This document shows positions 1-64,000 of a DNA stretch of 64,000 nt, one piece after another. The DNA comes from Rhodosorus marinus CCMP1338 (taxonomy: Eukaryota; Plantae; Rhodophyta), in contig JAMWBK010000012.1 in the NCBI GenBank assembly GCA_029953675.1, positions 1,091,868 through 1,155,867 of the forward strand, given 5' to 3'. The translations under genes and the position numbers were made by a program. The notes beneath the pieces were generated by a model. It made no database searches. It was given only the letters and a program-made list of their open reading frames with translations, and was not told the origin of the DNA. Numbering within the stretch: the first letter of the stretch is position 1; the number at the start of each line of letters is the position of its first letter.

Positions 1-73
1 AATGCGCTGCGGTAGGTAGCTGCCGAATAAAGGCTACTTGGTTATATGCGGTTATGTATGTAGTCTGGGGTTA
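1..73 (+). mobile_element. 3' UTR end of an upstream family A retroelement plus degenerate telomeric repeats
   Basis: gcggtaggtagctgccgaataaaggcta matches the A 3' ends at 42270, 50665, 53450 and 61545-61575 (reverse complement); followed by TAGTCTGGGGTTA (61-73). Confidence 0.8.
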
Positions 74-698
74 AAGGAAAAGTTCGTAAGGAAGACAAAA
101 GCAAAAGTTCGTAAGAGAGTCTGAAGATGATTGTGAGGGAGGTACGCGGGCCGTACCCCGAACCTCTTGTCATTCAGGGCCCGGACCCCTCGGGCACCCG
201 GGAAGTTTTGCAAAGGCACCAGCACCAGTCTGATGGCGACGTGCAGGAGGCACAGAAGGAACCACAAGCAGGCGATGTTCAAGCAAGAACGCGGCCCGAG
301 TCTGCAGCCGCAACCGACCCGGCAGCCACATTCTTGCATCAACTGCGTAGCTTCGACAGATGCTACCAGGACCTGGGCATCGCTGCGTCCGAAATGACAG
401 ACTTCTACAAAGCCGTTTTTCAACTGTACTCGAGGGTCAACAGCTCGCAAGAGCTGCAAGGCGTCACCGGACGCCTTACGGAGTTGTCCCGGAAACCGGG
501 TATGTGGGAAGGTGGAGCCGCTACTACGAATTCTGCACCATCTCCGCATGATCTCCCGCGACAGGCCGTAGGCAACCACCTCGGCCCCGAAACCCGTTAC
601 CGTAACGGTCGTCCGCCAGGAAGTTATGACGTCCATGATTTAGGAACCCGGCTCCCTGCGCCCCAGGGAGGGACAGGTGTCCAGGATCTAGGACACTA

Positions 699-904
699 TG
701 TTAGAACTTGCCCTGACAGCTGTGTAATCTGTGTAAGACACTCCCTACTTTAGTGTAAGACGCTAGTGTGAACTATTCAACAGTTTCTACTTTACTGTCA
801 GGTACGTCTTAGTTTACAGTAGCCAAGACTACATAAGACCTAGCTTTGCTAGATCTTGAAACCTAGAATTAAGTAAAGACAAGTTGGTTAGAAGAGTTCT
901 AACA
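699..904 (+). repeat. 5' LTR (206 bp)
   Basis: TGTTAGAAC...GTTCTAACA terminal inverted repeat; direct repeat of 5123-5351. Confidence 0.97.
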
Positions 905-905
905 G

Positions 906-917
906 TGGTCTCATCGC
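906..917 (+). promoter_or_regulatory. Primer-binding-site-like sequence TGGTCTCATCGC
   Basis: TGG starts 1 nt after the 5' LTR; the cognate tRNA was not identified. Confidence 0.65.
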
Positions 918-993
918 TCAAAGGTTTAAGAGGATACGAACGGAGGGAGGGGCGATCTAGCGGAAGCAGGAGGACTCGAGTAGCCAACTTCAA

Positions 994-1724
994 ATGACTA
1001 CGTTTACTATACCCCCGCCCGAGGCTTACGACGGCAAGCGGGATTTCGTCAGGCTTCAGACGTTCATGGCCTCACTGCGTGGCTACCTGAACTTCCATCA
1101 GGTAGCAGACTCCGGCCGCCAGTCAGTCCAGTACGCGGGACTGTTTTTGAAGGCCCAGGCCCAGGTATGGTACCAGGGTCTTCGGCAGGCGGCGGATGGC
1201 CTCCCGGAGGCACTGGAGTCTCTCGAAGACTTCGGACAGGCCCTGCGAGGACAGTTCGAACCTCACGACCATATCGAGCGAGTCCGGGCCAAACTGCGTA
1301 GCGCTCGACAACGCGGCCCTGATGTCACCCGTTATGTCGACTATCTCGATGAACTTTTCATGCAGTTGGGCGAGTTCATCAGCGACTCTGAAAAGCTTGA
1401 GCATTTTAAGGCGGGCTTGACTGGTCGTGAGCGAGACTTCGTCTACTATGGTCGACCCAAGACCTATGAGAAGCGAAAGCCATCGCATTAAGCCTGGCGG
1501 GTGCCCACGAGATGCCGAAGGAAACGACGAAGGGATCCTCGGATCCACCAAGAAGCAAACCCCGCACAACGTCACCGCGTCGACCACACACTCGAAGCAT
1601 GGGAGCGCCGCCAACCTGCTACCTGTGTCGAGAGATAGGACACGTTAAACGAGACTGCCCCCAACGACTGGCATATTTGCAGGCGGAGGTGGCACGCTTG
1701 TCGAGCCTGCAGGAGGAAAACTGA
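994..1724 (+). pseudogene. gag: Gag (retrotransposon gag domain plus CCHC zinc knuckle), 1-bp frameshift near 1472
   Basis: PPEAYDGKRD and FKAGL gag motifs in 994..1491; CYLCREIGHVKRDC in 1512..1724. Confidence 0.9.
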
Positions 1725-1741
1725 CGGACTCCGGACGAGGG

Positions 1742-4700
1742 ATGCCGTCCGAGAGTCCAACGACCAGCATCCCAACCGTTAGGTTACAGCAACGGGGTAA
1801 TGCAAGCCTAACTGCAATAGGCGTGGTGGCGGCGGAACCGGTGGAATGTCTCATCGACACCGGTGCGGTGACGCCAATTAGAGAGGACGTTGCGAAAGCC
1901 GCCAACCTACCTAGGTACGACGAACCACGGACATACGGGTTGGCTGTCGGTGAGGAGACCGTGATCAGCCCCGGAGTGACGGAGACAACGATCACACTCC
2001 AGGGACGACAATTCAAGACGAAGCTGCGAATATTCAAGCATCTAAGCCATGATGTATACTTAGGTCTCGACTTCTTGAGGCAACATCGAATAACTATCGA
2101 TTGTAGTGCGGAGCCCCCACAGCTGGTACTGGGAGCGGAAGACACCAGCATGCGTGGGATAACAAGTATGGAAACTGAAGAAGAAATAGGGGAGAGGGCG
2201 GGCGCGGTCATCCTGAAAGAGGAAGGCCTAGAGAAAGGCGGAAAGGACCAGGTTGCCGAGGCAGGAAAGAGGTTTGGTGCGGTCATCCGGAAAGAGTTTC
2301 CCCAAGTTTTCCAAGATACATTGCCGTTGCCACCGAAGAACCGGCAACGATATGCACTCAAAATCGAATTGGAACCAGGGGCGAGTACACCAGCTCAACG
2401 CGCATATTCGATGTCACGGGTCGACCGAGAGCGGCTACAAGGAGAATTGCACGACTTGGAAGAGCAAGGATTTATCTCACGGAGCAGAAGTCCGTATGCT
2501 GCACCTGTGTTGTACGTGGACAAAAAAGACGGTGGGCGACGCCTCTGCATCGACTATCGCCGTTTGAACCAGATCACCGTGCGAGAAAGAACGACCCCGC
2601 CTAGAGTGGAGGAGCTATTGGATACCCTGAGCAGCGCTCGGGTTTTCACAACGTTAGACCTTCGCTCGGGATATTGGCAGTTGCCAATTGAACAGGCATC
2701 ACGCGAGAAGACGGCCTTTGTCACGTGCTTCGGACAGTACCAATGGAATGTCATGCCGTTTGGGTTGAAGAATGCGCCCTCGGCATTCATCCGCTACCTG
2801 ACGGACGTATTATATGATCTTCTCAACCAGTGCGTGGTGTTGTACGTTGATGACATTCTGGTATATTCCCCAGATGACATACAACACCAGGACGATGTTC
2901 GAAAGGTGCTACGACGCCTCGAGCAGCATCAGTTGATCGTCAAATACTCGAAGTGCGGTTTTGGATTACGCCAAGTTTGCTACCTAGGCCAAATCTTGGC
3001 GGGAGGCACTCGACGTCCCGATCCGGAGAAGGTCAAAGCAATTCAGAATTGGAGGACGCCAACTACGGTTAAGGAGCTACGGGCCTTCATGGGTTTCGCA
3101 AACTTCTTGCGCCCCTTTGTACCACACTTCGCCCAAGTGGCGGCGCCCCTCCACAGGCTAACGAAGAAGGACCAGAAGTGGGGTTGGCACGCGGACGAAC
3201 AACAAGCCTTTGATGGGTTAAAATCCGCCATATCAGCAACCACCATGCTGTACATGGTTGATCCGATCCTCCCCTTCATCGTGCAAACGGACGCGAGCGA
3301 CACCGGGGTGGGTGCTATCCTATTCCAGACCCGCCAGGATCAGGAGGTGCCCGTGGCGTATATGTCCCGATCCTTCAATAGTACCGAGAAACGCTACACA
3401 ACGTACGAGAAAGAACTCTACGCCATCGTCCTGGCCATCTGCAGGTGGTCCGTGTATCTTGATGGGCAACAGTTCACTGTGCGTACGGACCATAACCCGC
3501 TACGCTTCTTGCAAACACAGACGACATTAACTCGTCGGCAGGCGCGGTACGTGAATATATTACTACCCTACTCCTTTGAGGTTCAATACGTACGCGGCGA
3601 GATAAACGTCGCGGATGCACTGAGTCGCGACGCACTACGAGCCACCCGCGTCACGATGGAAGCCGATTGGACTCCAGAGTACCAAGCCGATCCAGAATTC
3701 TGCACGCAATTTCGAAGCCCGGACCAGTTTGAGGGTTTCCAACGAAGAAAGGGTCTATTATTCCTCCATGCACGACTTTGCGTACCCGAACACCGTGTTA
3801 ATCAGGTCATCGATGGGCACCACCAGTCTCTAACGGCAGGCAATTTCGGCGCACAAGCTACTTACCGTGTTGTGCGACGACGCTATTACTGGCCTAGCAT
3901 GAGGAAAGACATTTTCACGCGCGTACAACAATGCGAGATATGCGCCCGTGAACAACCACTTCGGCGCAACCAGGGCGAGCTGCAACCGCTCGCAATTCCG
4001 GAGAATCGCGCGGTCGACTGGACTATGGACTTCATAATAGGCTTTCCCAGTATCGCGGGTAACGACGCTATACTAGTTGTGGTCGATCGACTCACGAAGG
4101 ACGCCGTATTTATCCCGACGACGAAAATGGTAACCGCGGAAGGAGTGGCAACACTTATCCTGCAACATATCGTCGCCTGGTTCGGATTGCCACGGAGTTT
4201 TGTCACAGACCGCGATCCAGTCTTCACGGCAGCTTTTTGGCGCCACCTAATGCAATTACTGGGCATTCAACAACTATTGTCCACGGCATACCATCCTGAA
4301 ACGGACGGTCAGACGGAGCGCGTGAATCAGACACTTCAAATCATGCTGAGATGCTGCTGTACAAATCGCACGTGGGTGCAGAGCCTCCCGCTACTTCAGC
4401 TGGCGTATAATAATCATCCCTCAGCCAGCACGGGGTATTCACCATATTTCCTGTTAACAGGGGGGCACCCGCGGCTCCACTTGGATGTCTCACTACCTAC
4501 CACGCAAATTGAGAACCTCCCCGATGCCGCTACTGCATTCTCCCAACGACAACAGCGAATTCTTGCAGATGCACGCAAATCACTGACCCTGGCACAAGAG
4601 TTATCTGCGGCATCCGCTAATACTCACCGTCATGCGAAGGTGTTCGACGTCGGCGATTACGTTTATTTGTCAACGAAGAATCTCTAACTGGAGGGCCCAA

Positions 4701-5095
4701 CCCGCTTCAAACCTCGATGGTTGGGCCCGTTTCCCGTTATCGAGAAACAATCTGACGTGGCATACACTCTGCAGTTACCGGATGAGATGCGCATACATTC
4801 GACATTTCACGTTTCCTTGCTAAAAGGTGCCCCTACGTGTCCTCCGAATTCTCCGATGCGGAGTATCCCTCTCCAATCGGATCTCTATTCAACGCTACCG
4901 ATCCTGTCGGTATTGGGGGTCCGCCATGCGGCTAACGGGATCCGACAGTTCCTATGTTATCGCGAAAACGAATCCTGGACTGATGCGACTTGGATACCCG
5001 AGCCGGACTACCCGACCGATCTACAATCTCGACGACGCTTACGACACTACCTCAATTATCGCAAGGTGCTTGACGCGCTACCTTCAACTTCTTGA
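1742..5095 (+). pseudogene. pol: Pol (protease, RT, RNase H, integrase, GPF motif, chromodomain); in-frame TAA at 4685-4687
   Basis: LIDTGA, LDLRSGYWQ, MPFGLKNAP, YVDD, TDAS, HHCC, WTMDF, TDRD, HPETDGQTERVNQ; ORF 4721..5095 is in the same frame (WLGPF, ATWIPE). Confidence 0.95.
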
Positions 5096-5114
5096 GTTTG
5101 CCCCCAAACTCTGC

Positions 5115-5122
5115 GGGAGGAA
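5115..5122 (+). promoter_or_regulatory. Polypurine tract GGGAGGAA
   Basis: Purine run abutting the 3' LTR. Confidence 0.7.
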
Positions 5123-5351
5123 TGTTAGAACTTGCCCTGACAGCTGTGTAATCTGTGTAAGACACTCCCTACTTTAGTGTAAGACACTCCCTACTTTAGT
5201 GTAAGACACTAGTGTGATAGTATCCAACAGTTTCTACTTTACTGTCAGGTACGTCTTAGTTTACAGTAACCAAGACTATATAAGACCTAGCTTTGCTAGA
5301 TCTTGAAACCTAGAATTAAGTAAAGACAAGTTGGTTAGAAGAGTTCTAACA
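5123..5351 (+). repeat. 3' LTR (229 bp, with an extra 22-bp tandem unit)
   Basis: Direct repeat of 699-904 with TGTAAGACACTCCCTACTTTAG duplicated. Confidence 0.97.
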
Positions 5352-6407
5352 CACTATGCGGAGGCATTCCCAGCCATCGGGGCGGGCCCTACAAGGCCAA
5401 CCTTCGCCGAGTTTGCAGCTCAGAAAGAACCAGGGAGAGGAGGAGATGCTCGTTCCAGAAATTCTGGACGCCCCGGACCCCAGACCCAGCAGGCTGCCCT
5501 GCGGCAACTGCACGCTACGGTCGGGGGGTCTGGCTGGGGACCCGATGTTGCTCCAATCCTCGCGACGCTACGGAATGTCCGACCCCCAAGGCTGGATGAG
5601 GTGGCCCTTGCGGACCTTGCAACGGTTCTTTGCAGAGCACTGGGTATGCCCAGCTCTTATGTGGTGCATGTGGACTTTATTGCCTCCCATGCCTGCCTGC
5701 TGTGCCATCCAGACGCAATTCCGATTCTCCAAAGTGCCATCTCCCGAGGAGTTTTCCATACTGGGATTTTCGGATCCTTCACACAAGGACACGCCGATCG
5801 ACAAGTAACTCTTTACACTGGCGCTGGACCCAGACAACCTTCTGGGTTACCTCGAACGTCAGACCATCGCTCCCGGGGATATCGCTGCCCACACGCTGAA
5901 GCGGGCTATCGAGCAGCTTGTCCGCATTCGTTCGAGGAGCCGCAGGCGACAACTCTCCTTCCACACTCTCGCAGCGCTCTACGAGTATCTGGAGGCACGA
6001 CTAGAGCTCCTAAAAGGCAGACAACATCCGCCTGAGGTACCCGGGGAGTGCGCGGAACCCCCTGGGCCTGCAGCCGCTTCGAACGCAGACCCTGCAGCCT
6101 CGTCCCTTCCAGGGGATGTACAGGCAGACCGTGGGACAGTTGACGCCCCGGTTGAGACCAGCGCGACTTCCCAAGTACCTGAGAACGCAGCGCACGAGGA
6201 CAATCCCCACGCGGAGCTCCTCTGCAACCTTCCGGAGCCACCTCAACAGAAGCGCTTGCGAGTATCCGCCGATAGAACCGGACCGGATACTGAGATGACT
6301 CCGGCAGCCGTGGAGACTCCACCGGATACCACTGTGACACAGGTTGCCCTTGACGGCAACCATCACGCGATGGACACGCAGGAGAGCCAGGAAAACCCAG
6401 CGCAATA

Positions 6408-8538
6408 ATGCCGAGCAGACGTAGGGGAATCAAACGACGCCGCGACGAGCCTCTGTTCTTGTCGGATCGTCAAGACTGGATTAGACGGTGGAGCGCCTTC
6501 GTCGACGACGTCACCGAAGGAGGCAGGCAGTGGACGCGCCTCACACACTGCCCGGTTCCCACACGGCGATTTTGTGCCACGCTGCCAGGTCCACACATGG
6601 AGCTGCCTCTTCCGTGCTGCATTAGAGCTCTCTATGGACAGCACCGGACCAACAAACGCCAGCCTGGTTCTTGTCGGACTTCCAGGCCTTGTCCTTGGAC
6701 ACTCTGCACTTGATGTTGGCATTCAGGTATCGCACGTACTTGAAGGAGAATCCTCTACGGTCTGGAGCGCTCTAGAGGACAAGGCGTCTATGCTGTCGCA
6801 TACTACCGCACCGCGAGGAGCTGGAGCGGTTCGACGCAAACATCTCGGGCGCGTTGAAACTAGCACACCTTGGCCGCCTTTCAGATGCAGCTCGGAGCCT
6901 ACAGGCCACCGAAATGGCACCTTTTACGGCGGCTACGTGGAGAAAGCTACAAGCGCTCTTTCCAGACCCGGCAGAAGGTGACTTACCAGACGAGATTGCA
7001 AAAGCCCTGCAATCTTTGCTCGCTCTGAATACCGAAACACTTAAGCGGCGGTGGGATTCAAGAAAAGCGGCCGACGAGGGCTTCATGTCCATCGTGGCAC
7101 GTCTTCCTCAGGGCAAGAGTCCAGGTCCTAGCGGTCTCCGAGCGGAACACCTCCAAGGTGCAACTCAACAGACGCAAGTGGCGTTGATTCGTGTATTGCG
7201 ACAACTGGCGACCGCTCCGGAGAAATTTTCCCCGGCTCTGATCCGTGCCCTTCGCAGCAGTCGACTCCTGCCGTTCTCGAAGCCTAACAAGGGTACAGTG
7301 CCGCAGGAACATCCCGGAGTTCGCCCTATTGGAGTACCAGAAGTTTTGCGCAAGGTAGCAACGCAATGGACTCTTCACGCGGTTATGGACAGGGTGCGTG
7401 AGCTCCTGGTCCCCTTACAACTGGGTATTGGAGTAAGTGGCGGGTGCGAACGCTCACTTCACGCGATCCAGGCCCATTTGTCATGCGAACCCGATTCGGT
7501 GATCCTTCGGCTAGACCTGGAGAATGCCTTTAATCGCATCGACCGACGCCTTGCCAAGCAACTGCTGGACGAGCACTTCCCGGAGCTTGCACCAGTGTAT
7601 AGACTTGCGTCGGTGAGTCCGCGTTGCGCTATGGAAGCAACAACGCGGACTCACCGACGCTCTGTGGCTGGCGATCCTCCCCTGGACAGAACGAAACCGA
7701 CACCTCTCGCCTGACTCTCCAAGCAGCTACAGGAGTCCAACAGGGAGATCCACTGGGGCCGGTGCTACATGCACTATCCCTGGCGCCCTTTCTAAGAGCG
7801 TTGCGAGCCAAGTTCCCCAACGAAACGATTGTTGCTATCCACGACGATATCACGATTGTCGGGTCGCTACAAGCCTTGAAGGCATCCCTGGCATGGGCAA
7901 AAACTGTGCTCCCCTCTCTTGGAGCACGCCTGCAACTCGGCAAGTGCACTGTGTACGGGCGAACACTGACTACCACGCGAGTGGTCAACCATGAAATTCC
8001 CGGAGTCCAAGTGACCAGAGACGGAGTCACCATCCACTCGATACCGATAGGCAGCCGAGAATATATCGAACAGGAGTGCCGGGGGTTGCAAAATAAGCAT
8101 GAGAAACTCTTTGAGGAAATTGCCAAGCTCCCACAACCGGAGCTTACGACGCAAATTGCCCTCTTCAGGTTCTGTGCGGAAACGCGGCTAGACTATATTC
8201 TACGATGCCTCGCATACGAGTTTGGAAGAACTCTTGCACGCGAGGCCGACGTGATGACCAGATATCATCTGGAAATTCTATTCGGAGGCCTCGCTACGAC
8301 AGCTGTAGAGGACGATGAGTACGCAGAGCTGATCTCGGACCAAATCGCTCTGCCCTGCCGCTGGGGAGGGTTGGGTTTCGCTACTCGAAAGCGCGTCCAA
8401 CCCATCGCGTTTTACTCGTCATGGAGAAACACCTTCCGGAACAATGAAGATGAATGGCCATACCTGACTGAACTAGAGCGGGAGGTTTCGGCAGAACGCT
8501 CACCAGACACATACGAGCCGATGGAGCAACGATGGTAA
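6408..8538 (+). pseudogene. Family A ORF2 (RT), frameshifted, lacking zinc knuckle and RLE in this copy
   Basis: Pieces 6408..6713, 6574..6981, 6854..7714 and 7624..8538 carry successive RT motifs; the N-terminal PLFLSDRQDW resembles family B PLFTSDRSAW. Confidence 0.9.
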
Positions 8539-8539
8539 A

Positions 8540-8850
8540 CCACCAGATACTCGGCAGGATGGTTAGTAAAACCGTTTTGAAGCCCTACAAGCTTGGATTT
8601 TCGAGGTGCTCTCAAAGCTAGACTTAAACCTACGTGTGGCGTAATGCGAACTAGCTACGGGGAAACTAAAGCGTACAAACCAAGGCACTGGGAGCGAGTC
8701 TTGGCTAGCATGCAGCTCGAATATCGCCATAAAGCGACACTTACCCGGCATAGCAATACTAGATACTGGGCAGGGTGGTCAGTAAAACATTTTCGATGCC
8801 CTACAAGCTTGAATTTTGTAGATGCTGTCAACTGCGCCTGAGAGCTATGC
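8540..8850 (-). mobile_element. Degenerate family C-like 3' fragments
   Basis: CFTDHPAQYLVLLCRVSVALWRYSS matches the C terminus of family C ORF2. Confidence 0.6.
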
Positions 8851-9884
8851 GAGTGGACTTGAAGAGCGCTTCGATTCACCAAAAAGAGGAAAAGCTCGAT
8901 GGCCAGTGGTAGACAACGATACGAAACAACCCAAGTGAGAACCACTGCGGTATTGAAACAAGGCATACCGGCAGATAAATTCCTCTTCATATGGCTGACT
9001 GGACTGAGCACGACTGGATTGAGCACTACCGGGTTGACGGTGCGCCGATAGGCCGGCGCACCATGCAAAAACTGGTCACAAGCAGGGGAGCTTGAGTTGA
9101 TTCTACATAGGTGCACCGCCTGTGTATCGTCAAAGAAACATTTTTCAAAATTTTTAATTCTATCTACATTGGTAGTTTTTCTAACGTAGCCTTCAGTGGA
9201 TATATAGACCAAACACTAGGCGGGCCGCCGTTCATTTCAACATCCATCGTCATCGAACCCTGTTTACATGAAGACGAAGAACACGGCATCGTAGTGCTCG
9301 ACTAGTAAGTCCACAACAAGCTGGCTTGATGCCGTTCTGCAAGCTTTTGTTTTTTTTGCTCATCCCCTGCGAAAGCCAAACACACTGCTGCGTACAATTG
9401 CTCAAGTGAATGGTGCCTGTGATCGTGATCATCTACGTGTTTGTCCAACTCATTCATCTCATCTTTCTTCCCGTAAAGAACCATACTTCTTAATCTGTTT
9501 CTCGCGTCAAACTTACTTCTCTTCTGTTCCTTCTTCTACTTCATACCATAAGCATCGGCCCCGACCATCCACCTACCCAATCTACCATCATCTTTATACA
9601 GCAACATGGACAGTGCAGTTCACCAACTACTGGAATAGAAACTTCCTGAATGTTGGAGGAAGTTCATCATGTGAATCAGTCGCAACCCGATGTAAGAGTG
9701 GCGACAAAGAGTCCCAACTGTAGAACTTCTAGAAGCCGCTTTCGGACTCTCTGGTATGATTCCTCCTTTCTGTTTGAGTCTCTAAGAATAGATTTTTCGT
9801 ACACTCGCCATGAGCGGTGGTAAATACATATGAAAAAAGTTGGTAACCGACAACAATTTAGAGCTTCTACACAGGCCATCTAAC

Positions 9885-10170
9885 CGTTTCCATCCGCAAA
9901 TTCTTCACAGGTTCCAGCCTTTCATTGTGGAATGCTTTGGGCATCTGGAAAAACTAAGCTTGGAGTGGCTGCGCAACTGTTTCACCGAACATCCTGAAGC
10001 ATATCTGGTGCTCTTCCACCGTTTGAGTGTCGCTCTCTGGCGGTAATCTAACAGCATGCTCGCCGAGGAGGGGCACCGCCGACTGGCTTGCATGTTCTTG
10101 CCCCTAGTCCCTAGTTTTCTTTTACATCCTGCTTAGCGCATCAGGCTATATTAGTAAAACCACCATCAGC
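9885..10170 (+). mobile_element. 5'-truncated family C-like 3' end
   Basis: FQPFIVECFGHLEK...WLRNCFTEHPEAYL; ends gcatcaggctatattagtaaaaccacc. Confidence 0.75.
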
Positions 10171-11539
10171 TCATCATGAGAATCAGTCGCAAACTGATTA
10201 CGTCAATAGACCAAAACTGTAGAACCTCCAGAAGCGCTTTCCGACTCTCTAGAACTCCGTTGTTTGAGTCCCTAGGAACGGATTTTTCGTACATTCGTTT
10301 ATGAGTACAGATGAAAAAAAAAAAGGTTGGCGCAACCGACAACAATGTAGACCTTCTACGCAGGCCATCTAACTGTTTCCAACTCAAACTTAAACTTAGT
10401 AAAACCATCCAGTTAAGCTTAGGATTTGGTATTCAATTATCTCAATTTGTAACCCACAACAATCTAGACCTTCTCCTCTTCCATCGAACTGTCTCCAACA
10501 CGAGGTATCTTAACGTCTCACTGTCAGGGCCCGGGACGGGGAGGGAAGGGGAGAAAGAAGACAGTTAGTTGTTCGAAAAGATAATATCGCCCATACACCT
10601 TCCCATCCCATTAGGAGATAGCATCTAGGCCACAGATATTGAACTGTCCTCCCCTCTATGAATTTCAGGCGGAAGCGGAGGAGGAGTTCGTTCCTTGAAA
10701 AGAATATGCAACTTGCATGTGGAGACCGGTATGGAATCAAGAGGAAATTGGCAGGTGCTATGTCGGGTTGGGTCAAGTCGGGCGGGTTATGTAATATACC
10801 CCACGCGTAGGTGAGAACAGCTGAAAACAGAGAAGTTTTCGAGGGTTTGGTGGGAAACATAGTGTGGGGAATATAGAGGATAATAGGCGATCCCAGTTCG
10901 TTCGTCACAGGAATCATTTCGCTAGGGGGGAGTAAATTTTGATGGCTATGCCTGGATGGCGCGCGAAACTTGCATATGTCCGCCTGCTTCATGTGGGGAA
11001 TTAAGGAGCAATAAAAGTTTGTTTCTTAGTCTAATTCGAAAAGAGGCTGTTTTCGAGGATTCCTATTTTTAGACTTTGGTTTTTTTTGAGGTCTACGGGG
11101 CGGGGTTACAAGCCATCTTCAATCAGGTGGGGGAGGACGTTTTGGGTGTTGGAAAGCGGTTTTTCAGCTGAAGGGGATATTCTGGAATGCAGTGAAATAA
11201 TAAGCAAAACAGCTCATGAAAGCATTGAGCAAGAGAAGAGACTTAGTAAAGTAGCATAACCATTCATGTTGCTTATAGCCACTACGAGGTAGCTATTAAG
11301 GAAATTCATTCATTATCGGTGTAACTAGTTTGAATACACGTATTAATTAGAACTGGCATCTCAAATATTATGTTTTACAAAAACATCTTTTCTCTCTTAC
11401 CCAATCAATAAACTTAAAATTATGTGTTAGCCAATCATTGAATTCTCGATTATTTCAATCCGGTCCTAACCAAGGAGGGTTTTATTTTTCCCGTGGCCCG
11501 CTCGATTCAGCGCAGATTCTTGGTATCCAGGGAATTCGC

Positions 11540-11650
11540 TTTCCGCAGTGCTTGAAAGAAAAACAACCTCGAGGGGAAAAACAAGACTACGCGCGGCGAA
11601 GATCGCGCGTCTCCAAGAAACTCAAACGGGTAAACAAACCGTAGGGCGGG
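11540..11650 (-). mobile_element. Degenerate family B-like 3' end
   Basis: aacctcgaggggaaaaacaagactacgcgcggcgaag resembles the B 3' UTR. Confidence 0.6.
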
Positions 11651-12009
11651 GAGTGAACCAGGTTGTGTGGGTTCTACCTCCTGGTTCTTGCAAATTTTCA
11701 TATTTTGCTGAGAGCGGGGAAATGCGAGATATTTCCCGCACCTCTATTACCGAGCGCCAGATGGGGAAATGAACTCGCCACACAATTTTGAGCACTGAAC
11801 AGGTCTAAAAATAGAAACAAATCAATGCCGTGGATACAAATACTATTTGAGCATTTTCAGGTGCACGCAGTTGCCTGGCGGCTTCGCGTGGATGGTCCGT
11901 GCTCTGACCGGCAGCGTCGAATGGAGGGGTACCGTCGATGCCGTTATCAGCAATATACGCATGTCCAACTCCCTGTGGACAACATGTACAAGAGCAGGAG
12001 AGCATAGCA

Positions 12010-13480
12010 CTTACTGGTGGTGGTTTTATTGTCTTTATTCGGCTTTACTGGTTGGTTTTATTAGCATAGCCTAAAACGCTACGCAAACCGTGAAAAGGAG
12101 CTAAGAAGCGTGCAAACCCAGGCGCCGATGGCGCGCCTCGGCAAGCATGCTGCTCGAATATTGCCAGAGAGAGACACTTAAACGCCGCAAAAGTTCCAAG
12201 TATTCAACGGGATGCTCAATTTTTCCGCAACCACTCCAAACCCGCCCTCTCCAACTGACCAAAGCTTTCCTCAATGAAAGGCTGGAACTGGTGGGAGCGA
12301 CCCTCAGCGCGAGACAGACAGGCCATACTCTCAGCATACCGTCGTTCCTTCACGCGGCGAAGGGCCGAAGCAGCTGCTCCCCGGCGGCGGGCGGCAGCCG
12401 TGAGATGGGCGCTTGCCACAGGGCATGTAATCGCGAGGTCAACATATACTCAGCGTCTGGCGGCAGCATCGGAGACGAGGAGATCTGCGATATAGCGGGG
12501 AGGTGCCCTATCCGAAACCGATCTGGGTAGTTCCGATTCCACCTCCAACGTATGCCCTACCCGAGTCAAACATTCGCTGAGAATGTACTTGAAGCGAGTG
12601 TGACGCCTCGTACGAAGACCTCTCAACAGTCCGCATGAACCTAAGAAGTGGTAACCACAAGCATCGATCCGACTCTCGCATCCCTAACAGAAAAACGGCC
12701 GATTAGAGTGGCACGGAGCTTGTGCCAAACCCAGGTAAATCCGTGCGGCAGAGCGAAACTGGAAGGCATCAAGACTGTGACCCAGTGATGACGGCAGGGT
12801 CGTTAATCACAAATGTGATAGATGGCCTCCCATGACGCGGAGGCGAGCGGCGGTGGTAGGCGGTGTGAGGGGAGAGTTGAGCAAGATTGCGTGAGCGGCA
12901 CTGTGTTAGCCCCAGGTGAGGCTATGTTGAATCACATCAGTGCGCGAGCTCTACAATCGGCTCAGACCAGGGTAATCGGCAACCGGTGACCCGGGGCTAG
13001 CTTCCCCCTCGTCGGCGAGTACTCTGTCGATGTTAGAGTCCTCGAGCGCCTCAGTTCGTCCCCATAACAGCTCCTTCCAGGAGCGAAATCTGGATCGGCT
13101 CTCGTCCGGCACGGCGTTGCACTTTCTCAACGCCTGTTGCGGAGCATCATAGATACTCAAAAGCGGTGGCGGAAGGGTCACGGGGTCTTCGCTAGTCAGT
13201 GCTCTAGCCAAAAGGCAAGCACTTCTTCGCATCTGAAAACTCACCAAGGTGCGAAGTTGCTTTATTGAAAAGTTGTTTTATTAGCATAACCTGATGCGTT
13301 GCGCAAGATGTAAAAGGAAAGGGCGGCTTGGGAGAAGAGCATGCAAGCCCAGGCGAGCATTTTGCTAGAATACCGCCAGAGAGCGACACTTAAACTGCGG
13401 AGGAGCACCGGATATTCTTCAGGAAACATTTGCGCAGCCACTCCAAGCTTGACTTTTTCCAGATGCCCAAAGCTTTCCTA
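12010..13480 (-). mobile_element. Degenerate family C-like 3' portion (RLE region), with deletions
   Basis: RRGAAASALRRVKERRYAES, FQPFIEESFG, SACLLARALTSEDPVTLPP; tail-like ttattagcatagcc at ~12060. Confidence 0.85.
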
Positions 13481-13498
13481 AGGTGGGACTTGCATTTA

Positions 13499-15163
13499 CT
13501 AAAGTACGACTTGTATCTGAACGTCTTCCCATAGTAACCATCGCTCAGTCTGAATATTGACGCGGACGATGTAGTCTCCTGGGCTCGGGTAGGTGATACT
13601 TATGGAGCTCGCGGTTCGTGAAGTGCTGGTGACGCCATCCGTCCATACGTCCCGGAAGATCGCTTCATCCACGCGCACTGGGATGAAAGTTTCCCAAAAG
13701 TAGGTCACGGCTTCGCCCTGGATGCTCGATCCTATTGCCTCGAACGAGATGGGCATACCCGTCATCGTCACAAGCTGGTCGCCAACGACGGAAAGCTGCA
13801 AGCGAAGGGGGTTGGGAGCTCGGGTTCTGTTGTACACCGGACGAATATTCTTACTGTTCCATTCCGTCCATTCGTTGAGCAATCTTTGCATTTTCACCGG
13901 TCTATTGTCTGCTATGTTCGTGGTTTCGCCGATATCCGATCTCAGATCATATAGCTCCGGCTCCTCCGTACTATGGATGACTGCCTTCCAGCGGCCTTGA
14001 CGGATCATTCCTCTGCTTATCCCCTCAGGGTTGGGGCCTCCAAAAGCAATGAAAGGGTGAGTCGGTCCGCTTGCTTCCGGCGCACTCTGGCCAACCTTCC
14101 TGAAAAATGGAATGAGATCAACCCCGACGAGGTCGGGATTCTTCCTGTTCTCAGGAACGCCAGCGAGGTTTTCTAGAGTCGGGTAGATGTCCAGATGGGT
14201 TGCCAACTTTTTGAACGTCTGTCCGCTTTGGAGAGTACCAGGCCAGGTTATGTACCACGGGACCCTCAGGCCTCCTTCATAGTATGAACCCTTTATATCC
14301 CTCAGCGGTTCGTTGATTGCACCGTGTTTGTGCCCACCGTTGTCGCTGCTGAACATAATGACGGTGTTCTCGGTGAGGCCGGCCTTCTCGAGGTAGCCAC
14401 GGATCCTTTCAACTCCTCGATCGAGCGATTTGATCATTGCCACGTAAGACCGACGATCCGGAGAGACGGTCGGGTCCCGGTCGCTCGGCAGAGAGATCAG
14501 CGGGGCATGCGGCGCGTTGTACGACAGGTAGAGAAAGAAAGGCTTCTCAAGCCTCTTCGCCTTGGCAATGTAGCCTATAGCGGCGTCCGTGAAGTTGTCT
14601 GTAATGTATTCAATGTCATTGACGCGATCGAAACCTCTGTAGATGTAGTCATAGTCATCGAGCTCCGGGTCGTATTCTTGCGAGCGCAAGTAATTCCACG
14701 AGCCCTTGAGGAACCCGAAGAATCCGTTGTAGCCACGGTTCTTCGGGTGATGACCAGGAGAGTGCCCTAAATGCCACTTTCCAACGCAGTAGGTCTTGTA
14801 CCCGGCCTCTTGCATCGTCTCCGGTATTGTTTTATATTCTAGTGGAAGTCCCACGCGGTTGTCCCAATAGTCCTTTGGAGCATTGAATGCGGCGCCAATT
14901 CTGAAAGGCCAAATCCCCGAGAAGAGACCGGACCGCGACGGCCCGCAAAAGCTGTGCGGAGCGTATCCATCGGTGAGAATGACTCCATCTCTTGCGAGCT
15001 TGTCGATATGAGGGGACTTGACATCGTCGCTGCCCTGGACGCCAAGGTCGTTGTAGCCCAGGTCATCAACCAGAATCACAATCACGTTCGGTTTATCCTG
15101 CTGGCACTCACCAAGCCATACCAGAGCCACCCACAAACCTAACCATATGCTAATAAGTCTCAT
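13499..15163 (-). CDS. Secreted formylglycine-dependent (family S1) sulfatase with a C-terminal Ig/PKD-like region; likely start at ATG 15163
   Basis: Hydrophobic leader MRLISIWLGLWVALVWLG, DDLG, CGPSRSGL (CxPxR), GKWHLG, SDNG; single open frame. Confidence 0.93.
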   Translation of the reverse strand: MRLISIWLGLWVALVWLGECQQDKPNVIVILVDDLGYNDLGVQGSDDVKSPHIDKLARDGVILTDGYAPHSFCGPSRSGLFSGIWPFRIGAAFNAPKDYWDNRVGLPLEYKTIPETMQEAGYKTYCVGKWHLGHSPGHHPKNRGYNGFFGFLKGSWNYLRSQEYDPELDDYDYIYRGFDRVNDIEYITDNFTDAAIGYIAKAKRLEKPFFLYLSYNAPHAPLISLPSDRDPTVSPDRRSYVAMIKSLDRGVERIRGYLEKAGLTENTVIMFSSDNGGHKHGAINEPLRDIKGSYYEGGLRVPWYITWPGTLQSGQTFKKLATHLDIYPTLENLAGVPENRKNPDLVGVDLIPFFRKVGQSAPEASGPTHPFIAFGGPNPEGISRGMIRQGRWKAVIHSTEEPELYDLRSDIGETTNIADNRPVKMQRLLNEWTEWNSKNIRPVYNRTRAPNPLRLQLSVVGDQLVTMTGMPISFEAIGSSIQGEAVTYFWETFIPVRVDEAIFRDVWTDGVTSTSRTASSISITYPSPGDYIVRVNIQTERWLLWEDVQIQVVL

Positions 15164-16507
15164 GATTTGATCAAAAATATAAACAAACCTTACTCCTACC
15201 CTTTCCAACACCCGCTCCAATTGACGTGCTAGTGGTCTTTCATACCTTTATACACTGCTAATCGCTCCCCATCCGACGAAAAAGTCTTCATGCCGTTTCG
15301 AATGTATGTACATCGACTCTATACACTGAAGAACCAGATTAGGAAGCCCATCAGCTCCCATAACTCTGTTCCGAATGAATCAGAACATCCTCGTCCGATT
15401 CCAAACAGAATAGCTGTATCTATCCGAGTATAGTCCACGATTGGAAAAAAAAACGCGGACAGATCTATGTGACTCGCTCGAGTCACATAGATCTGTCCTG
15501 GTTTGGTTTTTGTTTCAATTTGGGAAACTTGTTTCAAACCCCCTAACCATTTCCCTCTCCCCCGCTCACTCTAACCGAGCACCTGCATTTGGGTCGCTGT
15601 CTTGATTCCTGAGGACAAAAGCATAGAGTCCATTTGACTCCCAACCACTTTGGTGAACAATCCCACTCACAGCCGGGGTTAAGTATCCACAAATGACTCT
15701 GCTGCATGATAGTGGCTCTATTAGCATAATTTTTGCGAAGGATAAAACAATTTCTATTCCAGGGTTGTATTTGCGAACAAATAGTATCGAAAATATTTGT
15801 ACAACTACACTATACGTTTAAACGTGAATCTAAAACAATTCTAACCCCCCTCCTAAGTACGTCGAATGGTTTTCTATTCGAGCACTAACTTTGTCGAGAA
15901 ATGAACGCGTTTAGTGTTGTGCTGACCCACTTTGCATGCGCATAAATACATTTTTAATGTATAGTGTAGTATTTTTGACTGTTTTGGACTTGAGATCGCG
16001 GGCCTGGGGGCTAAGCTTCTTATGCTTGTTTTGGTGCTCACACAGCACCTGGTCTGCGGTCAAATGAATTCTATTATCCGAGCGGAGGTGGGTAATGGTA
16101 CATTGAAATTGTACCGTTCCACACCTCTCTGCAGTCTTTCTCCAGCAACTCACTCGGTAGATCCCAAACAACCATCTCACTTTTCCTTGAAAATGGGAAT
16201 GGATTTGTGGAGGCGGGTACTATTAGCCGACTATTACTAATAGTCCAATATCGAGTGTTGGGCTTTTGCAAAGGCTGTCCTGAGGCAGAATAGACTACGG
16301 GGCTGGAAACGCTGTATTTGTTTTATGCCGATTTTCATGAATACGCCGTTCTGAAACCGAATCGTGGACTATACTCGGATAAATGCTATTATTCTGCTTG
16401 GAATCGCATCCAAGAATATTATCTACGGTAGCGAATACGGTACGAACGAACGAACGAATGGTTTAATCGGAGGCTGAAAAAAAAAAAACCCCGAGGGGAA
16501 AAAAAGA

Positions 16508-19500
16508 CTAAGCGCGGCGAAGTACTCGCGCCTCCAACATCAAAGCGGCATTCATGCGCCACAGCAGGAAACTTAAGCGGGTAAACAACGATTGAAGACG
16601 GTCAGGGCGTTCGCGGAACAACTCCCGAAGCCAGCGAGAACCAACAGAGTCCATGAACCCAAAGCACTCAATGATCAGGGGTACCAAGCGATGTGCTAGT
16701 GCCGAAGCACGAACACCAGGGGAAGACAAAGCCCCCGCGTATTTGATCTCTTTGCGGCGTCTCATGCTGGCGGCGGCAGATCCACGGCGCTCCCCCGCAG
16801 CCGGGAGATAACGACTAGCTTGAGGGTTAGGAACAGCAAGATCAACGTATGTGGTACGGCGGCTGTCGTCACAGGTGATCACCAGGTCGGCTACACGGCG
16901 TTCATCATTTTGAAAGTCCGCGACGGGTAAAGGTTTCTCACGTTCGATTTCCAGACCGGCTTGCCGGACTATAGGCCGAAGTTCCCGGTATAACAGGTTC
17001 AAGATCCGTGCGTGGCGGCGGGTTCGAGCACCTTTCACCGCCGGGCAACTAGCGAGCAGGTGGGCGCCAAAATCTGCGTTGTCTTCAGTCTGAGAGCAGA
17101 GAGGGCACGACGAACCCATCTCGTACGGCCAAGGGGGCTGATGTAAGCCGAGGTATAAGCGCAGTGAAGTACGCACTTCGAAATCCGACAGTGTGAGTGG
17201 CGGAAAGGCTGGTACGGTCAGGAGCCACTGAGAGCTAATAACCCCTCCAAGACTACGTAGGCGGGCGCGAGCGCGAGAAGATGAGACCATCTGCGCGAGG
17301 AGTCGGCCATATGCAGCACGGTGCAAGTCCCTAGAAAGGATATTTTGCAGCGCATCCGTGCGTGCTTGAGCTCGGCTCCCAGCGCGCTGGGAATCATCAG
17401 GAGGATCAACTGGAACTTCTTCTTCTGCGGCAACCACTGGGTCAATCTCCCCTAGAACAGGTTCAGGCGCAGGACGAATCCCCGGGGCGGAGCCTCGAGA
17501 GCGGTCAAATACAGCTCGCCAGTCAGGAAGACGGGGTTGAACGGTTTCGGGGAGACTAGTACAGGAATTCAGGGCGGTTTGGAGCTCCAGAAACAAGTCT
17601 TGGGCGCTTTCCGGTACGCTGGGAAGCAAGACACCCCGCGAGAGACTCGCCATCAAATTGCGGAACTTCGAGATACCCAAGCTGCTCAAAGTGGGAAGTG
17701 CGGTTCCCCAGGCCCCTACTGCAGCTGCAGGTTGGACCACAACACGATTGCAGAGGCCCAGTCCCCCCAATCGCAATGGGAGGCCTACCTGGGCGCGCAC
17801 AACATCACAGGTGGGTCGCGGCAGAGCGCTCAGCTCTTCATCGAGAAAATACCCCAGGTCACGGAAACTTTCAGCATCCGCACGAGTGGCCAACCACCGG
17901 CCCCAATGAGTTGGAAGTGAGCGAAGCCAATAGGTTAACCGCTGACTGCAACAATACCGAAATAGCAACAACGAGCACTGTAGAAAGCCCGGAGGTAGCC
18001 GTCGAAGCTCTGAAACCAGCTGTCTGTGCTTACCGAGGAGCTGCAGCAACTCGCCTTCAACGAAGGACGGCGACCCGTAGGGGATGCCTAAGTGGACAAA
18101 ACCATCCGGTCTCCAAATATCCTGGAACGACGCAGGTACCTGCTGCTCTTGTGCAGCTACACCTCCCCAGTAGAACGATTTGTGATGATTAACCTCCAGG
18201 TCAACCCGCGAAGCCAAGGAGCGGAGACGATCATAAGCGAGTGCTAGAGTATCAGGGGGCCCCAGGAGGCACACGTCGTCGTGGTATGCAACCGTACGAA
18301 CCTGCGGGAATTCGGAGCGAAGACAAAGCAAGACGAGTTGTAGTCCACAGGCATGTAGGAAAGGGGACAAGGGATCACCCTGTTGTACCCCTGTGCGCGC
18401 CGCAAACGTGTGTGAGGAAGCGCCAAGGGTGTCATAGGTAGCCCCACGACCAAGCGGAGAATAAAGTCTACTAACAAAGGGAAAGCCTACAGGGAAGACT
18501 TCGCGCACCACGTGCATGAGAGCCGGACGAGAGACGCGGTTGAACGCATTGGTAAAATCTACAGAGAGGAGCCCAGAATCTGGGGAGTACGCCATTTCCG
18601 AACGGAGTAAAACAGACAACAACTCACAGCCACCATGATAGCCCACGCCTAACTGCACGTGCCCAAAGAAACGGCGGGATTCGGGAACCAGGATTTTCAC
18701 TAACCATCGCGCCGCCAATTTGCGGACCACCTCAACCAGGCCAATAGGGCGAATAGCAGGGCTCGAGGCCGTGTGGCCGGGCTTCGAAAGCAGACACAAC
18801 TGCGAACGCCCGACCAAGAACCACGCACACTCACACAGGGGATCACCATTCACAAGCGCTTCGACCACCCACGCCAACGCCTTCAAACCTTCATCACTTA
18901 AGAAACGGAGATATTCCACCCGCAGCCTCGAGGGCCCTGGGGAACGGCCCTTCGGAGCATCATGAACCAACTCACGCACCGCCTCCAGATTGACCACTAA
19001 CCGCGCACTGGGATGTGGCGCGGCGCGGTACTCTTCCAACACTGATTCAAACGAGGAGTCCCAAGGGGAGCCTTCCGAGGGAAAGAGCAAACGGAGCGGT
19101 GAAGAAAGATCATCGGAGTATGGAACCACAGGTTGCCGCTGCTGGAGGATCCCGGCTGCCCGCCGCAGATCACCGCCTGCCACCGCGTGACGCGCCCGAT
19201 TCTGTCGAGAAGCCCTAAAAGCTGAGGGAGCACTAGGAGAAAAGGAAGTGAGAGAAGCGAAATAAAGACGTTCGAGGTCCTCAAAGTCGCCGGAAAGGAA
19301 CATTTGCAGTTTTCGGCGAGGGTGGACCCGGCGAGGATGTGGGTTGAGGGGGACGGTAGAGGAGGTGAGCACGAGGCGGGGAAAAAAGAACAAGAGTTCC
19401 CAGCGAAGAGAGCAGTGAGGGTTCGCGGCGACCTGCTGCCAGAGAAAATCCAACACCAATCCTAGGGGCTTATGAAGTCGACGAAGGAGCCGTACGGCCG

Positions 19501-19651
19501 TGCTCTGACGACAAAGGGGAAGGGAACCGTCCGGGTAGGAGGCGACAAGGTGCGAAAACCACGAGAGAACACGCTCATGCCAGGCTGAGCGGTCACTGGT
19601 AAACAAGGGTAACCGGGACGACACGCACGCGGAGGAGGAAGACTCAGACAT
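16508..19651 (-). CDS. Family B ORF2: RT, CCHC knuckle and RLE endonuclease, intact; probable start MSESSS near 19651
   Basis: SPGPSRLR, RPIG, VDFTNAFN, GVQQGDPLSP, AYHDD, CPLC...HLLASC, RRH, ADL...VDL, KEIKY, PLIIECFG. Confidence 0.93.
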   Translation of the reverse strand: MSESSSSACVSSRLPLFTSDRSAWHERVLSWFSHLVASYPDGSLPLCRQSTAVRLLRRLHKPLGLVLDFLWQQVAANPHCSLRWELLFFFPRLVLTSSTVPLNPHPRRVHPRRKLQMFLSGDFEDLERLYFASLTSFSPSAPSAFRASRQNRARHAVAGGDLRRAAGILQQRQPVVPYSDDLSSPLRLLFPSEGSPWDSSFESVLEEYRAAPHPSARLVVNLEAVRELVHDAPKGRSPGPSRLRVEYLRFLSDEGLKALAWVVEALVNGDPLCECAWFLVGRSQLCLLSKPGHTASSPAIRPIGLVEVVRKLAARWLVKILVPESRRFFGHVQLGVGYHGGCELLSVLLRSEMAYSPDSGLLSVDFTNAFNRVSRPALMHVVREVFPVGFPFVSRLYSPLGRGATYDTLGASSHTFAARTGVQQGDPLSPFLHACGLQLVLLCLRSEFPQVRTVAYHDDVCLLGPPDTLALAYDRLRSLASRVDLEVNHHKSFYWGGVAAQEQQVPASFQDIWRPDGFVHLGIPYGSPSFVEGELLQLLGKHRQLVSELRRLPPGFLQCSLLLFRYCCSQRLTYWLRSLPTHWGRWLATRADAESFRDLGYFLDEELSALPRPTCDVVRAQVGLPLRLGGLGLCNRVVVQPAAAVGAWGTALPTLSSLGISKFRNLMASLSRGVLLPSVPESAQDLFLELQTALNSCTSLPETVQPRLPDWRAVFDRSRGSAPGIRPAPEPVLGEIDPVVAAEEEVPVDPPDDSQRAGSRAQARTDALQNILSRDLHRAAYGRLLAQMVSSSRARARLRSLGGVISSQWLLTVPAFPPLTLSDFEVRTSLRLYLGLHQPPWPYEMGSSCPLCSQTEDNADFGAHLLASCPAVKGARTRRHARILNLLYRELRPIVRQAGLEIEREKPLPVADFQNDERRVADLVITCDDSRRTTYVDLAVPNPQASRYLPAAGERRGSAAASMRRRKEIKYAGALSSPGVRASALAHRLVPLIIECFGFMDSVGSRWLRELFRERPDRLQSLFTRLSFLLWRMNAALMLEARVLRRA

Positions 19652-20945
19652 CGGGCCTCCCCTCAGTCGGGAAGGCAGATCGAATATCCGGAGGAGGTGC
19701 CTCGGAGGGAGGCTCAGGAGCCGCACGACGCTTACGTGGAGGGCGCACGAAGGAACTAAAAGACCTGAAGAAAGTAGACACAGGGTTTTCAGCAGCGGAG
19801 TCTTGACTGAGGGTGTCCAGAGCCAGCGGATTCGGAGAGGCCGATGGTGCTTCTGCCATGTCGGTGTCACGAGCCTCGGAGACAGGGCGAGGGGAGGAAG
19901 GGTGCTCAAGAGTCGGCGGCAGAAGGTCAAACGCAGGGTGAGCTTCCAGCAGGGTGGCCTCAGTGGAGAGGAAGGCCTCTAGCGCGGTGCGGAGGACCCC
20001 GCGAGGAGGAAAACGCGCGAAGAGGCTCGCCTGTATGCGCGAGAGCCGCGCCGCATGAGTGTGTAGCGCGACAACCGAAGCCTGCGAGGCATCCAGGTTT
20101 TGCAAGGCCGACGGAGGAACCCAGCCGGCGTCAAAACGATCGAACTCGACAAACAAAGAGACATGAGGACGAGTCAGTATCATGTTGGCCAGAGCAGAGC
20201 GCTGGGGCGCGGGGGTGGTTACAAGCGATTGAAGGAACTGGTAAGCCGAGTCAGTAACAAGAAAACAGGCATGAGGGCCGTGAAGTCCACATATAGGAAT
20301 TCAGACGGGGCGACCCCAAGGGAGGAAGCCATGGTGTCGCGAAAATCGCGGTAGTGGACGGGCGCGCGGCCCCGACCACGAGAGGGGGTCTGGGGACGCA
20401 CGTTCGTCATCCAAACAAAGTGGAACGGAGATAGTTGGCGAGAAGAGTCAATAGGGATGTGTTGTGGCATCATACGCACCATTGCCGTCGTGCGTTGTTC
20501 AGAAGAGCCCCTGCGTAGGACCTGCGAATAGGTCGCACGTGGGGCACTGGAGGGAGCAGGATTCGGGCCCGACGCGGGCCCAGGAGGCGTCTGTCCTTGA
20601 ATAGGGGTAGGCCAGTCGGAATCAGGAATGACCGGAGCGGAGCGCTCGGGTCGGGTGGAGGCAGGCCCCGCTGTACCGTGCGGATCCGCGGGGACGGGCA
20701 CCGGGGGGTATGGGGCAGGCGCGGAGGCGGAGAAGCGCTCCAAATAGGCGATCAGCAGGGGCAGGCGGTGTTCCTGGGAAGCAGTCACAAGAAGACTCGT
20801 CAGTTTCGAGCAGATCCCATGGGCTAACTCGTCAGCGCAGTCCGTGAGGGTGGCCGCGGTACTAAACCCGCCCACGCAGAGCTCCACGCGCGCTGAGAGA
20901 ACGGCTCCGTCCGCCGGAATGGGTGGGGAAACCCCAACCATAGCG
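19644..20945 (-). pseudogene. Family B ORF1, about 430 aa, apparent 1-bp deletion near 20273
   Basis: ORFs 20219..21130 and 19644..20183 join to give VDFTA-x-HACFLV, matching family A VDFIASHACLL; start near MVGVSPP is assumed. Confidence 0.7.
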
Positions 20946-21224
20946 ATTGGAAGGTGTGAAAAACCGATTCCTCCACGAAGCCCCCAAAAAGAGAACTTGT
21001 TCCCAACGTTTGCAACCCAAGAAAAACCACCACGACCTCCAAGGGGCGCTAGCAACCCCCAGCACGCACCACACCACGAGAAGATGCGGGGGAAAGGCTG
21101 TAGAAAGGAGCGCCTCCCACCGAAGAACACAATTGCGACTCAAAACCACCAAAAGCCAGCACCATACACCCTCACGAAACCAAAACCCGTGGTAGCGAAT
21201 ACGGTTGCGCATTGTAAGCACCAT

Positions 21225-21850
21225 TTGTTTAATCGGAGATTGGAAGAAAAAACCCCGAGTGGAAAAAAAAGACTAGGCGCGGCGAAGATCGCGCGCCGCC
21301 AACATTAAAGCAGCGTTCATAACTAGAGCAAGAAAGTTAAACGGGTAAACAACGAGAACAGACCGTCAGGGCGTTCGCGGAACACTTCCCGAAGCTAACG
21401 AGAACCAAAGGAATCCATTAACCCAAAACGCTCAATGACCATTGTACCAGGCGATGAGCTTAGAGCCGAAGCACGAATGCCTGGGGAAGACAAGACCCCC
21501 GTATATTTCAACTCTTTGAGACGTTTCATACTGGCAGCGGCAAGTCCATGGCGCTCTCCCGCAGCCGGCAAATAACGACTTAGCCTGAGGATTAAGAACA
21601 GCAAGATCAACGTACGTCGTACAGCGGCTATCGACACAGGTGACCTCGTGGTTTGATAGTCTCATACTGGCAGCGGCAAATACACGGCGCTCTCCCGCAG
21701 TCGGCAAATAGCGACTAGCCTGAGGATTAGGAACGGCAAGATCAACGTACGTCGTACTGCGGCTATTGTGACAAATGACCACGAGGCAGCCCCTCGGCGT
21801 TCATCATTTTGGTAGTCTGCGATAGGCAAGGCTTCCCACGTTCAATTTCA
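21225..21850 (-). mobile_element. Rearranged, older family B-like 3' fragments
   Basis: TTYVDLAVPNPQASRYL occurs twice; B-like 3' UTR at ~21235-21290. Confidence 0.8.
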
Positions 21851-22679
21851 AGACCGGCTTGCCGTACGATAGGCCGAAGTTCGCGGTATAACAGGTTCAG
21901 TAGGGGTGTGCCAAGTGCGCCAGGGTTTTCGCTGTTTACGACCCAGAAGTGGGTAAACCCGCGAAAACAGGGGGGTTTAATGGGGAGGAGATAAACGGAC
22001 AACATTAGTGGCCAATAGGGGATTCCAGCGCGTGCGTGCGTCAAACATTTGGTGGGTGTGGATTGAAATTTTAATGATTATCGCGGGGTTTTTGGCCGAG
22101 AAATGCAACTGTTTTCATGGGGGGTACCGGGTGGTTTTAGAAGAGCTACGTGAGCTCGACTCGGGCTTCGGAGCATTCCCCAGATCTCGATGATTAAGTT
22201 TCTTGCAGGAAATGGGATCATCGTTCTTTTCCGAAGAGCTTTTGAAGGTTGGGAGAGAGTCATAAAATAGAAGCGGAGGCAGTACGTCCTAGCTTGTGAA
22301 CATCAAGTCCTTACCGGACCCTTTTTCCATGGACAAGCTTGTAGAGTTCGGTTTTTTGGCTGAAAGGTTTATTCGAATGAATGGTTTAATCGGAGGCTGA
22401 AAAAAAAAAAAAAAGGTTTATTCAGGGTACTCAATAAAAGTACAACTCCTCAACTTTTGTGTTTCAGGTTGCAAGGGCTTCGGATGCCTTTCTAGGAACT
22501 ATCTGAGAAAAAGATCTCAGCAACGTCTTCATTTGTCGGAAAAAGCTTTCCGGTCCTTTGTCCTCGCCGCCCGTGTCTTAGTAGCTCTGCTAGACTGTTT
22601 TAACGGAACTCGTGCATGCTAGCAGTGGAACATGTCAAACCATAGCCATCCGTCTGCGTTCCCATTTGCAAACATTATA

Positions 22680-22800
22680 TTGAATTTGTTTTATCGGAGG
22701 CTGAAAGAAAAAAAACCCGAGGGGAAAAAAAAGACTAAGCGCGGCGAACATCGTGAGCCTCCAACATCAAAGCAGCGTTCACACGCCACAGCAAGAAACT
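22680..22800 (-). mobile_element. Family B-like 3' end
   Basis: atcggaggctgaaagaaaaaaacccgaggggaaaaaaaagactaagcgcggcga. Confidence 0.75.
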
Positions 22801-22879
22801 TAGGGGTGAAGCTCAGCGGGCTTTCGAGTCCCCATGAATGGATCCCTGTTCCTAGCCACCCTAGCCGCAGTTGTGCTCA

Positions 22880-24255
22880 TTTAGCTCTTGGATGAGCCCC
22901 TCGATCTTGAAGCTGCTCCCGACAGGGACTTGATTCGTGCACAGATCGCTCTACCGTTGCGATTAGGGGGATTCGGCGTCGCAGACCGTGGGCTGGTATG
23001 CTCGCCAGCGGCGGTTGCCTCCTGGGCTACCGCGCTGCGACCGTTGGTGACCTTCCAGATGCGAAGTGCCTGCCTCTTGGCTCGAGCTTTGACCAACGAG
23101 GATCCAGTGACCCTGCCGCCCCCGCTTTTGACAATTTATGATGGTCTTCAACACGCGTTCAGGAGGTGCAACGCCGTGCCGGACGCAAATCGGTCCCGCT
23201 TTCGTTCCTTGAGGGAGCTGTTATGGGGACGAGCTGAAGCGTTTGAGGATTCTCCCCTCGACCGAGTTCTTGCCGATGACGGAGAGGCTAGCCCCGGGTC
23301 ACCTGTTGCAGACTACCCGGGTTTGAGCCGATTGTGGAGCTCCCGCACTGATGTGATTCAACAGAGCCTCACCTGGGGCCAACACAGTGCCGCTCACACA
23401 GTCATGCTCAATTCTCCTCTCACGCCGCCTACCACTGCCGCTCGTCTCCGCGGCATGGGAGGCCACCTCTCGCACTTGTGGTTAACCACTCTACCGTCGT
23501 CATTGAGTCATCGTCTCGATGCTTTCCAGTTCCGTTCTGTCGCACGGATCTATCTCGGTTTGCCACAGGCTCCGTGGCACTCTAATCGGCCGTCTTTCTG
23601 TCAGGGATGTGAGAGCCGGATTGACGCTTGTGGCTACCACTTCCTGGGTTCCTGCGGACTGTTGCGAGGTCTCCGTACGAGGCGTCACACTCGCCTCAAG
23701 TACATCCTCAGCGAATTTTTGACTCGGATAGGGCATACGGTTGAGGTTGAGTCGGAACTGCCCAGATCAATCTCGGACTCTGCACCGCCCCGTTGTATAG
23801 CCGATCTCCTCGTCTCCGACGCTGCTGCCAGACGCTCAACATATGTGGACCTTGTGATTACCTGACCCGTGGCCAGCGCCTACCTGACCGCAGCCGCCCG
23901 CCGCCGGGGGGCCGCGGCTTCGGCCCTTCGAAGAGTTAAGGAACGACGGTATGCTGAGAGCATGGCCAGTCTGCCTTGCGCTGAGGGTCGCTCTCACCGA
24001 TTCCAGCCATTCATTGTGGAAAGCTTTGGTCACGTGGATAAATCGGGTTTAGAGTGGATGCGGAAATGTTTTGCTGAGCATCCTACTGAATATTTGGCGC
24101 TCTTGAGGCGTTTAAGTGTCTCCCTTTGGCGATATTCCAGCGACATGCTTTCCGAGGCGCGCCATCGGTGCCTGGGGTTGCATGCTTCCCTTCCTAGTTA
24201 TTAGTTCATCTTCACGCCTTGCGTAGCGCTTCAGGCTATGCTAGTAAAGTCCAGT
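22880..24255 (+). mobile_element. 5'-truncated family C element (3' 1.37 kb)
   Basis: LPLRLGGFG, CQGC...HFLGSC, RRH, ADL, VDL (TGA at 3863 offset position 23863), ESFG; ends ctagtaaagtccagt. Confidence 0.92.
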
Positions 24256-24386
24256 TGTGCTCATAAGACCTGATTTTAAGACCCATCGTGGTGATGTTTA
24301 CTTCCTCTATCAATAAATCCACAGTATGGAGCATACTACCCAGGACCTTCTACTTATTCGAACAGCAGAGTCTCCCGATGAAGGGT

Positions 24387-25085
24387 CTAATTCCTCCGAG
24401 TGCGCACAAGTGAGATCTTCACCGATCCAACAGGCACTCCGTCGAATCGAGATCCCAGGATCGACACAATCGGCTCCTGGGGCCTCGTTGGCCTGTTGTT
24501 CGTCCTGAAGCTGTTTCCCTTCTCCGTTCCAGCATCCCAAACGCTCAGGTTCTGTTCGAATTTCTTAATCCATTTGCCACGACTCTCGTTGCACAACTGT
24601 ACATCGTCGAAGCCAGTGAACCAGTCCGGGCTCGGTGCCGCCATAGCGATCGCCGACGCGTAGGTGCGGTATTTGTCGAGTTTGATGAGAACAGTGACCC
24701 TCTGAGATCCATCCTCGGTAGGCTCTTCCGTGTATACAAAGTCAAAAACGTTACGGCCCTTTTGGCTCTCCAACTCGTCCAAAAGGGTGCCGATCTTTCC
24801 CATCTCAGCAACATTCTCAACACCCTTGGTGGAGAATCCATGTGGGGTCCAGACATGGTATCCGATTCCGTGAGAGGCAACAACGGTCTGAGAGAAGTGG
24901 CCATCTGATGGGTAGGCGTTGGGGTGGGTAGCCCCGGTCCACAAATAGTCAATGACCACCTTGTAAATAGCACTTCCACTGCACTTGGAGTCGCTCATCC
25001 TCTCGACGTCATCCAGTTGGACCGCTGATCCTACCGCGGTGACCGCGAGAACTGCCGCGGCAACGAACATCATCTTCGCCATCAT
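24387..25085 (-). CDS. Secreted Spondin_N (F-spondin/mindin N-terminal) domain protein, copy 1
   Basis: Signal peptide; W...THP..YP..GHFS, GVENVAEMG, APSPDWF and WDAGTE motifs. Confidence 0.92.
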   Translation of the reverse strand: MMAKMMFVAAAVLAVTAVGSAVQLDDVERMSDSKCSGSAIYKVVIDYLWTGATHPNAYPSDGHFSQTVVASHGIGYHVWTPHGFSTKGVENVAEMGKIGTLLDELESQKGRNVFDFVYTEEPTEDGSQRVTVLIKLDKYRTYASAIAMAAPSPDWFTGFDDVQLCNESRGKWIKKFEQNLSVWDAGTEKGNSFRTNNRPTRPQEPIVSILGSRFDGVPVGSVKISLVRTRRN

Positions 25086-28000
25086 TTTTACAGAAATCCT
25101 CTGTTCTTAACCCAAAGCCGTTTGTCTCCTACTCTGCTTGCTTGTCCTTGTTTGAATCTTTTTTGACATCCTCACAGCGTCATGACATAGCTCGCTCGCA
25201 TTTATAGTCATCAAGAGACGAGAACTGTAGCCGAGACCCCTTCCCTATTCTCAGCTCAAGATCTAGACATAACAATCGCGTTAAATCTTTGCCCTAAAGA
25301 GGATGACTTTTCGTCTTGACGTGGCCTAGCCTCACTGATGTCGCTCGTCTAACCAGCTCCCCATCAATGATATGCTTTTCTCTTTCCAGTCAAATCTTCG
25401 TCATCCGGTCTTACCTTGGAATACGCGTCGGTTCTGTACGCCACTCTGCTGCCTGGTGGCCTACGTGAGCTTTTCTCATATCAGCGGTATTGCCATTAGG
25501 TAGTGTTTTGACAGAATCCTGATGGCGTAAAGTTTCTTTCCTTCGCTCGGCTATGTGCAAAATTCTGGAGCTAAATCCGAGGAGAATGCTTCAGAAGGAG
25601 GACGAGAAGGCAGCTCGGAACAAGTTTTTGTCCTCGACCTGAAAGAAAGCAACAAACTTTTGCTTCTGGTTGTTGTTTTTTTATGTTTCGGACAGGAGAA
25701 CGAGGATCCTCGATCATAGGCGAGAGAAAAGGTCGGGCAGAAAAAAAGAGGCTATGCAGAGATTTCGATTGGAAGGCCTACAACCGTTGAAACGAGAGAT
25801 GGGGGAGTGGGTTAAGAAGCGAGCTCGGTATGCGCTTGTCCCTCATCATCACCGCAACTAGTGTTGAACAGGGGACTGAGGTCTACTCGAATTCGATCAG
25901 TTTGAGCGAAGTTTCTTTCATTTCGATTTTCTCTTATTCGACGCTGTGGCTCAGGTCGGCTCTCAATCAGCTCACACGCGGTCCCCATTGCCCGTCTGCC
26001 CGTCTGGGGGAGAAGAATCTACATCTGAGCGGATGCCTCTTTCCGCCGCCTTTACGTGGAGAGGGCTGTTCTAATTTAGCAGGGCTTGTTGCGTGGTATT
26101 CTGTATAGCCATGGGGTTGCGCGGGGCGACGCAGGCCGAAGTTCGCACGTTTTCCCCAAAACAAGCATCTCTTATGTTTTTTATTTACTACAAAATTGAC
26201 AAGTTGTTCTCTGGACTAAAATAATGAATAATAGTCCTAATCTAGGTGCATAGCGCATACCTCCAATAGGCGTCTACGTACATTCTATTGCAATCCAAGA
26301 AAGCATAGCCGAGATACCGGAATTTTTGCCGAAATAATTGATTCATAGTTGATATTGATTTGGAACACTGCTTTATTAATTTTACCCCTATTCAAGGCAC
26401 AAGAAAAACGGGTTTCCTATGAATAAATGAAATATTTCTTGACGTGACGTGTTGCAACAGCTTTTCGACTAGAGGGGTGTTGAGGTACATTGCAACTTTT
26501 TTTTGCCCCAAAGTTGCCGCCTGATGCAGGTTATCTGCTAGAACCGTTTCCAGCTCTGGTTCGGGACAGCGGTAGTTTCACCGAGAAACAGGATCGCCTC
26601 TCGTATTCGAACCGCATTTTCCCGTTTCTAATCGAGGAATCGCATTGCTCACGAGTCAGCGAGCTGTTCAGTTCTCCCGAGGTCATTGACACTGTAGAAA
26701 ATAGGCGGAAGCCCACGGCGCGCCGTCCCAAGCATCAGCCCGGCTTTGACGAGCAACAAGCAGAGACGCATTTGAGGGAGGATTGTCGACCTCTCAAACC
26801 CGCGCCGCCAAAACATCTTCTAGCGGTTGAACAAGAAACCATAAACGAATGAGGCCCAGGAGAGAATCACCGCAGATTGTCTTCGGCAGCACTTCGACGA
26901 CGTTACCCTCCTTCGAAAGGCGTCTCCAACAGCTTGCCCTAGTATGTGATAGCTCCTCATGCAGTCCACTCCCGATGAGTCATGCAGATCACAGCAAGCA
27001 ATGCACCAGCAAAATTTGACATCGATGGTACACACCGCCAATTTGAGATAGCCGTATTCTAGAACAGGTAACGCTTTCAGCTTTGTCTTGATTCGTGTTT
27101 TTTATTCAAAAACAAAAATAAATCCTATATCTGGACATAGTTAGAATAATTGGTTCCTAACGTCCACGCCAGTTCTCCGCGAAAAGAAGGCTAACGCTTA
27201 CACTATATGTTTTACAAAATATAGATTTTCAGATAAAAAACAAACTGAAGCCTTTGTTCATTGGTTGTATATCTGATTATATGAAATATTATTATGAAAT
27301 AGACTGGGGTTACTACAAATGTTTTCTCTGAGGTGTTTTTTTTACCTTGTGAGGACTATCCTCGCACCGTTTTGTACTATATTTAGTAAATAAAACTCAT
27401 AGTTTCTATTTTGTCTCGTATTTTGTACTTTTAAACGAGTAGCTTTTGTCGATGTGGATGAGGAGTGGATTTCTCTCAACCTCGTCAGCTGCCGCTCCTT
27501 GCTGAGTGGCTCTTTTGCTCCGGCAAGGTCCAGCCGGTCATTCAGGAGATTTCCGAGTTATAGGGCGCTCGAAAATCTCTCGGTTGAAAGGATTAACTGG
27601 AAAATGAAAAAGATGGCCAGCTACCTCACCGTACACTTTGTGTGTTGAGTAGACAGTCGTCAAGAACTTTGGGCGGCGACAGAGGTTTGGCGAGAAATCT
27701 AAGGAACATTCTACTCATTCTGGCCCAACCCGCGGTTCACAGCAATATATGGAGTTCCCAAGCCAGGGCAACGAAGTATGGGCCTGCGAACAGCGGTCGT
27801 ATGGTTGTCGCGACGCAGGTCGATTCTTGGTAGCGCAACCGCGAAATGGGGCAATACTCGACCACTTGTGAGCCATTAACGTCTCCGTTATGACGGCTCT
27901 ATATATCCTCCTCAATTCAAACCCCAACAGGCACAAAATTTGTAGACTTCTCAATCGAAATCTCTTCATAAGCTCTTCTTTTTCTCGCGCTGATGATCGA

Positions 28001-28459
28001 GGATCCTTGTTCTCTTGTTCGAAACATCAAAGACAAAAAAAAAAAGCCAGCAGTTTCTTCAAGATTGATTAGCAAAAAATTTGTTCCCCGCTTCCTTTCT
28101 CGTCCCCTTCTGAAGCGTTCTCCACGATTTAGCTCCAGGATTTTTGCACATAGCGAGCGAAGCGAAGAAACTATACCTCCATCAGCATTCTAGCAAAGCA
28201 CTACCTAATGGCATTCCCACTGATATGAGAAACCCTGGGGTAGTCTAATTCAGGCAGCAAAGTGGCGATGAAGAACCGACGCGTATTCCCGGTAAGACCG
28301 GATGACGAAGATTTGACTGGAAAGAGAAAAGCATGCCATTGATGGGGAGCTGGTTAGACGAGCCCCATCAGTGAGGCTAGGTCACGTCAAGACGATAAGT
28401 CATCCTCTTTAGGGCGAAGATTGAACGCAATTTTTTTGTCTAGATCTTTAGCTGAGAAT

Positions 28460-28573
28460 GAATGAATTTGTTCAATCGGAGACTGAAGAAGAAGCCCCGA
28501 GGGGAAAAAAAAAGACTAAAAGCGGCAAAGATCGCGTGCTTCCAACATCACAAGCAGCGTTCATACGCCGCAG
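28460..28573 (-). mobile_element. 114-bp 5'-truncated family B-like insertion
   Basis: 10-bp TSD AGCTGAGAAT (28450-28459, 28574-28583); the empty site is preserved in the left arm (~25245-25265). Confidence 0.88.
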
Positions 28574-28744
28574 AGCTGAGAATAGGGAAGGGGTCTAGGC
28601 TGCAGTTCTCGTCTCTTGATGACTATAAATGCGAGCGAGCGATGTCATGACGCTGTGAGGATGTCGAAAAAGATTCAAACAAGGACAAGCAAGCAGAGTA
28701 GGAGACAAACGGCTTTGGGTTAAGAACAGAGGATTTCTGTAAAA

Positions 28745-29443
28745 ATGATGGCGAAGATGATGTTCGTTGCCGCGGCAGTTCTCGCGGTCACCGCGGTAGG
28801 ATCAGCGGTCCAACTGGATGACGTCGAGAGGATGAGCGACTCCAAGTGCAGTGGAAGTGCTATTTACAAGGTGGTCATTGACTATTTGTGGACCGGGGCT
28901 ACCCACCCCAACGCCTACCCATCAGATGGCCACTTCTCTCAGACCGTTGTTGCCTCTCACGGAATCGGATACCATGTCTGGACCCCACATGGATTCTCCA
29001 CCAAGGGTGTTGAGAATGTTGCTGAGATGGGAAAGATCGGCACCCTTTTGGACGAGTTGGAGAGCCAAAAGGGCCGTAACGTTTTTGACTTTGTATACAC
29101 GGAAGAGCCTACCGAGGATGGATCTCAGAGGGTCACTGTTCTCATCAAACTCGACAAATACCGCACCTACGCGTCGGCGATCGCTATGGCGGCACCGAGC
29201 CCGGACTGGTTCACTGGCTTCGACGATGTACAGTTGTGCAACGAGAGTCGTGGCAAATGGATTAAGAAATTCGAACAGAACCTGAGCGTTTGGGATGCTG
29301 GAACGGAGAAGGGAAACAGCTTCAGGATGAACAACAGGCCAACGAGGCCCCAGGAGCCGATTGTGTCGATCCTGGGATCTCGATTCGACGGAGTGCCTGT
29401 TGGATCGGTGAAGATCTCACTTGTGCGCACTCGGAGGAATTAG
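28745..29443 (+). CDS. Secreted Spondin_N domain protein, copy 2
   Basis: Identical to copy 1 except FRMNN versus FRTNN. Confidence 0.92.
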   Translation: MMAKMMFVAAAVLAVTAVGSAVQLDDVERMSDSKCSGSAIYKVVIDYLWTGATHPNAYPSDGHFSQTVVASHGIGYHVWTPHGFSTKGVENVAEMGKIGTLLDELESQKGRNVFDFVYTEEPTEDGSQRVTVLIKLDKYRTYASAIAMAAPSPDWFTGFDDVQLCNESRGKWIKKFEQNLSVWDAGTEKGNSFRMNNRPTRPQEPIVSILGSRFDGVPVGSVKISLVRTRRN

Positions 29444-29744
29444 ACCCTTCATCGGGAGACTCTGCCGTTCGAATAAGTAGAAGGTCCTGGGTAGTATGCT
29501 CCATACTGTGGATTTATTGATAGAGGAAGTAAACATCACCACGATGGGTCTTAAAATCAGGTATTACGAGCGCAAATGTAGCTAGGGTCGCTGGGAACAG
29601 GGATCCACTCATGGGGACTCGAAAGCCGCGAAGTTTTACCCAATTTATGAGCTCGACGAGACAACCTAGCGAACCCGGCCAGGTCCTTACATAGATTTCC
29701 AACCACTAGTTTGAAAAATTGGACTTTTCAAGGAAGCACACATC

Positions 29745-30260
29745 TGGTGCTCCTCCGCCGTTTAAGTGTCGCTCTCTCGCGGTATTCTAGCAACCTGCTC
29801 GCCGAGGCTCGCCAACGCCGCCTGGGCTTGCATGCTCTTCTCCCTAGTCCCTAGTTTGCTTTACGTCTCGCGTAATGCACGAGGCGTCACACTCGCTTCA
29901 AGTACATTCTCAGCGAATGTTTCACTCGGGTAGGGCATACAGTTGAGGTGGAATCAGAACTACCCAGATCGGTTTCGGATAGGGCACCGCCCCGCTGTAT
30001 CGCAGACCTCCTTGTCTCCGATGCTGCCGCCAGACGCTCAGCATATGTTGACCTCGCGATTACATGCCCTGTGGCAAGCGCCCATCTCACGGCTGCCGCC
30101 CGCCGCCGGGGAGCAGCTGCTTCGGCCCTTCGCCGCGTGAAGGAACGACGGTATGCTGAGGGTATGGCCTGTCTGCCTTGCGCTGAGGGTCGCTCCCACC
30201 GGTTCCAGCCTTTCATTGAGGAAATCTTTGGTCACGTGGAATTAACGGGTTTGGAGTGGT
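29745..30260 (+). mobile_element. Family C-like 3' end followed by an RLE fragment
   Basis: CIADLLVSDAAARRSAYVDL and FQPFIEE; 3' UTR-like cctagtccctagtttg at ~29845. Confidence 0.8.
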
Positions 30261-30479
30261 TGTCTGAGGTAAGCGGACAACGAGGCCACGGTGCCCCCCA
30301 GACCTCATGGCAGTCAAAATCAGGGGATCAGTCAATATGCGCCTGTCCCGGGACAGGCGAGGGCTGCTGAATCACGGGACAGTGCGGATTTTGCACTTGG
30401 AAGGGGGTTCCCAACAATCACCCGTGTTCGGCGACTGGTGGTGACCGAGATGGTCAACCCACGGGCGCCGTTTTAGATG

Positions 30480-32545
30480 TGTGTGAAGATGTCTACCCTA
30501 CCTTGGCAGGACATTCAGCAGGTAGGTTCCCTCCCACCCAGGTTAAGGGAAGTGGCCCGAGGGGGTCACCCCCTCCCGATTACTGTTCGGTGATGAGGCG
30601 CAGCGTTGCCGCACAGCTGCGATTGTCCGGTTCTTACCACCGCGTGAGGAGAATTAGGGAAACTCGGCAACACTTTTTCAATTTCTCTGAGTGCGAAAGG
30701 TGCGCCCGAAGCCCACACGGGGGCAGGTCCCGTCAATGGTGGATTTTAGGCATACCTTTGCGGAATCATTGGGCTGCAAGCGCGAGGATTCCCTTTTCGC
30801 GCACTACGAGGGACGAGATATTCTGCTCGTTGTGACATAGACTGCAGCCGCGTATCCTCAGGCGCTGCTTCCTAAGCCAAAAACCCGTGGCCAGCAAGCG
30901 CCCGCTGGTTACGCGAGAACCCCCCCCGTGGTTCTCCATTTTGCCTTTGACCGTTTCTCGGGGCATTTCCTCGCACCGGGACAGATTGCCAGACTTTCTG
31001 AGAGTGAGTGCAGTGTAAAGGTGGCGGCCATCCATTGGTTCCGCATTCACCGCATTGAGAGGCTCGTGTTGGCGCGATTTCGGTCCGGTCCCCGCCATCT
31101 TTTTGAAGCACTGTCGATTTTCTTTGATCGTGAGCGGCGGTTGGTATTGCAGCTGCGCTTCAAGGGGGATTTACAGCGCATGGATGTGCTTGGGGGTTCA
31201 AGCGCCACCACCACCTCCGTGGAGGGGGGCAATGAACGGGAGCTGGATGGAATGTCGGTGGAGGATACTCCAACCACCCTCCTGGACGCCCCGGGCACCC
31301 TCACGCGCGCCTCGCGCAGTAGAAGAGCCAATACCTTAGTGCGACTACCAGGCAAATCCTCCTGTAAATGAGTTTTAACCCGGCACATGCAGCTCACAGA
31401 TGCCATTGAGCACCTTCCTGATGGTATGCTGCAATCGGCGTGCCTGATTTCCCGATTTTGTGTGGGTCCCCGGCTCAACTATTGGCAGCGAAGTCTTCCA
31501 CCGCAATGGGGAGCATGAATTGCTGCTAAGGCGGACGAGGCGACGCGCTATCACATTGGGGCACACTCTTAGACGAACCTCTTGCTTCGGCATCGGCACC
31601 GGACAGGGACCTGATCCGGGCTCAGATGGCTCTACCCTTGCGCCAGAGAGGCTTTGGAGTGGGTGACCGGCGTCTTGTCTGCTCGACTACGACGGTAGCC
31701 TCCTGGGCCACCGCTCATCATACTCTTGTGGGATTTAGCTTCCGCAGTGCATGCCTTTTAAGTTGGGCGCTGACGAACGATGACCTAGTCAACCTTCCGC
31801 CGCCGTTACTGCGTATCTATGACTGCCTGCAACAGGCGTTTCGTCGGTGCATGCCGTGCCGGAAGAGAATCGATATAAGTTCAGTTCCTGGAAGGAGATG
31901 TGCGGGGACGCAATGAGGCAGACTCAGGCATTCTAATCGCCCTTCCTTCTGCGAAGGATGTGCGAGCCGTATCAACGGATGTGGGTACCATTTCTAGGCG
32001 ACACAAGCGCCTGAAATACGTCCTGAGCGAACGCTTGACAAGAGTTGGCTACACGGTCGAGGTGGAATCGGAACTGCCTAGTACACCCTCCGCAACCACC
32101 TCTACTCGTTGCATCGAAGATCTCCTGGTCTCGGACACAGCCGCCAGACGCTCAGCATAGGTGGACCTCGCTGTCACTTGCCCCGTGTCCGGTACATATC
32201 TCCCTTCTGCTGCTCTCCGCAGGAGGTCAGCAGGTTCTGTACTTCGCCGCGTGAAGGAACGACGTTGCGGAGCATGACCAGTGTTCCCCGGGAAGAGGGC
32301 CGGGCTCACAGGTTCCAGCCTTTCATTGTGGAAACCTTTGGGCATATGGAAAAGTCAAGCTTGGAGTGGCTACGTAAACTTTTTACCGAACATCCTGAAG
32401 AATATCTGGTGCTTCGCCGTTTAAGTATCGCACTCTGGCGGTATTCAAGCAACATACTCGCCGAGCCGCGCCACCGTCGCCTTGGCTTACATGCTCTTCT
32501 TCCTAGTGCGCTTTGAGTAGCGCATCAGGCTATGTTGGTAAAGCC
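30480..32545 (+). mobile_element. Heavily deleted family C-like element, including a probable ORF1 remnant
   Basis: RIERLVLARF..EALSIFF resembles B ORF1 RIQASLFARF..TALEAFL; then ALPLRQRGFG, FQPFIVETFG and a C-type 3' end at ~32520. Confidence 0.65.
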
Positions 32546-32599
32546 ACGATAGAAGAGAGCCAGGGGGGGGGGACTCCAGCTTTCTGTGGAACCCTCTTC

Positions 32600-33120
32600 A
32601 TAATTTTAGACTTTCTTACACTTTTTAGACTTTATTACACTTTTTACACTTCCTTACTCTTTTTAGACTTTCTTACACTTTCTAGACTATCTTACCCCTT
32701 TTAGACTTTCTTACATTTTTCACTCTTTTTACACTTTTCTCACTTTTCACACTTTTCACACTTTTCACACTTTTCACACTTTTTGCACTTTTTGCACCTT
32801 TCCCAGTGTTTTTTCCTTTTACACTTTTAACACTTTTTAACACTTTCTAACACTTTCTAACACTTTTTAACACTTTTTAACACTTTTCACACTTTTTAAC
32901 ACTTTTCACACTTTTCACACTTTCCACACTTTCCACGCTTTCCACGCTTTCCACACCTTCCACACTTTCCACACTTTCCACACTTTCCACGCTTTCCACA
33001 CTTTCCACACTTTTTCACTCTTTTTTACACTTTTCCGGCTTTTTCCACTCTTTCCGCATTTTCCCCTTTTCCCATTTTTTCGCACTTTTTCGCACTTCCT
33101 CACACTTTTTTGCACTGCAT
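32600..33120. repeat. Pyrimidine-rich minisatellite (TTTTAGACTTTCTTACAC-like units, then ~9-bp CACACTTTY units)
   Basis: Directly visible tandem degenerate units. Confidence 0.85.
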
Positions 33121-33124
33121 CTGA

Positions 33125-33990
33125 ATGAACTTGTTCAACCGCAAACTGGAAAAAGAAAACCCGAGGGGAAGAAAGCAAGACTTAGCGCCGCGAGGAAGAT
33201 CGCACGTTTCCAAAATCAAAGAGCGCTCATACGCTACAGCAAGAAACTTAAACGGGTAAACAACGAGGACAGACGGTCAGGGCGTTCGTGGAACAATTCC
33301 CGAAGCCAACGAGAGCCAACGGAATCCTTGAACCCAAAACAAGCAATGACCAGAGGTACCAGGCGATGAGCTAGAGCCGAAGCACGAATGCCTGGGGAAG
33401 ACAAATCCTCCACATATTTCAATTCTTTGCGACGTCTCATACCGGCAGCGGCAAATCCACGGCGCTCTCCCGCAGCCGCCAAATAACGACTAGCTTGGGG
33501 ATTGGGAACAGCAAGATCAACGTACGTCGTATGGCGGCTATCGTCACAGGTGACCACGAAGTCAGCCACTCGGCTTTCATCATTCTGGTAGTCTGCGACA
33601 GGCAGGGGCTTCTCACGTTCAAATTCAAGACCGGCTTGCCGTGCGTTAGATCCAAGTTCGCGGTATAGCAGGTTCAAGATCCGCGTATGTCGTCGGGTGC
33701 GGGCGCCTTTCACGGCGGGGTAGCTGGCGAGCAGGCGGGCACCAAAATCCGCGGTATCTTCGTTCTGAGAGCATACAGGGCACGGGGAACCCATTTCGGA
33801 AGGCCAGGGCGGCTGATGCAAGCCGAGGTATAAGCAGAGAAGCGCACACTTCGAAATCGGTGAGTGTGTGCGGCGGAAAAGCGGGGACGGTCATGAGCCA
33901 CTGAGAGCTAATACCCCTTCCAAGACTACGCAGGCGGACGCGATCTCGGGAAAATGAGACCATCTGCGCGAGAAGTTGGCCGTAGGCCAA
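33125..33990 (-). mobile_element. Older family B-like 3' fragment
   Basis: CPVC..., TYVDLAVPNPQ, RLVPLVIACFG; B-type 3' UTR at ~33130-33185. Confidence 0.85.
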
Positions 33991-34999
33991 GGGGGGTGGA
34001 CTCCAATTTTGTGATGTACCTCTTGAGACATACGCTTTTTATCACTACACATGTTGTACACTTTTTGGCACTTTTTTGCACTTTTTACGCTTTTTTTCAG
34101 TGGTATGTTTTTCCGTGTGTCCTCTCCAATTGGGAAGAGAGTGTTGGAACTCCATACGTGATCTAAGCCTCATGTACTAGTCTAAGACAAATGACTTAGA
34201 CTAGAATCGTTTATATCTATATCTAGCACCAACGTAGGGTATAAAATGGACTGGTTTTTATTAGAATACACTAGCCACTCTGTGATCAGAGGGGTTCGTT
34301 GAGTAGAAGGGAACGGTGTATGCGCCTCCACGCGTCTCTATAGCTCTATAAGAACTTCCAGTTCCAACAGGGTATGAGCCCAGCTCACCGTATGGGAACT
34401 TCGTGAACTAAGAAGATGAGTATGGACTGGATTGTAAAGAAAGTTAATGGTTTGAGGAAATCCTTGCCAAGGAGGACTTCGTCTAGCTGCCCGTACCAAA
34501 GCGAAGAACCGGATGTGGAGGTTCGCGAAGAGCAATTGAGCATGATAATGATAGCTGACCGGACGCAGAGAGCCTACGAATTCAAGGAAGTATTCGCCGC
34601 CGCCATCCGTGTTGAGTACCTTAAGTCTCGCGCCTGTCTGCGTTTCTAACTATGCCTTGTATTCGTTGAAGTGCTGGTATATCTCGTTTTTCTTGCGTAG
34701 GAAGTAAACGCGCGTGTATCGGCTGTACTCGTCCCACGAAAATGGCATTGTAGTTTTGTGGCTACGCGGCCGCATTTGCTGGAATGTATGATATCTATAT
34801 TGTTTGCTCATACACCTTCTGTGCCGAGAGGTTACGAATCGTGCAAGACCTCCGAGGAAGTTAAGATAGTCCGTCTACCGAGGCACGGACGTCTTTCGCA
34901 TGCCACAGTGGTTTCAGATGTCATACATTCGGACACATGCGTTTGCCTTGAAGCCGCAAACGCAGTCGGTAAAACCTACTTTGCTTTTTTAGCACCATG

Positions 35000-35110
35000 C
35001 TCGCCGAGGCGCGCCACCGTCGCCTGGGCTTACATGCTCTTCTTCCTAGTCCCTAGTTTCCTTCTACGTTTCGCGTAGCTCATCAGGCTATGTTAGTAAA
35101 CCACCACCAC
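35000..35110 (+). mobile_element. Short family C-like 3' end inserted in the copia remnant
   Basis: atgctcgccgaggcgcgccaccgtcgcctggg...caggctatgttagtaaaccaccacc. Confidence 0.7.
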
Positions 35111-35202
35111 TTTGTCATGTTCGTGGGACGAATACAGCCGATATATGTGCGTTACTTCCTACGCAAGAAAAAGATATATAACAGCTCTTCAACGAATACA
35201 AA

Positions 35203-35310
35203 TCTTGGTTAGAAACGCAGACCGACGCGCGACTTAAAGGAATTCCGCACGGATGGTCTTGGTTAGAAACGCAGACCGACGCGCGACTTAAAGGAATTCC
35301 GCACGGATGG
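35203..35310. repeat. Perfect 54-bp tandem duplication within the copia integrase
   Basis: TCTTGGTTAGAAACG...CACGGATGG occurs twice (35203-35256, 35257-35310). Confidence 0.92.
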
Positions 35311-37653
35311 TTGCGGCGAATACGAAGGCCTGGAAGCAACTCGTCAAGCATGACATTGAATGGGATCCAACGGCGCCACACTCACCAGAAACGAATGCAT
35401 TGTCTGAACGGACAAATCGATCCATACTACTTCTAATCCGATTAGTGATACACCAATCCGGAGTCAATGCGGAACGGTGGACATGGACTCTGCAACTAGT
35501 CCAGAGGCTGTTGAACGGTCTTGCTAGAAAGGGACAACATCAGACAGTGGGCTCTCCTTCTTCGGACACTGTATCTCGGACTCATGCGGTGCTAGATGCG
35601 CTGATACCCTCCTTCCCCAACTGGAGCCGTGAACGCTTTGCCAGATATGAGCGCTGCCTGGTGGTATGGGCTCATAATCCGGATGACACTAGGTGTGTCG
35701 AAGGCGGACAAGAAGGGTTCACTGGAGCGGCACTCCAATTGCAGCCGGTCTCACCTCAGGTGCTCCATTTTTTTGGCACTCGTGAGATCCAGTATGTGCT
35801 CAAGCTGTGGATTTGGCTCGCAAGTTCAGTCCTGCGGCATCAAAAAGTGAACAAGTGGCTACCGCTCTTGTATGAAAATAAGCAAGATTGTTCAGCCTTC
35901 ACAACGATATTTTCGAACACAGGCACATGAACCATTAACAGGCTAAGAACCCAGACCTGAACATGCCACCAAATCGCACGTTGTGGCGGACTGAGGTGGG
36001 GAATTGAGAACACGACAACGCGATCGATACAGAAGAACGCTTACCATTCCATATTATCGTTTCCTGCAATAACAACCCGAGAATCCAAACAATGAAGAAA
36101 GAATACCTCCCAAACCAGGCTAGCCTTCTTAGGTTTCTTGATCAAAGACTGAGGTTCTCCTCGCTGGCTCACAGTGAACTCTTGAGCGTTGCAGTTAAAA
36201 GACACGCCCGCGCAGCAAACCACACATCTCACCAGTGGTCCAATGATCCAATCCACAACTCCGTACAAATTCATCTTCGGGACACGAACCTCGGTTCCGG
36301 CATCCAAAACTCCAAATCCCTTTTCCAAATATTTGAACCGGTTCGAGACATCGGATTCGCCCAATCATTTCAATCAAAAAGGAGACTCAATGCCGGAAAA
36401 GTTTTAATTATTCCCTCAGCAAGGTTGAAATTGACTGATTCTAGACTGTCAATAGTGGTCAATAGTATATGCTCTTTGGTGTTGGTTTTACTAACCTAAG
36501 CCTTAGCGCTTACACGGGGCATAATGTGAAGTATGTCCTAGGGAAAAGGCGTGAAAGCCAAGACGGCGGCGGCGACTCTCGGCTAGTAAGTGCTAGAATG
36601 TTAGTTTTTCGGAATTGACATCTGTGAACGAAGTCGTTCATAGATCGAGACTCCGTGCGGAAGCAGGGCAGTGCTAGAGATACCAGAACAAACACAGAAG
36701 CAAGAAGATATTGAGGAAACAAATGTTGTAAGTTTTTTCCCAAAAGAAATTCCAAGTATGCGGAAGGATAATTGGTGGGTTGGCGACGTGTTTGTCCTGA
36801 ACAAATCACTGGGCGGAGTTAACTCGTGGGCTCGAATACACAAACGGGTGTATTCGCCAGCCCTTTGGGTCAAATCAGTTGACTCGTGATTTTCCCTAGG
36901 GACTTTTAGAGGAAATATCGTAGGGACACACTTGTTTACTGTACCTTCGTCAACTGCCCAGACTCTAATTCCGAACAGTAGTCAAAAGCGTTTGGACTTG
37001 GACTTCACGGACAGATTGTCGCAGTATACCCAGCAATTTAATAAAAGCCAGTTTAATAGAAGCCAGTTTAATAGAGTCGGAGCCCGTGACTGTCTTCCGG
37101 ACTGTTGGGTGTTTTTGAGACTTGGCAAGTTTCCATTCACTTCACATGTGTGCCCTAGTTGGTACTACCATTCCGTTAAACACTTCAATGTCAAGCTATC
37201 TCGAGAAGAGTTCGAAACAAACAAGTAAACCCAGGACACGTGATAACAGGCTCTGCTTCAAGAGAAAAATGCTCGACCAAAACAAACATCTGAGTTGTGA
37301 CACCAGGTTGGACAAGATGGAAGCAGTCAACCAACCCTTTGGCACCTTCCCAATCTATCAAGCAGGGACATTCAGTCGCAAGCAAGAAGTTGTTCAGACA
37401 TAGATCAACCGAAAGAGATTGACAATCCTCATGCTTTTTGTTCAGTGTCCAGTTCCATAATCACGTGTGTAGAAACGTGTAAAGGAGTTTGCCTTTGCTA
37501 TACATTGGAAACTCTCGGAGTCTATAATCCCCTGCTATGTATAATATGGAGTTTTCGAGTTTTCAATCATGAGAAGAGAGGCCGTGGTGGCCATCATGAT
37601 GCACAAGGAACGGGTGAAATAGAAGGTGAGAAATTAAAAGTACGCTGTTCAGG

Positions 37654-38829
37654 ATGTTTTCGCTGACGACGGCCTCTGCGGTGGTAATTGCTTTTTGCAT
37701 TGCGATGACCAGAGCACAAGTCATCAACTTGAACTGCTATGGAGACCTTCACATGCAAGTGCGAAACGCTCCGGTAGGGGCCGAGCTTGTGGGGAGTACA
37801 GGTTGTACCTTTACACTATCTCGAGCGGTTAAGATTATGAAACCTTTGCGCATCAGAAACTTCAGGGCCCAGCTGCGGCCTGGTCTCGGCAATACGGCAG
37901 CGATTGTAATCTCTTCCCGAGGTGTGCAATTAATCGACTTTGAGTTGATCGGGAACAAGCACACAGTGTCATTCGAGGATCGGGAGTCTCTTCTTCGCAT
38001 AAACGCAGGAGGCTTTTCAATTGTGAGCGGTGCATTCGTCAACTCATCCAGGGATGGGATTACTGTTGTACCGGCGAGAAGCACTCGCACAGCAATCAAT
38101 GCCGGTTCGATAAGAAACATTTATGGTTATGGCGTCGAAAGAGATGTTGTGGCTATCAACTCACGCCATGGACTAGTTACTTCCAAGATCTACATAAGTG
38201 GAGTCGAGGTGTATGACAGTGCACAGAAGGGCGCCGTGGAAGTCGCTGATGGATGTCAGTGGATACATGTTCAAGATGTATTCTGTGAACGATGCTTCTA
38301 CGTTGTTTCTATCCAAGATCATATCCCGAGATGGGCCGAAGATGACCCAGAGAGTCAAATGCAAGCCAACCATCATATCCGGTTCTATAACATTCGAGGA
38401 AGAGATCTCATGTACGGTGTTATCTCCGAAACGAGCCCAATAGGACACTCGGATATAATTTTTAGTAGTCTCGCCTTCTCGGATTGTAGACAAGCTGTAT
38501 ACCTGAGATATTTGAACAGCGTCAGTGTGAGATTCCTAAGGATCGAGCGGCCAAAGACTGGCAGCCCCCTAGTTTTGGCTGAGGCATGTAATCGGGTCTC
38601 ATTGAGCAATGCAGTCTTCCGAAATAGTACGCACAGAGGAATTGCAATCGCGACGAATGACTGTACTGAGCTCTACGTGGGATCCGTTGTACTAGAACGT
38701 GACACCCAGTTCTGGGCAGGGTTAAGGGTTGAGGTTGCTCCTTCATTTATAGGCATTCCTGTTACTGCTGCGTATAATCGCTTTGATGCAGCTAGGAACG
38801 GTGAGATCATCCAACGTTTTAGTGGGTGA
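37654..38829 (+). CDS. Secreted protein, probable right-handed beta-helix (pectin-lyase-like) fold
   Basis: Signal peptide, 391-aa open frame, recurring alternating beta-strand pattern (DGITV, DVVAI, GAVEV, IRFYNIRG); function not assignable. Confidence 0.75.
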   Translation: MFSLTTASAVVIAFCIAMTRAQVINLNCYGDLHMQVRNAPVGAELVGSTGCTFTLSRAVKIMKPLRIRNFRAQLRPGLGNTAAIVISSRGVQLIDFELIGNKHTVSFEDRESLLRINAGGFSIVSGAFVNSSRDGITVVPARSTRTAINAGSIRNIYGYGVERDVVAINSRHGLVTSKIYISGVEVYDSAQKGAVEVADGCQWIHVQDVFCERCFYVVSIQDHIPRWAEDDPESQMQANHHIRFYNIRGRDLMYGVISETSPIGHSDIIFSSLAFSDCRQAVYLRYLNSVSVRFLRIERPKTGSPLVLAEACNRVSLSNAVFRNSTHRGIAIATNDCTELYVGSVVLERDTQFWAGLRVEVAPSFIGIPVTAAYNRFDAARNGEIIQRFSG

Positions 38830-39190
38830 GCCGTTCCTGAAAATAGTTTTACGAACACTCGGGTGGTCCTTCTCTATGTTGACTACCAGCAACAAATTGT
38901 TTTTTCCTTTGAAGCGTCAAAATCTGCTATTTTTAAACCTCCTACTAGGATAGTAGGAGAGATCCTAGGAGCAGTTGCAATAAGTGGGAGAGTACTACCT
39001 AGCCGATGTGAACCTTTCGCTTCATCCCAGACTAACGTAAAGCTCAGTAAACAAATTCAGTCAGTTCACATTCCGTCAAGTCCAATCCAAATGATTTTAG
39101 AGATTGAACTTAAGCCAATAAATAAATAAACAGTAAACGGAATTTTTTTTTTTTCAAAAACAGGTGGTTTCACTAGAGGTGGTGGTGGTT

Positions 39191-41282
39191 TTACTGGACT
39201 TTACTAGCATAGCCTGAAGCGCTACGCAGGGCGTGAAGATGAGCTAATAACTAGGGAGGGAAGCATGCAACCCCAGGCGCCGATGGTGCGCCTCGGAAAG
39301 CATGTCGCTGGAATATCGCCAAAGGGAGACACTTAAACGCCTCAAGAACGAATGGTTTAATCGGGGCTGAAAAAAAAAACCCCGAGGGGAAAAAAAGACT
39401 AAGCGCGGCGAAGTACTCGCGCCTCCAACATCAAAGCGGCATTCATGCGCCACAGCAGGAAACTTAAGCGGGTAAACAACGATTGAAGACGGTCAGGGCG
39501 TTCGCGGAACAACTCCCGAAGCCAGCGAGAACCAACAGAGTCCATGAACCCAAAGCACTCAATGATCAGGGGTACCAAGCGATGTGCTAGTGCCGAAGCA
39601 CGAACACCAGGGGAAGACAAAGCCCCCGCGTATTTGATCTCTTTGCGGCGTCTCATGCTGGCGGCGGCAGATCCACGGCGCTCCCCCGCAGCCGGGAGAT
39701 AACGACTAGCTTGAGGGTTAGGAACAGCAAGATCAACGTATGTGGTACGGCGGCTGTCGTCACAGGTGATCACCAGGTCGGCTACACGGCGTTCATCATT
39801 TTGAAAGTCCGCGACGGGTAAAGGTTTCTCACGTTCGATTTCCAGACCGGCTTGCCGGACTATAGGCCGAAGTTCCCGGTATAACAGGTTCAAGATCCGT
39901 GTATGGCGGCGGGTTCGAGCACCTTTCACCGCCGGGCAACTAGCGAGCATGTGGGCGCCAAAATCTGCGTTGTCTTCAGTCTGAGAGCAGAGAGGGCACG
40001 ACGAACCAATCTCGTACGGCCAAGGGGGCTGATGTAAGCCGAGGTATAAGCGCAGGGAAGTACGCACTTCGAAATCCGACAGTGTGAGTGGCGGAAAGGC
40101 TGGTACGGTCATGAGCCACTGAGAGCTAATAACCCCTCCAAGACTACGTAGGCGGGCGCGAGCGCGGGAAGATGAGACCATCTGCGCGAGGAGTCGGCCA
40201 TATGAAGCACGGTGCAAGTCCCAAGAAAGGATATTCTGCAGCGCATCCGTGCGTGCTTGAGCTCGGCTCCCAGCGCGCTGGGAATCATCAGGAGGATCAA
40301 CTGGAACTTCTTCTTCTGCGGGAGAGCGCCAAACATTCAGTAGGATGCTCAGCAAAACATTTCCGCAACCACTCTAAACCCGACTTATCCACGTGACCAA
40401 AGCTTTCCACAATGAATGGCTGGAACCGGTGAGAGCGACCCTCAGCGCAAGGCAGACTGGCCATGCTCTCAGCATACCGTCGTTCCTTAACTCTTCGAAC
40501 GGTTGAAGCCGCGGCCCCCCCGGCGGCGGGCGGCTGCGGTGAGGTGGGCGCTGGCCCCGGGGCAGGTAATCGCAAGGTCCACATATGTTGAGCGTCTGGC
40601 AGCAGCGTCGGAGACGAGGAGATCGGCTATACAACGGGGCGGTGCAGAGTCCGAGATTGATCTGGGCAGTTCCGACTCAACCTCAACCGTATGCCCTATC
40701 CGAGTCAAAAATTCGCTGAGGATGTACTTGAGGCGAGTGTGACGCCTCGTACGGAGACCTCTCAACAGTCCGCAGGAACCCAGGAAGTGGTAGCCACAAG
40801 CGTCAATCCGACTCTCACATCCCTGACAGAAAGACGGCCGATTAGAGTGCCACGGAGCCAGTGGCAAACCGAGATAGATCCGTGCGGCAGAACGGAACTG
40901 GAAAGCATCGAGCGGATGACTCAATGACGACGGTAGAGTGGTTAACCACAAGTGCGAGAGATGGCCTCCCATGCCGCGGAGACGAGCGGCAGTGATAGGC
41001 GGCGTGAGAGGAGAATTGAGCATGACTGTGTGAGCGGCACTGTGTTGGCCCCAGGTGAGGCTATGTTGAATCACATCAGTGCGGGAGCTCCACAATCGGC
41101 TCAAACCCGGGTAGTCTGCAACAGGGGACCCGGGGCTAGCCTCTCCGTCATCGGCAAGAACTCGGTCGAGGGGAGAATCCTCAATCGCTTCAGCTCGTCC
41201 CCATAACAGCTCCCTCCAGGAACGAAAGCGGGACCTATTTGCGTCCGGCACGGCGTTAAACCTCCTGAACGCGTGTTGAAGA
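39191..41282 (-). mobile_element. 5'-truncated family C element split by a family B insertion
   Basis: C sequence ctcaaga|gcgcc resumes at 40323 after the B block; tail ttactggactttactagc at ~39191. Confidence 0.9.
39348..40321 (-). mobile_element. 5'-truncated family B element nested in family C
   Basis: Near-identical to 16455-17430; AGA duplicated at 39345-39347 and 40323-40325. Confidence 0.92.
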
Positions 41283-42320
41283 GACTGAACTAGAGCGGGA
41301 GGTTTCGGCAGAACGCTCACCAGACACATACGAGCCGTCGGAGCAACGATGGTCGACTGCACAGCTGGCGGACCAGATCTGTGCATAGTCGCGAACAATA
41401 CAACGGAGGCTCGGACCAGAAACCCCGCCGCGGATCTCGGTTTTTGCAGGGTAACTACCCTGCAAAAACCGCGAGAAACATCTCTTCGAAGCGCACCGGG
41501 CGAGACTGCAGCTTGGAATAATGGTTCAATACATCAAACCCTCTCTCGAGAGGCACACCATTGTTCATTCCAAAGCTTGGTCACCAACCCACGAATCTCC
41601 CCTGAAAACCGAGCTCGAATACGGTCCGCCGCGGGATCCGGGTCGGGAGTCTGGCTGCGTGAAATACCAACGCTGACACCGAAAAAATTGAGTGCGGTTG
41701 AGATGCAGGTAAACGTTCGACAAGTGCTGGGGCCGCCAATTCCGGGATTGTTGACCACCGAGAAGTGCACTAGTTGCCGGAGTAAAAACGGAAGGACTGG
41801 GGTACAACGGTTTCATCACTGCCCAACATCAACTGGACTGTGGCAACGTAGGCACGACGAAATCTGCAGAGAGTTGGCAAGGTGGCTGAGGCGATGGCGG
41901 ATACGCGGCGAGAGCTGCGGAGAAGTGGAAAATCGCTCACTTCAAGGAAGCGATGGTGATCGAGAAACCGGATGACAAGTTCATCCCGATAGCGATAGAG
42001 ACGTTTGGGCGTACGGGGCAAATGGCACAAGAGTTCCTCCGCGACAGCTGCAAACACTTACTACACAGGAGTGAGGAGCCGAGAGACGTGAGATCGCAGA
42101 TAAACCGGCAACTATGGCGAGGTAACGCAGAGATAGCACTAGGCGCTTTGCGCGTGGACCAGTTGGAGAATCCGCTGGTGCCCGTTTTTTCTTTTGAACG
42201 TAGCATGAGACCCCGGTAGCGGGGTTCCAGTAAGTTTCTCCCTAGATAGGATTAGACGTAGTGTTGCGCTGCAGTAGGCAGCTGCCCAGTACAGCTTACG
42301 GTTACGTTATTCTGGGGTTA
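41283..42320 (+). mobile_element. Family A 3' fragment (knuckle, RLE, 3' UTR) ending in telomeric repeats
   Basis: CTSC...RFHHC, RRHDE, PIAIETFG; ends ggttacgttattctggggtta. Confidence 0.9.
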
Positions 42321-42618
42321 GTGCAGGCTTTGCCACGTCTTGGGGTAAGAGAGAAGATTTTGGACGGCCTTGTTTGTGGAAAACAACGGTAAAAGTTTAT
42401 ACACAGTTACACGTATGATTGTGAGGGAGGTACGCGGGCCGTACCCCGAACCTCTTGTGATCCCGGGCCTCGGGTACCCGGGAAATGGAGAATGAGCACC
42501 AGCAACAGCCTGCAGGAGACGCGCAGGAAGCTAGGACCATCGCAGATCTGAATTCATAAAACAGAGCAGAGAGGCAGGCTGCAGCCGACCCAGCCGCCGC
42601 TTTTCTCCATCAGCTACG
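42321..42618 (+). mobile_element. Family A 5' fragment (start of ORF1, ATG 42415), truncated
   Basis: atgattgtgagggaggtacgcgggccgtaccccgaacctcttgt is identical to 127-170. Confidence 0.85.
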
Positions 42619-42699
42619 ACCGAAAAAGAAACAAAACCCCAATCCTCGACAACAACTCCTCCCACTTACTATACATTGATCCACTTCGTAACCCCTTAC

Positions 42700-45600
42700 T
42701 ACTGGACTTTACTGGACTTTACTGGACTGGACTTTACTAGCATAGCCTGAAGCGCTACGCAAGGCGTGAAGATGAACTAATAACTAGGGAGGGAAGCATG
42801 CAACCCCAGGCGCCGATGGCGCGCCTCGGAAAGCATGTCGCTGGAATATCGCCTAAGGGAGACACTTAAACGCCTCAAGAGCGCCAAATATTCAGTAGGA
42901 TGCTCAGCAAAACATTTCCGCAACCACTCTAAACCCGACTTATCCACGTGACCAAAGCTTTCCACAATGAATGGCTGGAACCGGTGAGAGCGACCCTCAG
43001 CGCAAGGCAGACTGGCCATGCTCTCAGCATACCGTCGTTCCTTAACTCTTCGAAGGGCTGAAGCCGCGGCCCCCCGGCGGCGGGCGGCTGCGGTGAGGTG
43101 GGCGCTGGCCACGGGGCAGGTAATCGCAAGGTCCACATATGTTGAGCGTCTGGCAGCAGCGTCGGAGACGAGGAGATCGGCTATACAACGGGGCGGTGCA
43201 GAGTCCGAGATGGATCTGGGCAGTTCCGACTCAACCTCAACCGTATGCCCTATCCGAGTCAAAGATTCGCTGAGGATGTACTTGAGGCGAGTGTGACGCC
43301 TCGTACGGAGACCTCGCAACAGTCCGCAGAAACCCAGGAAGTGGTAGCCACAAGCGTCAATCCGGCTCTCACATCCCTGACAGAAAGACGGCCGATTAGA
43401 GTGCCACGGAGCCTGTGGCAAACCGAGATAGATCCGTGCGGCAGAACGGAACTGGAAAGCATCGAGACGATGACTCAATGACGACGGTAGAGTGGTTAAC
43501 CACAAGTGCGAGAGGTGGCCTCCCATGCCGCGGAGACGAGCGGCAGTGGTAGGCGGCGTGAGAGGAGAATTGAGCATGACTGTGTGAGCGGCACTGTGTT
43601 GGCCCCAGGTGAGGCTATGTTGAATCACATCAGTGCGGGAGCTCCACAATCGGCTCAAACCCGGGTAGTCTGCAACAGGGGACCCGGGGATAGCCTCTCC
43701 GTCATCGGCAAGAACTCGGTCGAGGGGACAATCATCAATCGCTTCAGCTCGTCCCCATAACAGCTCCCTCCAGGAACGAAAGCGGGACCGATTTGCGTCC
43801 GGCACGGCGTTGCACCTCCTGAACGCGTGTTGAAGACCATCATAAATTGTCAAAAGCGGGGGCGGCAGGGTCACTGGATCCTCGTTGGTCAAAGCTCGAG
43901 CCAAGAGGCAGGCACTTCGCATCCGGAAGGTCACCAACGTTCGCAGCGCGGTAGCCCAGGAGGCAACCGCCGCTGGCGAGCATACCAGCCCACGGTCTGC
44001 GACGCCGAATCCCCCTAATCGCAACGGTAGAGCGATCTGTGCACGAATAAAGTCCCTGTCGGGAGCAGCTTCAAGATCGAGGGGCTCATCCAAGAGCGTT
44101 CCCCAGTGTTGCAGGGTCATTTCGTCGGCTTTAGCCGCGATCCACGAGCCCCAAGCTGGAGGCAGGCTGCGCAACCAGTAGTTGAGTCTGGGACCGGCAC
44201 AAAAGCGGGAAAGCAAGCAGGCCGATTGCAGCATGCTGTCGGGTAGGTGCTGAATGGCGTCGGTGAGTTGCTTGTGCCGTGCCAAAACTCGCTCGCAGGA
44301 TGCTTGGACAAAGTTGTCAGTCCCCAATCCGACGCCGTGGTGTTCGAACCCTTCACGTTCGCTGATTAGTCGCAGAGTGGGTGGCAGAGAGGTCAGCGAC
44401 ACGTCCCTCGGGGGGAGAAAGCGACATTTTTCTGTTTCCACAGTCAAACCGACGCGACGTGCAACGTGCAACGCCGTGCAAGCGGCCTTTACTAGCATAG
44501 CCTGAAGCGCTACGCAAGGCGTGAAGATGAACTAATAACTAGGGAGGGAAGCATGCAACCCCAGGCGCCGATGGCGCGCCTCGGAAAGCAGGACTTTACT
44601 AGCATAGCCTGAAGCGCTACGCAAGGCGTGAAGATGAACTAATAACTAGGGAGGGAAGCATGCAACCCCAGGCGCCGATGGCGCGCCTCGGAAAGCATGT
44701 CGCTGGAATATCGCAAAGGGAGACACTTAAACGCCTCAAGAGCGCCAAATATTCAGTAGGATGCTCAGCAAAACATTTCCGCAACCACTCTAAACCCGAC
44801 TTATCCACGTGACCAAAGCTTTCCACAATGAATGGCTGGAACCGGTGAGAGCGACCCTCAGCGCGAGGAAGACTGGCCATGCTCTCAGCATACCGTCGTT
44901 CCTTAACTCTTCGAAGGGCTGAAGCCGCGGCCCCCCGGCGGCGGGCGGCTGCGGTGAGGTGGGCGCTGGCCACGGGGCAGGTAATCGCAAGGTCCACATA
45001 TGTTGAGCGTCTGGCAGCAGCGTCGGAGACGAGGAGATCGGCTACACAACGGGGCGGTGCAGAGTCCGAGATGGATCTGGGCAGTTCCGACTCAACCTCA
45101 ACCGTATGCCCTATCCGAGTCAAAAATTCGCTGAGGATGTACTTGAGGCGAGTGTGACGCCTCGTACGGAGACCTCGCAACAGTCCGCAGGAACCCAGGA
45201 AGTGGTAGCCACAAGCGTCAATCCGGCTCTCACATCCCTGACAGAAAGACGGCCGATTAGAGTGCCACGGAGCCTGTGGCAAACCGAGATAGATCCGTGC
45301 GGCAGAACGGAACTGGAAAGCATCGAGACGATGACTCAATGACGACGGTAGAGTGGTTAACCACAAGTGCGAGAGGTGGCCTCCCATGCCGCGGAGACGA
45401 GCGGCAGTGGTAGGCGGCGTGAGAGGAGAATTGAGCATGACTGTGTGAGCGGCACTGTGTTGGCCCCAGGTGAGGCTATGTTGAATCACATCAGTGCGGG
45501 AGCTCCACAATCGGCTCAAACCCGGGTAGTCTGCAACAGAGGACCCGGGGATAGCCTCTCCGTCATCGGCAAGAACTCGGTCGAGGGGAGAATCCTCAAT

Positions 45601-48600
45601 CGCTTCAGCTCGTCCCCATAACAGCTCCCTCCAGGAACGAAAGCGGGACCGATTTGCGTCCGCCACGGCGTTGCACCTCCTGAACGCGTGTTGAAGACCA
45701 TCATAAATTGTCAAAAGCGGGGGCGGCAGGGTCGCTGGATCCTCGTTGGTCAAAGCTCGAGCCAAGAGGCAGGCACTTCGCATCTGGAAGGTCACCAACG
45801 TTCGCAGCGCGGTAGCCCAGGAGGCAACCGCCGCTGGCGAGCATACCAGCCCACGGTCTGCGACGCCGAATCCCCCTAATCGCAACGGTAGAGCGATCTG
45901 TGCACGAATCAAGTCCCTGTCGGGAGCAGCTTCAAGATCGAGGGGCTCATCCAGGAGCGTTCCCCAGTGTTGCAGGGTCATTTCGTCGGCTTTAGCCGCG
46001 ATCCACGAGCCCCAAGCTGGAGGCAGGCTGCGCAACCAGTAGTTGAGTCTGGGACCGGCACAAAAGCGGGAAAGCAAGCAGGCCGATTGCAGCATGCTGT
46101 CGGGTAGGTGCTGAATGGCGTCGGTGAGTTGCTTGTGCCGTGCCAAAACTCGCTCGCAGGATGCTTGGACAAAGTTGTCAGTCCCCAATCCGACGCCGTG
46201 GTGTTCGAACCCTTCACGTTCGCTGATTAGTCGCAGAGTGGGTGGCAGAGAGGTCAGCGACACGTCCCTCGGGGGGAGAAAGCGACATTTTTCTGTTTCC
46301 ACAGTCAAACCGACGCGACGTGCAATCGCTTCGATCGCGGTCAGTCCCCTAGCCAGGGTGTCAGGGGTGCCCAGCAATGTTACGTCATCGTGGTACGCGC
46401 AGATTCGAAGATCCGAGACCTCAGTCGAAAGACGTAAAAGTACGAGCTGTAGGGCACAGGCATGAAGAAGAGGTCCGCAAGGGTCGCCTTGTTGGACGCC
46501 AGTATGTGCTTGAAAAACAGTGCCCTCCGTTGTCAAGTAGGGGAGGCTCTCCCCTCCGTAAATACCCGATAGAAACGGCCACGCCTCCGGAAACACACGT
46601 CGGAGCACCTCTAGCGCATGCGTCCGCGACACGCTGTTGAATGCGTTCCGGAAATCAACCACCAAGACTCCCCACTCCGGCCTACTGGCGCGTTCTAGCT
46701 CGATCCCATGGGTGATCAGTTCACAACCCCCAGAAAATCCCACCCCTACTTGCAAGGGCGCCATAAAAGCTGTGACGCGCTGGCGAAGGCGCTGGCATAG
46801 CCACCTCCCGGCTAACTTCCGTAGGCTCTCCACCATCCCGATCGGCCGGAGACGCGGGTGGGCCGGCTGGTGGTCAGGTTTCGTGAGCAAGCAAAGCTGT
46901 GCCTGCCGGAGATGTTCCTATGGCGCAGACGCACCCGATACGCCCTGGAACAACTTGTTAAGGATCCTCAGAGGCGCGCTCTTGCCAGGCTGGCTCAGGG
47001 CCTGCAATAGCTCTGTTCTTAGTCCGGAGGGTCCGGGACAGCGTCCCCGACGCGAGGTACGAAGCAAATCCTCCAGGTCAGACTCACTGAGCGTCAGATC
47101 GATGCGAAACCTGGCCAACTCCGGACGGTCCAAGAATGCCTCGAATTCAGGGGACAAATCCACGTCGGACTCAGGGAACAAAGACGACACCGTCTGGGCG
47201 AGACTATCATCGTAGGGAAGGACAGGCGCCTGGCCCTCCAAAACCCGCGCCGCTCGACTTAAATCGCCCACTGCTACCAATTTCTGTACTCGAGCCGGCA
47301 CGGGCGACACTGTGCCATGCCGAGTCCGACGGGCGGATGGTGCTGACGACGCCAAATAGCTGCGCTGTAGTACTTCGAAGTCTCCCTTCAAGAACAGGGC
47401 CAGTCGGTCTCGTACTCGCCATCTGCGCTCCGATGTGTGAATGGGGGCCAGAATCAGGCGCGGCATGACCCCCAGAAAAACCCAAATGACTGTGTCCCGA
47501 ATGTTGCGAGCCAGGCTCGTGAAGATGAAATCGAGAATGGTTCCAGCTACTAGAAGGTCTCCACGAGGAAGGACTTTACTGGACTTTACTGGACTTTACT
47601 AGCGGACTTACTAGCGGACTTTACTGGACTTTACTAGCATAGCCTGAAGCGCTACGCAAGGCGTGAAGATGAACTAATAACTAGGGAGGGAAGCATGCAA
47701 CCCCAGGCGCCGATGGCGCGCCTCGGAAAGCATGTCGCTGGAATATCGCCAAAGGGAGACACTTAAACGCCTCAAGAGCGCCAAATATTCAGTAGGATGC
47801 TCAGCAAAACATTTCCGCAACCACTCTAAACCCAACTTATCGACATGACCAAAGCTTTCCACAATGAACGGCTGGAACCGGTGAGAGCGACCCTCAGCGC
47901 AAGGCAGACTGGCCATGCTCTCAGCATACCGTCGTTCCTTAACTCTTCGAAGGGCTGAAGCCGCGGCCCCCCGGCGGCGGGCGGCTGCGGTGAGGTGGGC
48001 GCTGGCCACGGGGCAGGTAATCGCAAGGTCCACATATGTTGAGCGTCTGGCAGCAGCGTCGGAGACGAGGAGATCGGCTATACAACGGGGCGGTGCAGAG
48101 TCCGAGATGGATCTGGGCAGTTCCGACTCAACCTCAACCGTATGCCCTATCCGAGTCAAAAATTCGCTGAGGATGTACTTGAGGCGAGTGTGACGCCTCG
48201 TACGGAGACCTCGCAACAGTCCGCAGGAACCCAGGAAGTGGTAGCCACAAGCGTCAATCCGGCTCTCACATCCCTGACAGAAAGACGGCCGATTAGAGTG
48301 CCACGGAGCCTGTGGCAAACCGAGATAGATCCGTGCGGCAGAACGGAACTGGAAAGCATCGAGACGATGACTCAATGACGACGGTAGAGTGGTTAACCAC
48401 AAAAGCGAGAGGTGGCCTCCCATGCCGCGGAGACGAGCGGCAGTGGTAGGCGGCGTGAGAGGAGAATTGAGCATGACTGTGTGAGCGGCACTATGTTGGC
48501 CCCAGGTGAGGCTATGTTGAATCACATCAGTGCGCGAGCTCCACAATCGGCTCAAACCTGGGTAGTCTGCAACAGGGGACCCGGGGCTAGCCTCTCCGTC

Positions 48601-49123
48601 ATCGGCAAGAACTCGGTCGAGGGGAGAATCCTCAATCGCTTCAGCTCGTCCCCATAACAGCTCCCTCCAGGAACGAAAACGGGACCGATTTGCGTCCGGC
48701 ACGGCGTTGCGCCGGCGGAGGGGCTACGCAAGGCGTGAAGATGAACTAATAACTAGGGAGGGAAGTATCTGTAGTGGACTTTACTAGCATAGCCTGAAGC
48801 GCTACGCAAGGTGTGAAGATGAACTAATAACTAGGGAGGGAAGCATGCAACCCCAGGCGCCGATGGCGCGCCTCGGAAAGCATGTCGCTGGAATATCGCC
48901 AAAGGGAGACACTTAAACGCCTCAAGAGCGCCAAATATTCAGTAGGATGCTCGGCAAAACATTTCCGCAACCACTCTAAACCCGACTTATCCACGTGACC
49001 AAAGCTTTCCACAATGAATGGCTGGAACCCGTGAGAGCGACCCTCAGCGCAAGGCAGACTGGCCATGCTCTCAGCATACCGTCGTTCCTTAACTCTTCGA
49101 AGGGCTGAAGCCGCGGCCCCCCC
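42700..49123 (-). mobile_element. Head-to-tail array of six 5'-truncated family C copies
   Basis: 3' ends at ~42700, 44487, 44591, 47571, ~48723 and 48776; lengths about 1.78, 0.10, 2.93, 1.14, 0.05 and 0.35 kb. Confidence 0.92.
44617..47500 (-). pseudogene. Longest family C ORF2 fragment (RT, knuckle, RLE); in-frame TAG at 46918-46920 and a 1-bp deletion near 44715
   Basis: CPGPSGLR, RPIG, VDFRNAFN, GVQQGDP, AYHDD; ORFs 46918..47466 and 44617..46890 are in the same frame. Confidence 0.9.
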
Positions 49124-49172
49124 GTTATTGCACATCCCGATGGACTCTTGCTCCATCGGGATGTGCAATAAC

Positions 49173-50702
49173 TATTAAGATCAAAAGGGTGTTGCACCTC
49201 CAGAGATTTTGGCACAGCCCGAGCATAATTTTGCATAGCCGGACATTGCTGGAAGGTGGAGACGTCACACACTACGCAGAAGCATTCCCAGTCATCGGGA
49301 CCAGCAGCACACGGACAACGTACGCTCAGCGCACTGTCCAAAATACTCCAGCTCCAGAATCAGAGGCTCAACTCCGACCAGCAGGACGCCCGGGCTCACA
49401 GACCCAGCAGGCAGCGCTGCGACAGCTGCACACCACAGTGGGAGGGTCCTCCTGGGGACCTGAAACCAAACCGATCCTTGCCACCCTTCGAAACGTCCCC
49501 CCCCCCCCAAGGCAGGATGATGTGGCACCTTCGGAATTCACCACCGTCCTCTGGCGCGCGCTGGGAATCACAGCCTCTCACATCGCGCATGTGGACTTCA
49601 TGTTACACACGCAAGCTTGCTCTGCCATCCGGATGCAGTGTGCAAAGCGCTATCGCCCGAGGCGTTTTCAGAACAGGGATCTTTGGATCTTTCACACTGA
49701 GACATCCTGACCGGCAAGTGACTCTCCACACAGGACAGGGATTGGAGGCTGACAACCTGCTGGGCTACAACGAAAGGCAAAGGATCGCCCCAGAGGAGAT
49801 CCCAGCCCAGACGCTGCAACGGGCCATACAACAGATCATCAGGATTCGCGCGAGGTTCGGAAAGAGACGTCTGTCGTTCTCTACTCTCGCAGCCATCCAT
49901 GAAACGCTGGTAGAGCGTCTACGAGCGTTACGAGGCCTGCAACATCCACCAGCGGTCGCCTGGGAGAGTGTGGAACTTAGTCTGGGGTACACGATCGCAC
50001 CGATGTACGGTGTGTGAACAACCACACGACTTCAAAGGGATCCAGCGTTTGCATCATTGTCGCACATCATCAGGTATGCGAACTAAGCGTCACGATGAGC
50101 TAAAAACGGAGTTGAGTCGATGGTTGCATCTGTGGAATTTCACAGACTTGCAAGTGGAACCGCAGGGGTTCTTTAGGTAATCAGGGATACGCCCTGACAT
50201 AGTAGGGAGACACCCAACAAGTGGACACGTGTACGTGTTGGACGTGATGGTGACGTCACCACTGCAGCGACAACACTTGCGACAGACCAGCTGGAAGAGT
50301 GGGTATGCGGCAGAGAAAGCAGAACATAGCAAAGTGGCACATTATGCGGAAGCAATCTCGAATGAGGGGGAGAGAGCTGATTTTAGCACAATTTGTGGTC
50401 GAAACCTATGGGCGACCTGACCAGAAGGGCTGGAGTTCCTTCGAAAAGCCACGGCACATCTCCATGATCGGGAGTCGCATTTATCGCCGGTGAGAGAACA
50501 ATTGAATCGTATCCTATAGCAACACAACGCACAGTTGGTACAACACGCGATTGACAAAGACCGGGCAGACCTGTCGATACTCCCACTAGCTAGAAGTTAG
50601 ATGAGACCCCTGGACAGGGGGTCTATAAGTGAGTTTAGAGCGAAGATAGAGTAGTGGTATTTCGCTACGGTAGTTAGCTGCCGAATGAAGGGTATGGGGT
50701 TA
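49173..50702 (+). mobile_element. Diverged family A-type element with a large internal deletion (ORF1 piece joined to knuckle/RLE), ending in GGGGTTA
   Basis: HYAEAFP ORF1 homology; C..C..HHC, RPDI..LDV; 3' UTR gtagtg...cggtagttagctgccgaat. Confidence 0.8.
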
Positions 50703-53520
50703 CCACCACCGTTCCTAAAAGCTCTACGAACAAAGTTCTCCGATTTAACGACTGTCGCTATCCATGACGATATTACGATCGTGGGACCGCTGCAGGGACT
50801 GAAGCAAGACCTAGCCTGGAGCCGAACTATGCTCCCATCTCTAGGGGCCCGCCTACTACTCAACAAATGCACGCTCTACGGCCGAGCCTTGACGACGGCG
50901 CGAGTCATCAATCGCGAGATACCTGGCATACATGTCACCCGAGAAGGTGTGACTATCCATTCGATCCGGATAGGAAACCGGGAATATATCGAGCACGAGT
51001 GCCGTGCGCTTCAAAATAAGCACGAAAAGCTCATCAAGGAAATAGCACAGCTACCGCAACATGAACTTAACGCACAGGTCGCATTGTTCAGGTACTGCGC
51101 GGAAACGCGGCTAGATTACCTGCTACGATGCCTAGCCTACTCGTTCGGCCGCAGTCTGGCACGGGAGGGGGACACCATGACGAGATATAATCTGGAAACC
51201 TTGCTCGGAGGCCTCGCTACCTGTGGCATGGAGGACGAGGAGCACCTGGGACACATGTGGGAACAGATTGCGCTGACTTTGCCGGTGGGGGGGATTAGGG
51301 TTCGCTACTAGACGGCGTATCCAACCGATCGCTTACTACTCGGCTTGGACAAATACCTTTCGAAGCAATACAGGCGACTGGCCTTACATTACTGAGCTGC
51401 AGAGGCAGGTCTATACAGATAGAACTCCGGCTACGAACACCGCGACACGACTACAATGGTCCACAGAACACCTTGCAGACCAGATAAAATCATCTGCTCG
51501 AGCGATGCGACGCAGGCTGCGGCCCGAAACTCTGCCGCGGATCAGAAGACTGGCCACCCTGCAGCAGACGAGGGAAAACCCCCGAGGAGACGCCCCAGAA
51601 GACTGTGGCGATTGGAATAATGGTTCTACACAACAAACTTGATGAGCTTTTCGTGCTTATTTTGAAGCGCACGGCACTCGTGCTCGATATATTCCCGGTT
51701 TCCTATCGGGATCGAATGGATAGTCACGCCTTCTCGGGTGACATGTATGCCAGGTATCTCGCGATTGATGACTCGCGCCGTCGTCAAGGGCTCCGATCGA
51801 GCTCAGCTTTTTCGACTCCAACGTCGGCAGTTCGCGCAGCCAGACTCCCGATCAAGAGCCCGCCGCGGACCTGATTCGAGCGCGATGTTCGCCAGAGATG
51901 GGCGGATTGTTAACCAGGCGTTTGGAACGCTGAATGGCGTGCCTCCCGAGAGAGATAGCACAGCTACCGCAACATGAACTTAACGCACAGGTCGCATTGT
52001 TCAGGTACTGCGCGGAAACGCGGCTAGATTACCTGCTACGATGCCTAGCCTACTCGTTCGGCCGCAGTCTGGCACGGGAGGGGGACACCATGACGAGATA
52101 TAATCTGGAAACCTTGCTCGGAGGCCTCGCTACCTGTGGCATGGAGGACGAGGAGCACCTGGGACACATGTGGGAACAGATTGCGCTGACTTTGCCGGTG
52201 GGGGGGATTAGGGTTCGCTACTAGACGGCGTATCCAACCGATCGCTTACTACTCGGCTTGGACAAATACCTTTCGAAGCAATACAGGCGACTGGCCTTAC
52301 ATTACTGAGCTGCAGAGGCAGGTCTATACAGATAGAACTCCGGCTACGAACACCGCGACACGACTACAATGGTCCACAGAACACCTTGCAGACCAGATAA
52401 AATCATCTGCTCGAGCGATGCGACGCAGGCTGCGGCCCGAAACTCTGCCGCGGATCAGAAGACTGGCCACCCTGCAGCAGACGAGGGAAAACCCCCGAGG
52501 CGACGCTCCAGAAGACTGGCGATTGGAATAATGGTTCTACACAACAAACTCTCTCTCGGGAGGCACACCATTCAGCATTCCAACGCATTGTTAACAATCC
52601 GCGCATCTCTGGCGAACATCGCTCTCGAATCAGGTCGGCGGCGGGCTCTGGATCGGGAGTCTGGCTGCGCGAACTGCCGACGTTGGAGCCGAAGAAGCTG
52701 AGCTCGATCGAAATGCAGGTGAATATCCGACAACTACTGGGGCTACCGATTCCAGGGCTGCGAACTACGGAAAAATGTACTCGATGCCGTGGTAAACACG
52801 GCATCGCCTCAAATGGAGTACAACGCTTTCATCATTGCCCCACGTCGACTGGGCTGTGGCAACGTAGGCATGACGAGATATGCACGGAGATCGCAAGGTG
52901 GCTGAACCGGTGGAACTTTGTGGACATCGAGCAGGAGCCAGAGAAGTACTTTGAAAATTACGGGCTACGGCCAGACATCATTGCTACGCATCCGAGGACA
53001 TTTCAACGGTATGCGCTGGACGTGACGGTTGTGTCTCCTTTGCAAGGGAAGTATCTGAGGCGTAGTCAGGATGAGAGTGGATATGCAGCAAGATGTGCGG
53101 AGAGGTGGAAGAAAGTGCACTACAAGGAGGCGATGACGATAGAACACCCGGATGACAAGTTCATCCCAATTGCAATAGAAACATTTGGGCGGACTGGACC
53201 GATGGCACAGGAGTTTCTGCGGGACAGCTGCAAGCATTTGTTGCACCGGAGCCTAGATCTGAGCGATTTAAGATCGCAGATAAACCGGCAACTTTGGCGA
53301 GGTAATGCGGAGATAGCGCTAGGCGCTTTGCGCGTAGACCAGTTGGAGAATCCACTGGTGCCTGTTTTTTCTTTAGAACGTAGGATGAGACCCCGGTAGC
53401 GGGGTTGGAGTAAGCATTCCCCTAGATAGCGATAGAAGTAGTGTTACGCTGCAGCAGGCAGCTGCCCAGTAAAGTTTACGGTTACGTTAGTCTGACGTTA
53501 GTCTGGGGAGTCTGGGGTTA
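50703..53520 (+). mobile_element. 5'-truncated family A element with an internal duplication and inversion, ending in telomeric repeats
   Basis: VAIHDD, intact RLE ORF 52683..53399 (RPDII..LDV, K..HY, PIAIETFG), tail ggttacgttagtctg. Confidence 0.9.
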
Positions 53521-53958
53521 CGAACGTTAAGGGGCTAACAAGGACAAATATACGATGAGGTTTAAGGAAAGCTTTATGATCGAGAAGGAGATGCTGGGAC
53601 AGTACCCAGAACCTTTCCGCCACCCGGGCACCAATGGCCCTGGCCCAGGCGAAGAGGGGATGGCGACACCGAATGGGAGTCGGATGCCAGAACCGAGCGG
53701 CAGGACCACAATCACCCAGGATTTACAAGCAGCGAACACACAGGAGGCTTACGGGATGGAGACTCAAGAGGCAACTGGACCTGCGGCAGCCTTTTTGCAC
53801 CAACTTCGCGCCTTCGACCAGTGCTATCAGGACTTGGGAATTGGTGAAGCAGTTATCGCGGACTTCTACCAGGCTGTATTCAAACTCTACTCACGGATTA
53901 ACAGCACCACTGAACTCGAAGGAATTACCGCACGTCTCTCCGAGCTTTCAGCAAAACC
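53521..53958 (+). mobile_element. Family A-type 5' fragment (ORF1 N terminus), truncated
   Basis: GQYPEP and AFLHQLRAFDQCYQDLGI...FYQAVFKLYSRINS match ORF 127..753. Confidence 0.85.
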
Positions 53959-53972
53959 TTAGTCTGGGGTTA
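53959..53972 (+). repeat. Interstitial telomeric repeat TTAGTCTGGGGTTA
   Basis: 14 of 14 match to the terminal repeat. Confidence 0.85.
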
Positions 53973-54528
53973 AAATGCGACAGAAACTTTCCACGGTGCA
54001 GACATATCGGAACGGTTTCTTCTCGTCTGGTATTCGGCACTTTTGAGTGGTATTTGCGGCTGGCGCCAAATACCCACGTACAGACGTTTCACCCTGATTG
54101 AACACGGCAAACGCAAAGAACTCAAGTAACCCACAGCACGAGAAGTCCGACTCACCGCGCGGGATCCTGTCAGGACAGATGTCCATTTTCATCCTTAAGG
54201 GCGCAGTGGCCAACTTCCTCTTTGTGAACCTGTTCTTTCCAGTAGGAAGGGGCTCTCCCGCCGTAATGATTCCTGCTCTGAGCTTTCCAAGGCTCAAATT
54301 ATTTCCTTCCACGGTAAATACCGCTCGAAAGCAGCGACTTTCCTTCCTCTCCACAACTGACAAAATTACCGTCCCCAGCATAGTACCATTTCTTGCCAGG
54401 AGGTTAGCATCCAGTCGTTTGGAATCGTAGAACACACCCTCTAACGCATCAGCGCACGTTGGCGGCGCGGACCACGCCATGTCCAAAAGCGCCAGGCTCA
54501 ACGCAACAAGAATGATAACTCTCATCAT
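53959..54528 (-). CDS. Small secreted Cys-containing protein of unknown function
   Basis: Signal peptide MMRVIILVALSLALLDMAWSA; open frame; the last codons come from the telomeric repeat. Confidence 0.72.
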   Translation of the reverse strand: MMRVIILVALSLALLDMAWSAPPTCADALEGVFYDSKRLDANLLARNGTMLGTVILSVVERKESRCFRAVFTVEGNNLSLGKLRAGIITAGEPLPTGKNRFTKRKLATAPLRMKMDICPDRIPRGESDFSCCGLLEFFAFAVFNQGETSVRGYLAPAANTTQKCRIPDEKKPFRYVCTVESFCRILTPD

Positions 54529-55410
54529 ATCACGAGCAAGACTCGACGATGTCAATCCGATCCGTGCCTCTGACTGCTCTCGAAATCGCTACCCTCTCGT
54601 CCAAAAGTCTTCACTCGTAGAAGCTAAAAAGGCTCTCAGCTCCAGCCTAACCGGAGTACCTTTCACGGAAGTGGAGCTTTCCACTCACCTCCCCATCTTA
54701 CTCCGCAGACAATCACCGTATATGTACTGAATGAATGTGTTTATTGGGAGACTGAGAAAGAACTTCGAGGGTGAAAAAGTCTAATACTGGCCAAATTCAT
54801 GTAACTCCGGAAAATACTGGAGTATGCCAAAGCCACCAACTTACAAAGGCGCCCCAAAATCTGGTCCCTTTGGATACACGGTGCTTGAAGACTGCAGTCT
54901 GCAGTCTGCAGTCTCTTAGATGACGTCCGCAAAGGAATTCCAGCACTCCCAACGGTTTATTTCTACTTCGGTAGCCTCATGTTGTGACCGAAAAGCAATT
55001 TCGTCGATGATTTCCCAAAGGAATCGGGCGCTCCCAACGCTTTTTCGTCGATGACATCCAAAAGGAGTCCGGCGCTCCCAACGGCTTTTTATCTGTTTTG
55101 TTCGTTGGATGGGAATGTTGTCGGTGAAAATGTGTTCAAGACGAGCTTGGGAAAAGAGCTCACTAATTCGTTGCAAGGTACCCCTTTCTTGGGACTTGCG
55201 CCGTGCCTGCATATGACCAGCTTCTCGCGCAGGTGGTCGCCGCGTTCCACCCAATCCCCCACACCTCCAATCCCAACCGCCCAACGGCTTTTTTCCTTAA
55301 GAAAGAAACATTTCTTTCACAAATCGATTAATATATTACAATTTATAGCAAAACACGTACTTGTCTTAAATTTATTTCTCCGTATCACTTTATACTATTT
55401 TACATAATAT

Positions 55411-58301
55411 GAATGAATGAATGAATGAATGAATGAATGAATGGTTTAATCGGAGGCTGAAAAAAAAACCCCGAGGGGAAAAAAAGACTAAGCGCGGCGA
55501 AGTACTCGCGCCTCCAACATCAAAGCGGCATTCATGCGCCACAGCAGGAAACTTAAGCGGGTAAACAACGATTGAAGACGGTCAGGGCGTTCGCGGAACA
55601 ACTCCCGAAGCCAGCGAGAACCAACAGAGTCCATGAACCCAAAGCACTCAATGATCAGGGGTACCAAGCGATGTGCTAGTGCCGAAGCACGAACACCAGG
55701 GGAAGACAAAGCCCCCGCGTATTTGATCTCTTTGCGGCGTCTCATGCTGGCGGCGGCAGATCCACGGCGCTCCCCCGCAGCCGGGAGATAACGACTAGCT
55801 TGAGGGTTAGGAACAGCAAGATCAACGTATGTGGTACGGCGGCTGTCGTCACAGGTGATCACCAGATCGGCTACACGGCGTTCATCATTTTGAAAGTCCG
55901 CGACGGGTAAAGGTTTCTCACGTTCGATTTCCAGACCGGCTTGCCGGACTATAGGCCGAAGTTCCCGGTATAACAGGTTCAAGATCCGTGTGTGGCGGCG
56001 GGTTCGAGCACCTTTCACCGCCGGGCAACTAGCGAGCAGGTGGGCGCCAAAATCTGCGTTGTCTTCAGTCTGAGAGCAGAGAGGGCACGACGAACCCATC
56101 TCGTACGGCCAAGGGGGCTGATGTAAGCCGAGGTATAAGCGCAGTGAAGTACGCACTTCGAAATCCGACAGTGTGAGTGGCGGAAAGGCTGGTACGGTCA
56201 TGAGCCACTGAGAGCTAATAACCCCTCCAAGACTACGTAGGCGGGCGCGAGCGCGAGAAGATGAGACCATCTGCGCGAGGAGTCGGCCATATGCAGCACG
56301 GTGCAAGTCCCAAGAAAGGATATTTTGCAGCGCATCCGTGCGTGCTTGAGCTCGGCTCCCAGCGCGCTGGGAATCATCAGGAGGATCAACTGGAACTTCT
56401 TCTTCTGCGGCAACCACTGGGTCAATCTCCCCTAGAACAGGTTCAGGCGCAGGACGAATCCCCGGGGCGGAGCCTCGAGAGCGGTCAAATACAGCTCGCC
56501 AGTCAGGAAGACGGGGTTGAACGGTTTCGGGGAGACTAGTACAGGAATTCAGGGCGGTTTGGAGCTCCAGAAACAAGTCTTGGGCGCTTTCCGGTACGCT
56601 GGGAAGCAAGACACCCCGCGAGAGGCTCGCCATCAAATTGCGGAACTTCGAGATACCCAAGCTGCTCAAAGTGGGAAGTGCGGTTCCCCAGGCCCCTACT
56701 GCAGCTGCAGGTTGGACCACAACACGATTGCAGAGGCCCAGTCCCCCCAATCGCAATGGGAGGCCTACCTGGGCGCGCACAACATCACAGGTGGGTCGCG
56801 GCAGAGCGCTCAGCTCTTCATCGAGAAAATACCCCAGGTCACGGAAACTTTCAGCATCCGCACGAGTGGCCAACCACCGGCCCCAATGAGTTGGAAGTGA
56901 GCGAAGCCAATAGGTTAACCGCTGACTGCAACAATACCGAAACAGCAACAACGAGCACTGGAGAAAGCCCGGAGGTAGCCGTCGAAGCTCTGCAACCAGC
57001 TGTCTGTGCTTACCGAGGAGCTGCAGCAACTCGCCTTCAACGAAGGACGGCGACCCGTAGGGGATGCCTAAGTGGACAAAACCATCCGGTCTCCAAATAT
57101 CCTGGAACGACGCAGGTACCTGCTGCTCTTGTGCAGCTACACCTCCCCAGTAGAACGATTTGTGATGATTAACCTCCAGGTCAACCCGCGAAGCCAAGGA
57201 GCGGAGACGATCATAAGCGAGTGCTAGAGTATCAGGGGGCCCCAGGAGGCACACGTCGTCGTGGTATGCAACCGTACGAACCTGCGGGAATTCGGAGCGA
57301 AGACAAAGCAAGACGAGTTGTAGTCCACAGGCATGTAGGAAAGGGGACAAGGGATCACCCTGTTGTACCCCTGTGCGCGCCGCAAACGTGTGTGAGGAAG
57401 CGCCAAGGGTGTCATAGGTAGCCCCACGACCAAGCGGAGAATAAATTCTACTAACAAAGGGAAAGCCTACAGGGAAGACTTCGCGCACCACGTGCATGAG
57501 AGCCGGACGAGAGACGCGGTTGAACGCATTGGTAAAATCTACAGAGAGGAGCCCAGAATCTGGGGAGAACGCCATTTCCGAACGGAGTAAAACAGACAAC
57601 AACTCACAGCCACCACGATAGCCCACGCCTAACTGCACGTGCCCAAAGAAACGGCGGGATTCGGGAACCAGGATTTTCACTAACCATCGCGCCGCCAATT
57701 TGCGGACCACCTCAACCAGGCCAATAGGGCGAATAGCAGGGCTCGAGGCCGTGTGGCCGGGCTTCGAAAGCAGACACAACTGCGAACGCCCGACCAAGAA
57801 CCACGCACACTCACACAGGGGATCACCATTCACAAGCGCTTCGACCACCCACGCCAACGCCTTCAAACCTTCATCACTTAAGAAACGGAGATATTCCACC
57901 CGCAGCCCCGAGGGCCCTGGGGAACGGCCCTTCGGAGCATCATGAACCAACTCACGCACCGCCTCCAGATTGACCACTAACCGCGCACTGGGATGTGGCG
58001 CGGCGCGGTACTCTTCCAACACTGATTCAAACGAGGAGTCCCAAGGGGAGCCTTCCGAGGGAAAGAGCAAACGGAGCGGTGAAGAAAGATCATCGGAGTA
58101 TGGAACCACAGGTTGCCGCTGCTGGAGGATCCCGGCTGCCCGCCGCAGATCACCGCCTGCCACCGCGTGACGCGCCCGATTCTGTCGAGAAGACCTAAAA
58201 GCTGAGGAAGCACTAGGAGAAAAGGAAGAGAGAGAAGCGAAATAAAGACGTTCGAGGTCCTCAAAGTCGCCGGAAAGGAACATTTGCAGTTTTCGGCGAG
58301 G
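55411..58301 (-). mobile_element. 5'-truncated family B element with (GAAT)8 tail on + and an intact RT-RLE frame (55488..58283)
   Basis: Near-identical to 16460-19320; possible TSD TATGAAT (55408-55414, 58306-58312). Confidence 0.95.
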
Positions 58302-58619
58302 CAGGTATGAATCGTTATATAGTTTTACGCGTTCTGTATTTGTAAATAATATTTAATAATTATCCAGGGTTTCTTTTGTTTGAGGGTCGTACATGTTTTT
58401 TAATAGAATTGTGGGTGGATTGTTTTCCTGTAGGTTACCCCCTTTTTTTTCGACGACGGGGACAGTTGGGGGGGAGAGGGAGGATTCAATCTATAGGGAA
58501 TGGGTTGGATCGGTTGTTTTCTGTAGCTGGGGGATTGGCTGTCAATTATGGCATTCATCTGCTGCATTGCTCCATTATGATTGCTCTATTATTTACATGA
58601 TGGATAGGGCTGGGTAGAG

Positions 58620-58980
58620 TGTGTAATAGCCGGAGAGCTACTTCATGTGGCATGCGCGGTCAGCTATCCCACCTATGGCTAACCACTCTGCCCTGTACAC
58701 CAGGCCAACGACTGGACGCCTTCCAGTTCCGGACTGCGGCACGCATCTTGGGTTTGCCACAGGTCTCTTGGCATTCCAATCGCCCTTCCTTCTGCCAAGG
58801 TTGTGCGCGCCGTAACGACGGATGTGGGTACCATTGTCAGCAAAGAAACCCCTAATGGGTTGTGCGGCTACGTTCTAAGATAGGGACGATGTCATAGTCT
58901 GCTTCGTCGACATGACGAGCCTGGGTGGCAAGGATAGCGTTTCCTTTCCGTAGAGTGCGGTTCAAGATCGCCCGAGCCTC
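58620..58980. mobile_element. Family C-like fragment (+) fused to an inverted family A-type 3' end (-)
   Basis: MRGQLSHLWLTTLP..CQGC; 58838-58975 is the reverse complement of ~63320-63460. Confidence 0.75.
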
Positions 58981-58984
58981 ATTT

Positions 58985-61180
58985 ACTTGGCTTTATTGGA
59001 CTGGACTTTACTAGCATAGCCTGAAGCGCTACGCAAGGCGTGAAGATGAACTAATAACTAGGGAGGGAAGTATGCAACCCCAGGCGCCGATGGCGCGCCT
59101 CGGAAAGCATACTAGCATATTGGCATAGCCTACAGCGCTACGCAAACCGTGAAAAGGAACTAAGAACTAGATAGGGAAGCGTGCAAACCCCGGCAAGCAT
59201 GCTGCCCGAATATCGCCACAGAGAGACACTTAAGCGCCTCAAAAGTTCCAAGTATTCAACAGGATGCTCAGTGAAACATTTCCGCAACAACTCCAAACCC
59301 GACTTCTCCACGTGACCAAAGCTTTCCACAATGAAAGGCTGGAACCGGTGGGAGCGACCCTCAGCGCGAGGCAGGCAGGCCATACTCTCAGCATACCGTC
59401 GTTCCTTCACGCGGCGAAGGGCTGAAGCAGCTGCTCCCCGGCGGCGGGCGGCAGCCGTGAGATGGGGGCTTGCCACAGGGCATGTAATCGCGAGGTCAAC
59501 ATATGCTGAGCGTATGGGGGCAGCATCTCGGACGAGGAGATCTGCGATACAGCGGGGCGGTGCCCTATCCAAGACCGATCTGGGTAGTTCCGATTCCACC
59601 TCAACCGTATGCCCTACCCGAGTCAAACATTCGCTGAGAACGTGCTTGAGGCGAGTCTGACGCCTCGTACGAAGACCTCTCAACAGTCCGCATGAACCTC
59701 AGAAATGGTAACCACAAGCATCGATCCGACTCTCACATCCCTGACAGAAAGACGGCCGATTAGAGTGCCACGGAGCTTGTGGCAAACCCAGGTAAATCCG
59801 TGAGGCAGAGCGAAACTGGAAGGCATCCAGACGGTGACCCAGTGATGACGGCATGGTCGTTAACCACAAATGTGATAGATGGCCTCCCATGCCGCGGAGG
59901 CGAGCGGCGGTGGTAGGCGGTGTGAGTGGAGAGTTGAGCAAGATTGCGTGAGCGGCACTGTGTTGGCCCCAGGTGAGGCTATGTTGAATCACATCGGTGC
60001 GCGAGCTCTACGATCGGCTCAGACCCGGGTAATCGGCAACCAGTGACCCGGGGCTAGCTTCCCCCTCGTCGGCGAGTACTCTGTCGATGGGAGAGTCCTC
60101 GAGCGCCTCAGTTCGTCCCCATAACAGCTCCTTCCAGGAGCGAAATCTGGATCGGCTCTAGTCCGGCACGGCGTTGCACTTACTGACCGCCTGATGCAGA
60201 GCATCATAAATACTCAAAAGCGGTGGCGGAAGGGTCACAGGGTCTTCGCTAGTCAGTGCTCTAGCCAAAAGGCAAGCACTTCGCATTCGAAAACTCACGA
60301 AGGTGCGAAGTGCGGTAGCTCAGGAGGCGACCGCCGCTGCCGAGCATACGAGTCCACGGTCGGCCACTCCAAATCTGCCTAATCGTAAAGGTAGGACATT
60401 CTGGCCACGAATTAGGTCCCTGTCGGGAGCCGCTTCCACATCAAGGGGTTCATCCAGGAGCGTTCCCCAGTGCTTCAGCGTCGCCTCGTCCGCCTTGACT
60501 GCCATCCACGAGCCCCAGTGCGGTGGAAGGCTTCGCAGCCAGTAATTCAGTCGGGGGCCGGCACAAAAGCGGGAGAGCAGGCAGGCCGATTGGAGCATGC
60601 TATCCGGTAGGCGCTCAATGGCGTCGGTGAGCTGCTTATGGCGCGCTAAAACTCGTTCGCAAGAGTCTTGGACAAAGTTTTCACTCCCCAAACCGACGCC
60701 ATGGTGCTCGAGCCCCGCATGTTCACCAAGGGCCCGGAGACTAGGTGGCAGGGAGCCCCTCGAAACTTCACGCGGGCCGAGAAAACGGCATTTTTCGGGT
60801 TACACGGTTTGACCTACTCCACGTGCGAGTGTTTCGATCTGGGTCAGTCCCGGAGCCAAGTACTCAGGAGTGCCCAGTAACATCATGTCGTCATGGTAGG
60901 CACAGATGCGAAGCTCCGGCACCTCAGCCGCCAGTCGCTGGAGCACGAGCTGCCTCGCACATGCGTGAAGTACCGGCCTACAAGGATCACCCTGTTTAAC
61001 GCCAGTACTTGCTGCAAAAACAGATCCCTGTGTTGTCAAGTAACGGAGGCTCCCCCCTCCGTAAATACCGGATAGGAACGGCCACGCCTCCGAGAATCCC
61101 CTGCGAATCACCTCCAAAGCATGCGTCCGCGAGACGCTGTTGAACGCGTTACGGAAGTCAACTACCAAAACGCCCAATGC
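58985..61180 (-). mobile_element. Family C 3' end plus an older C-subfamily ORF2 fragment
   Basis: C tail and 3' UTR at 58985-59110; RLE, LPLRLG, AYHDD, GVKQGDP and VDFRNAFN. Confidence 0.88.
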
Positions 61181-61600
61181 CCAATGCAGATGGGAAAACT
61201 CCGAATGCTTCCAGACAGAAGGGGATGAAGATGTCGTCGTTGTGTTCTCCGATACTGTCACGGTATTGGGACTCTTTAACCATTTCCGCTTTGTGTGCCG
61301 CATACTGTGTCTCCCAAGACGCTTTGTATAGGTGTGTTCTTTGCAACGGCGAGGTCACCTTAACATCGATGACGTAGAGCTTGTCTGTTCGTGGGTGTCG
61401 AGCTAGGATGTCAGGCCCGAGCCGTTTGGTAGTGTCCAGTCGGTTCTACTGTCACTTCTAGTCGCCATTGTCTCAGCACTGTCGCCAGTGCATCCCTGAC
61501 CATATTGTGTCGAAGTGTCCAGCTCCCCAGACTAACGTAACCCCGTAGCCTTTATTCGGCAGCTACCTACCGCAGGGCCATATCACTACTCTATGTACCC
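61180..61600 (-). mobile_element. Inverted family A-type RLE fragment and an inverted A 3' UTR with a telomeric repeat (61525-61544)
   Basis: HLYKASWET..KESQYRDS..PFCLEAFG; CCCCAGACTAACGTAACCCC abuts the reverse complement of gcggtaggtagctgccgaataaaggcta. Confidence 0.82.
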
Positions 61601-61789
61601 CAGACACAAGTGTCCTTCAGCTGCTGGAAACCCTTATTGTAGTCGCCAGTAGTGATTCGTAGTTAGTCAGCTACCTGAGTGTTTAGGATCAAGGTTGGGT
61701 AGGATTAGGGTTTTCGCATCTGCGTGAACGTTTTCCCTAAACCTAAGCATCTCAGAGATAGAACGGCATATATATACGATCCTTGAAGG

Positions 61790-62510
61790 CACCAGGTATG
61801 GTTTGGTTCGAAATAAAGGGTTACGTCGAAGGAACGAACGCTCGTACCTTGCTTTGTTGACATCGATAACAGCGCAGGCTCCAACATCTCCTGTTACATC
61901 TGGTCATTGAGTGTTTTGGGTTGTGATTCCGTTGGCCTTACTGGCTTTCGGGAATCGTCCAACAGTTTGTCCTGAACGTCTCTCGTTCACCCGTCTAAAT
62001 TTCTTGGGGTAGCGCTTCCCTCGTCAATAGTTTCCTCTTTTTTTCCCCTCGGCTTGTTTTGCGTTTGTTTTTCTCAGTCTCAGACACACATTCATTCAGT
62101 TCCGAATGAGGGAGAGCATTGGAAAACTAGTCAATAGGAAAATCTTGGAATTAGAGGCTTCAGCAAAAATTCCAATTTTTTCGTTCGAAATAGAGGGTTA
62201 ACGTCGAAGCAAATAACGCCAAGTACCTTGTTTTGTTGACATAGATAACAGCCCATGCTCCAACAACACCTCCTGTTACCCATCTGGTCATTGAGTGTTT
62301 TGGATTTATGGATTCCCTTGGCCATATTGGCTTTCGGGAGTTGTCCAACGGCTTTACCCTGACCGTCTCTCCTCGTTGTTTACTGTCTAAATTTCTCTGG
62401 AACCAGTGCTGCCCTCGTCCGTGGTTCTTTTTTTCCCTCGCCTTGTTTTGTTTTTGTTTTATCAGGCTCAAACACATTCGTTCAGTTCGAATAAATTGAA
62501 GGAGAGAATT
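61790..62510 (+). mobile_element. Two tandem, degraded family B-like 3' ends
   Basis: Diverged direct repeats 61790-62130 and 62170-62540, ending in ttttttcccctcg...cattcattc or cattcgttc. Confidence 0.6.
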
Positions 62511-62639
62511 GGAAAAATAATCGATAAGAAAATCTTGGAATTTGAGTCCCATTTTTGAGCGCATTTCAATCTGCCAACGGTTTTTTTTCTGGTATTCCAA
62601 GTCGGCCTTTTCGCTGTTTCCCGACTCAGAAGTGGGGTC

Positions 62640-63518
62640 GATTGTGGCACGTCTCCCTCAGGGCAAGAGCCCAGGCCCTAGCGGACTCTGGGCGGAACAC
62701 ATACAAGGTGCAACTCAACATACACAAGTGGCATTGATTCGAGTACTGCGACAACTCGCAACCGCTTCGGAGAAATTCTCCCCGACTCTGACTCCCGCCC
62801 CTCGCAGCAGCAGACTCCTACCATTCGCGAAGCCAAACAAGGATCCGCACCCCAAGAAAACCCCGGCGTTCGGCCTATCGGCGCACAAGAGGTTCTACGA
62901 AAGATAGCGACGCAGTGGGCCCTTCGCGCTGTGGTCGACCGGGTGCGTGAGCTCCTGGTACCACTACAACTCGGTATTGGCGTCAGCGGCGGGTGTGAAC
63001 GCTCGCTACATGCGATCCAGGCCCACTTGTCATGCGAACCTCATTCAGCGGTCCTCAGGCTTGACCTGGAGAATGCATTTAACCGAAGTTCTGGGGGAAC
63101 ACACCTCCACAAAGCGTCTTGGGAGACCGGGTATGCGGCACGGAAAGCGGAAAAGTTTAAAGAGTCCAAATACCGTGACAGTATCGGAGAACATAACGAC
63201 GACATCTTCGTCCCCTTCTGCCTGGAAACATTTGGGCAGATGGGACAACAAGCGAGTGAGTTCCTCAAGGAAGCGACTATACACCTGGATCAGCGGGCAA
63301 CGCAAGTAAGTGAGGCTCGGGCGATCTTGAACCGCACTTTGTGGAAAGGAAACGCTATCCTTGCCACCCAGGCACGTCGTGTCGACGAAGCAGACTATGA
63401 CATCGTCCCTATCTTAGAACGTAGCCACACAACCCATTAGGGGTTTCTTTGCTGACCAATAGGATCCTTATTGCTTCTTAATGGGCTCCAATAGGGAGTT
63501 CTTCAGTAAAGTGTACGC
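62640..63518 (+). mobile_element. Terminal family A-type element: RT N-terminal half joined in frame to the RLE and 3' UTR
   Basis: PQGKSPGPSG...LDLENAFNR followed directly by HLHKASWET...PFCLETFG; the 3' UTR runs into the telomere. Confidence 0.85.
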
Positions 63519-64000
63519 GGTTACGTTAGTCTGGGGTTACGTTAGTCTGGGGTTACGTTAGTCTGGGGTTACGTTAGTCTGGGGTTACGTTAGTCTGGGG
63601 TTACGTTAGTCTGGGGTTACGTTAGTCTGGGGTTACGTTAGTCTGGGGTTACGTTAGTCTGGGGTTACGTTAGTCTGGGGTTACGTTAGTCTGGGGTTAC
63701 GTTAGTCTGGGGTTACGTTAGTCTGGGGTTACGTTAGTCTGGGGTTACGTTAGTCTGGGGTTACGGGGTTACGTTAGTCTGGGGTTACGTTAGTCTGGGG
63801 TTACGTTAGTCTGGGGTTACGTTAGTCTGGGGTTACGTTAGTCTGGGGTTACGTTAGTCTGGGGTTACGTTAGTCTGGGGTTACGTTAGTCTGGGGTTAC
63901 GTTAGTCTGGGGTTACGTTAGTCTGGGGTTACGTTAGTCTGGGGTTACGTTAGTCTGGGGTTACGTTAGTCTGGGGTTACGTTAGTCTGGGGTTACGTTA
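63519..64000 (+). repeat. Telomeric array (TTAGTCTGGGGTTACG)n, about 30 units
   Basis: Homogeneous G-rich tandem array at the window end with one short variant unit; no repeats beyond the window could be seen. Confidence 0.9.

Follow-up and report, generated by a model that had tools for sequence, protein, structure and literature searches.

Family A of Rhodosorus marinus is, with a probability that we put at roughly 80% and that includes the mechanism of insertion proposed below, a ~4.9-kb two-ORF lineage of RLE non-LTR retrotransposons that targets the telomere repeat. In the 64-kb window, the whole stretch of DNA analysed here, all 12 informative family A boundaries are telomeric, with a fixed register and a fixed orientation. 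The first-pass annotation had claimed that every intact boundary of the family touches telomeric sequence and that the target site can be read from the junctions; both claims are borne out, and the junctions keep to particular positions of the repeat instead of falling anywhere along it.

Telomere tracts and family A copies in the window

The window ends in a terminal array of the 16-nt repeat GGGGTTACGTTAGTCT (30.6 copies, 96% matches) with its G-rich strand on the plus strand (Table 1). Information on telomere sequences in red algae has been described as largely missing or fragmentary (PMC7046594). Four internal tracts (61-73, 42300-42320, 53480-53522 and, on the minus strand, 61525-61544) lie exactly where the first-pass annotation had placed them, and a scan of the window added fragments at 49977-49988, 53959-53972 and 39026-39040 (minus strand). 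About 0.1 12-mers like that at 49977-49988 are expected by chance, and this tract, which we read as a healed break, falls exactly at an element boundary. GGGGTTA occurs 14 times outside the terminal array, both strands taken together (1.1e-4 per position), and the 7-mer at 50696-50702, too short to convince by itself, gains its weight from lying between two elements. Telomere-like 9-10-mers at 27304 and 42687 were rejected as real fragments, being at chance level.

None of the family A copies in the window is intact. ORF1 and ORF2 of copy A1 meet in a TAATG stop/start overlap at 6408, and MMETSP transcripts, including P0111, share 80-85% amino-acid identity with its ORF2, indicating expression of relatives. 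An array of family C elements has inserted into copy A2, A4 carries a local duplication/inversion at 50884-52710, and in the terminal copy an internal deletion has brought the RT motif next to the last part of the RLE domain. The 5' boundaries at ~41284 and ~62600 adjoin other retrotransposons, in the former case a family C element, and are uninformative. Host genes sit between the two family A clusters of the window. The copies form the head-to-tail chains described in the first-pass annotation, with spacers of 7-43 nt and the sense strand collinear with the G-strand; as the telomere tract was inverted alongside the three minus-strand pieces, their relative orientation is preserved.

Table 1. 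Family A copies, telomere tracts and an inserted element in the 64-kb window
Feature	Position	Strand	Details
Family A copy, 3' end, cut by window start	1-37	+	Exact 3' terminal motif GTAGGTAGCTGCCGAATAAAGGCTAC at 12-37
Degenerate telomere tract between two family A copies	38-73	+	Ends ...TAGTCTGGGGTTA; telomere match at 61-73
Copy A1, full-length 5' end	74-8556	+	5' UTR 74-126; ORF1 127-698 + 5357-6408; ORF2 from 6408, frameshift near 7612-7714, lost after ~8556
LTR/gypsy element inside A1	699-5351		5-bp target duplication CACTA
Family A copy, 3' part	41284-42299	+	End of RT through RLE to 3' end
Telomere tract	42300-42320	+	GGTTACGTTATTCTGGGGTTA, 21 nt
Copy A2, 5' part	42321-42700	+	Full-length 5' end, ORF1 start
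Copy A2, ORF1 continuation	49123-49976	+	3' side truncated inside ORF1, then telomeric bases
Telomere tract after 3'-truncated A2	49977-49988	+	TTAGTCTGGGGT, 12 nt
Copy A3, 5'-truncated, divergent subfamily	49989-50695	+	3' end motif intact; flanks give GGGGT duplication
Telomeric bases between A3 and A4	50696-50702	+	GGGGTTA
Copy A4, 5'-truncated within RT	50703-53479	+	RLE ORF 52401-53396 intact; 83-nt 3' UTR; GGTTA duplication
Irregular telomere tract	53480-53522	+	43 nt
Copy A5, full-length 5' end with ORF1 start	53523-53958	+	3' side truncated
Telomere tract after 3'-truncated A5	53959-53972	+	TTAGTCTGGGGTTA, 14 nt
Inverted family A fragment	58835-58990	-	95% identical to terminal-copy 63303-63460
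5'-truncated family A-like copy in inverted block	61200-61524	-	RLE residues 189-263, 48% identity
Inverted telomere tract	61525-61544	-	GGGGTTACGTTAGTCTGGGG
Family A 3' UTR fragment	61545-61650	-	Exact terminal motif; upper bound approximate
Terminal family A copy	62600-63518	+	Variant 3' UTR ending ...CAGTAAAGTGTACGC; 5' side approximate, adjoins family B-like fragments
Terminal telomere array	63519-64000	+	(GGGGTTACGTTAGTCT)n, ~30 units; one 8-nt short unit near 63757-63764

Junctions, register and target duplication

The 3' ends were located by a telomere-blind search with the conserved motif GTAGGYAGCTGCC.A.TAAAG..TAC, which found five (37, 42299, 50695 and 53479 on the plus strand, 61545 on the minus strand); a sixth, with a variant 3' UTR, is that of the terminal copy at 63518. 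All six stop at ...TAC/TAT without poly(A) and run straight into GG(GG)TTA, one of these, at 38, being degenerate (TTGGTTA). The full-length 5' ends of three copies, placed by homology with the start of ORF1 and a leader of 53-94 nt ahead of it, fall at 74, 42321 and 53523 and are preceded by GGGGTTA, GGGGTTA and GGGGTTACG respectively, while the three copies that begin within the RT or RLE regions, at 49989, 50703 and 61524 (minus strand), are preceded by GGGGT, GGGGTTA and GGGG respectively. The repeat starts at G1 or G3 on the 3' side in 6/6 cases and ends at A7 on the 5' side in 4/6, and the chance of a telomeric junction is ~1e-4 per site. Sense strand and G-rich strand coincide in every copy, the 3' end pointing toward the chromosome tip. 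The related families B and C in the window have non-telomeric flanks, with microsatellite or 10-nt tails.

Junctions can be read to the single base because the repeat is long and asymmetric, so that cut sites and telomerase start registers can be deduced directly from them. Both junctions are readable in A3 and A4, and removal of the element together with one copy of its 5-nt duplication (GGGGT and GGTTA respectively) restores an in-phase repeat. The staggered cut proposed in the first-pass annotation is upheld as far as these duplications go; where the tandem unit is 16 nt long, duplication of 5 nt looks identical to deletion of 11 nt, and the nick sites are therefore those that we infer. The fixed 3' register could also reflect RNA-target pairing instead of the position of the nick.

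Another explanation for these flanks is that they were inherited, family A not being site-specific and recombination, break-induced replication or tandem duplication having carried units of element plus telomere tract from one chromosome end to another. The heavy rearrangement of the region, with inverted blocks at 58835-58990 and 61200-61650 and the duplication/inversion in A4, would fit this, as would the host genes between the two clusters. We consider it improbable, since truncation point and tract length differ at every junction pair and telomeric bases adjoin each of three different 5' truncation points. RLE-region amino-acid identity between copies is 41-86%, the lowest value being that of A3, and ORF2 dN/dS is 0.08-0.10, which argues that the copies diverged as active lineages and are not duplicates. 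Together with the differing truncation points, these values are evidence of independent insertion, and a dN/dS of ~0.1 implies that diverged active subfamilies have the target in common.

Less probable again is that the telomere-like bases are part of the RNA ends of the element, comparable to the telomere-like 5' repeats of MoTeR1, and that insertion can occur anywhere. The constant register of the 3' junctions could then be read-through copied from a donor locus, and the Rhodosorus-like transcript L001 (47% amino-acid identity) carries the same 3' motif followed by non-telomeric sequence. However, the bases ahead of the 5'-truncated copies must derive from the target and not from the element; the tracts also vary in length, and the terminal copy continues into a 482-nt array. 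L001 is the single external relative having a 3' flank, and that flank counts against telomere-repeat targeting. An 18-mer of the telomere repeat, scanned against JGI metagenomes and transcriptomes, gave a chance match only and thus revealed no read-through transcripts.

Endonuclease and protein domains

ORF2 encodes a reverse transcriptase (RT) followed by a C-terminal CCHC knuckle and a PD-(D/E)xK domain, the motifs of the C-terminal ORF being CCHC, RHD, E, RPD, D and K..Y. In the RLE alignment the C, C, C, H and K columns are invariant and the H, R, E and D columns near-invariant. Searched against the PDB, a profile of the RLE domain matched R2 proteins and no others, with alignments confined to the endonuclease domain (E = 4e-12 to 3.5e-6), and the seven best PDB matches of its predicted fold (pLDDT 84) were all R2 structures; both results indicate that the RLE endonuclease named in the first-pass annotation was correctly called. 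Pfam RVT_1 was present in the family A ORFs and in P0111, and the RT of the related family B was closest to R2 in the PDB, followed by L1 ORF2p. No APE domain was detected, as P0111, whose 840 amino acids cover the ORF2 N-terminus, gave RVT_1 only, with no match to Exo_endo_phos in the ~300 amino acids ahead of the RT. Family A is thus a non-LTR (LINE) element, with a LINE-type RT, no LTRs, a common 3' end and variable 5' truncation, and its C-terminal CCHC and PD-(D/E)xK domain, without APE, is the endonuclease arrangement of the RLE-bearing LINEs (R2, R4, NeSL, CRE and HERO). Elements of this kind typically have DNA-binding motifs of the zinc-finger or Myb type near the N-terminus. In P0111 and L001 the N-terminal part of ORF2 had neither a Pfam match to such a domain nor a Cys/His finger pattern; this absence is by sequence, and a divergent domain is possible.

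Proposed mechanism of insertion

We propose that the endonuclease may nick the C-rich strand opposite the step between T16 and G1 or between G2 and G3, and that the freed C-strand 3'-OH would prime cDNA synthesis at the 3' end of the RNA (...AGTAAAG..TAC), where read-through telomeric bases may aid pairing of the RNA with the target. The G-strand would be cut ~5 nt downstream, after GGGGTTA, giving the 5-nt duplication. The 3' end toward the chromosome tip points to a nicked C-strand as the primer; had a free 3' end of the G-strand served instead, the orientation would be the opposite, so that an internal C-strand nick is required. Erosion or breakage at the tip could strip the 3' parts of distal copies, as it is the 3' end that faces the tip, and telomerase would re-cap the stump before new copies insert, producing head-to-tail chains with short spacers. 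As every internal tract is at most 43 nt long, an extra assumption is needed, either a preference for proximal repeats or a loss of long internal tracts.

Very improbable, and the weakest of the alternatives, is endonuclease-independent attachment at chromosome ends, as in HeT-A/TART and endonuclease-deficient Penelope-like elements, with telomerase adding repeats between additions: the arrays are at a chromosome end, and the tracts after two 3'-truncated copies begin at one register, TTAGTCT, resembling de novo telomere addition, but priming by the G-strand 3' overhang would place the 3' end toward the centromere, the endonuclease domain keeps all its conserved catalytic columns, and telomerase extension of the element's own ...TTAC end predicts TTAC followed by GTTAGTCT, where TAC followed by GGTTACG is observed.

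A more far-reaching scenario can be put forward only tentatively. Family A might be a red-algal LINE lineage with an R2-type endonuclease and several deeply diverged subfamilies, specialised on one register of a 16-nt non-canonical repeat, nicking the C-strand in the reverse of the fungal RLE elements and preferring the proximal edge of freshly healed telomeres, with the subtelomere built up in repeated rounds in which the end erodes, telomerase heals it at a fixed register (TTAGTCT...) and an element inserts again. If this doubtful extension were true, element and altered telomerase template would have evolved together, and the endonuclease would be a naturally occurring enzyme that recognises a long, well-defined site. 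The system is a natural setting in which to test whether the target specificity of a retrotransposon co-evolves with a changed telomerase template. R2-family proteins are under development as site-specific gene-insertion tools, with which an R2 relative whose recognition sequence is long and simple could usefully be compared.

Comparison with known elements

Telomere-specific LINEs are already known from insects (APE type) and fungi (RLE type), and also occur in Giardia and Chlorella. Family A joins an R2-type endonuclease with a SART1-type orientation, in a red alga and on a 16-nt telomere repeat, and would show that targeting of the telomere C-strand has originated independently with both endonuclease types. 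MoTeR1 of Magnaporthe oryzae, FoTeR of Fusarium oxysporum and Cnl1 of Cryptococcus are telomere-associated RLE-type LINEs of the CRE group and resemble family A in having an RT and a C-terminal RLE without LTRs, in being embedded in telomere repeats, and in standing head to tail in arrays whose copies are separated by short stretches of telomere repeat and which breakage and re-capping remodel (PMC7367193; PMC12857005). However, the 5' ends of MoTeR lie nearest the chromosome end (PMC7367193), and FoTeR 3' ends are followed by TAACCC, which places its sense strand on the C-strand (PMC12857005), whereas in family A the 3' end lies toward the tip with G-strand repeats after it. The likeness to MoTeR and Cnl1 drawn in the first-pass annotation therefore calls for qualification, the orientation of family A being opposite to that of MoTeR/FoTeR and like that of the APE-type SART1. 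Family A further differs from MoTeR, FoTeR and Cnl1 in its two ORFs with the TAATG overlap, its red-algal host and a 16-nt repeat in place of TTAGGG. A MoTeR/FoTeR type was rejected on the direction of the 3' end and the lack of 5' telomere-like repeats; neither MoTeR-type telomere-like variant repeats nor VNTRs occur in the leaders of the three copies with full-length 5' ends (from 74, 42321 and 53523).

SART1 of Bombyx mori, like family A, has two ORFs. These overlap as UAAUG, the same overlap as that present in A1. SART1Bm, a telomere-specific member of the R1 clade, also inserts at a fixed position in double-stranded telomere repeats, and its sense strand, like that of family A, is on the G-rich (TTAGG) strand, which implies priming from a C-strand nick (PMC7265360). 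The two differ in that SART1 has an N-terminal APE and a poly(A) tail, whereas family A has a C-terminal RLE, and membership of SART/TRAS (R1 clade) was rejected on the lack of both an APE endonuclease and a poly(A) tail. Terminal addition of the HeT-A/TART type was rejected because the orientation is opposite in all copies.

R2 (Bombyx, Taeniopygia, Platysternon), a structurally solved RLE LINE, shares with family A a homologous endonuclease domain, by profile and predicted fold, a precise 3' end with no required poly(A) and, for family A probably, site-specific TPRT. R2 has a single ORF, N-terminal zinc-finger and Myb domains and a 28S rDNA target, whereas family A possesses an ORF1, targets telomere repeats and shows no motif for DNA binding that could be detected at the N-terminus.

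The trypanosomatid elements CRE1/CRE2, SLACS and CZAR, of the CRE clade, target spliced-leader genes in contrast to the telomere, and end in poly(A), which none of the six family A 3' ends has. RepeatMasker labels 4036 LINE copies (9.04% of the R. marinus genome), which make up most of its LINEs, as CRE/SLACS (PMC10250338 supplement), and the genome paper gives LINE/CRE as 9% without discussion of telomeric elements (PMC10250338). Among the distant matches of family A is a protein that bears the name 'SLACS reverse transcriptase'.

Junctions of family A with the telomeric repeat

The window is a chromosome end of Rhodosorus marinus, a unicellular red alga (Stylonematophyceae), and its contig also carries NDN08_* genes. 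The array that closes it (63519-64000) comprises 482 bases, about 30 tandem copies of GGGGTTACGTTAGTCT, is G-rich on the plus strand and reaches the window end; GGGGTTACGTTAGTCT is the 16-nt telomere unit of this species, with a single 8-nt short unit, GGGGTTAC, near 63757-63764. The 31-Mb genome was assembled in 13 large contigs, 12 of which bear at least one telomere, and its supplementary RepeatMasker table lists 4036 copies (2.82 Mb, 9.04%) of 'LINE/CRE-SLACS', while neither the main nor the supplementary text of that paper mentions the telomere repeat or telomere-specific elements (PMC10250338). Searching the literature for the repeat, on both strands and in every rotation, turned up nothing relevant, and telomere sequence information for red algae has been reviewed as mostly missing or fragmentary (PMC7046594).

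Telomere association and the junction register of family A, a two-ORF non-LTR retrotransposon, are far beyond chance. The 3' ends were located without use of telomere sequence, by a fuzzy search of the window with their conserved terminal motif, GTAGGYAGCTGCC.A.TAAAG..TAC, which returned five ends; the terminal copy, which has a variant 3' UTR, supplied another. Full-length 5' ends (n=3) were set from ORF1-start homology with a leader of 53-94 nt added. On the 3' side the repeat resumes at its position G1 or G3 in 6/6 junctions and on the 5' side it stops at A7 in 4/6, and outside the terminal array the two strands of the window together contain GGGGTTA only 14 times. The first-pass annotation had proposed a fixed junction site, to be abandoned if junctions were scattered within the repeat; no such scatter is seen. 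When the 18-mer GGTTACGTTAGTCTGGGG was searched for in JGI metagenome and transcriptome contigs, its one match, unrepeated and in an unrelated contig, was attributed to chance, and no further junctions were obtained.

Features of the window (a slash marks a junction; internal fragments are from a k-mer scan with the 16-nt unit)
Feature	Position	Strand	Detail
Family A 3' junction	37	+	GGCTAC/TTGGTTAT..., degenerate
Family A 3' junction	42299	+	GCTTAC/GGTTACGTTATTCT
Family A 3' junction	50695	+	GGGTAT/GGGGTTA
Family A 3' junction	53479	+	GTTTAC/GGTTACGTTAGTCT
Family A 3' junction	61545	-	GGCTAC/GGGGTTACGTTAGTCT
Family A 3' junction	63518	+	GTGTACGC/GGTTACGTTAGTCT x30
5' start, full length	74	+	...TAGTCTGGGGTTA/
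5' start, full length	42321	+	...TTCTGGGGTTA/
5' start, full length	53523	+	...GTCTGGGGTTACG/
5' start, truncated, uninterrupted	49989	+	TTAGTCTGGGGT/
5' start, truncated, uninterrupted	50703	+	GGGGTTA/
5' start, truncated, uninterrupted	61524	-	...GTCTGGGG/
Internal telomere fragment	61-73	+
Internal telomere fragment	39026-39040	-
Internal telomere fragment	61525-61544	-
Array 1, family A 3' part	from 41284	+
Array 2, telomere tract	42300-42320	+	21 nt; internal fragment
Array 3, A2	42321-49976	+	full 5' end; split by family C array (42700-49122); cut off within ORF1
Array 4, telomere tract	49977-49988	+	12 nt; internal fragment
Array 5, A3	49989-50695	+
Array 6, telomere tract	50696-50702	+	7 nt
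Array 7, A4	50703-53479	+
Array 8, telomere tract	53480-53522	+	43 nt; internal fragment
Array 9, A5	53523-53958	+	cut off at 53958
Array 10, telomere tract	53959-53972	+	14 nt; internal fragment
Family B copies	16444-19978, 55427-58352, 39346-40321	-
Family C copies	42726-49122, 39190-41282, 59003-61175	-
Family C copy	22884-24255	+
Sulfatase ORF	13499-15220	-	100% identical to R. marinus protein

The inverted 15-nt fragment at 39026-39040, TTACGTTAGTCTGGG (chance expectation about 0.002), is bordered on one side by AT-rich sequence of unknown nature and on the other by the region of a 391-aa ORF (37654-38829) that has weak beta-helix matches only and in which Pfam found no informative domain. 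Telomere-like 9-10-mers at 27304-27313 and 42687-42695 (minus strand) were rejected as extra junctions, about 2-8 such matches being expected by chance. In the oldest tract, 38-73, which is degenerate, there are CG-to-TG-type changes (GGTTATG where GGTTACG is expected), and these hint that internal telomere tracts decay through cytosine methylation.

Orientation and insertion

The sense strand of family A is always the G-rich strand, with the 3' end towards the tip. In target-primed reverse transcription (TPRT), the first strand is primed from the bottom strand of the target. From this established mechanism we infer that an endonucleolytic nick in the C-rich strand is required for insertion, because the natural 3' end of the chromosome, the G-overhang, would yield the opposite orientation; the first-strand primer would be a 3'-OH made inside the C-rich strand. 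Two copies retain both junctions (TTAGTCTGGGGT/A3/GGGGTTA and GGGGTTA/A4/GGTTACGTTAGTCT), and the repeat is back in phase once either copy is removed together with 5 nt (GGGGT or GGTTA). On this basis the two cuts would be staggered by 5 nt, the C-strand nick preceding G1 or G3 and the G-strand cut following; this is to be read with caution, as a 5-nt duplication in a 16-nt tandem array is equivalent to an 11-nt deletion. Alternatively, the constant 3' register could be set by read-through RNA pairing with the target, by analogy with SART1, for which such pairing has been proposed (PMC7265360).

SART1, with its poly(A) joined to the TTAGG strand (PMC7265360), has the same orientation as family A but carries an APE endonuclease, whereas that of family A is restriction-like (RLE). 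Family A lies in the reverse orientation to MoTeR and FoTeR, the fungal RLE-type telomeric LINEs: MoTeR 5' ends are always nearest the chromosome end (PMC7367193) and TAACCC follows FoTeR 3' ends (PMC12857005). Cnl1 forms subtelomeric arrays and can insert elsewhere. RLE-type telomeric LINEs are already known in fungi and family A is a variant of such elements, best summarized as a SART1-like mode of action carried out by an enzyme of the R2 or MoTeR type.

Endonuclease type

The RLE assignment, already made in the first-pass annotation, is solid. The C-terminal ORF of A4 (52401-53396) contains C-x2-C...H-x-C, RRHD, EQEPE, RPDII, LDVTV, KKVHY and ETFG, and the motif columns remain conserved when families B and C and 13 distant homologues are aligned with it. 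A phmmer search of the PDB with this C-terminal family A ORF alone gave no match; the alignment profile, run against the whole PDB, matched R2 proteins only (9nl3, 9dou, 9nl2, 8gh6 and 8ibw), at their C-terminal endonuclease region (E = 4e-12 to 3.5e-6). An AlphaFold model of the domain (pLDDT 84, pTM 0.81) had R2 structures as its best seven Foldseek matches, with Prp8 and viral cap-snatching PD-(D/E)xK nucleases ranking next, and no APE domain was found in family A. Membership of the CRE clade is putative and comes from the automatic label in the genome paper (PMC10250338).

Anatomy, expression and relatives

No intact copy lies within the window. In A1, the copy starting at 74, a 53-nt leader precedes an ORF1 of about 541 aa (127-698 + 5357-6408), whose stop overlaps the ORF2 ATG as TAATG (6406-6410). 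ORF2, pieced together from A4 and the MMETSP transcript P0111, is about 1,050 aa with the RT active site AIHDD followed by the C-terminal domain; the 3' UTR is 83 nt and the whole element about 4.9 kb, without poly(A) but with an AGTAAA/AATAAA motif 6-7 nt upstream of the 3' end. Consensus folding of the 3' UTR from four sequences gave two small hairpins with one compensatory change each, which is weak evidence for a conserved structure. Pfam found no informative domain in ORF1 or the ORF2 N-terminus, no DNA-binding domain was found in the family A proteins, and no processing ribozyme such as the HDV-like one of R2 was detected by Rfam across the whole window or by sensitive searches around two of the 5' junctions. 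An LTR/gypsy element (699-5351) with a 5-bp target duplication, CACTA, splits ORF1 of A1; this element has an open 981-aa pol ORF (protease, RT, RNase H, integrase) and LTRs about 96.6% identical across 175 aligned bp. A recent local duplication in A4 (50884-52710) includes inverted segments, 50884-51639 and 51638-52550 being 98-99% identical.

Family A is expressed in Rhodosorus, because P0111 (840 aa), its best external match, is 80-85% identical to A1 6408-8556. Against telomere specificity stands L001, a JGI transcript of 4.2 kb whose source organism is Rhodosorus-like and whose initial 113 nt match family C at 90% identity. It encodes a relative 47% identical, with ATGA as ORF1/ORF2 overlap and the same 3' motif, after which come 57 nt that are not telomeric. 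Some members of the wider lineage may be non-telomeric, or the L001 contig may be chimeric.

Proposed history of the array

RLE-region identity to A4 is 86% (41902-42216), 48% (61200-61421), 43% (terminal copy) and 41% (A3), as against 23-28% for families B and C. Between family A copies dN/dS is 0.08 (RLE), 0.10 (RT) and 0.31 (ORF1), and most divergence therefore arose in active lineages that were under selection. The copies all differ in where they are truncated and in the length of their spacers, which excludes simple duplication of one element-plus-tract unit.

TPRT leaves 3' ends untruncated. Because the 3' ends also face the tip, the truncation of A2 and A5 would reflect erosion or breakage followed by telomerase healing. 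The tracts after these copies, which follow ...AAC and ...ACC, share the start register TTAGTCTGGGG... (TTAGTCT), and from their sequence look like de novo telomere addition from a fixed template position. Internal tracts are all 7-43 nt long; insertion may prefer proximal repeats, or long internal tracts may be lost, and in Magnaporthe internal tracts of >3 repeats are break-prone (PMC7367193).

The last 5 kb are rearranged: pieces of family A and telomere in inverted orientation come first, and fragments of family C, of B-like elements and of family A follow. The terminal copy, internally deleted, adjoins the live telomere; it was rejected as a 3'-truncated and healed copy, since it keeps the ORF2 C-terminal end and a genuine 3' UTR. 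About 1.5 kb at 53973-55430, without similarity to families A, B or C, begins directly after TTAGTCTGGGGTTA, in the register of family A 5' junctions. It has a minus-strand 198-aa ORF with a signal-peptide-like start, and Pfam found no informative domain in its ORFs. The segment may represent a non-autonomous passenger, host sequence that was captured, or an end fusion.

Related elements and other features

The window copies of families B and C have flanks without telomere sequence. Family B, an RLE LINE, retains an intact ORF of 1,140 aa, and its RT has R2 as best PDB match. Its copies, 99.3% identical, terminate in (GTTC)n or (ATTC)n and are dispersed among unrelated flanks; the family has probably been active recently, without site specificity. 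A tandem pair of short B-like 3' fragments occupies 61802-62546. Family C, an RLE LINE whose protein is about 35% identical to that of family B and whose copies are 97-99% identical, forms a minus-strand head-to-tail array within A2 ORF1, and every copy terminates with (AGTAAAGTCC)n. Families C and A have homologous 3' UTRs, with ...GCGTAGCGCT.CAGGCTATGC.AGTAAAG in common.

A 1-kb inverted duplication (24255-25257 and 28573-29575; 99.1% identical, arms about 3.3 kb apart) carries a 232-aa Spondin_N-domain ORF on each arm; an exact look-up of this protein in public assemblies gave no record. About 500 bp of degenerate 9-nt satellite, (TTTTACACT)n, at 32604-33116 adjoins B-like and other LINE fragments.

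Follow-up and report, generated by a model that had tools for sequence, protein, structure and literature searches.

An array of six 5´-truncated family-C retroelement copies in the red alga Rhodosorus marinus lies inside ORF1 of a resident, telomere-targeted element, and is best explained as a single composite insertion into that element and not as a terminal addition to a chromosome. The way in which it formed is less certain. We tentatively favor, at a probability of about 0.45, one episode of nick or break repair during which an R2-like reverse transcriptase (RT) switched templates five times. The array is an ordinary kind of structure, built from a family that had not been described before. 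The DNA analysed, hereafter the window, comprises 64 kb and ends where its contig ends, so that it represents the last 64 kb of that contig.

Anatomy of the array

A preliminary description of this DNA had reported six near-identical copies with proximal 3´ ends and distal 5´ truncations, and that anatomy is real. The units occupy 42696–49122 on the minus strand and measure 1736, 107, 2980, 1085, 45 and 347 nt, listed here from 3´ to 5´ on that (sense) strand. The C open reading frame, with its RT and CCHC/endonuclease region, is encoded on the minus strand, and the 3´ ends consequently face lower coordinates, away from the repeat tract at 63519–64000. All six units are truncated at the 5´ end, each at a different point, and five of them begin at the exact 3´ end of the element, ...GCTAGTAAAG(T/G)CC, the exception being c3a.

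The first unit, c1, consists of a 33-nt tail of AGTAAAGTCC-type repeats (42696–42728) and a body of 1736 nt (42729–44464), with an open reading frame at 42777–44498. The 19-nt filler that follows (44465–44483, GCTTGCACGGCGTTGCACG) contains the first 7 nt of c1 re-copied twice, such that TTGCACG is seen three times at this junction, a stutter as judged against the native sequence in c2. Unit c2a (44484–44590) represents the last 107 nt of the element and directly abuts the 3´ end of c2 (44591–47570). The latter is the longest unit (2980 nt) and spans the RT domain, CCHC motif and putative restriction-like endonuclease region; it is truncated inside ORF2 and has one in-frame stop (46918–46920) and a 1-nt deletion near 44715. 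Unit c3 has a tail of 55 nt (47571–47625) made of re-copied terminal 10–13-mers, among them entire 13-mers, GCTAGTAA(A)GTCC, and a body of 1085 nt (47626–48710). A 12-nt filler (48711–48722) leads to c3a (48723–48767), a stretch of 45 nt from within the 3´ region of C that lacks the last ~25 nt, and an 8-nt filler (48768–48775, ACTACAGA) to c4 (48776–49122, 347 nt). All of these features are on the minus strand. Exactly one terminal unit is present in each of c2, c2a and c4, without a tail remnant on either side. Neither target site duplications (TSDs), as had been noted before, nor target or telomere sequences were found between the units, and the window holds no second copy of the array.

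The host element and its junctions

The preliminary description had family A ORF1 breaking off where the array starts. This is correct for the left edge, but the same ORF1 resumes on the far side. The left flank (42322–42621, plus strand) begins directly after a telomere-unit remnant at 42300–42321 and comprises the 5´ UTR and ORF1 codons 1–74 of the host, as identified by tblastn and by alignment to a full-length relative, X (74–697 plus 5352 onward), and to a fragment, F3 (53523–53958). Homology stops after ...FLHQLR at 42619–42621. The right flank (49173–49976, plus strand) was recognized by tblastn (X2 aa 6–225, E=6e-44) and DNA alignments; its alignment to X is firm from 49264 and homology to X stops exactly at 49976. 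The two pieces of ORF1 are collinear and agree in strand and order, from which it follows that the array is an internal insertion. At least ~150 bp of the host target was lost.

The c1 tail is separated from the host break by a filler of 74 nt (42622–42695) that has no resemblance to the conserved ORF1 segment FDxCYQDLGI...LSELSxKP found at the same point in X and F3, and no other copy in the window. On the minus strand, the last 9 nt of the filler (42687–42695) are GGGGTTACG, a part of the telomere unit, but this match is only weakly significant, with ~7.75 expected per window; the shared 11-mers number 3 against about 2.4 expected by our own estimate. Next to the C tail the filler starts GGGGTTACGAA, as do the telomere remnant and the start of the F3 5´ UTR at 53514. 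As proof of a telomeric origin, the remnant at the c1 junction was downgraded, since chance alone would give about eight nine-mer matches per window.

At the other edge, a perfect palindrome of 49 nt (49124–49172; 21-nt arms, 7-nt loop) sits precisely at the join of the c4 5´ end and the right flank. It occurs once in the window and folds as a DNA hairpin of -24.4 kcal/mol (z=-6.8). The target deletion, the filler and the palindrome make it quite likely that a local break played a part, in which case its ends were joined again and not capped. The 3´-truncated host is itself capped by a telomere-unit remnant (49977–49989, plus strand, TTAGTCTGGGGT(A)), a 12-mer match for which we estimate, in the way used for the 9-mer, about 0.12 chance occurrences per window, and is followed by a 5´-truncated element of host type at 50001–50690.

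The chromosome end

The last part of the contig (63519–64000, plus strand) is a tract of (GGTTACGTTAGTCTGG)n, a 16-nt repeat in about 30 copies whose G/T-rich strand points 5´ to 3´ toward the contig end; this tract is probably the telomere. According to the assembly paper, telomeres are present on 12 contigs and the assembly was made with ONT and HiFi reads; telomere sequence and retroelements are absent from its main text. A survey from 2013 lists the telomere types of mesophilic unicellular red algae as still unidentified. Our literature search did not find the 16-nt repeat in any paper, and the exact two-unit pattern had no match among metagenome contigs.

The array is 14.3 kb away from the terminal tract. 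The element adjoining the tract has its 3´ end distal, a polarity opposite to that of the C array. Remnants of the 16-nt repeat are found at element boundaries in the window, where the 3´ end of each telomere-targeted (H-type) element is, as a rule, followed by a G-strand unit. Two 3´-truncated elements stop at 49976 and 53958, and in both the cap consists of units of the 16-nt repeat in identical register (TTAGTCTGGGG), not of C. The capping seen in the window is done by telomerase-type repeats. This subtelomere is heavily rearranged. Rfam and tRNA scans of the window gave no matches.

Family C and its source variants

Family C is classed as an R2-like non-LTR retrotransposon on its predicted domain order, in which a CCHC motif and a restriction-like endonuclease region come after the RT. 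The RT is of non-LTR type (Pfam RVT_1, E=1.2e-15), and the closest solved structures in the PDB are R2 proteins (E=1.6e-12), with a second, weak stretch over the CCHC/endonuclease region. That region aligns weakly to the R2 endonuclease region (i-E 1.9) and has no Pfam model match; it comprises the CCHC motif CQGCESRIDACGYHFLGSC (C-x2-C-x9-H-x4-C) followed by RRH...E...ADLLV...VDLAI. The N-terminus, where an APE domain would be sought, is missing in all C copies. The nearest protein relatives are just 35% identical and the database relatives include one named SLACS RT; the contig of one relative (P0001) is a single element, and another (P0002) is in an unrelated animal-like contig. A comparison of the C protein with metagenome contigs gave no match. 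Eight C copies, six of them with a complete 3´ region, have the 3´ end given above in common, together with variable tails of the same repeat type, differing 5´ ends and no LTRs. Synthesis of C cDNA starts at the exact 3´ end of the RNA, ...GCUAGUAAAGUCC.

The array units are 98.4–99.0% identical in pairwise comparisons across the 1085 nt they have in common. Within this stretch, c1 has 5 private changes, c2 has 6 and c3 has 10, and equal ages are not rejected by a rough chi-square test (p about 0.4). The private substitutions in c3 are synonymous in 8 cases and non-synonymous in 2, and since the excess is synonymous it arose before insertion. A T at ref 2075 is common to c1 and c2, and a G>A variant in c3a is also present in a C fragment at 59003–59110. 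Taken together, the SNPs reveal at least three source variants and rule out a single template RNA. The preliminary description had proposed phasing SNPs in search of such a single template and had offered one multi-jump event of target-primed reverse transcription as a possible origin; the latter survives as the best single explanation, although with more than one RNA. Tandem DNA duplication or unequal crossing-over is ruled out by the six different lengths and the five restarts at the exact element 3´ end, and nested insertion of a new copy within an old one by the fact that no unit is split in two. A true nested case is found nearby, where a 976-nt piece of another family is located within the C copy c0 with a 3-nt overlap.

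A second composite insertion

A two-unit composite at 58826–61339 (minus strand) consists of a diverged C copy, C´ (~59111–~61200), and the last 108 nt of C (59003–59110), and its host is a minus-strand telomere-targeted element. The flanks at 61201–61339 and 58826–58989 align to the terminal element at 63097–63235 (89%) and 63303–63467 (94%), respectively, which implies a target deletion of 67 bp. No TSD was found at this composite, and its 5´ junction shows a stutter (CATTGGG twice). The break point at -107/-108 is the same in c2|c2a and in the C fragment at 59003–59110, and an internal duplication is ruled out for the second composite, in which two different families are joined. No special fold that would account for a stop at -107 was found in the last 200 nt of C (z=-0.48). 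The 3´ junction lies at the target AAGTAAGTGAGG (58989); similar AGTAAG-like targets are found beside c1 (AGTAAGG) and at 12059 (CAGTAAGTGC). An odd AATAAAGCC unit follows the C fragment at 59003.

In this one subtelomere, C-type loci number four on the minus strand and five on the plus strand, so that the orientation, which the preliminary description had put forward as a check, is not uniform, and C-type copies are also found in non-telomeric sequence. None of the four other C-type tails examined in the window (those of c0, of the plus-strand copy at 24252, of C´ at 12059 and of the C fragment at 59003) has a C-type unit in it or after it, compared to six units at the array site.

Origin of the array

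In the favored scenario, the plus strand of the host would have been nicked or broken after 42621. The host 3´-OH, past ~74 nt of unexplained filler, would then prime reverse transcription of a C RNA to give c1, and five template switches onto further C RNAs would follow, at the 3´ end for c2a, c2, c3 and c4 and at an internal site for c3a. Filler of 0–19 nt, either stuttered or untemplated, would remain from the switches, together with series of terminal 10–13-mers copied anew. In the end, a fold-back (snap-back) step may have attached the cDNA to the host DNA across the break, which would account for the 49-nt palindrome and for the loss of at least ~150 bp from host ORF1. Repeated initiation at the 3´ ends of RNAs would be expected to give the five of six starts at the exact 3´ end, the lack of target or telomere sequence between units, the short stuttered fillers and the re-copied 13-mers. 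The anatomy and strand, the collinear flanks, the deletion, the fillers, the palindrome and the presence of several source variants are seen directly in the sequence; the deposition of all units within one episode, and a switch from RNA to RNA instead of re-insertion at each junction, are what we infer.

We counted several observations in favor of a single episode: the collinear host flanks (ORF1 aa 1–74 to the left, and to the right up to 49976), an independent second composite with the same switch point, the similar decay of c1, c2 and c3, the clustering of six units here while C-type tails elsewhere in the window are untouched, and an RT of the R2 group. RTs of this group are reported to perform end-to-end template jumping in vitro. 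Counted against it were that no feature dates the junctions directly, and that at least three source variants would require several different RNAs to be at hand in one event. The in-vitro jumps take place at RNA 5´ ends, whereas every donor here is truncated. The internal acceptor site of c3a, the 74-nt filler on the priming side and the lack of a special fold at the -107 stop were likewise held against a single episode.

The most serious alternative, which we nevertheless consider unlikely, is serial self-targeted insertion. Each new 5´-truncated copy would have entered at the 3´ end of an older resident C copy, with the AGUAAAGUCC tail of C pairing with AGTAAG-like DNA and resident C tails serving as preferred targets, in several independent events from c4 (the oldest) to c1 (the youngest). 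The 3´ junctions at AGTAAG-like targets (58989, c1 and 12059) are consistent with this, and several source lineages would be natural under separate events. The odd unit past the 59003 fragment could be a remnant of a C´ tail, and the missing 3´ end of c3a a small target deletion from the next insertion. Private changes are also slightly denser in c3 and c4 (0.9%) than in c1 and c2 (0.4–0.5%), but the excess in c3 predates insertion and is uninformative on age. Moreover, five successive hits on one growing array would be needed while the other C-type tails in the window were left untouched, c2, c2a and c4 would have to have kept exactly one terminal unit and no tail remnant, and the identical length of the two short units would still call for a special stop.

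A related proposal sees the array as a repair patch: end-primed reverse transcription would have spanned a chromosomal break inside the host element, with five template switches in a row, and fold-back synthesis would have sealed the patch. In our view this is somewhat more doubtful still. If true, the RT would be able to extend free ends of DNA in vivo, and it might for a time protect broken ends elsewhere in the genome, or heal them.

It is improbable that the array and the adjoining 74 nt were pre-formed elsewhere, e.g. in a telomere tract, and copied or moved as DNA into host ORF1 by ectopic break repair, microhomology-mediated template switching or segmental duplication. The palindrome and target deletion are typical of DNA break repair, the subtelomere is rearranged, and the filler fits the rule of a G-strand unit after a 3´ end, with the unit inverted relative to the chromosome end. 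The start of the filler matches telomere-associated sequence as described above, but over just 9–11 nt and at chance level; the window has no second copy of array or filler, and the question of how the array formed is merely relocated. An assembly artefact is very improbable: the region is dense in near-identical repeats, but each junction is unique in its truncation point, filler, tail and private SNPs, and both ONT and HiFi reads were used. Healing of a telomere-less or broken end by successive terminal additions of C in the manner of HeT-A/TART, with C as a back-up to telomerase, had been the leading suggestion of the preliminary description and fits the polarity, the head-to-tail junctions without TSDs and the host ORF1 broken at the proximal edge, but has next to no chance of being correct given that the same ORF1 continues distal to an array 14.3 kb inside the terminal tract, that the element abutting this tract has the opposite polarity, that C-type copies are present in both orientations, that truncated elements are capped by 16-nt repeat units, and that the partial repeat beside the c1 tail has the wrong orientation for a healed plus-strand end.

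The locus shows no retroelement telomere. If the one-episode reading is true, serial template switching by an R2-type RT has left a natural record here. Such RTs are now engineered for gene insertion, which makes the building of concatemers and the joining of cDNA to broken DNA of practical interest. The wider setting, a red alga with a 16-nt candidate telomere repeat and R2-like elements that target this repeat, is perhaps the more useful lead.

Comparison with known systems

A close parallel is template jumping by Bombyx R2 RT, an enzyme of the same superfamily as judged from the PDB matches. In both cases, most new units begin precisely at the 3´ terminus of the acceptor RNA, a few extra nucleotides are found at the junctions, and the cDNA is long. 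R2 jumping was observed in vitro with full-length RNA donors, whereas for the C array it is deduced from a genomic fossil in which the donors are 5´-truncated and one acceptor site is internal. Natural R2 copies are single and reside in 28S genes.

HeT-A, TART and TAHRE of Drosophila form head-to-tail arrays with variable 5´ truncation, centromere-ward 3´ ends and no TSDs, all of which is seen here. They belong to the jockey (APE) clade, whereas C is probably of the type with the endonuclease after the RT, and they are found in a lineage without telomerase repeats. Their arrays are the chromosome end itself, in contrast to the C array, which lies within another element, has a simple-repeat telomere distal to it and belongs to a family of mixed orientation in this subtelomere.

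Template switching between different RNAs within one insertion is known in vivo from L1, for which chimeric retrocopies (U6-L1 and similar) and endonuclease-independent insertions at breaks have reportedly been described. Target deletions, fillers and a lack of TSDs are likewise seen when L1 insertion accompanies break repair. L1 chimeras are usually two-part and made by an APE-type element, whereas the C array has six units from one family of probable RLE type. Subtelomeric clusters or arrays of non-LTR elements are also known from Chlorella (Zepp), Giardia (GilM/GilT) and Cryptococcus (Cnl1). These resemble the C array in having accumulated 5´-truncated copies in one orientation per cluster near chromosome ends; they are explained by insertion into the poly(A) tails or telomere repeats that belong to resident copies, or by their terminal position.

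MoTeR1 and MoTeR2 of Magnaporthe oryzae encode an RT with a REL-endonuclease, as is predicted for C, and like C form subtelomeric head-to-tail arrays with frequent 5´ truncation, but with TTAGGG tracts between the units and with 5´ ends always nearest the chromosome end (PMC7367193). No telomere repeats are present between the C units. Telomere repeats flanking each unit, as in TRAS/SART and MoTeR elements, are instead a feature of the host family, which in this respect resembles MoTeR1/MoTeR2 and differs from them in having its 3´ ends directed toward the chromosome end.

Structure of the array and identity of family C

Self-comparison, the ORF listing and junction read-outs resolve a head-to-tail array of six family C units on the minus strand, and confirm the copy number, polarity, truncation and similarity given in the preliminary description. 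The first unit, c1, has a tail at 42696-42728 and a body of 1736 nt (42729-44464); a 19-nt filler (44465-44483), in which c1's first 7 nt (TTGCACG) are repeated twice, separates it from c2a (44484-44590), the element's final 107 nt, followed by c2 (44591-47570, 2980 nt). Next come c3, with a body at 47626-48710 and a 55-nt tail (47571-47625) that includes whole re-copied terminal 12-13-mers; a 12-nt filler (48711-48722); c3a (48723-48767), 45 nt without the last ~25 nt of the element; an 8-nt filler (48768-48775); and c4 (48776-49122, 347 nt). Five of the array's units share the exact start ...GCTAGTAAAG(T/G)CC, and the long units show 98.4-99.0% identity across the 1085 nt that they have in common. 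No unit has a TSD, as had been noted earlier. The array is real, and neatly illustrates how an R2-like family, itself undescribed, makes composite insertions.

The c2 ORF contains an RVT_1 domain (E=1.2e-15) and a CCHC motif (C-x2-C-x9-H-x4-C); its best solved-structure relatives are R2 proteins (E=1.6e-12), with a weak second R2 alignment over the CCHC/endonuclease part. The nearest proteins in databases share only 35% identity with C, and one distant match carries the name SLACS RT. These comparisons place C, as a family not described before, in the R2-like, endonuclease-after-RT group, with a putative endonuclease assigned by motifs alone. Comparison with a 1140-aa relative in the window shows every C copy to be 5´-truncated within ORF2. 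Folding of the C 3´ region is unremarkable, and a metagenome scan with the C protein gave no match. The closest protein relative (ENA ERZ1740070, NODE_10134; 35% identity) is encoded on a 4.7-kb contig of 70x coverage that holds both ORF1 and ORF2, and ends (4600-4676) in ...GGAATAAACCACC. This resembles the AATAAAACCACC tails of c0, a further C copy proximal to the array, and of the diverged C-type family C´, so distant relatives of C may have kept the terminal motif in common. The contexts of distant relatives were uninformative.

The insertion site

The array interrupts an element of family A, a telomere-targeted type. Its left flank (42322-42621) comprises the 5´ UTR and first 74 ORF1 codons, and homology ends after ...FLHQLR at 42619-42621. 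The earlier observation that ORF1 breaks off at the array start is thus accurate as far as it goes; the host ORF1 nevertheless resumes beyond the distal edge of the array, with strand and order unchanged. The right flank is aligned at 49264-49935 by tblastn of X, a fuller family A copy at 74-~8440 (E=6e-44), and DNA homology extends to exactly 49976. The segment FDxCYQDLGI...LSELSxKP, directly after FLHQLR, is conserved in X and in F3, a third ORF1 fragment (53523-53958), and is missing from both array flanks, so the host has lost at least ~150 bp. Two odd pieces replace it: a 74-nt stretch (42622-42695) with no relative within the window, and a perfect 49-nt palindrome (49124-49172) exactly at the c4 5´ end, unique in the window and with a hairpin fold of z=-6.8. 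Given the collinear flanks, the host loss and these junction pieces, the array is an insertion at an interior site, with target deletion and repair-type junctions, and not an addition to a free end.

X is itself split in ORF1, at 698-5351, by a gypsy-type LTR retrotransposon that encodes protease, RT, RNase H and integrase, has LTRs TGTTAGAAC...GTTCTAACA and a 5-bp TSD (CACTA), and carries a 22-nt tandem duplication in its right LTR. Plus-strand C-like 3´ ends occur at 10000-10170 (...CAGGCTATATTAGTAAAACCACC) and 32400-32550 (...CAGGCTATGTTGGTAAAGCCACG). The former occupies the place expected for the continuation of X, which may therefore be interrupted or chimeric.

A second composite lies on the minus strand at 59003-~61200, within a minus-strand telomere-targeted element. 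Here a C´ copy adjoins the final 108 nt of C, with the same break point as between c2 and c2a. Its flanks match the terminal element at 63097-63235 on one side and 63303-63467 on the other, implying that 67 bp of target were deleted. A TSD is absent; the 5´ junction stutters (CATTGGG twice), and the 3´ junction is at target AAGTAAGTGAGG, resembling the C tail. This second example shows that family C habitually makes composite insertions accompanied by deletions, and that it can join the RNAs of two families. Unlike the array, 39346-40321 is a true nested insertion: c0 is divided by part of an element whose family has (RTTC)n tails, with an overlap of 3 nt. The 976-nt, 5´-truncated copy divides c0 (39196-41283) 148-151 nt from its 3´ end, in the same orientation; its family has (GTTC)n/(ATTC)n tails, a full-length copy at 16444-~21900 and a second copy at 55427-58301.

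Elsewhere in the window, an inverted duplication (24255-25731 and 27978-29575; 99% over ~1 kb and 84% over a further ~0.5 kb) carries a Spondin_N-domain gene in each arm (24387-25085 minus, 28745-29443 plus), and a C copy on the plus strand (22884-24252) has its 3´ end precisely where one arm begins. A 9-nt minisatellite, (TTTTACACT)n, with ~46 degenerate units (32604-33109) adjoins C-like and other element ends. Host genes sit among the retroelements at 13499-15220 and 37654-38829, one being a sulfatase with a PKD domain; the 391-aa protein of 37654-38829 has no Pfam match and an N-terminus that by eye resembles a signal peptide, and its gene occurs a single time in public assemblies, on this contig. 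Rfam and tRNA scans gave no matches.

The chromosome end

The window forms the last 64,000 bases of the 1,155,867-bp contig JAMWBK010000012.1, which closes with ~30 tandem copies of the 16-nt GGTTACGTTAGTCTGG (63519-64000), broken once by an 8-nt irregularity near 63759; the G/T-rich strand reads 5´ to 3´ toward the contig end. We treat the tract as the telomere and its 16-nt unit as a candidate telomere repeat for Rhodosorus marinus. The CCMP1338 assembly paper reports telomeres on 12 contigs, gives no repeat sequence in its main text and does not describe retroelements, and a 2013 survey lists the telomere types of mesophilic unicellular red algae as unidentified. The repeat was not found in the literature searched, and a metagenome scan with its dimer gave no match.

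Host-type elements follow a strict rule: the 3´ end ...AGTAAAGnnnAC is followed by a G-strand unit (GGTTACG...), and ...TCTGGGGTTA directly precedes the 5´ end. Repeat-flanked junctions lie at 1-73, 42300-42321, 50695-50703, 53480-53522, 61525-61544 (minus strand) and, at the terminal tract, 63519, where the adjoining element (62632-63518) has its 3´ end distal. This pattern suggests that the R2-like elements of family A are specific for the telomere repeat and have stacked up from the chromosome end inward. Two 3´-truncated family A 5´ fragments, ending within or just past ORF1 at 49976 and 53958, each continue into TTAGTCTGGGG... in the same register (49977-49989, 53959-53972), as if 16-nt repeat units had been added de novo to heal terminal breaks. 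None of this supports a role of C as an end-healer. A telomere-targeted copy distal to the array (50884-52710) is internally rearranged: 51039-51639 recurs at 51952-52550 (99%), with inverted copies of 50884-51038 and 52550-52710 in between. This could be a template-switch/twin-priming type inversion or a local misassembly.

Origin of the array

Aligned to c2 as reference, all C copies give a star-like pattern, with 5 (c1), 6 (c2) and 10 (c3) private changes in the common 1085 nt, one derived base common to c1 and c2, and a G>A variant common to c3a and the C fragment at 59003-59110. Of the changes private to c3, 8 are synonymous and 2 non-synonymous, the latter in or beside one codon, while the figures for c1 are 0 and 6; our binomial estimate for the c3 pattern is p ~0.003, assuming ~28% synonymous sites. 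This synonymous excess marks c3 as derived from a separate source lineage that was under selection. Once it is set aside, decay is similar, so equal unit age is not rejected. The SNPs rule out a single template RNA, and their phasing indicates several source lineages.

We tentatively favor a single episode of template switching (probability about 0.45), which retains the one multi-jump TPRT event proposed in the preliminary description, though not from one template. A nick or break in the host would prime cDNA synthesis on a C RNA, the RT would switch five times to further C RNAs, with four switches starting at RNA 3´ ends, and fold-back synthesis would join the cDNA end to the other DNA end. 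One episode would explain the exact unit 3´ starts, the stutters and re-copied terminal 13-mers, the lack of target sequence between units, and the gathering of six units in one place with nothing added to the other C tails; break priming and the fold-back join would account for the repair-type outer junctions. Harder to reconcile with it are that several source lineages took part, that the donors are truncated and that c3a starts internally, and it leaves the 74 nt unexplained.

Serial insertion into resident C tails through tail-target microhomology is a possible but less likely route. It is rather improbable that the array was built elsewhere and moved in as DNA, a reading hinted at by GGGGTTACGAA beside the c1 tail, which is, however, not significant alone. 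Misassembly is very unlikely. Least credible is serial healing of a telomere-less end by C, as first proposed from the array's polarity, given the distal resumption of ORF1, the terminal tract and repeat-capped breaks, and C in both orientations. Because C-type copies occur in either orientation in the rest of the window (4 minus and 5 plus loci in all), polarity relative to the telomere is no evidence of function, and the suggested back-up to telomerase finds no support.

Comparison with known systems

In MoTeR arrays, TTAGGG tracts separate the units and 5´ ends face the chromosome end (PMC7367193); the C array differs from these, and the telomere-targeted elements of family A, with 3´ ends toward the chromosome end, are opposite to MoTeR. 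With HeT-A/TART arrays the C array shares its polarity and the type of its junctions, but it does not share what defines them (terminal position, no simple repeats, uniform orientation), and HeT-A polarity is opposite to that of the telomere-adjoining element (62632-63518). Template jumping is known from R2, as are chimeric or break-associated insertions from L1. It is these that the C array would most resemble in the way it works.

Follow-up and report, generated by a model that had tools for sequence, protein, structure and literature searches.

The short direct repeats that precede a LINE copy at 47571-47625 of the window, the 64,000-nt stretch of Rhodosorus marinus DNA analysed here, probably arose during target-primed reverse transcription, when the 3' end of the element RNA was copied abortively and synthesis then re-initiated or jumped between templates. 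The earlier note had attributed this tail to repeated abortive initiation and re-priming on a fixed RNA end, resembling repeat-addition processivity. Our analysis upheld units derived from the element, a start at a fixed RNA end and synthesis mostly at insertion, but not repeat-addition processivity on one fixed template.

The element, termed family C, lies antisense on the + strand, and the + strand therefore reads as first-strand cDNA. Direct reading of the sequence at 47571-47638 gave exactly the array that had been noted. The tail (47571-47625, − strand) comprises five short cDNA-like units of 10, 10, 13, 12 and 10 nt: GGACTTTACT at 47571-47580 and again at 47581-47590, GGACTTTACTAGC at 47591-47603, GGACTTACTAGC (GGACT-TACTAGC) at 47604-47615 and GGACTTTACT at 47616-47625. 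The body of the copy (C5) follows at 47626 with GGACTTTACTAGCATAGCC. Each unit restarts at the complement of the RNA 3' terminus, and the 12-nt unit is one T short of the 13-nt unit, within a T-run. Tandem Repeats Finder reported an array at 47571-47625 with periods of 10 and 12-13. The 10-mer GGACTTTACT has 13 exact occurrences in the window against 0.2 expected from shuffling, and GGACTTTACTAGC, with at most one mismatch, has nine against 0.03; all of these occurrences are located within a family C start or a family C tail. The tail units derive from the element, since the 13-nt units hold the body bases AGC. A pre-existing (GGACTTTACT)n satellite as the target was ruled out because all 13 exact units adjoin C bodies.

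Judging from its encoded domains, family C is a non-LTR retrotransposon (LINE) of the nuclear genome, prone to 5' truncation and carrying a restriction-like endonuclease (RLE) of the R2/CRE-SLACS type. The C frame at 44617-46890 (− strand) contains an RVT_1 domain (Pfam, E 1.2e-15), as does the frame of the related family A, and the nearest solved relatives of the reverse transcriptase (RT) are R2 and L1 ORF2. A profile built from the C and A proteins and their homologues matched solved R2 proteins both in the RT and in the C-terminal CCHC and RLE region (9nl3_A, i-E 9e-10), where profile A1 positions 788-958 align to R2 residues 988-1155 (i-E 9e-10). The family C motifs, CxxC..H....C .. RRH .. 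E .. RCVAD x12 D, fit the pattern described in PMC12857005. An AP-type endonuclease (Exo_endo_phos) was not found N-terminal to the RT, as Pfam gave only RVT_1 in the 1140-aa family A frame and no domain at all in the 502-aa N-terminal frame of the long C copy in L002, another stretch of the contig. In the N-terminal frames Pfam recognised no DNA-binding domain. The RepeatMasker label and one named homologue, 'SLACS reverse transcriptase [Diplonema papillatum]', make the CRE/SLACS clade specifically a candidate placement for family C. In the RepeatMasker table for R. marinus, LINEs labelled CRE/SLACS number 4036 copies and account for 9.04% of the genome (PMC10250338). Penelope-like/Athena telomeric elements were rejected because the RT profile matched R2 along with the RLE domain. 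Rfam detected neither a hammerhead nor any other family in the window. The C 3' end had no match in the metagenome contigs scanned, the contig of the best protein homologue stops before any 3' tail, and a look-up of the Spondin_N protein returned no further loci on record.

The restart base proposed for the tail is shared by the copies themselves. Eight copies in the window begin at the same base, seven on the + strand at 39196, 42729, 44484, 44591, 47626, 48776 and 59003 and one on the − strand at 24252, and five more in L002 and L004, two further stretches of this contig, bring the total to 13. These 13 copies have a constant 3' terminus and variable 5' truncation, with lengths from 107 nt to more than 4.7 kb. 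The block sizes previously given as about 105 nt, about 345 nt and 1.1-2.9 kb corresponded to 107 nt (44484, listed before as 44487), 347 nt (48776), 1085 nt (47626), 1736 nt (42729) and about 2984 nt (44591). Taking in the short blocks as well, one restart base joins blocks from 37 nt to about 3 kb.

In sense orientation, all but one of the window copies are on the − strand. C1 (39163-41282) has a body at 39196-39347 and 40323-41282, split by a 976-nt family A fragment (39346-40321), and ahead of it, at 39163-39195, are short units from the 3' ends of related families, which read AGTAAAACCACCACCACC and TCTAGTGAAACCACC in sense orientation. C2 (42704-44464; body 42729-44464) carries the tail GGACTTTACT, GGACTTTACT, GGACT at 42704-42728, and its 5' end stutters in three copies of CGTGCAA at 44455-44483, two adjacent and the third after a 3-nt insert. 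The 107-nt block C3 (44484-44590) begins with GGCC, ends in ...GGAAAGCA and has the same 5' endpoint as C7. It is followed by the longest copy of the window, C4 (44591-47574, about 2984 nt), 5'-truncated and containing the RT-CCHC-RLE frame. The 5'-truncated C5 (47626-48710, 1085 nt), with the element 3' terminus at 47626, is separated from the tailless 347-nt C6 (48776-49122) by a complex junction (48711-48775, − strand). This junction consists of 12 nt whose origin is uncertain, a 46-nt patch (48723-48768) of internal C 3' sequence, and 7 nt. C7 (58991-59110; body 59003-59110, 108 nt) has the tail GCTTTATT, GGACT; it is followed by a stutter of 2.8 copies of AGCATACT (59106-59127) and a C'-family copy at 59118-61175. 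C8 (22884-24252, 1369 nt, 3' terminus at 24252) is sense on the + strand and lacks a tail. In the L002 stretch, 3699-3965 is made up of consecutive blocks that are 12, about 140, 37 and about 95 nt long and all restart at the 3' end. L002 also contains a composite of short blocks (3828-4396) that is duplicated at 4437-5032 with 89% identity. The duplication indicates that composites can spread as units, by DNA duplication or by read-through transcripts. Site-specific insertion, into spliced-leader genes or telomere repeats, was not observed for family C, whose flanks are heterogeneous, comprising other LINE copies, a family D fragment and unrelated sequence, with only a loose TTACT-like motif recurring.

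The comparison of tails across copies, suggested earlier as a check, showed zero to at least five units among the 13 same-base copies. Unit sizes of 5, 9, 10, 12 and 13 nt occurred both within and between tails. The bodies of the same copies share 97-99% identity, with nearly all variants confined to a single copy. Such differences between tails of nearly identical copies argue that most of the tail structure was made at insertion and not copied from one transcribed tail. Some units matched the termini of other subfamilies (39163-39195 and 12017-12058 in the window, 20827-20856 in L002 and about 16424-16472 in L004). Variant units, for example GGGCTTTGCT and GGGCTTTAAT, may owe their sequence to errors or to mutation after insertion and not to other templates.

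The junctions between blocks pointed to the same end of the RNA. C4 ends at its 5' side in ...GAGGAAGGAC|TTTACT where a longer copy continues ...GAGGAAGGACGACTGG, leaving a 4-nt overlap, GGAC, at 47571-47574 that is common to C4 and the first unit of the C5 tail. This overlap suggests priming on the extreme end of the RNA. Two 3-nt overlaps were found in L004, GAC at 21170 and GCT at 21545. In total, three of the seven junctions with a known donor continuation showed a 3-4 nt overlap with the acceptor's terminal bases, for which we estimate a chance probability of about 1e-4. The overlap was seen only where the donor happens to end in GGAC, GAC or GCT; other junctions stutter (44455-44483, 59106-59127 and the patch at 48723-48768). 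The block pattern fits abortive synthesis and template jumping as described for the R2 RT.

Every C copy begins at the complement of a single putative RNA terminus, ...GCUAGUAAAGUCC-3', and the tail units begin at the complement of ...AGUAAAGUCC-3'. Both this RNA end and transcripts free of tail units are read from the genomic copies and are thus presumptive. Minimum-free-energy and centroid folds of the RNA predicted a 3' hairpin (47637-47657, − strand) with the arms GCGUAGC and GCUAUGC around the loop GCUUCAG, leaving an 11-nt single-stranded end, UAGUAAAGUCC-3'. The predicted hairpin is small, with z = -0.46 for its 60-nt context, and the stop codon UAG lies inside its 5' arm. Among 17 distinct 3' ends, 7-bp hairpin stems were conserved and loops varied, with neither compensatory changes nor covariation. 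The conservation may be a coding constraint, because the 5' arm overlaps the end of the reading frame.

We propose that the enzyme would start target-primed reverse transcription at the extreme RNA 3' end, frequently abort after 5-13 nt and begin again at the 3' terminus of that RNA or of a different element RNA. This would go on until a start became processive. Each false start would leave one unit, which could give the series 10, 10, 13, 12, 10 at 47571-47625, with aborts falling inside the 11-nt single-stranded end or 2 nt into the predicted hairpin. The same end-directed switch, at times directed by a 3-4 nt overlap of the cDNA with the acceptor's last bases, would join long blocks head to tail, and the array at 42.7-49.1 kb would be the product of such jumps. 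The tail would then represent the short extreme of a continuum of template jumps, mostly not transcribed and not copied from one fixed internal template.

Telomerase-style repeat addition, the analogy drawn before for the tail, did not agree with the sequence. The unit length is not fixed, and the ...AGC of the 13-nt units cannot realign on ...GUCC-3'; indeed, units ending in ...AGC or ...ACT have no complement at ...GUCC-3' that could provide realignment homology. Realignment via an internal AGU repeat was also rejected because it predicts 5-nt TTACT units, none of which were seen.

Abortive copying with re-initiation had to be weighed against serial self-targeted insertion, in which the endonuclease nicks at the 3' boundary of an existing C copy, each block or unit is a separate 5'-truncated event and end-joining regenerates the target. 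Jumping in a single event and repeated endonuclease-mediated insertion at the 3' boundary of an existing copy have the same appearance here. The CRE-like element Cnl1 has been reported to insert into its own copies, which counts for serial insertion. RLE-type LINEs are typically sequence-specific (PMC2881922), and end-joining to the target would likewise give microhomology at 5' junctions. Private substitutions are slightly more frequent in the right-hand copies (about 1.1% in C5/C6 versus about 0.7% in C2/C4), as would fit newer copies added on the left, although counts of 7, 8 and 12 substitutions per 1085 nt leave the age differences short of significance; an age order of the array copies was abandoned because the numbers are too small. 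However, at least four copies (C1, C2, C7 and C8) adjoin unrelated sequence, so the element's own 3' end is not required as a target, and serial insertion needs a full cycle of nick, abort and repair for every 10-13-nt unit and a separate event for each foreign-subfamily unit. We consider it unlikely. A transcribed tail with ordinary slippage is, in our judgement, decidedly unlikely as well. Here, a master RNA would carry (AGUAAAGUCC)n, the enzyme would initiate within it and the restarts would reflect the repeat period, as in UnaL2 or I. Two shared variants speak for it and suggest that some tail sequence may be RNA-borne: GGACT|GGACTTTACTAGC occurs in both C2 and C7, whose flanks differ, and a GAAC tail variant is common to the family A copies at 16444 and 39346. 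The TTACT-like flank motifs of C2 (CCCTTACTACT), C7 (CATTTACTTG) and C' (CACTTACT) could also pair with such an RNA tail. Yet units of C's own tail are missing from five of the eight window copies, the body sequence present in the 13-nt units could not arise by slippage on a pure array of the 10-mer, and both 5-nt units and other-subfamily units occur. Moreover, judging from the overlaps (GGAC, GAC and GCT), the acceptor site coincides with the last bases of the element.

Events after insertion, namely replication slippage, unequal exchange or tandem duplication, or an artefact of assembly, might be invoked for the C3/C4 pair, which forms a clean tandem repeat of 107 nt in 2.0 copies, and for the composite of 600 bp that is duplicated in L002. 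The missing T of the 12-nt unit could be a homopolymer error, because such errors are typical of the Nanopore reads used for the R. marinus genome (PMC10250338). With bodies merely 1-2% diverged, however, little time was available for minisatellite evolution, and the same pattern appears at numerous independent junctions spread over three separate contig stretches. Slippage also leaves unexplained the mixture of 10-, 13- and 5-nt units all starting at the terminal base, the foreign-subfamily units and the microhomology at donor ends, which renders an origin of this kind very improbable. Addition at the chromosome end, the mode of HeT-A and TART, would involve repeated priming from the chromosome 3' end, with sequence eroded before each next addition. 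The window reaches a probable chromosome end, and the 3' ends of seven of its eight C copies face the centromere as end-priming expects. The L002 and L004 copies, however, lie on the other arm on the same strand and thus in the opposite orientation to their nearest telomere. This orientation on the two arms of the contig contradicts chromosome-end priming, C8 is inverted within the window, and units of 10-13 nt cannot be erosion remnants; we find such an origin hardly credible.

Family C can be compared with several known systems. It resembles UnaL2 and other 'stringent' LINEs in reiterating its terminal bases in genomic copies, and its predicted 3' stem-loop and short single-stranded end would be the counterparts of the stem-loop and start site of those elements. 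UnaL2 has a stem-loop and a (UGUAA)n tail, for which 'template slippage reminiscent of telomerase' was described (PMC1636434). It differs in its AP-type endonuclease and in its unit, which is uniformly 5 nt long and part of the RNA, whereas family C is of the RLE type and shows mixed units of 5-13 nt, about half of its copies without a tail and units of other subfamilies. The I factor, a member of the I clade with an AP endonuclease, is unlike family C in having a uniform 3-nt unit. Its tail was reportedly found by Chaboissier and colleagues in 2000 to be made by the RT at integration, to vary between insertions and to bear comparison with telomerase. In Drosophila, this (TAA)n tail consists of repeats of the terminal bases (PMC3747384). 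Family C resembles R2 in its RT, CCHC knuckle and RLE, and would share with it initiation at the precise 3' end and the carrying of the cDNA on to the 3' end of a second RNA, aided by a few paired bases. The end-to-end template jumping of the R2 RT is attributed to Bibillo and Eickbush 2004 where PMC2881922 cites it. For R2, jumping was seen in vitro and genomic copies are single in 28S genes, whereas in family C the jumps apparently left genomic arrays and short tails.

The fungal CRE-like telomere-associated LINEs MoTeR, FoTeR and Cnl1 are RLE LINEs with the R-A-D variant of the (R/K)PD motif (PMC12857005, bioRxiv 10.1101/845669), and family C shares with them this variant and tandem subtelomeric arrays of 5'-truncated copies. 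Telomere repeats mark the junctions of these fungal elements, which also keep a fixed orientation to the chromosome end, whereas family C has junctions with its own terminal bases and no fixed orientation. The fixed orientation of HeT-A and TART is likewise not seen for family C. As in telomerase, the enzyme would copy a short stretch beside a helix again and again, each time going back to one start base. Telomerase, however, works from an internal template that includes an alignment region, its repeats are uniform and its enzyme is of the TERT type, whereas family C would use the free 3' end of its RNA, seemingly that of several RNAs, and makes variable units, of which those of 13 nt have no realignment homology.

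The telomerase analogy has likewise been drawn for the I factor. It is thus not new, having been drawn previously for UnaL2 as well (PMC1636434). Our analysis proposes no new mechanism; it would add an uncharacterised CRE-type group of Rhodophyta to those in which this one is known, the L2- and I-clade LINEs and, in vitro, R2. The tail could serve as a base-resolution genomic record of how an R2/CRE-type RT starts, with the last RNA base, early aborts, restarts and overlaps of 3-4 nt. The same behaviour seems to build head-to-tail arrays of LINEs, which reportedly make up about 9% of this red-algal genome. Because R2-type enzymes are in use for targeted gene insertion, natural errors of initiation and template jumping are also of practical interest.

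The window and the 1,155,867-bp contig share their last base, and the contig terminates in a G/T-rich repeat of 16 nt, (GGTTACGTTAGTCTGG)n, probably the telomere. A full-text literature search for six rotations of the 16-mer did not find it. The C junctions contain no telomere repeat, and the C RNA end has no complementarity to the 16-nt terminal repeat beyond GG/CC. One could speculate that, in the CRE LINEs of R. marinus, the RLE-type RTs treat the hairpin that lies 11 nt from the RNA end as a genuine template boundary and would make short repeats from a free RNA 3' end under regulation; sister family D might then seed or maintain the unusual 16-nt end repeat. We regard this as a long shot; if true, LINE tail synthesis and telomerase-like end maintenance would be linked by a living intermediate. 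The 3' ends of family D do carry the 16-nt terminal repeat, and family D is closer than family C to MoTeR, FoTeR and Cnl1. In the sister family A, the tails repeat the first four bases of the family, (GAAT)n.

The body of one copy of the LINE family C (C5, starting at 47626 with GGACTTTACTAGCATAGCC) is preceded at 47571-47625 by short pieces of the element's terminal sequence, which read directly as GGACTTTACT, GGACTTTACT, GGACTTTACTAGC, GGACTTACTAGC and GGACTTTACT; Tandem Repeats Finder also called this array. The sequence thus bears out the mixed repeat units that the earlier note had described before a full element at 47571-47640. Their proposed lengths of 10 or 13 nt hold for four units (10, 10, 13 and 10 nt), but the fourth unit has 12 nt. 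The T absent from it falls in a T-run, and since R. marinus was sequenced with Nanopore according to the genome paper, a homopolymer error may account for the shorter length. The window holds 13 copies of the 10-mer where shuffling predicts 0.2, and nine of the 13-mer (at most one mismatch) against 0.03 expected, all within family C starts or tails. One common start base, proposed earlier for blocks of many sizes, was confirmed in eight window copies (C1 to C7 at 39196, 42729, 44484, 44591, 47626, 48776 and 59003 on the + strand, C8 at 24252 on the - strand), with blocks of 107, 347, 1085, 1736 and ~2984 nt. The block of ~105 nt assigned to 44487 exists, although it starts at 44484.

The tails differ from copy to copy. 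The C2 tail has units of 10, 10 and 5 nt and that of C7 units of about 9 and 5 nt, and C3, C4, C6 and C8 carry none. Two short units with terminal sequence of related families stand ahead of C1 (sense AGTAAAACCACCACCACC, TCTAGTGAAACCACC; compare the copies ending at ~35100 and ~10158). On the contig's other arm (stretches L002 and L004), one copy reads GGGCTTTACT, GGGCTTTGCT, GGGCTTTAAT and then the GGACTTTACTAGC body, and a second GCTTTTTACT, GGCTTTACT, CGCCTACGCT, GCTTTTTACT, GGACTTCACT, where GCTTTTTACT is the terminus of a copy from a neighbouring subfamily. A chain of blocks of 12, ~140, 37 and ~95 nt at L002 3699-3965 restarts at the 3' end every time. The 5'-truncated blocks form one continuum of sizes, with the short units at its lower end. 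Since the family C bodies are 97-99% identical and nearly all their variants are private, most of the tail structure would have arisen at insertion. The claim that the tail is not transcribed therefore stands for most of the structure but perhaps not for all of it, as GGACT|GGACTTTACTAGC is common to C2 and C7, and some units may be carried by RNA. Family A tails reiterate the first four bases of their element (16424-16464, 39346-39354, 55409-55446, 28455-28468), reaching up to ~9 copies of (GAAT)n at 55409. A GAAC variant common to the copies at 16444 and 39346 suggests that part of the family A tail is inheritable via RNA.

The sense RNA of family C terminates in ...GCGUAG CGCUUCAG GCUAUGC UAGUAAAGUCC-3', with the stop codon 26 nt from the RNA end. 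The predicted 3' hairpin has 7 bp (GCGUAGC/GCUAUGC) and a 7-nt loop, followed by 11 unpaired bases. Family C and its relatives supplied 17 distinct 3' ends, in which the loops and flanks vary but the stems hardly do; no compensatory changes were found in these stems, so the hairpin is plausible but unproven. On this folding model, the 10-nt units would be stops just before the hairpin and the 13-nt units stops 2 nt into it.

Family C is antisense with respect to the + strand, and its frame at 44617-46890(-) contains an RVT_1 domain. A protein profile built from this frame, the 1140-aa frame of the related family A (16508-19930(-)) and five database homologues matched solved R2 retrotransposon proteins both in the reverse transcriptase and in the C-terminal zinc knuckle with the restriction-like endonuclease (RLE), this second stretch matching 9nl3_A with an i-E of 9e-10. 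The motif order CxxC..H....C, RRH, E, RCVAD, x12, D agrees with the REL pattern quoted for SLACS/CRE and with the R-A-D variant of MoTeR and FoTeR (PMC12857005). No AP endonuclease was found in the proteins of families A and C. CRE/SLACS LINEs make up 9.04% of the R. marinus genome (4036 copies, 2.82 Mb) in the RepeatMasker table of the genome paper (PMC10250338), and family C is therefore among the dominant, yet undescribed, LINEs of this red alga.

The junctions point to how the blocks were joined. At the end of C4 in the window, whose template continuation ...GAGGAAGGACGACTGG was read from a longer copy in L002, the sequence switches after GGAC to TTTACT, so that the end of the donor cDNA and the terminal GUCC of the acceptor overlap by 4 nt. 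Overlaps of 3 nt were found at two more junctions (GAC at L004 21170, GCT at L004 21545), so that three of the seven junctions with a known donor continuation overlap by at least 3 nt, with an estimated chance probability of ~1e-4. Donor ends show stutters as well: CGTGCAA occurs three times before C3 (44455-44483), twice adjacently and again after a 3-nt insert, AGCATACT x2.8 follows C7 at 59106-59127, and a 46-nt internal patch lies between C5 and C6 (48723-48768). Several arrays start directly after apparent 5' ends of other elements. The window stretch 42617-42651 and an L002 copy (L002 3311-3345) have a 35-nt motif in common, CGACCGAAAAAGAAACAAAACCCCAATCCTCGACA, and similar A/C-rich sequence stands ahead of several C tails (42617-42703; L004 ~16370-16420); such stretches may mark where full-length CRE-type elements have their 5' ends. 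The R2 reverse transcriptase is cited in PMC2881922 as carrying cDNA synthesis on to the 3' end of another RNA. The overlaps, the stutters and the array starts after 5' ends are, judged from sequence, signatures of such switching. The reverse transcriptase would start at a fixed RNA end, abort and restart there, each abort leaving a short unit, and cDNA synthesis would then pass to the 3' end of another RNA by template jumping. RNA ends of other subfamilies apparently serve as templates too.

C3 (44484-44590) and C7 (59003-59110) have the same 5' endpoint, ...GGAAAGCA, at 107-108 nt within different flanks, which could represent a SINE-like mini-element, a short RNA of discrete size, or a site of recurrent stopping or switching. 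C1 (39196-41282) is interrupted by a 5'-truncated fragment of family A, 976 nt long (39346-40321), and 2-3 bp of the C sequence (AGA) are duplicated there; this is either an ordinary nested insertion or a C-to-A-to-C template switch. A perfect 21-bp inverted repeat, GTTATTGCACATCCCGATGGA ... TCCATCGGGATGTGCAATAAC (49124-49173), directly follows the C6 5' end and borders the C array on the right.

Priming from the chromosome terminus would agree with the orientation of the C copies in the window, but is excluded, since the other arm has its C copies on this same strand and C8 runs the opposite way. A pre-existing satellite as the target is excluded as well, as the window contains no free-standing units. 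Slippage at the DNA level fails to account for 13-nt units with body bases, 5-nt units and foreign units, and is excluded as the source of the tail units, although duplication of composites at that level does happen (L002 3828-4396 against 4437-5032, 89%) and C3 and C4 together form a clean repeat of 107 nt. The head-to-tail array may reflect repeated insertions exactly at the 3' boundary of an existing copy or one concatemeric event, the sequence being compatible with both.

Telomerase-type repeat addition was rejected on its defining tests, as the unit is not uniform and realignment homology is lacking. Thus, of the telomerase-like re-priming suggested earlier, the restart at a fixed RNA end is retained and repeat-addition processivity is not; abortive initiation with template jumping describes the tail better. 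UnaL2 combines a stem-loop, a short free end and reiterated terminal bases, described as 'reminiscent of telomerase' (PMC1636434). Family C likewise reiterates its terminal bases, and a stem-loop and free end are predicted for it; the TAA tails of the I factor are a further precedent (PMC3747384). CRE-like LINEs form truncated tandem arrays at chromosome ends in fungi. The I-factor tails have reportedly been likened to telomerase too. Family C differs from these systems in its long units of mixed length, in the apparent use of RNA ends of other subfamilies and in being an RLE-type LINE of a red alga. The structural features and the telomerase comparison are already in the literature, and family C represents a mixed-length variant in a red-algal RLE LINE.

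Of the 13 large contigs in the genome paper, twelve have a telomere at one end or both (PMC10250338). Here, the stretch 63519-64000 holds a 16-nt repeat, GGTTACGTTAGTCTGG, in about 30 near-perfect copies, with one 8-nt short variant near 63759; the window and the 1.156-Mb contig JAMWBK010000012.1 both end on the last base of this array. Its G/T-rich strand faces outward, as in a telomere, although 16 nt would be an unusual unit length; a full-text search for the repeat sequence retrieved no paper. A further LINE family, D, which tblastn relates to A and C, has the end sequence ...AGTAAAG(T/G)NTAC (53466-53523, 42286-42322, 61527-61565 (-), 63500-63534). One or two units of the terminal repeat follow this end every time, in either orientation and also where the copy lies internally; those at 53480 are incomplete and not in register. 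Family D resembles the LINEs associated with telomere repeats, such as MoTeR, SART or TRAS, or it may be a LINE with telomere units in its RNA. The 5' end of the window copy at 42617-42703 (sense AGTAGTAAGGGGTTACG...) also holds a partial unit of the terminal repeat.

A degenerate satellite of 9-nt period, TTTTACACT, with higher-order periods of 18, 27 and 57, covers 500 bp (32604-33116 and 34057-34096) directly 3' of an A-like LINE copy (33122-33981). A Ty3/gypsy-type LTR retrotransposon at 731-5351 has a 981-aa pol frame (1742-4687) with protease, RT, RNase H and integrase domains between 175-bp LTRs (731-904 and 5177-5351) that are 96.6% identical. Both arms of an inverted duplication (24255-25257 / 28573-29575, 99% identical) encode a Spondin_N-domain protein of 232 aa, and ~3.3 kb of other sequence lies between them. 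An intronless sulfatase and PKD-domain gene lies at 13499-15163 (-), and its nearest non-Rhodosorus relatives in the search were mostly bacterial. Its paralogues on the same contig (L002, L004) are 51-64% identical, and these genes look like a subtelomeric family because two of the paralogues lie 49-106 kb from the contig's other end.

Follow-up and report, generated by a model that had tools for sequence, protein, structure and literature searches.

Long telomerase-templated repeats maintain chromosome ends in budding yeasts, in which the unit is 16 nt in Candida glabrata and 23-25 nt in C. albicans and K. lactis; PMC8211666 and PMC7857110 provide the broader background. We know of no telomerase RNA from a red alga. 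Red-algal telomere sequences are 'mostly missing or fragmentary', and the candidates are AATGGGGGG in Cyanidioschyzon, TTATT(T)AGGG in Galdieria and TTAGGG reads in Porphyra (PMC7046594); a dedicated search for the Galdieria telomerase RNA failed (PMC8287931). In Allium, the unit is CTCGGTTATGGG (12 nt), one of the unusual motifs of plants, and the length of such motifs reportedly let the land-plant telomerase RNA be found (PMC6765143). Several retroelements are associated with telomeres. SART1 and TRAS1 of Bombyx mori are LINEs that are specific for telomere repeats (PMC7265360). MoTeR (Magnaporthe), FoTeR (Fusarium), Cnl1 and CRE/SLACS, which are fungal or trypanosomatid, combine a reverse transcriptase (RT) with a REL of the CCHC/RHD...E...R/KPD...D/E type and lack LTRs, and we further note one large ORF and insertion into the telomere repeats of chromosome ends (PMC12857005); their targets are TTAGGG-type repeats or spliced-leader genes. 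The terminal-addition elements HeT-A/TART and the Penelope-like Athena have no endonuclease, and their 3' ends face the centromere, since it is the chromosome end that primes their reverse transcription.

Here, we analysed a stretch of 64,000 nt (the window), which is the last 64,000 bases of JAMWBK010000012.1 (1,155,867 bp), a chromosome-scale contig of Rhodosorus marinus CCMP1338 (GCA_029953675.1). The first-pass annotation of this DNA had reported a homogeneous array of 16-mers with its G strand outward, and both points are borne out. TRF detects one tandem array from 63519 to 64000, with a period of 16, 30.6 copies, 96% matches and a score of 908, and an exact parse resolves its 482 bp into 15 perfect GGTTACGTTAGTCTGG units (63519-63758), an 8-nt half unit GGTTACGG (63759-63766), 14 more perfect GGTTACGTTAGTCTGG units (63767-63990) and a 10-nt partial copy GGTTACGTTA (63991-64000) that runs off the window. 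GGTTACGTTAGTCTGG is the unit first given as TTAGTCTGGGGTTACG, rotated into another register. Its composition on the plus strand is G6 T6 A2 C2, including a GGGG run, so the G/T-rich strand reads 5' to 3' toward the window end and the G-rich strand of the array points outward, toward the chromosome end. The unit does embed GTTA twice, as had been noted (GGTTAC and CGTTAG), and it retains the canonical GGGTTA core with about 10 more bases. Allowing up to 3 mismatches, 34 unit matches were found in the window compared to 0.35 expected from shuffles. The end of the window is made up as follows:
62542-63518, plus strand: terminal remnant of a C' retroelement, in which an internal deletion has joined an RT-motif region to the last part of the REL domain and the 3' UTR is retained (from ORFs and mosaic matches); its 3' end ...CAGTAAAGTGTACGC abuts the array
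63519-64000, plus strand: terminal array (GGTTACGTTAGTCTGG)n (from TRF and the exact parse), ending on the last base of the contig

The array resembles budding-yeast telomeres in having a long, homogeneous G/T-rich unit with few C, in being terminal and a few hundred bp long, and in a presumed template of more than one unit. It differs from them in lineage (Rhodophyta, Stylonematophyceae), in its unrelated sequence and in keeping the GGGTTA core. With the red-algal candidates it shares the phylum, the in silico detection at sequence ends and the G-richness, whereas those candidates are 6-10 nt long and only the TTA/GGG(G) core is common to both. As in Allium, the unit is unusually long within Archaeplastida, which makes the template easy to find in transcriptomes, but it is longer than that of Allium and belongs to another lineage. 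To our knowledge, 16 nt is the longest telomere motif proposed for Archaeplastida. The suggestion that the unit was undescribed agrees with our searches: no paper in the literature searched contains it, the red-algal candidates in reviews do not exceed 10 nt, and when that literature was searched with all 11-mers of both strands of the unit, the only matches were chance ones to primers, without telomere context.

The window had also been described as retroelement-rich, and it contains RT ORFs of at least three non-LTR families as well as one Ty3/gypsy element. Copies of one of these families, family C (or C'), and tracts of the 16-nt unit were compared with those at the opposite end of the same contig, for which we used the locus of the gene P0128 (L009; record 819-21397, reversed, with its plus strand pointing outward). 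Besides the terminal remnant and array, the window contains:
1-73, plus strand: family C-like 3' end (1-36) and degenerate telomere tract (37-73) ending ...TAGTCTGGGGTTA
74-697, plus strand: C3, an old copy of family C, with its 5' end at full length and ORF1
39026-39040, minus strand: 15-nt inward tract TTACGTTAGTCTGGG bordering the unique gene block and the retroelement block
41284-42299, plus strand: family C element C2, 5'-truncated
42300-42320, plus strand: 21-nt tract GGTTACGTTATTCTGGGGTTA (16 + 5 nt) between the C2 3' end and the family C 5' end that starts at 42321
49123-53479, plus strand: family C element C1, rearranged, with RT ORF at 50685-51311, REL-endonuclease ORF at 52683-53399 and 3' end ...CAGTAAAGTTTAC
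53480-53522, plus strand: 43-nt irregular tract of three partial units between the C1 3' end and the next family C 5' end
53524-53958, plus strand: family C 5' end (5' UTR and start of ORF1) right after the telomere tract, 3'-truncated at 53958 (from alignment with 74-640 and the L009 copy)
53959-53972, plus strand: 14-nt tract TTAGTCTGGGGTTA capping this 3'-truncated family C 5' part
61525-61594, minus strand: 20-nt inward tract GGGGTTACGTTAGTCTGGGG (61544-61525) after a family C-like 3' end (61545-61594)

C3 is split by the Ty3/gypsy element and resumes at 5353-~8540. The Ty3/gypsy element (698-5352) lies in ORF1 of C3 and is complete, with LTRs at 698-906 and 5123-5352, TG...CA ends, a 5-bp target-site duplication (CACTA), gag at 994-1491 and pol at 1742-4687 (protease, RT, RNase H and integrase). 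The 'MRFKESF' block at 53524-53958 was considered as unique host DNA or as a Ty3 gag, and both were rejected; because the Ty3/gypsy LTRs were recognised inside C3, the block could be identified as the 5' end and ORF1 of family C. The tract next to this block enters a gene: the last five codons and the stop (ILTPD*) of P0127 (53959-54528, minus strand; annotated, 189 aa, secreted-looking) come from the C strand of the tract. A paralogue of P0127, NDN08_004849, which is 59% identical, is found in the opposite subtelomere of JAMWBK010000012.1.

Interstitial unit tracts of 12-44 nt occur in both subtelomeres of the contig, and most of them face outward. In the window, they are located on the plus strand at 61-73, 42300-42320 (one mismatch), 49977-49988, 53480-53522 and 53959-53972, and on the minus strand at 61544-61525 and 39040-39026. 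In L009, the outward-facing tracts lie at 10982, 11006, 11039, 11674, 11696, 12431 and 16002, and two tracts face inward; L009 10994-11191 matches window 42288-42491. The interior tracts hold 0.7-2.7 units; a long array (30 units) exists only at the very terminus, where it faces outward. At a control locus at 1.03 Mb on contig 1, there is a single 14-nt tract, located at the 3' end of a related element. As to irregular units, the half unit at 63759-63766 is the sole irregularity of the terminal array, reads ...GGGGTTAC|GGGGTTACG... and equals one unit without GTTAGTCT; other partial units are present in the interior tracts at 53480-53522 and at L009 13331 and 15994. A template boundary was sought from these irregular units, and none was inferred since their breakpoints are inconsistent.

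Family C/C' encodes two ORFs, ORF1 (e.g. 127-697) and ORF2, which has RT motifs and a C-terminal endonuclease domain and carries the full REL signature C-x2-C...HHC-x9-RHD...E...RPD-x16-D. The CCHC and PD-(D/E)XK (REL) motif, as defined for CRE, SLACS and MoTeR (PMC12857005), is present in families C, A and B. An AlphaFold model of the family C REL domain has a core pLDDT of 80-94, and in a fold search with this model the top seven PDB matches are all R2 proteins (probability 1.0, E-values 3e-6 to 2e-4). Pfam RVT_1 hits were obtained for family A and family B ORFs, as well as for one family C copy (7624-8538, below the curated cut-off), and the best PDB sequence matches of the family A RT are R2 proteins, followed by LINE-1 ORF2p. 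Family C has no LTRs, complete 3' ends without poly(A), variable 5' truncation (copies at 41284-42299, L009 11717-12430 and from L002 2226 onward) and fixed target junctions; an AP-endonuclease domain was absent from all window ORFs searched with Pfam. On these features, family C/C' is an R2/CRE-type site-specific non-LTR retrotransposon, a classification made without phylogenetic placement. The RT with a CCHC-type REL, the lack of LTRs, the large ORF and the insertion into telomere repeats are points of likeness to MoTeR, FoTeR, Cnl1 and CRE/SLACS; unlike these fungal and trypanosomatid elements, it is a red-algal family that targets a 16-mer. Its best solved relatives, by fold and by the sequence of the sister-family RT, are animal R2 proteins, again without placement in a phylogeny. 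Family C is not a terminal-addition element of the HeT-A/TART or Athena kind, since it has an endonuclease and its 3' end faces outward.

The other families of the window were examined as well. Family B (RT and REL) forms directly abutting, head-to-tail, variably 5'-truncated copies at 42721-49122 (minus strand) and is also present at 39188, 59085 and 12030. Its 3' ends at 42721, 44582, 47618 and 48768 face the centromere and have 10-nt tails, (AGTAAAGTCC)n, of 1-5 copies each; after the one at 42700 comes GGGGTTACG (42695-42687). Family A (1140-aa ORF, RT and REL) has copies at 16480-19930, 39370-40355 and 55460-58283 (-), with (TCAT)n or (TTCG)n microsatellites as 3' tails, and the 100% identity of its copies over the segments compared suggests that it was active recently. 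No family A ORF is annotated in the NCBI record. Since this record leaves the retroelement ORFs unannotated, exact look-ups of the 931-aa RT and of the Spondin_N ORF of the window found nothing on record. The 232-aa Spondin_N ORF is found in each arm (24387-25085, minus strand, and 28745-29443, plus strand) of a 1-kb inverted repeat whose arms, 24252-25257 and 28573-29578, are 99% identical; the copy at 24387-25085, which is unannotated in L007, is the sole one within an annotated locus examined. A degenerate 9-nt satellite, (TTTTACACT)n, extends over about 500 bp (32604-33116) and has higher-order periods of 18, 27 and 57 nt.

Sulfatase genes with a PKD domain (window 13499-15163, minus strand; L008; L010) make up one family, whose members are located at the inner edge of both contig 12 subtelomeres, ~49 kb and 59-66 kb from the ends; the copy inside contig 1 is 83% identical to that of the window. 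The 21 kb that surround the sulfatase are free of unit tracts. P0008, its closest paralogue, was considered as a further chromosome end and rejected since it is internal, at 1.03 Mb on contig 1. Directly downstream of the contig 1 sulfatase gene, L010 12005-12140 (JAMWBK010000001.1, ~1.036 Mb, internal) contains the 3' end of a B/C-like retroelement and, after it, a telomere-like tail of 14 nt, GTTACGTTAGTCTG, and a tail at this internal site indicates that an element related to family C can carry about one unit along.

The junctions between family C and the unit are in fixed registers. The family C 3' end is followed by GGTTACG... in seven independent cases (window 42300, 53480 and 63519; L009 11006, 11696 and 12431; and the transcript contig L002). 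In addition, of the 20 independent tracts, 11 stop precisely at ...GGGGTTA (if the register were uniform, binomial P = 6e-9), and in most of these a family C 5' end comes next, either full-length or 5'-truncated. One C' copy of 714 bp (L009 11717-12430) is flanked by units, ...GGGGTTA | element | GGTTACG..., and spacers of exactly 21 nt (16 + 5) separate head-to-tail elements at window 42300, at L009 12431 and in L002. Since units lie on both sides of the C' copy and 5' ends are placed at a fixed site of the unit, the repeat predates the insertion. Judging from the sequence alone, the fixed-register junctions are what site-specific target-primed reverse transcription leaves behind when the array is already in place. 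Family C would enter the unit between TTA and CG, and its 3' end would point toward the chromosome end; the G-strand break would fall between TTA and CG, and GGTTA would be either a 5-bp duplication or supplied by the element. The exact nick positions of the endonuclease are inferred. Since the sense 3' end of family C always joins the G strand, the C-rich strand would prime reverse transcription. In L009 10980-13400, telomere tracts have received at least five insertions or abortive insertions one after another; among them, one 'element' is reduced to the final 5 nt (TACGC) of C' and a second to the final 12 nt (GTAAAGCTTACG) of C.

The joining of the 3' end to the G-strand repeat with C-strand priming is as in SART1 (PMC7265360), and, as with SART1/TRAS1, insertion takes place at one position of the telomeric unit and elements accumulate proximal to the terminal array. 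In contrast to SART/TRAS, which have an N-terminal AP-like endonuclease and poly(A), family C carries a C-terminal REL, lacks poly(A) and merges with the unit at its 3' end. Thus, family C works like SART1 yet is no member of SART/TRAS.

The unit was also found in transcript contigs of an independent R. marinus culture (JGI 3300016967; protein with an MMETSP label). In these transcripts, an element 3' end is followed by CGTTACGTTAGTCTGGGGTTA and then by another family C copy, and the sequence downstream of the 21-nt spacer in L002 is a 5'-truncated family C copy. The 20-nt tract in the transcripts is identical to the window unit, whereas the flanking element is only ~71% identical, which fits a host-templated sequence better than the drifting tail of an element.

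In two family C copies, the 3' side is missing from different points onward (window 53958 and L009 11673), and the unit caps these copies in different registers (...CAGCAAAACC | TTAGTCTGGGGTTA and ...CTGGGAA | TACGTTAGTCTGGGGTT, respectively), and an intact family C copy continues as element sequence at both points. Since target-primed insertion always keeps the 3' end, we read these caps as erosion of the chromosome end into the element and subsequent de novo repeat addition; the evidence for this is suggestive, and deletion is an alternative. Our data establish that the array exists, that it is terminal in the assembly and how it is oriented; they also establish the registers in which the junctions are fixed, the fold of the endonuclease and the healing-type junctions. 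Taken together, these results make it likely that the array is the natural telomere of an R. marinus chromosome, made by telomerase and also used as a target by family C/C'. Telomerase is invoked on the grounds of terminal location, strand polarity, array homogeneity and healing-type junctions, and synthesis by telomerase from a long template is probably the most economical mechanism; it is inferred, in the absence of data on a template RNA or TERT.

Since the sister families carry tandem tails of their own, a tail made by a retroelement must be considered. The 16-mer would then not be made by telomerase and would be a tandem 3' tail and self-target of family C, reiterated by its own RT, with the chromosome end maintained by retrotransposition or recombination. 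The terminal array comes directly after the C' 3' end, the last bases of the element (TTACG) are already unit-like, the sister-family tails in the window are reiterated in units of 4 and 10 nt, (TCAT)n and (AGTAAAGTCC)n, the internal insertion on contig 1 carries about one unit, and both contig ends appear to finish with the same element. We nevertheless regard a family C tail as unlikely, because the copies in the interior have no more than 2.7 units and only the 30-unit array is exactly terminal and outward, and because the variable-register caps sit on 3'-truncated elements without an element 3' end upstream, which a tail cannot explain. Moreover, the unit-flanked copy and the fixed 5' site imply that the repeat existed before insertion, and known restriction-like-endonuclease elements are reported to target pre-existing host repeats (PMC4640811). 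A partnership in which retroelement and telomerase count equally in keeping the chromosome ends, and which in its extreme form would have an R2-like RT reiteratively copy the 16-mer from the 3' end of family C RNA, remains open because the same 100% identical element is present at both visible ends, its last bases merge with the unit and the sister tails are reiterated. We consider it quite improbable; if true, the extreme form would represent an extant intermediate that links a site-specific retrotransposon with telomerase.

The telomere interpretation further depends on the array being at a chromosome end, as the first-pass annotation had implied, and this holds at the level of the assembly, without Bal31 or read-level data. 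R. marinus proteins are the closest relatives both of a host sulfatase and of one retroelement ORF. The sulfatase P0007 at window 13499-15163 corresponds to record 1105366-1107030 of the 1,155,867-bp contig in the same orientation, and window position 64000 is therefore base 1,155,867, the last of JAMWBK010000012.1. At the opposite end, P0128, a paralogue of P0127 (the last annotated gene of the window), lies 10.8 kb from the contig start. L009 stops inside a copy of the terminal C' element that faces outward, 818 nt from the contig start: window 63097-63245 is 100% identical to L009 20431-20579 over 149 nt, and window 63097-63539 is likewise 100% identical to L009 12009-12451. Between the matching point within C' and the edge of the contig lie 755 nt in the window, at the contig end, and 818 nt at the contig start, from which we infer a terminal array of ~545 nt after C' at the contig start if the rest of the copy is the same, these 818 bases being unread. 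The presence of the 16-mer on all other chromosome ends is also an inference, since no second end was read directly. In the assembly paper (Nat Commun 2023;14:3363, PMC10250338), telomeres are reported on 12 contigs, and six contigs are scored as telomere-to-telomere; the accessible text and supplements do not give the unit, so the 'telomere sequences' there cannot be proved to be the 16-mer. Its authors had thus noted telomeres, and the unit, its length and its canonical core are undescribed in the text searched, as is a telomere-specific REL retrotransposon.

With terminality supported by the assembly only, and with long-read assemblers able to stop in repeats, the array could be a minisatellite inside the chromosome in which the assembly broke off by chance, with no chromosome end present. 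This is very improbable given that the strand orientation is that expected of a telomere, the authors scored telomeres on 12 contigs, the opposite end of JAMWBK010000012.1 has a mirror-image arrangement (an outward-facing C' and many outward-facing unit tracts), the neighbourhood has a typical subtelomere make-up, and the array, at just 482 bp, is well below long-read length. A sequencing or assembly artefact (adapter or chimeric concatemer), which the position at the very contig end and the nearly perfect homogeneity might suggest, deserves almost no credence: it is effectively refuted by the short unit tracts inside both subtelomeres and on contig 1 and by the unit in independently sequenced transcripts of another culture, and exact two-unit scans of viral and prokaryotic genome collections gave no matches.

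Under the preferred reading, a telomerase-made telomere that is also a family C/C' target, telomerase would lay down the unit from an RNA template of at least ~17-24 nt containing CCAGACTAACGTAACC in some register, which is inferred. The terminal array would double as a dedicated landing site for family C/C', and repeated insertion, terminal erosion and re-capping would produce a retroelement-rich subtelomere with short internal telomere tracts. Rfam identified no RNA family in the window, and when JGI metagenome and transcriptome contigs were scanned with the 18-mer TAGTCTGGGGTTACGTTA, which has the G run at its centre, neither an array nor a template-like RNA turned up in that register; the only two matches were chance matches in bacterial coding sequence (L005 and L006). 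The length of the 16-nt motif makes the red-algal telomerase RNA directly searchable, and a search for more than one unit of the complement in one genome or transcriptome should find it. The 16-mer is also the correct motif, on this reading, for scoring telomere-to-telomere completeness in Stylonematophyceae assemblies. Family C appears to have acquired telomere targeting independently, which a phylogenetic placement has not yet tested, and it would represent a natural and highly specific 'safe-harbour' integration system in an alga, with a 16-bp recognition context, comparable to R2, SART and MoTeR.
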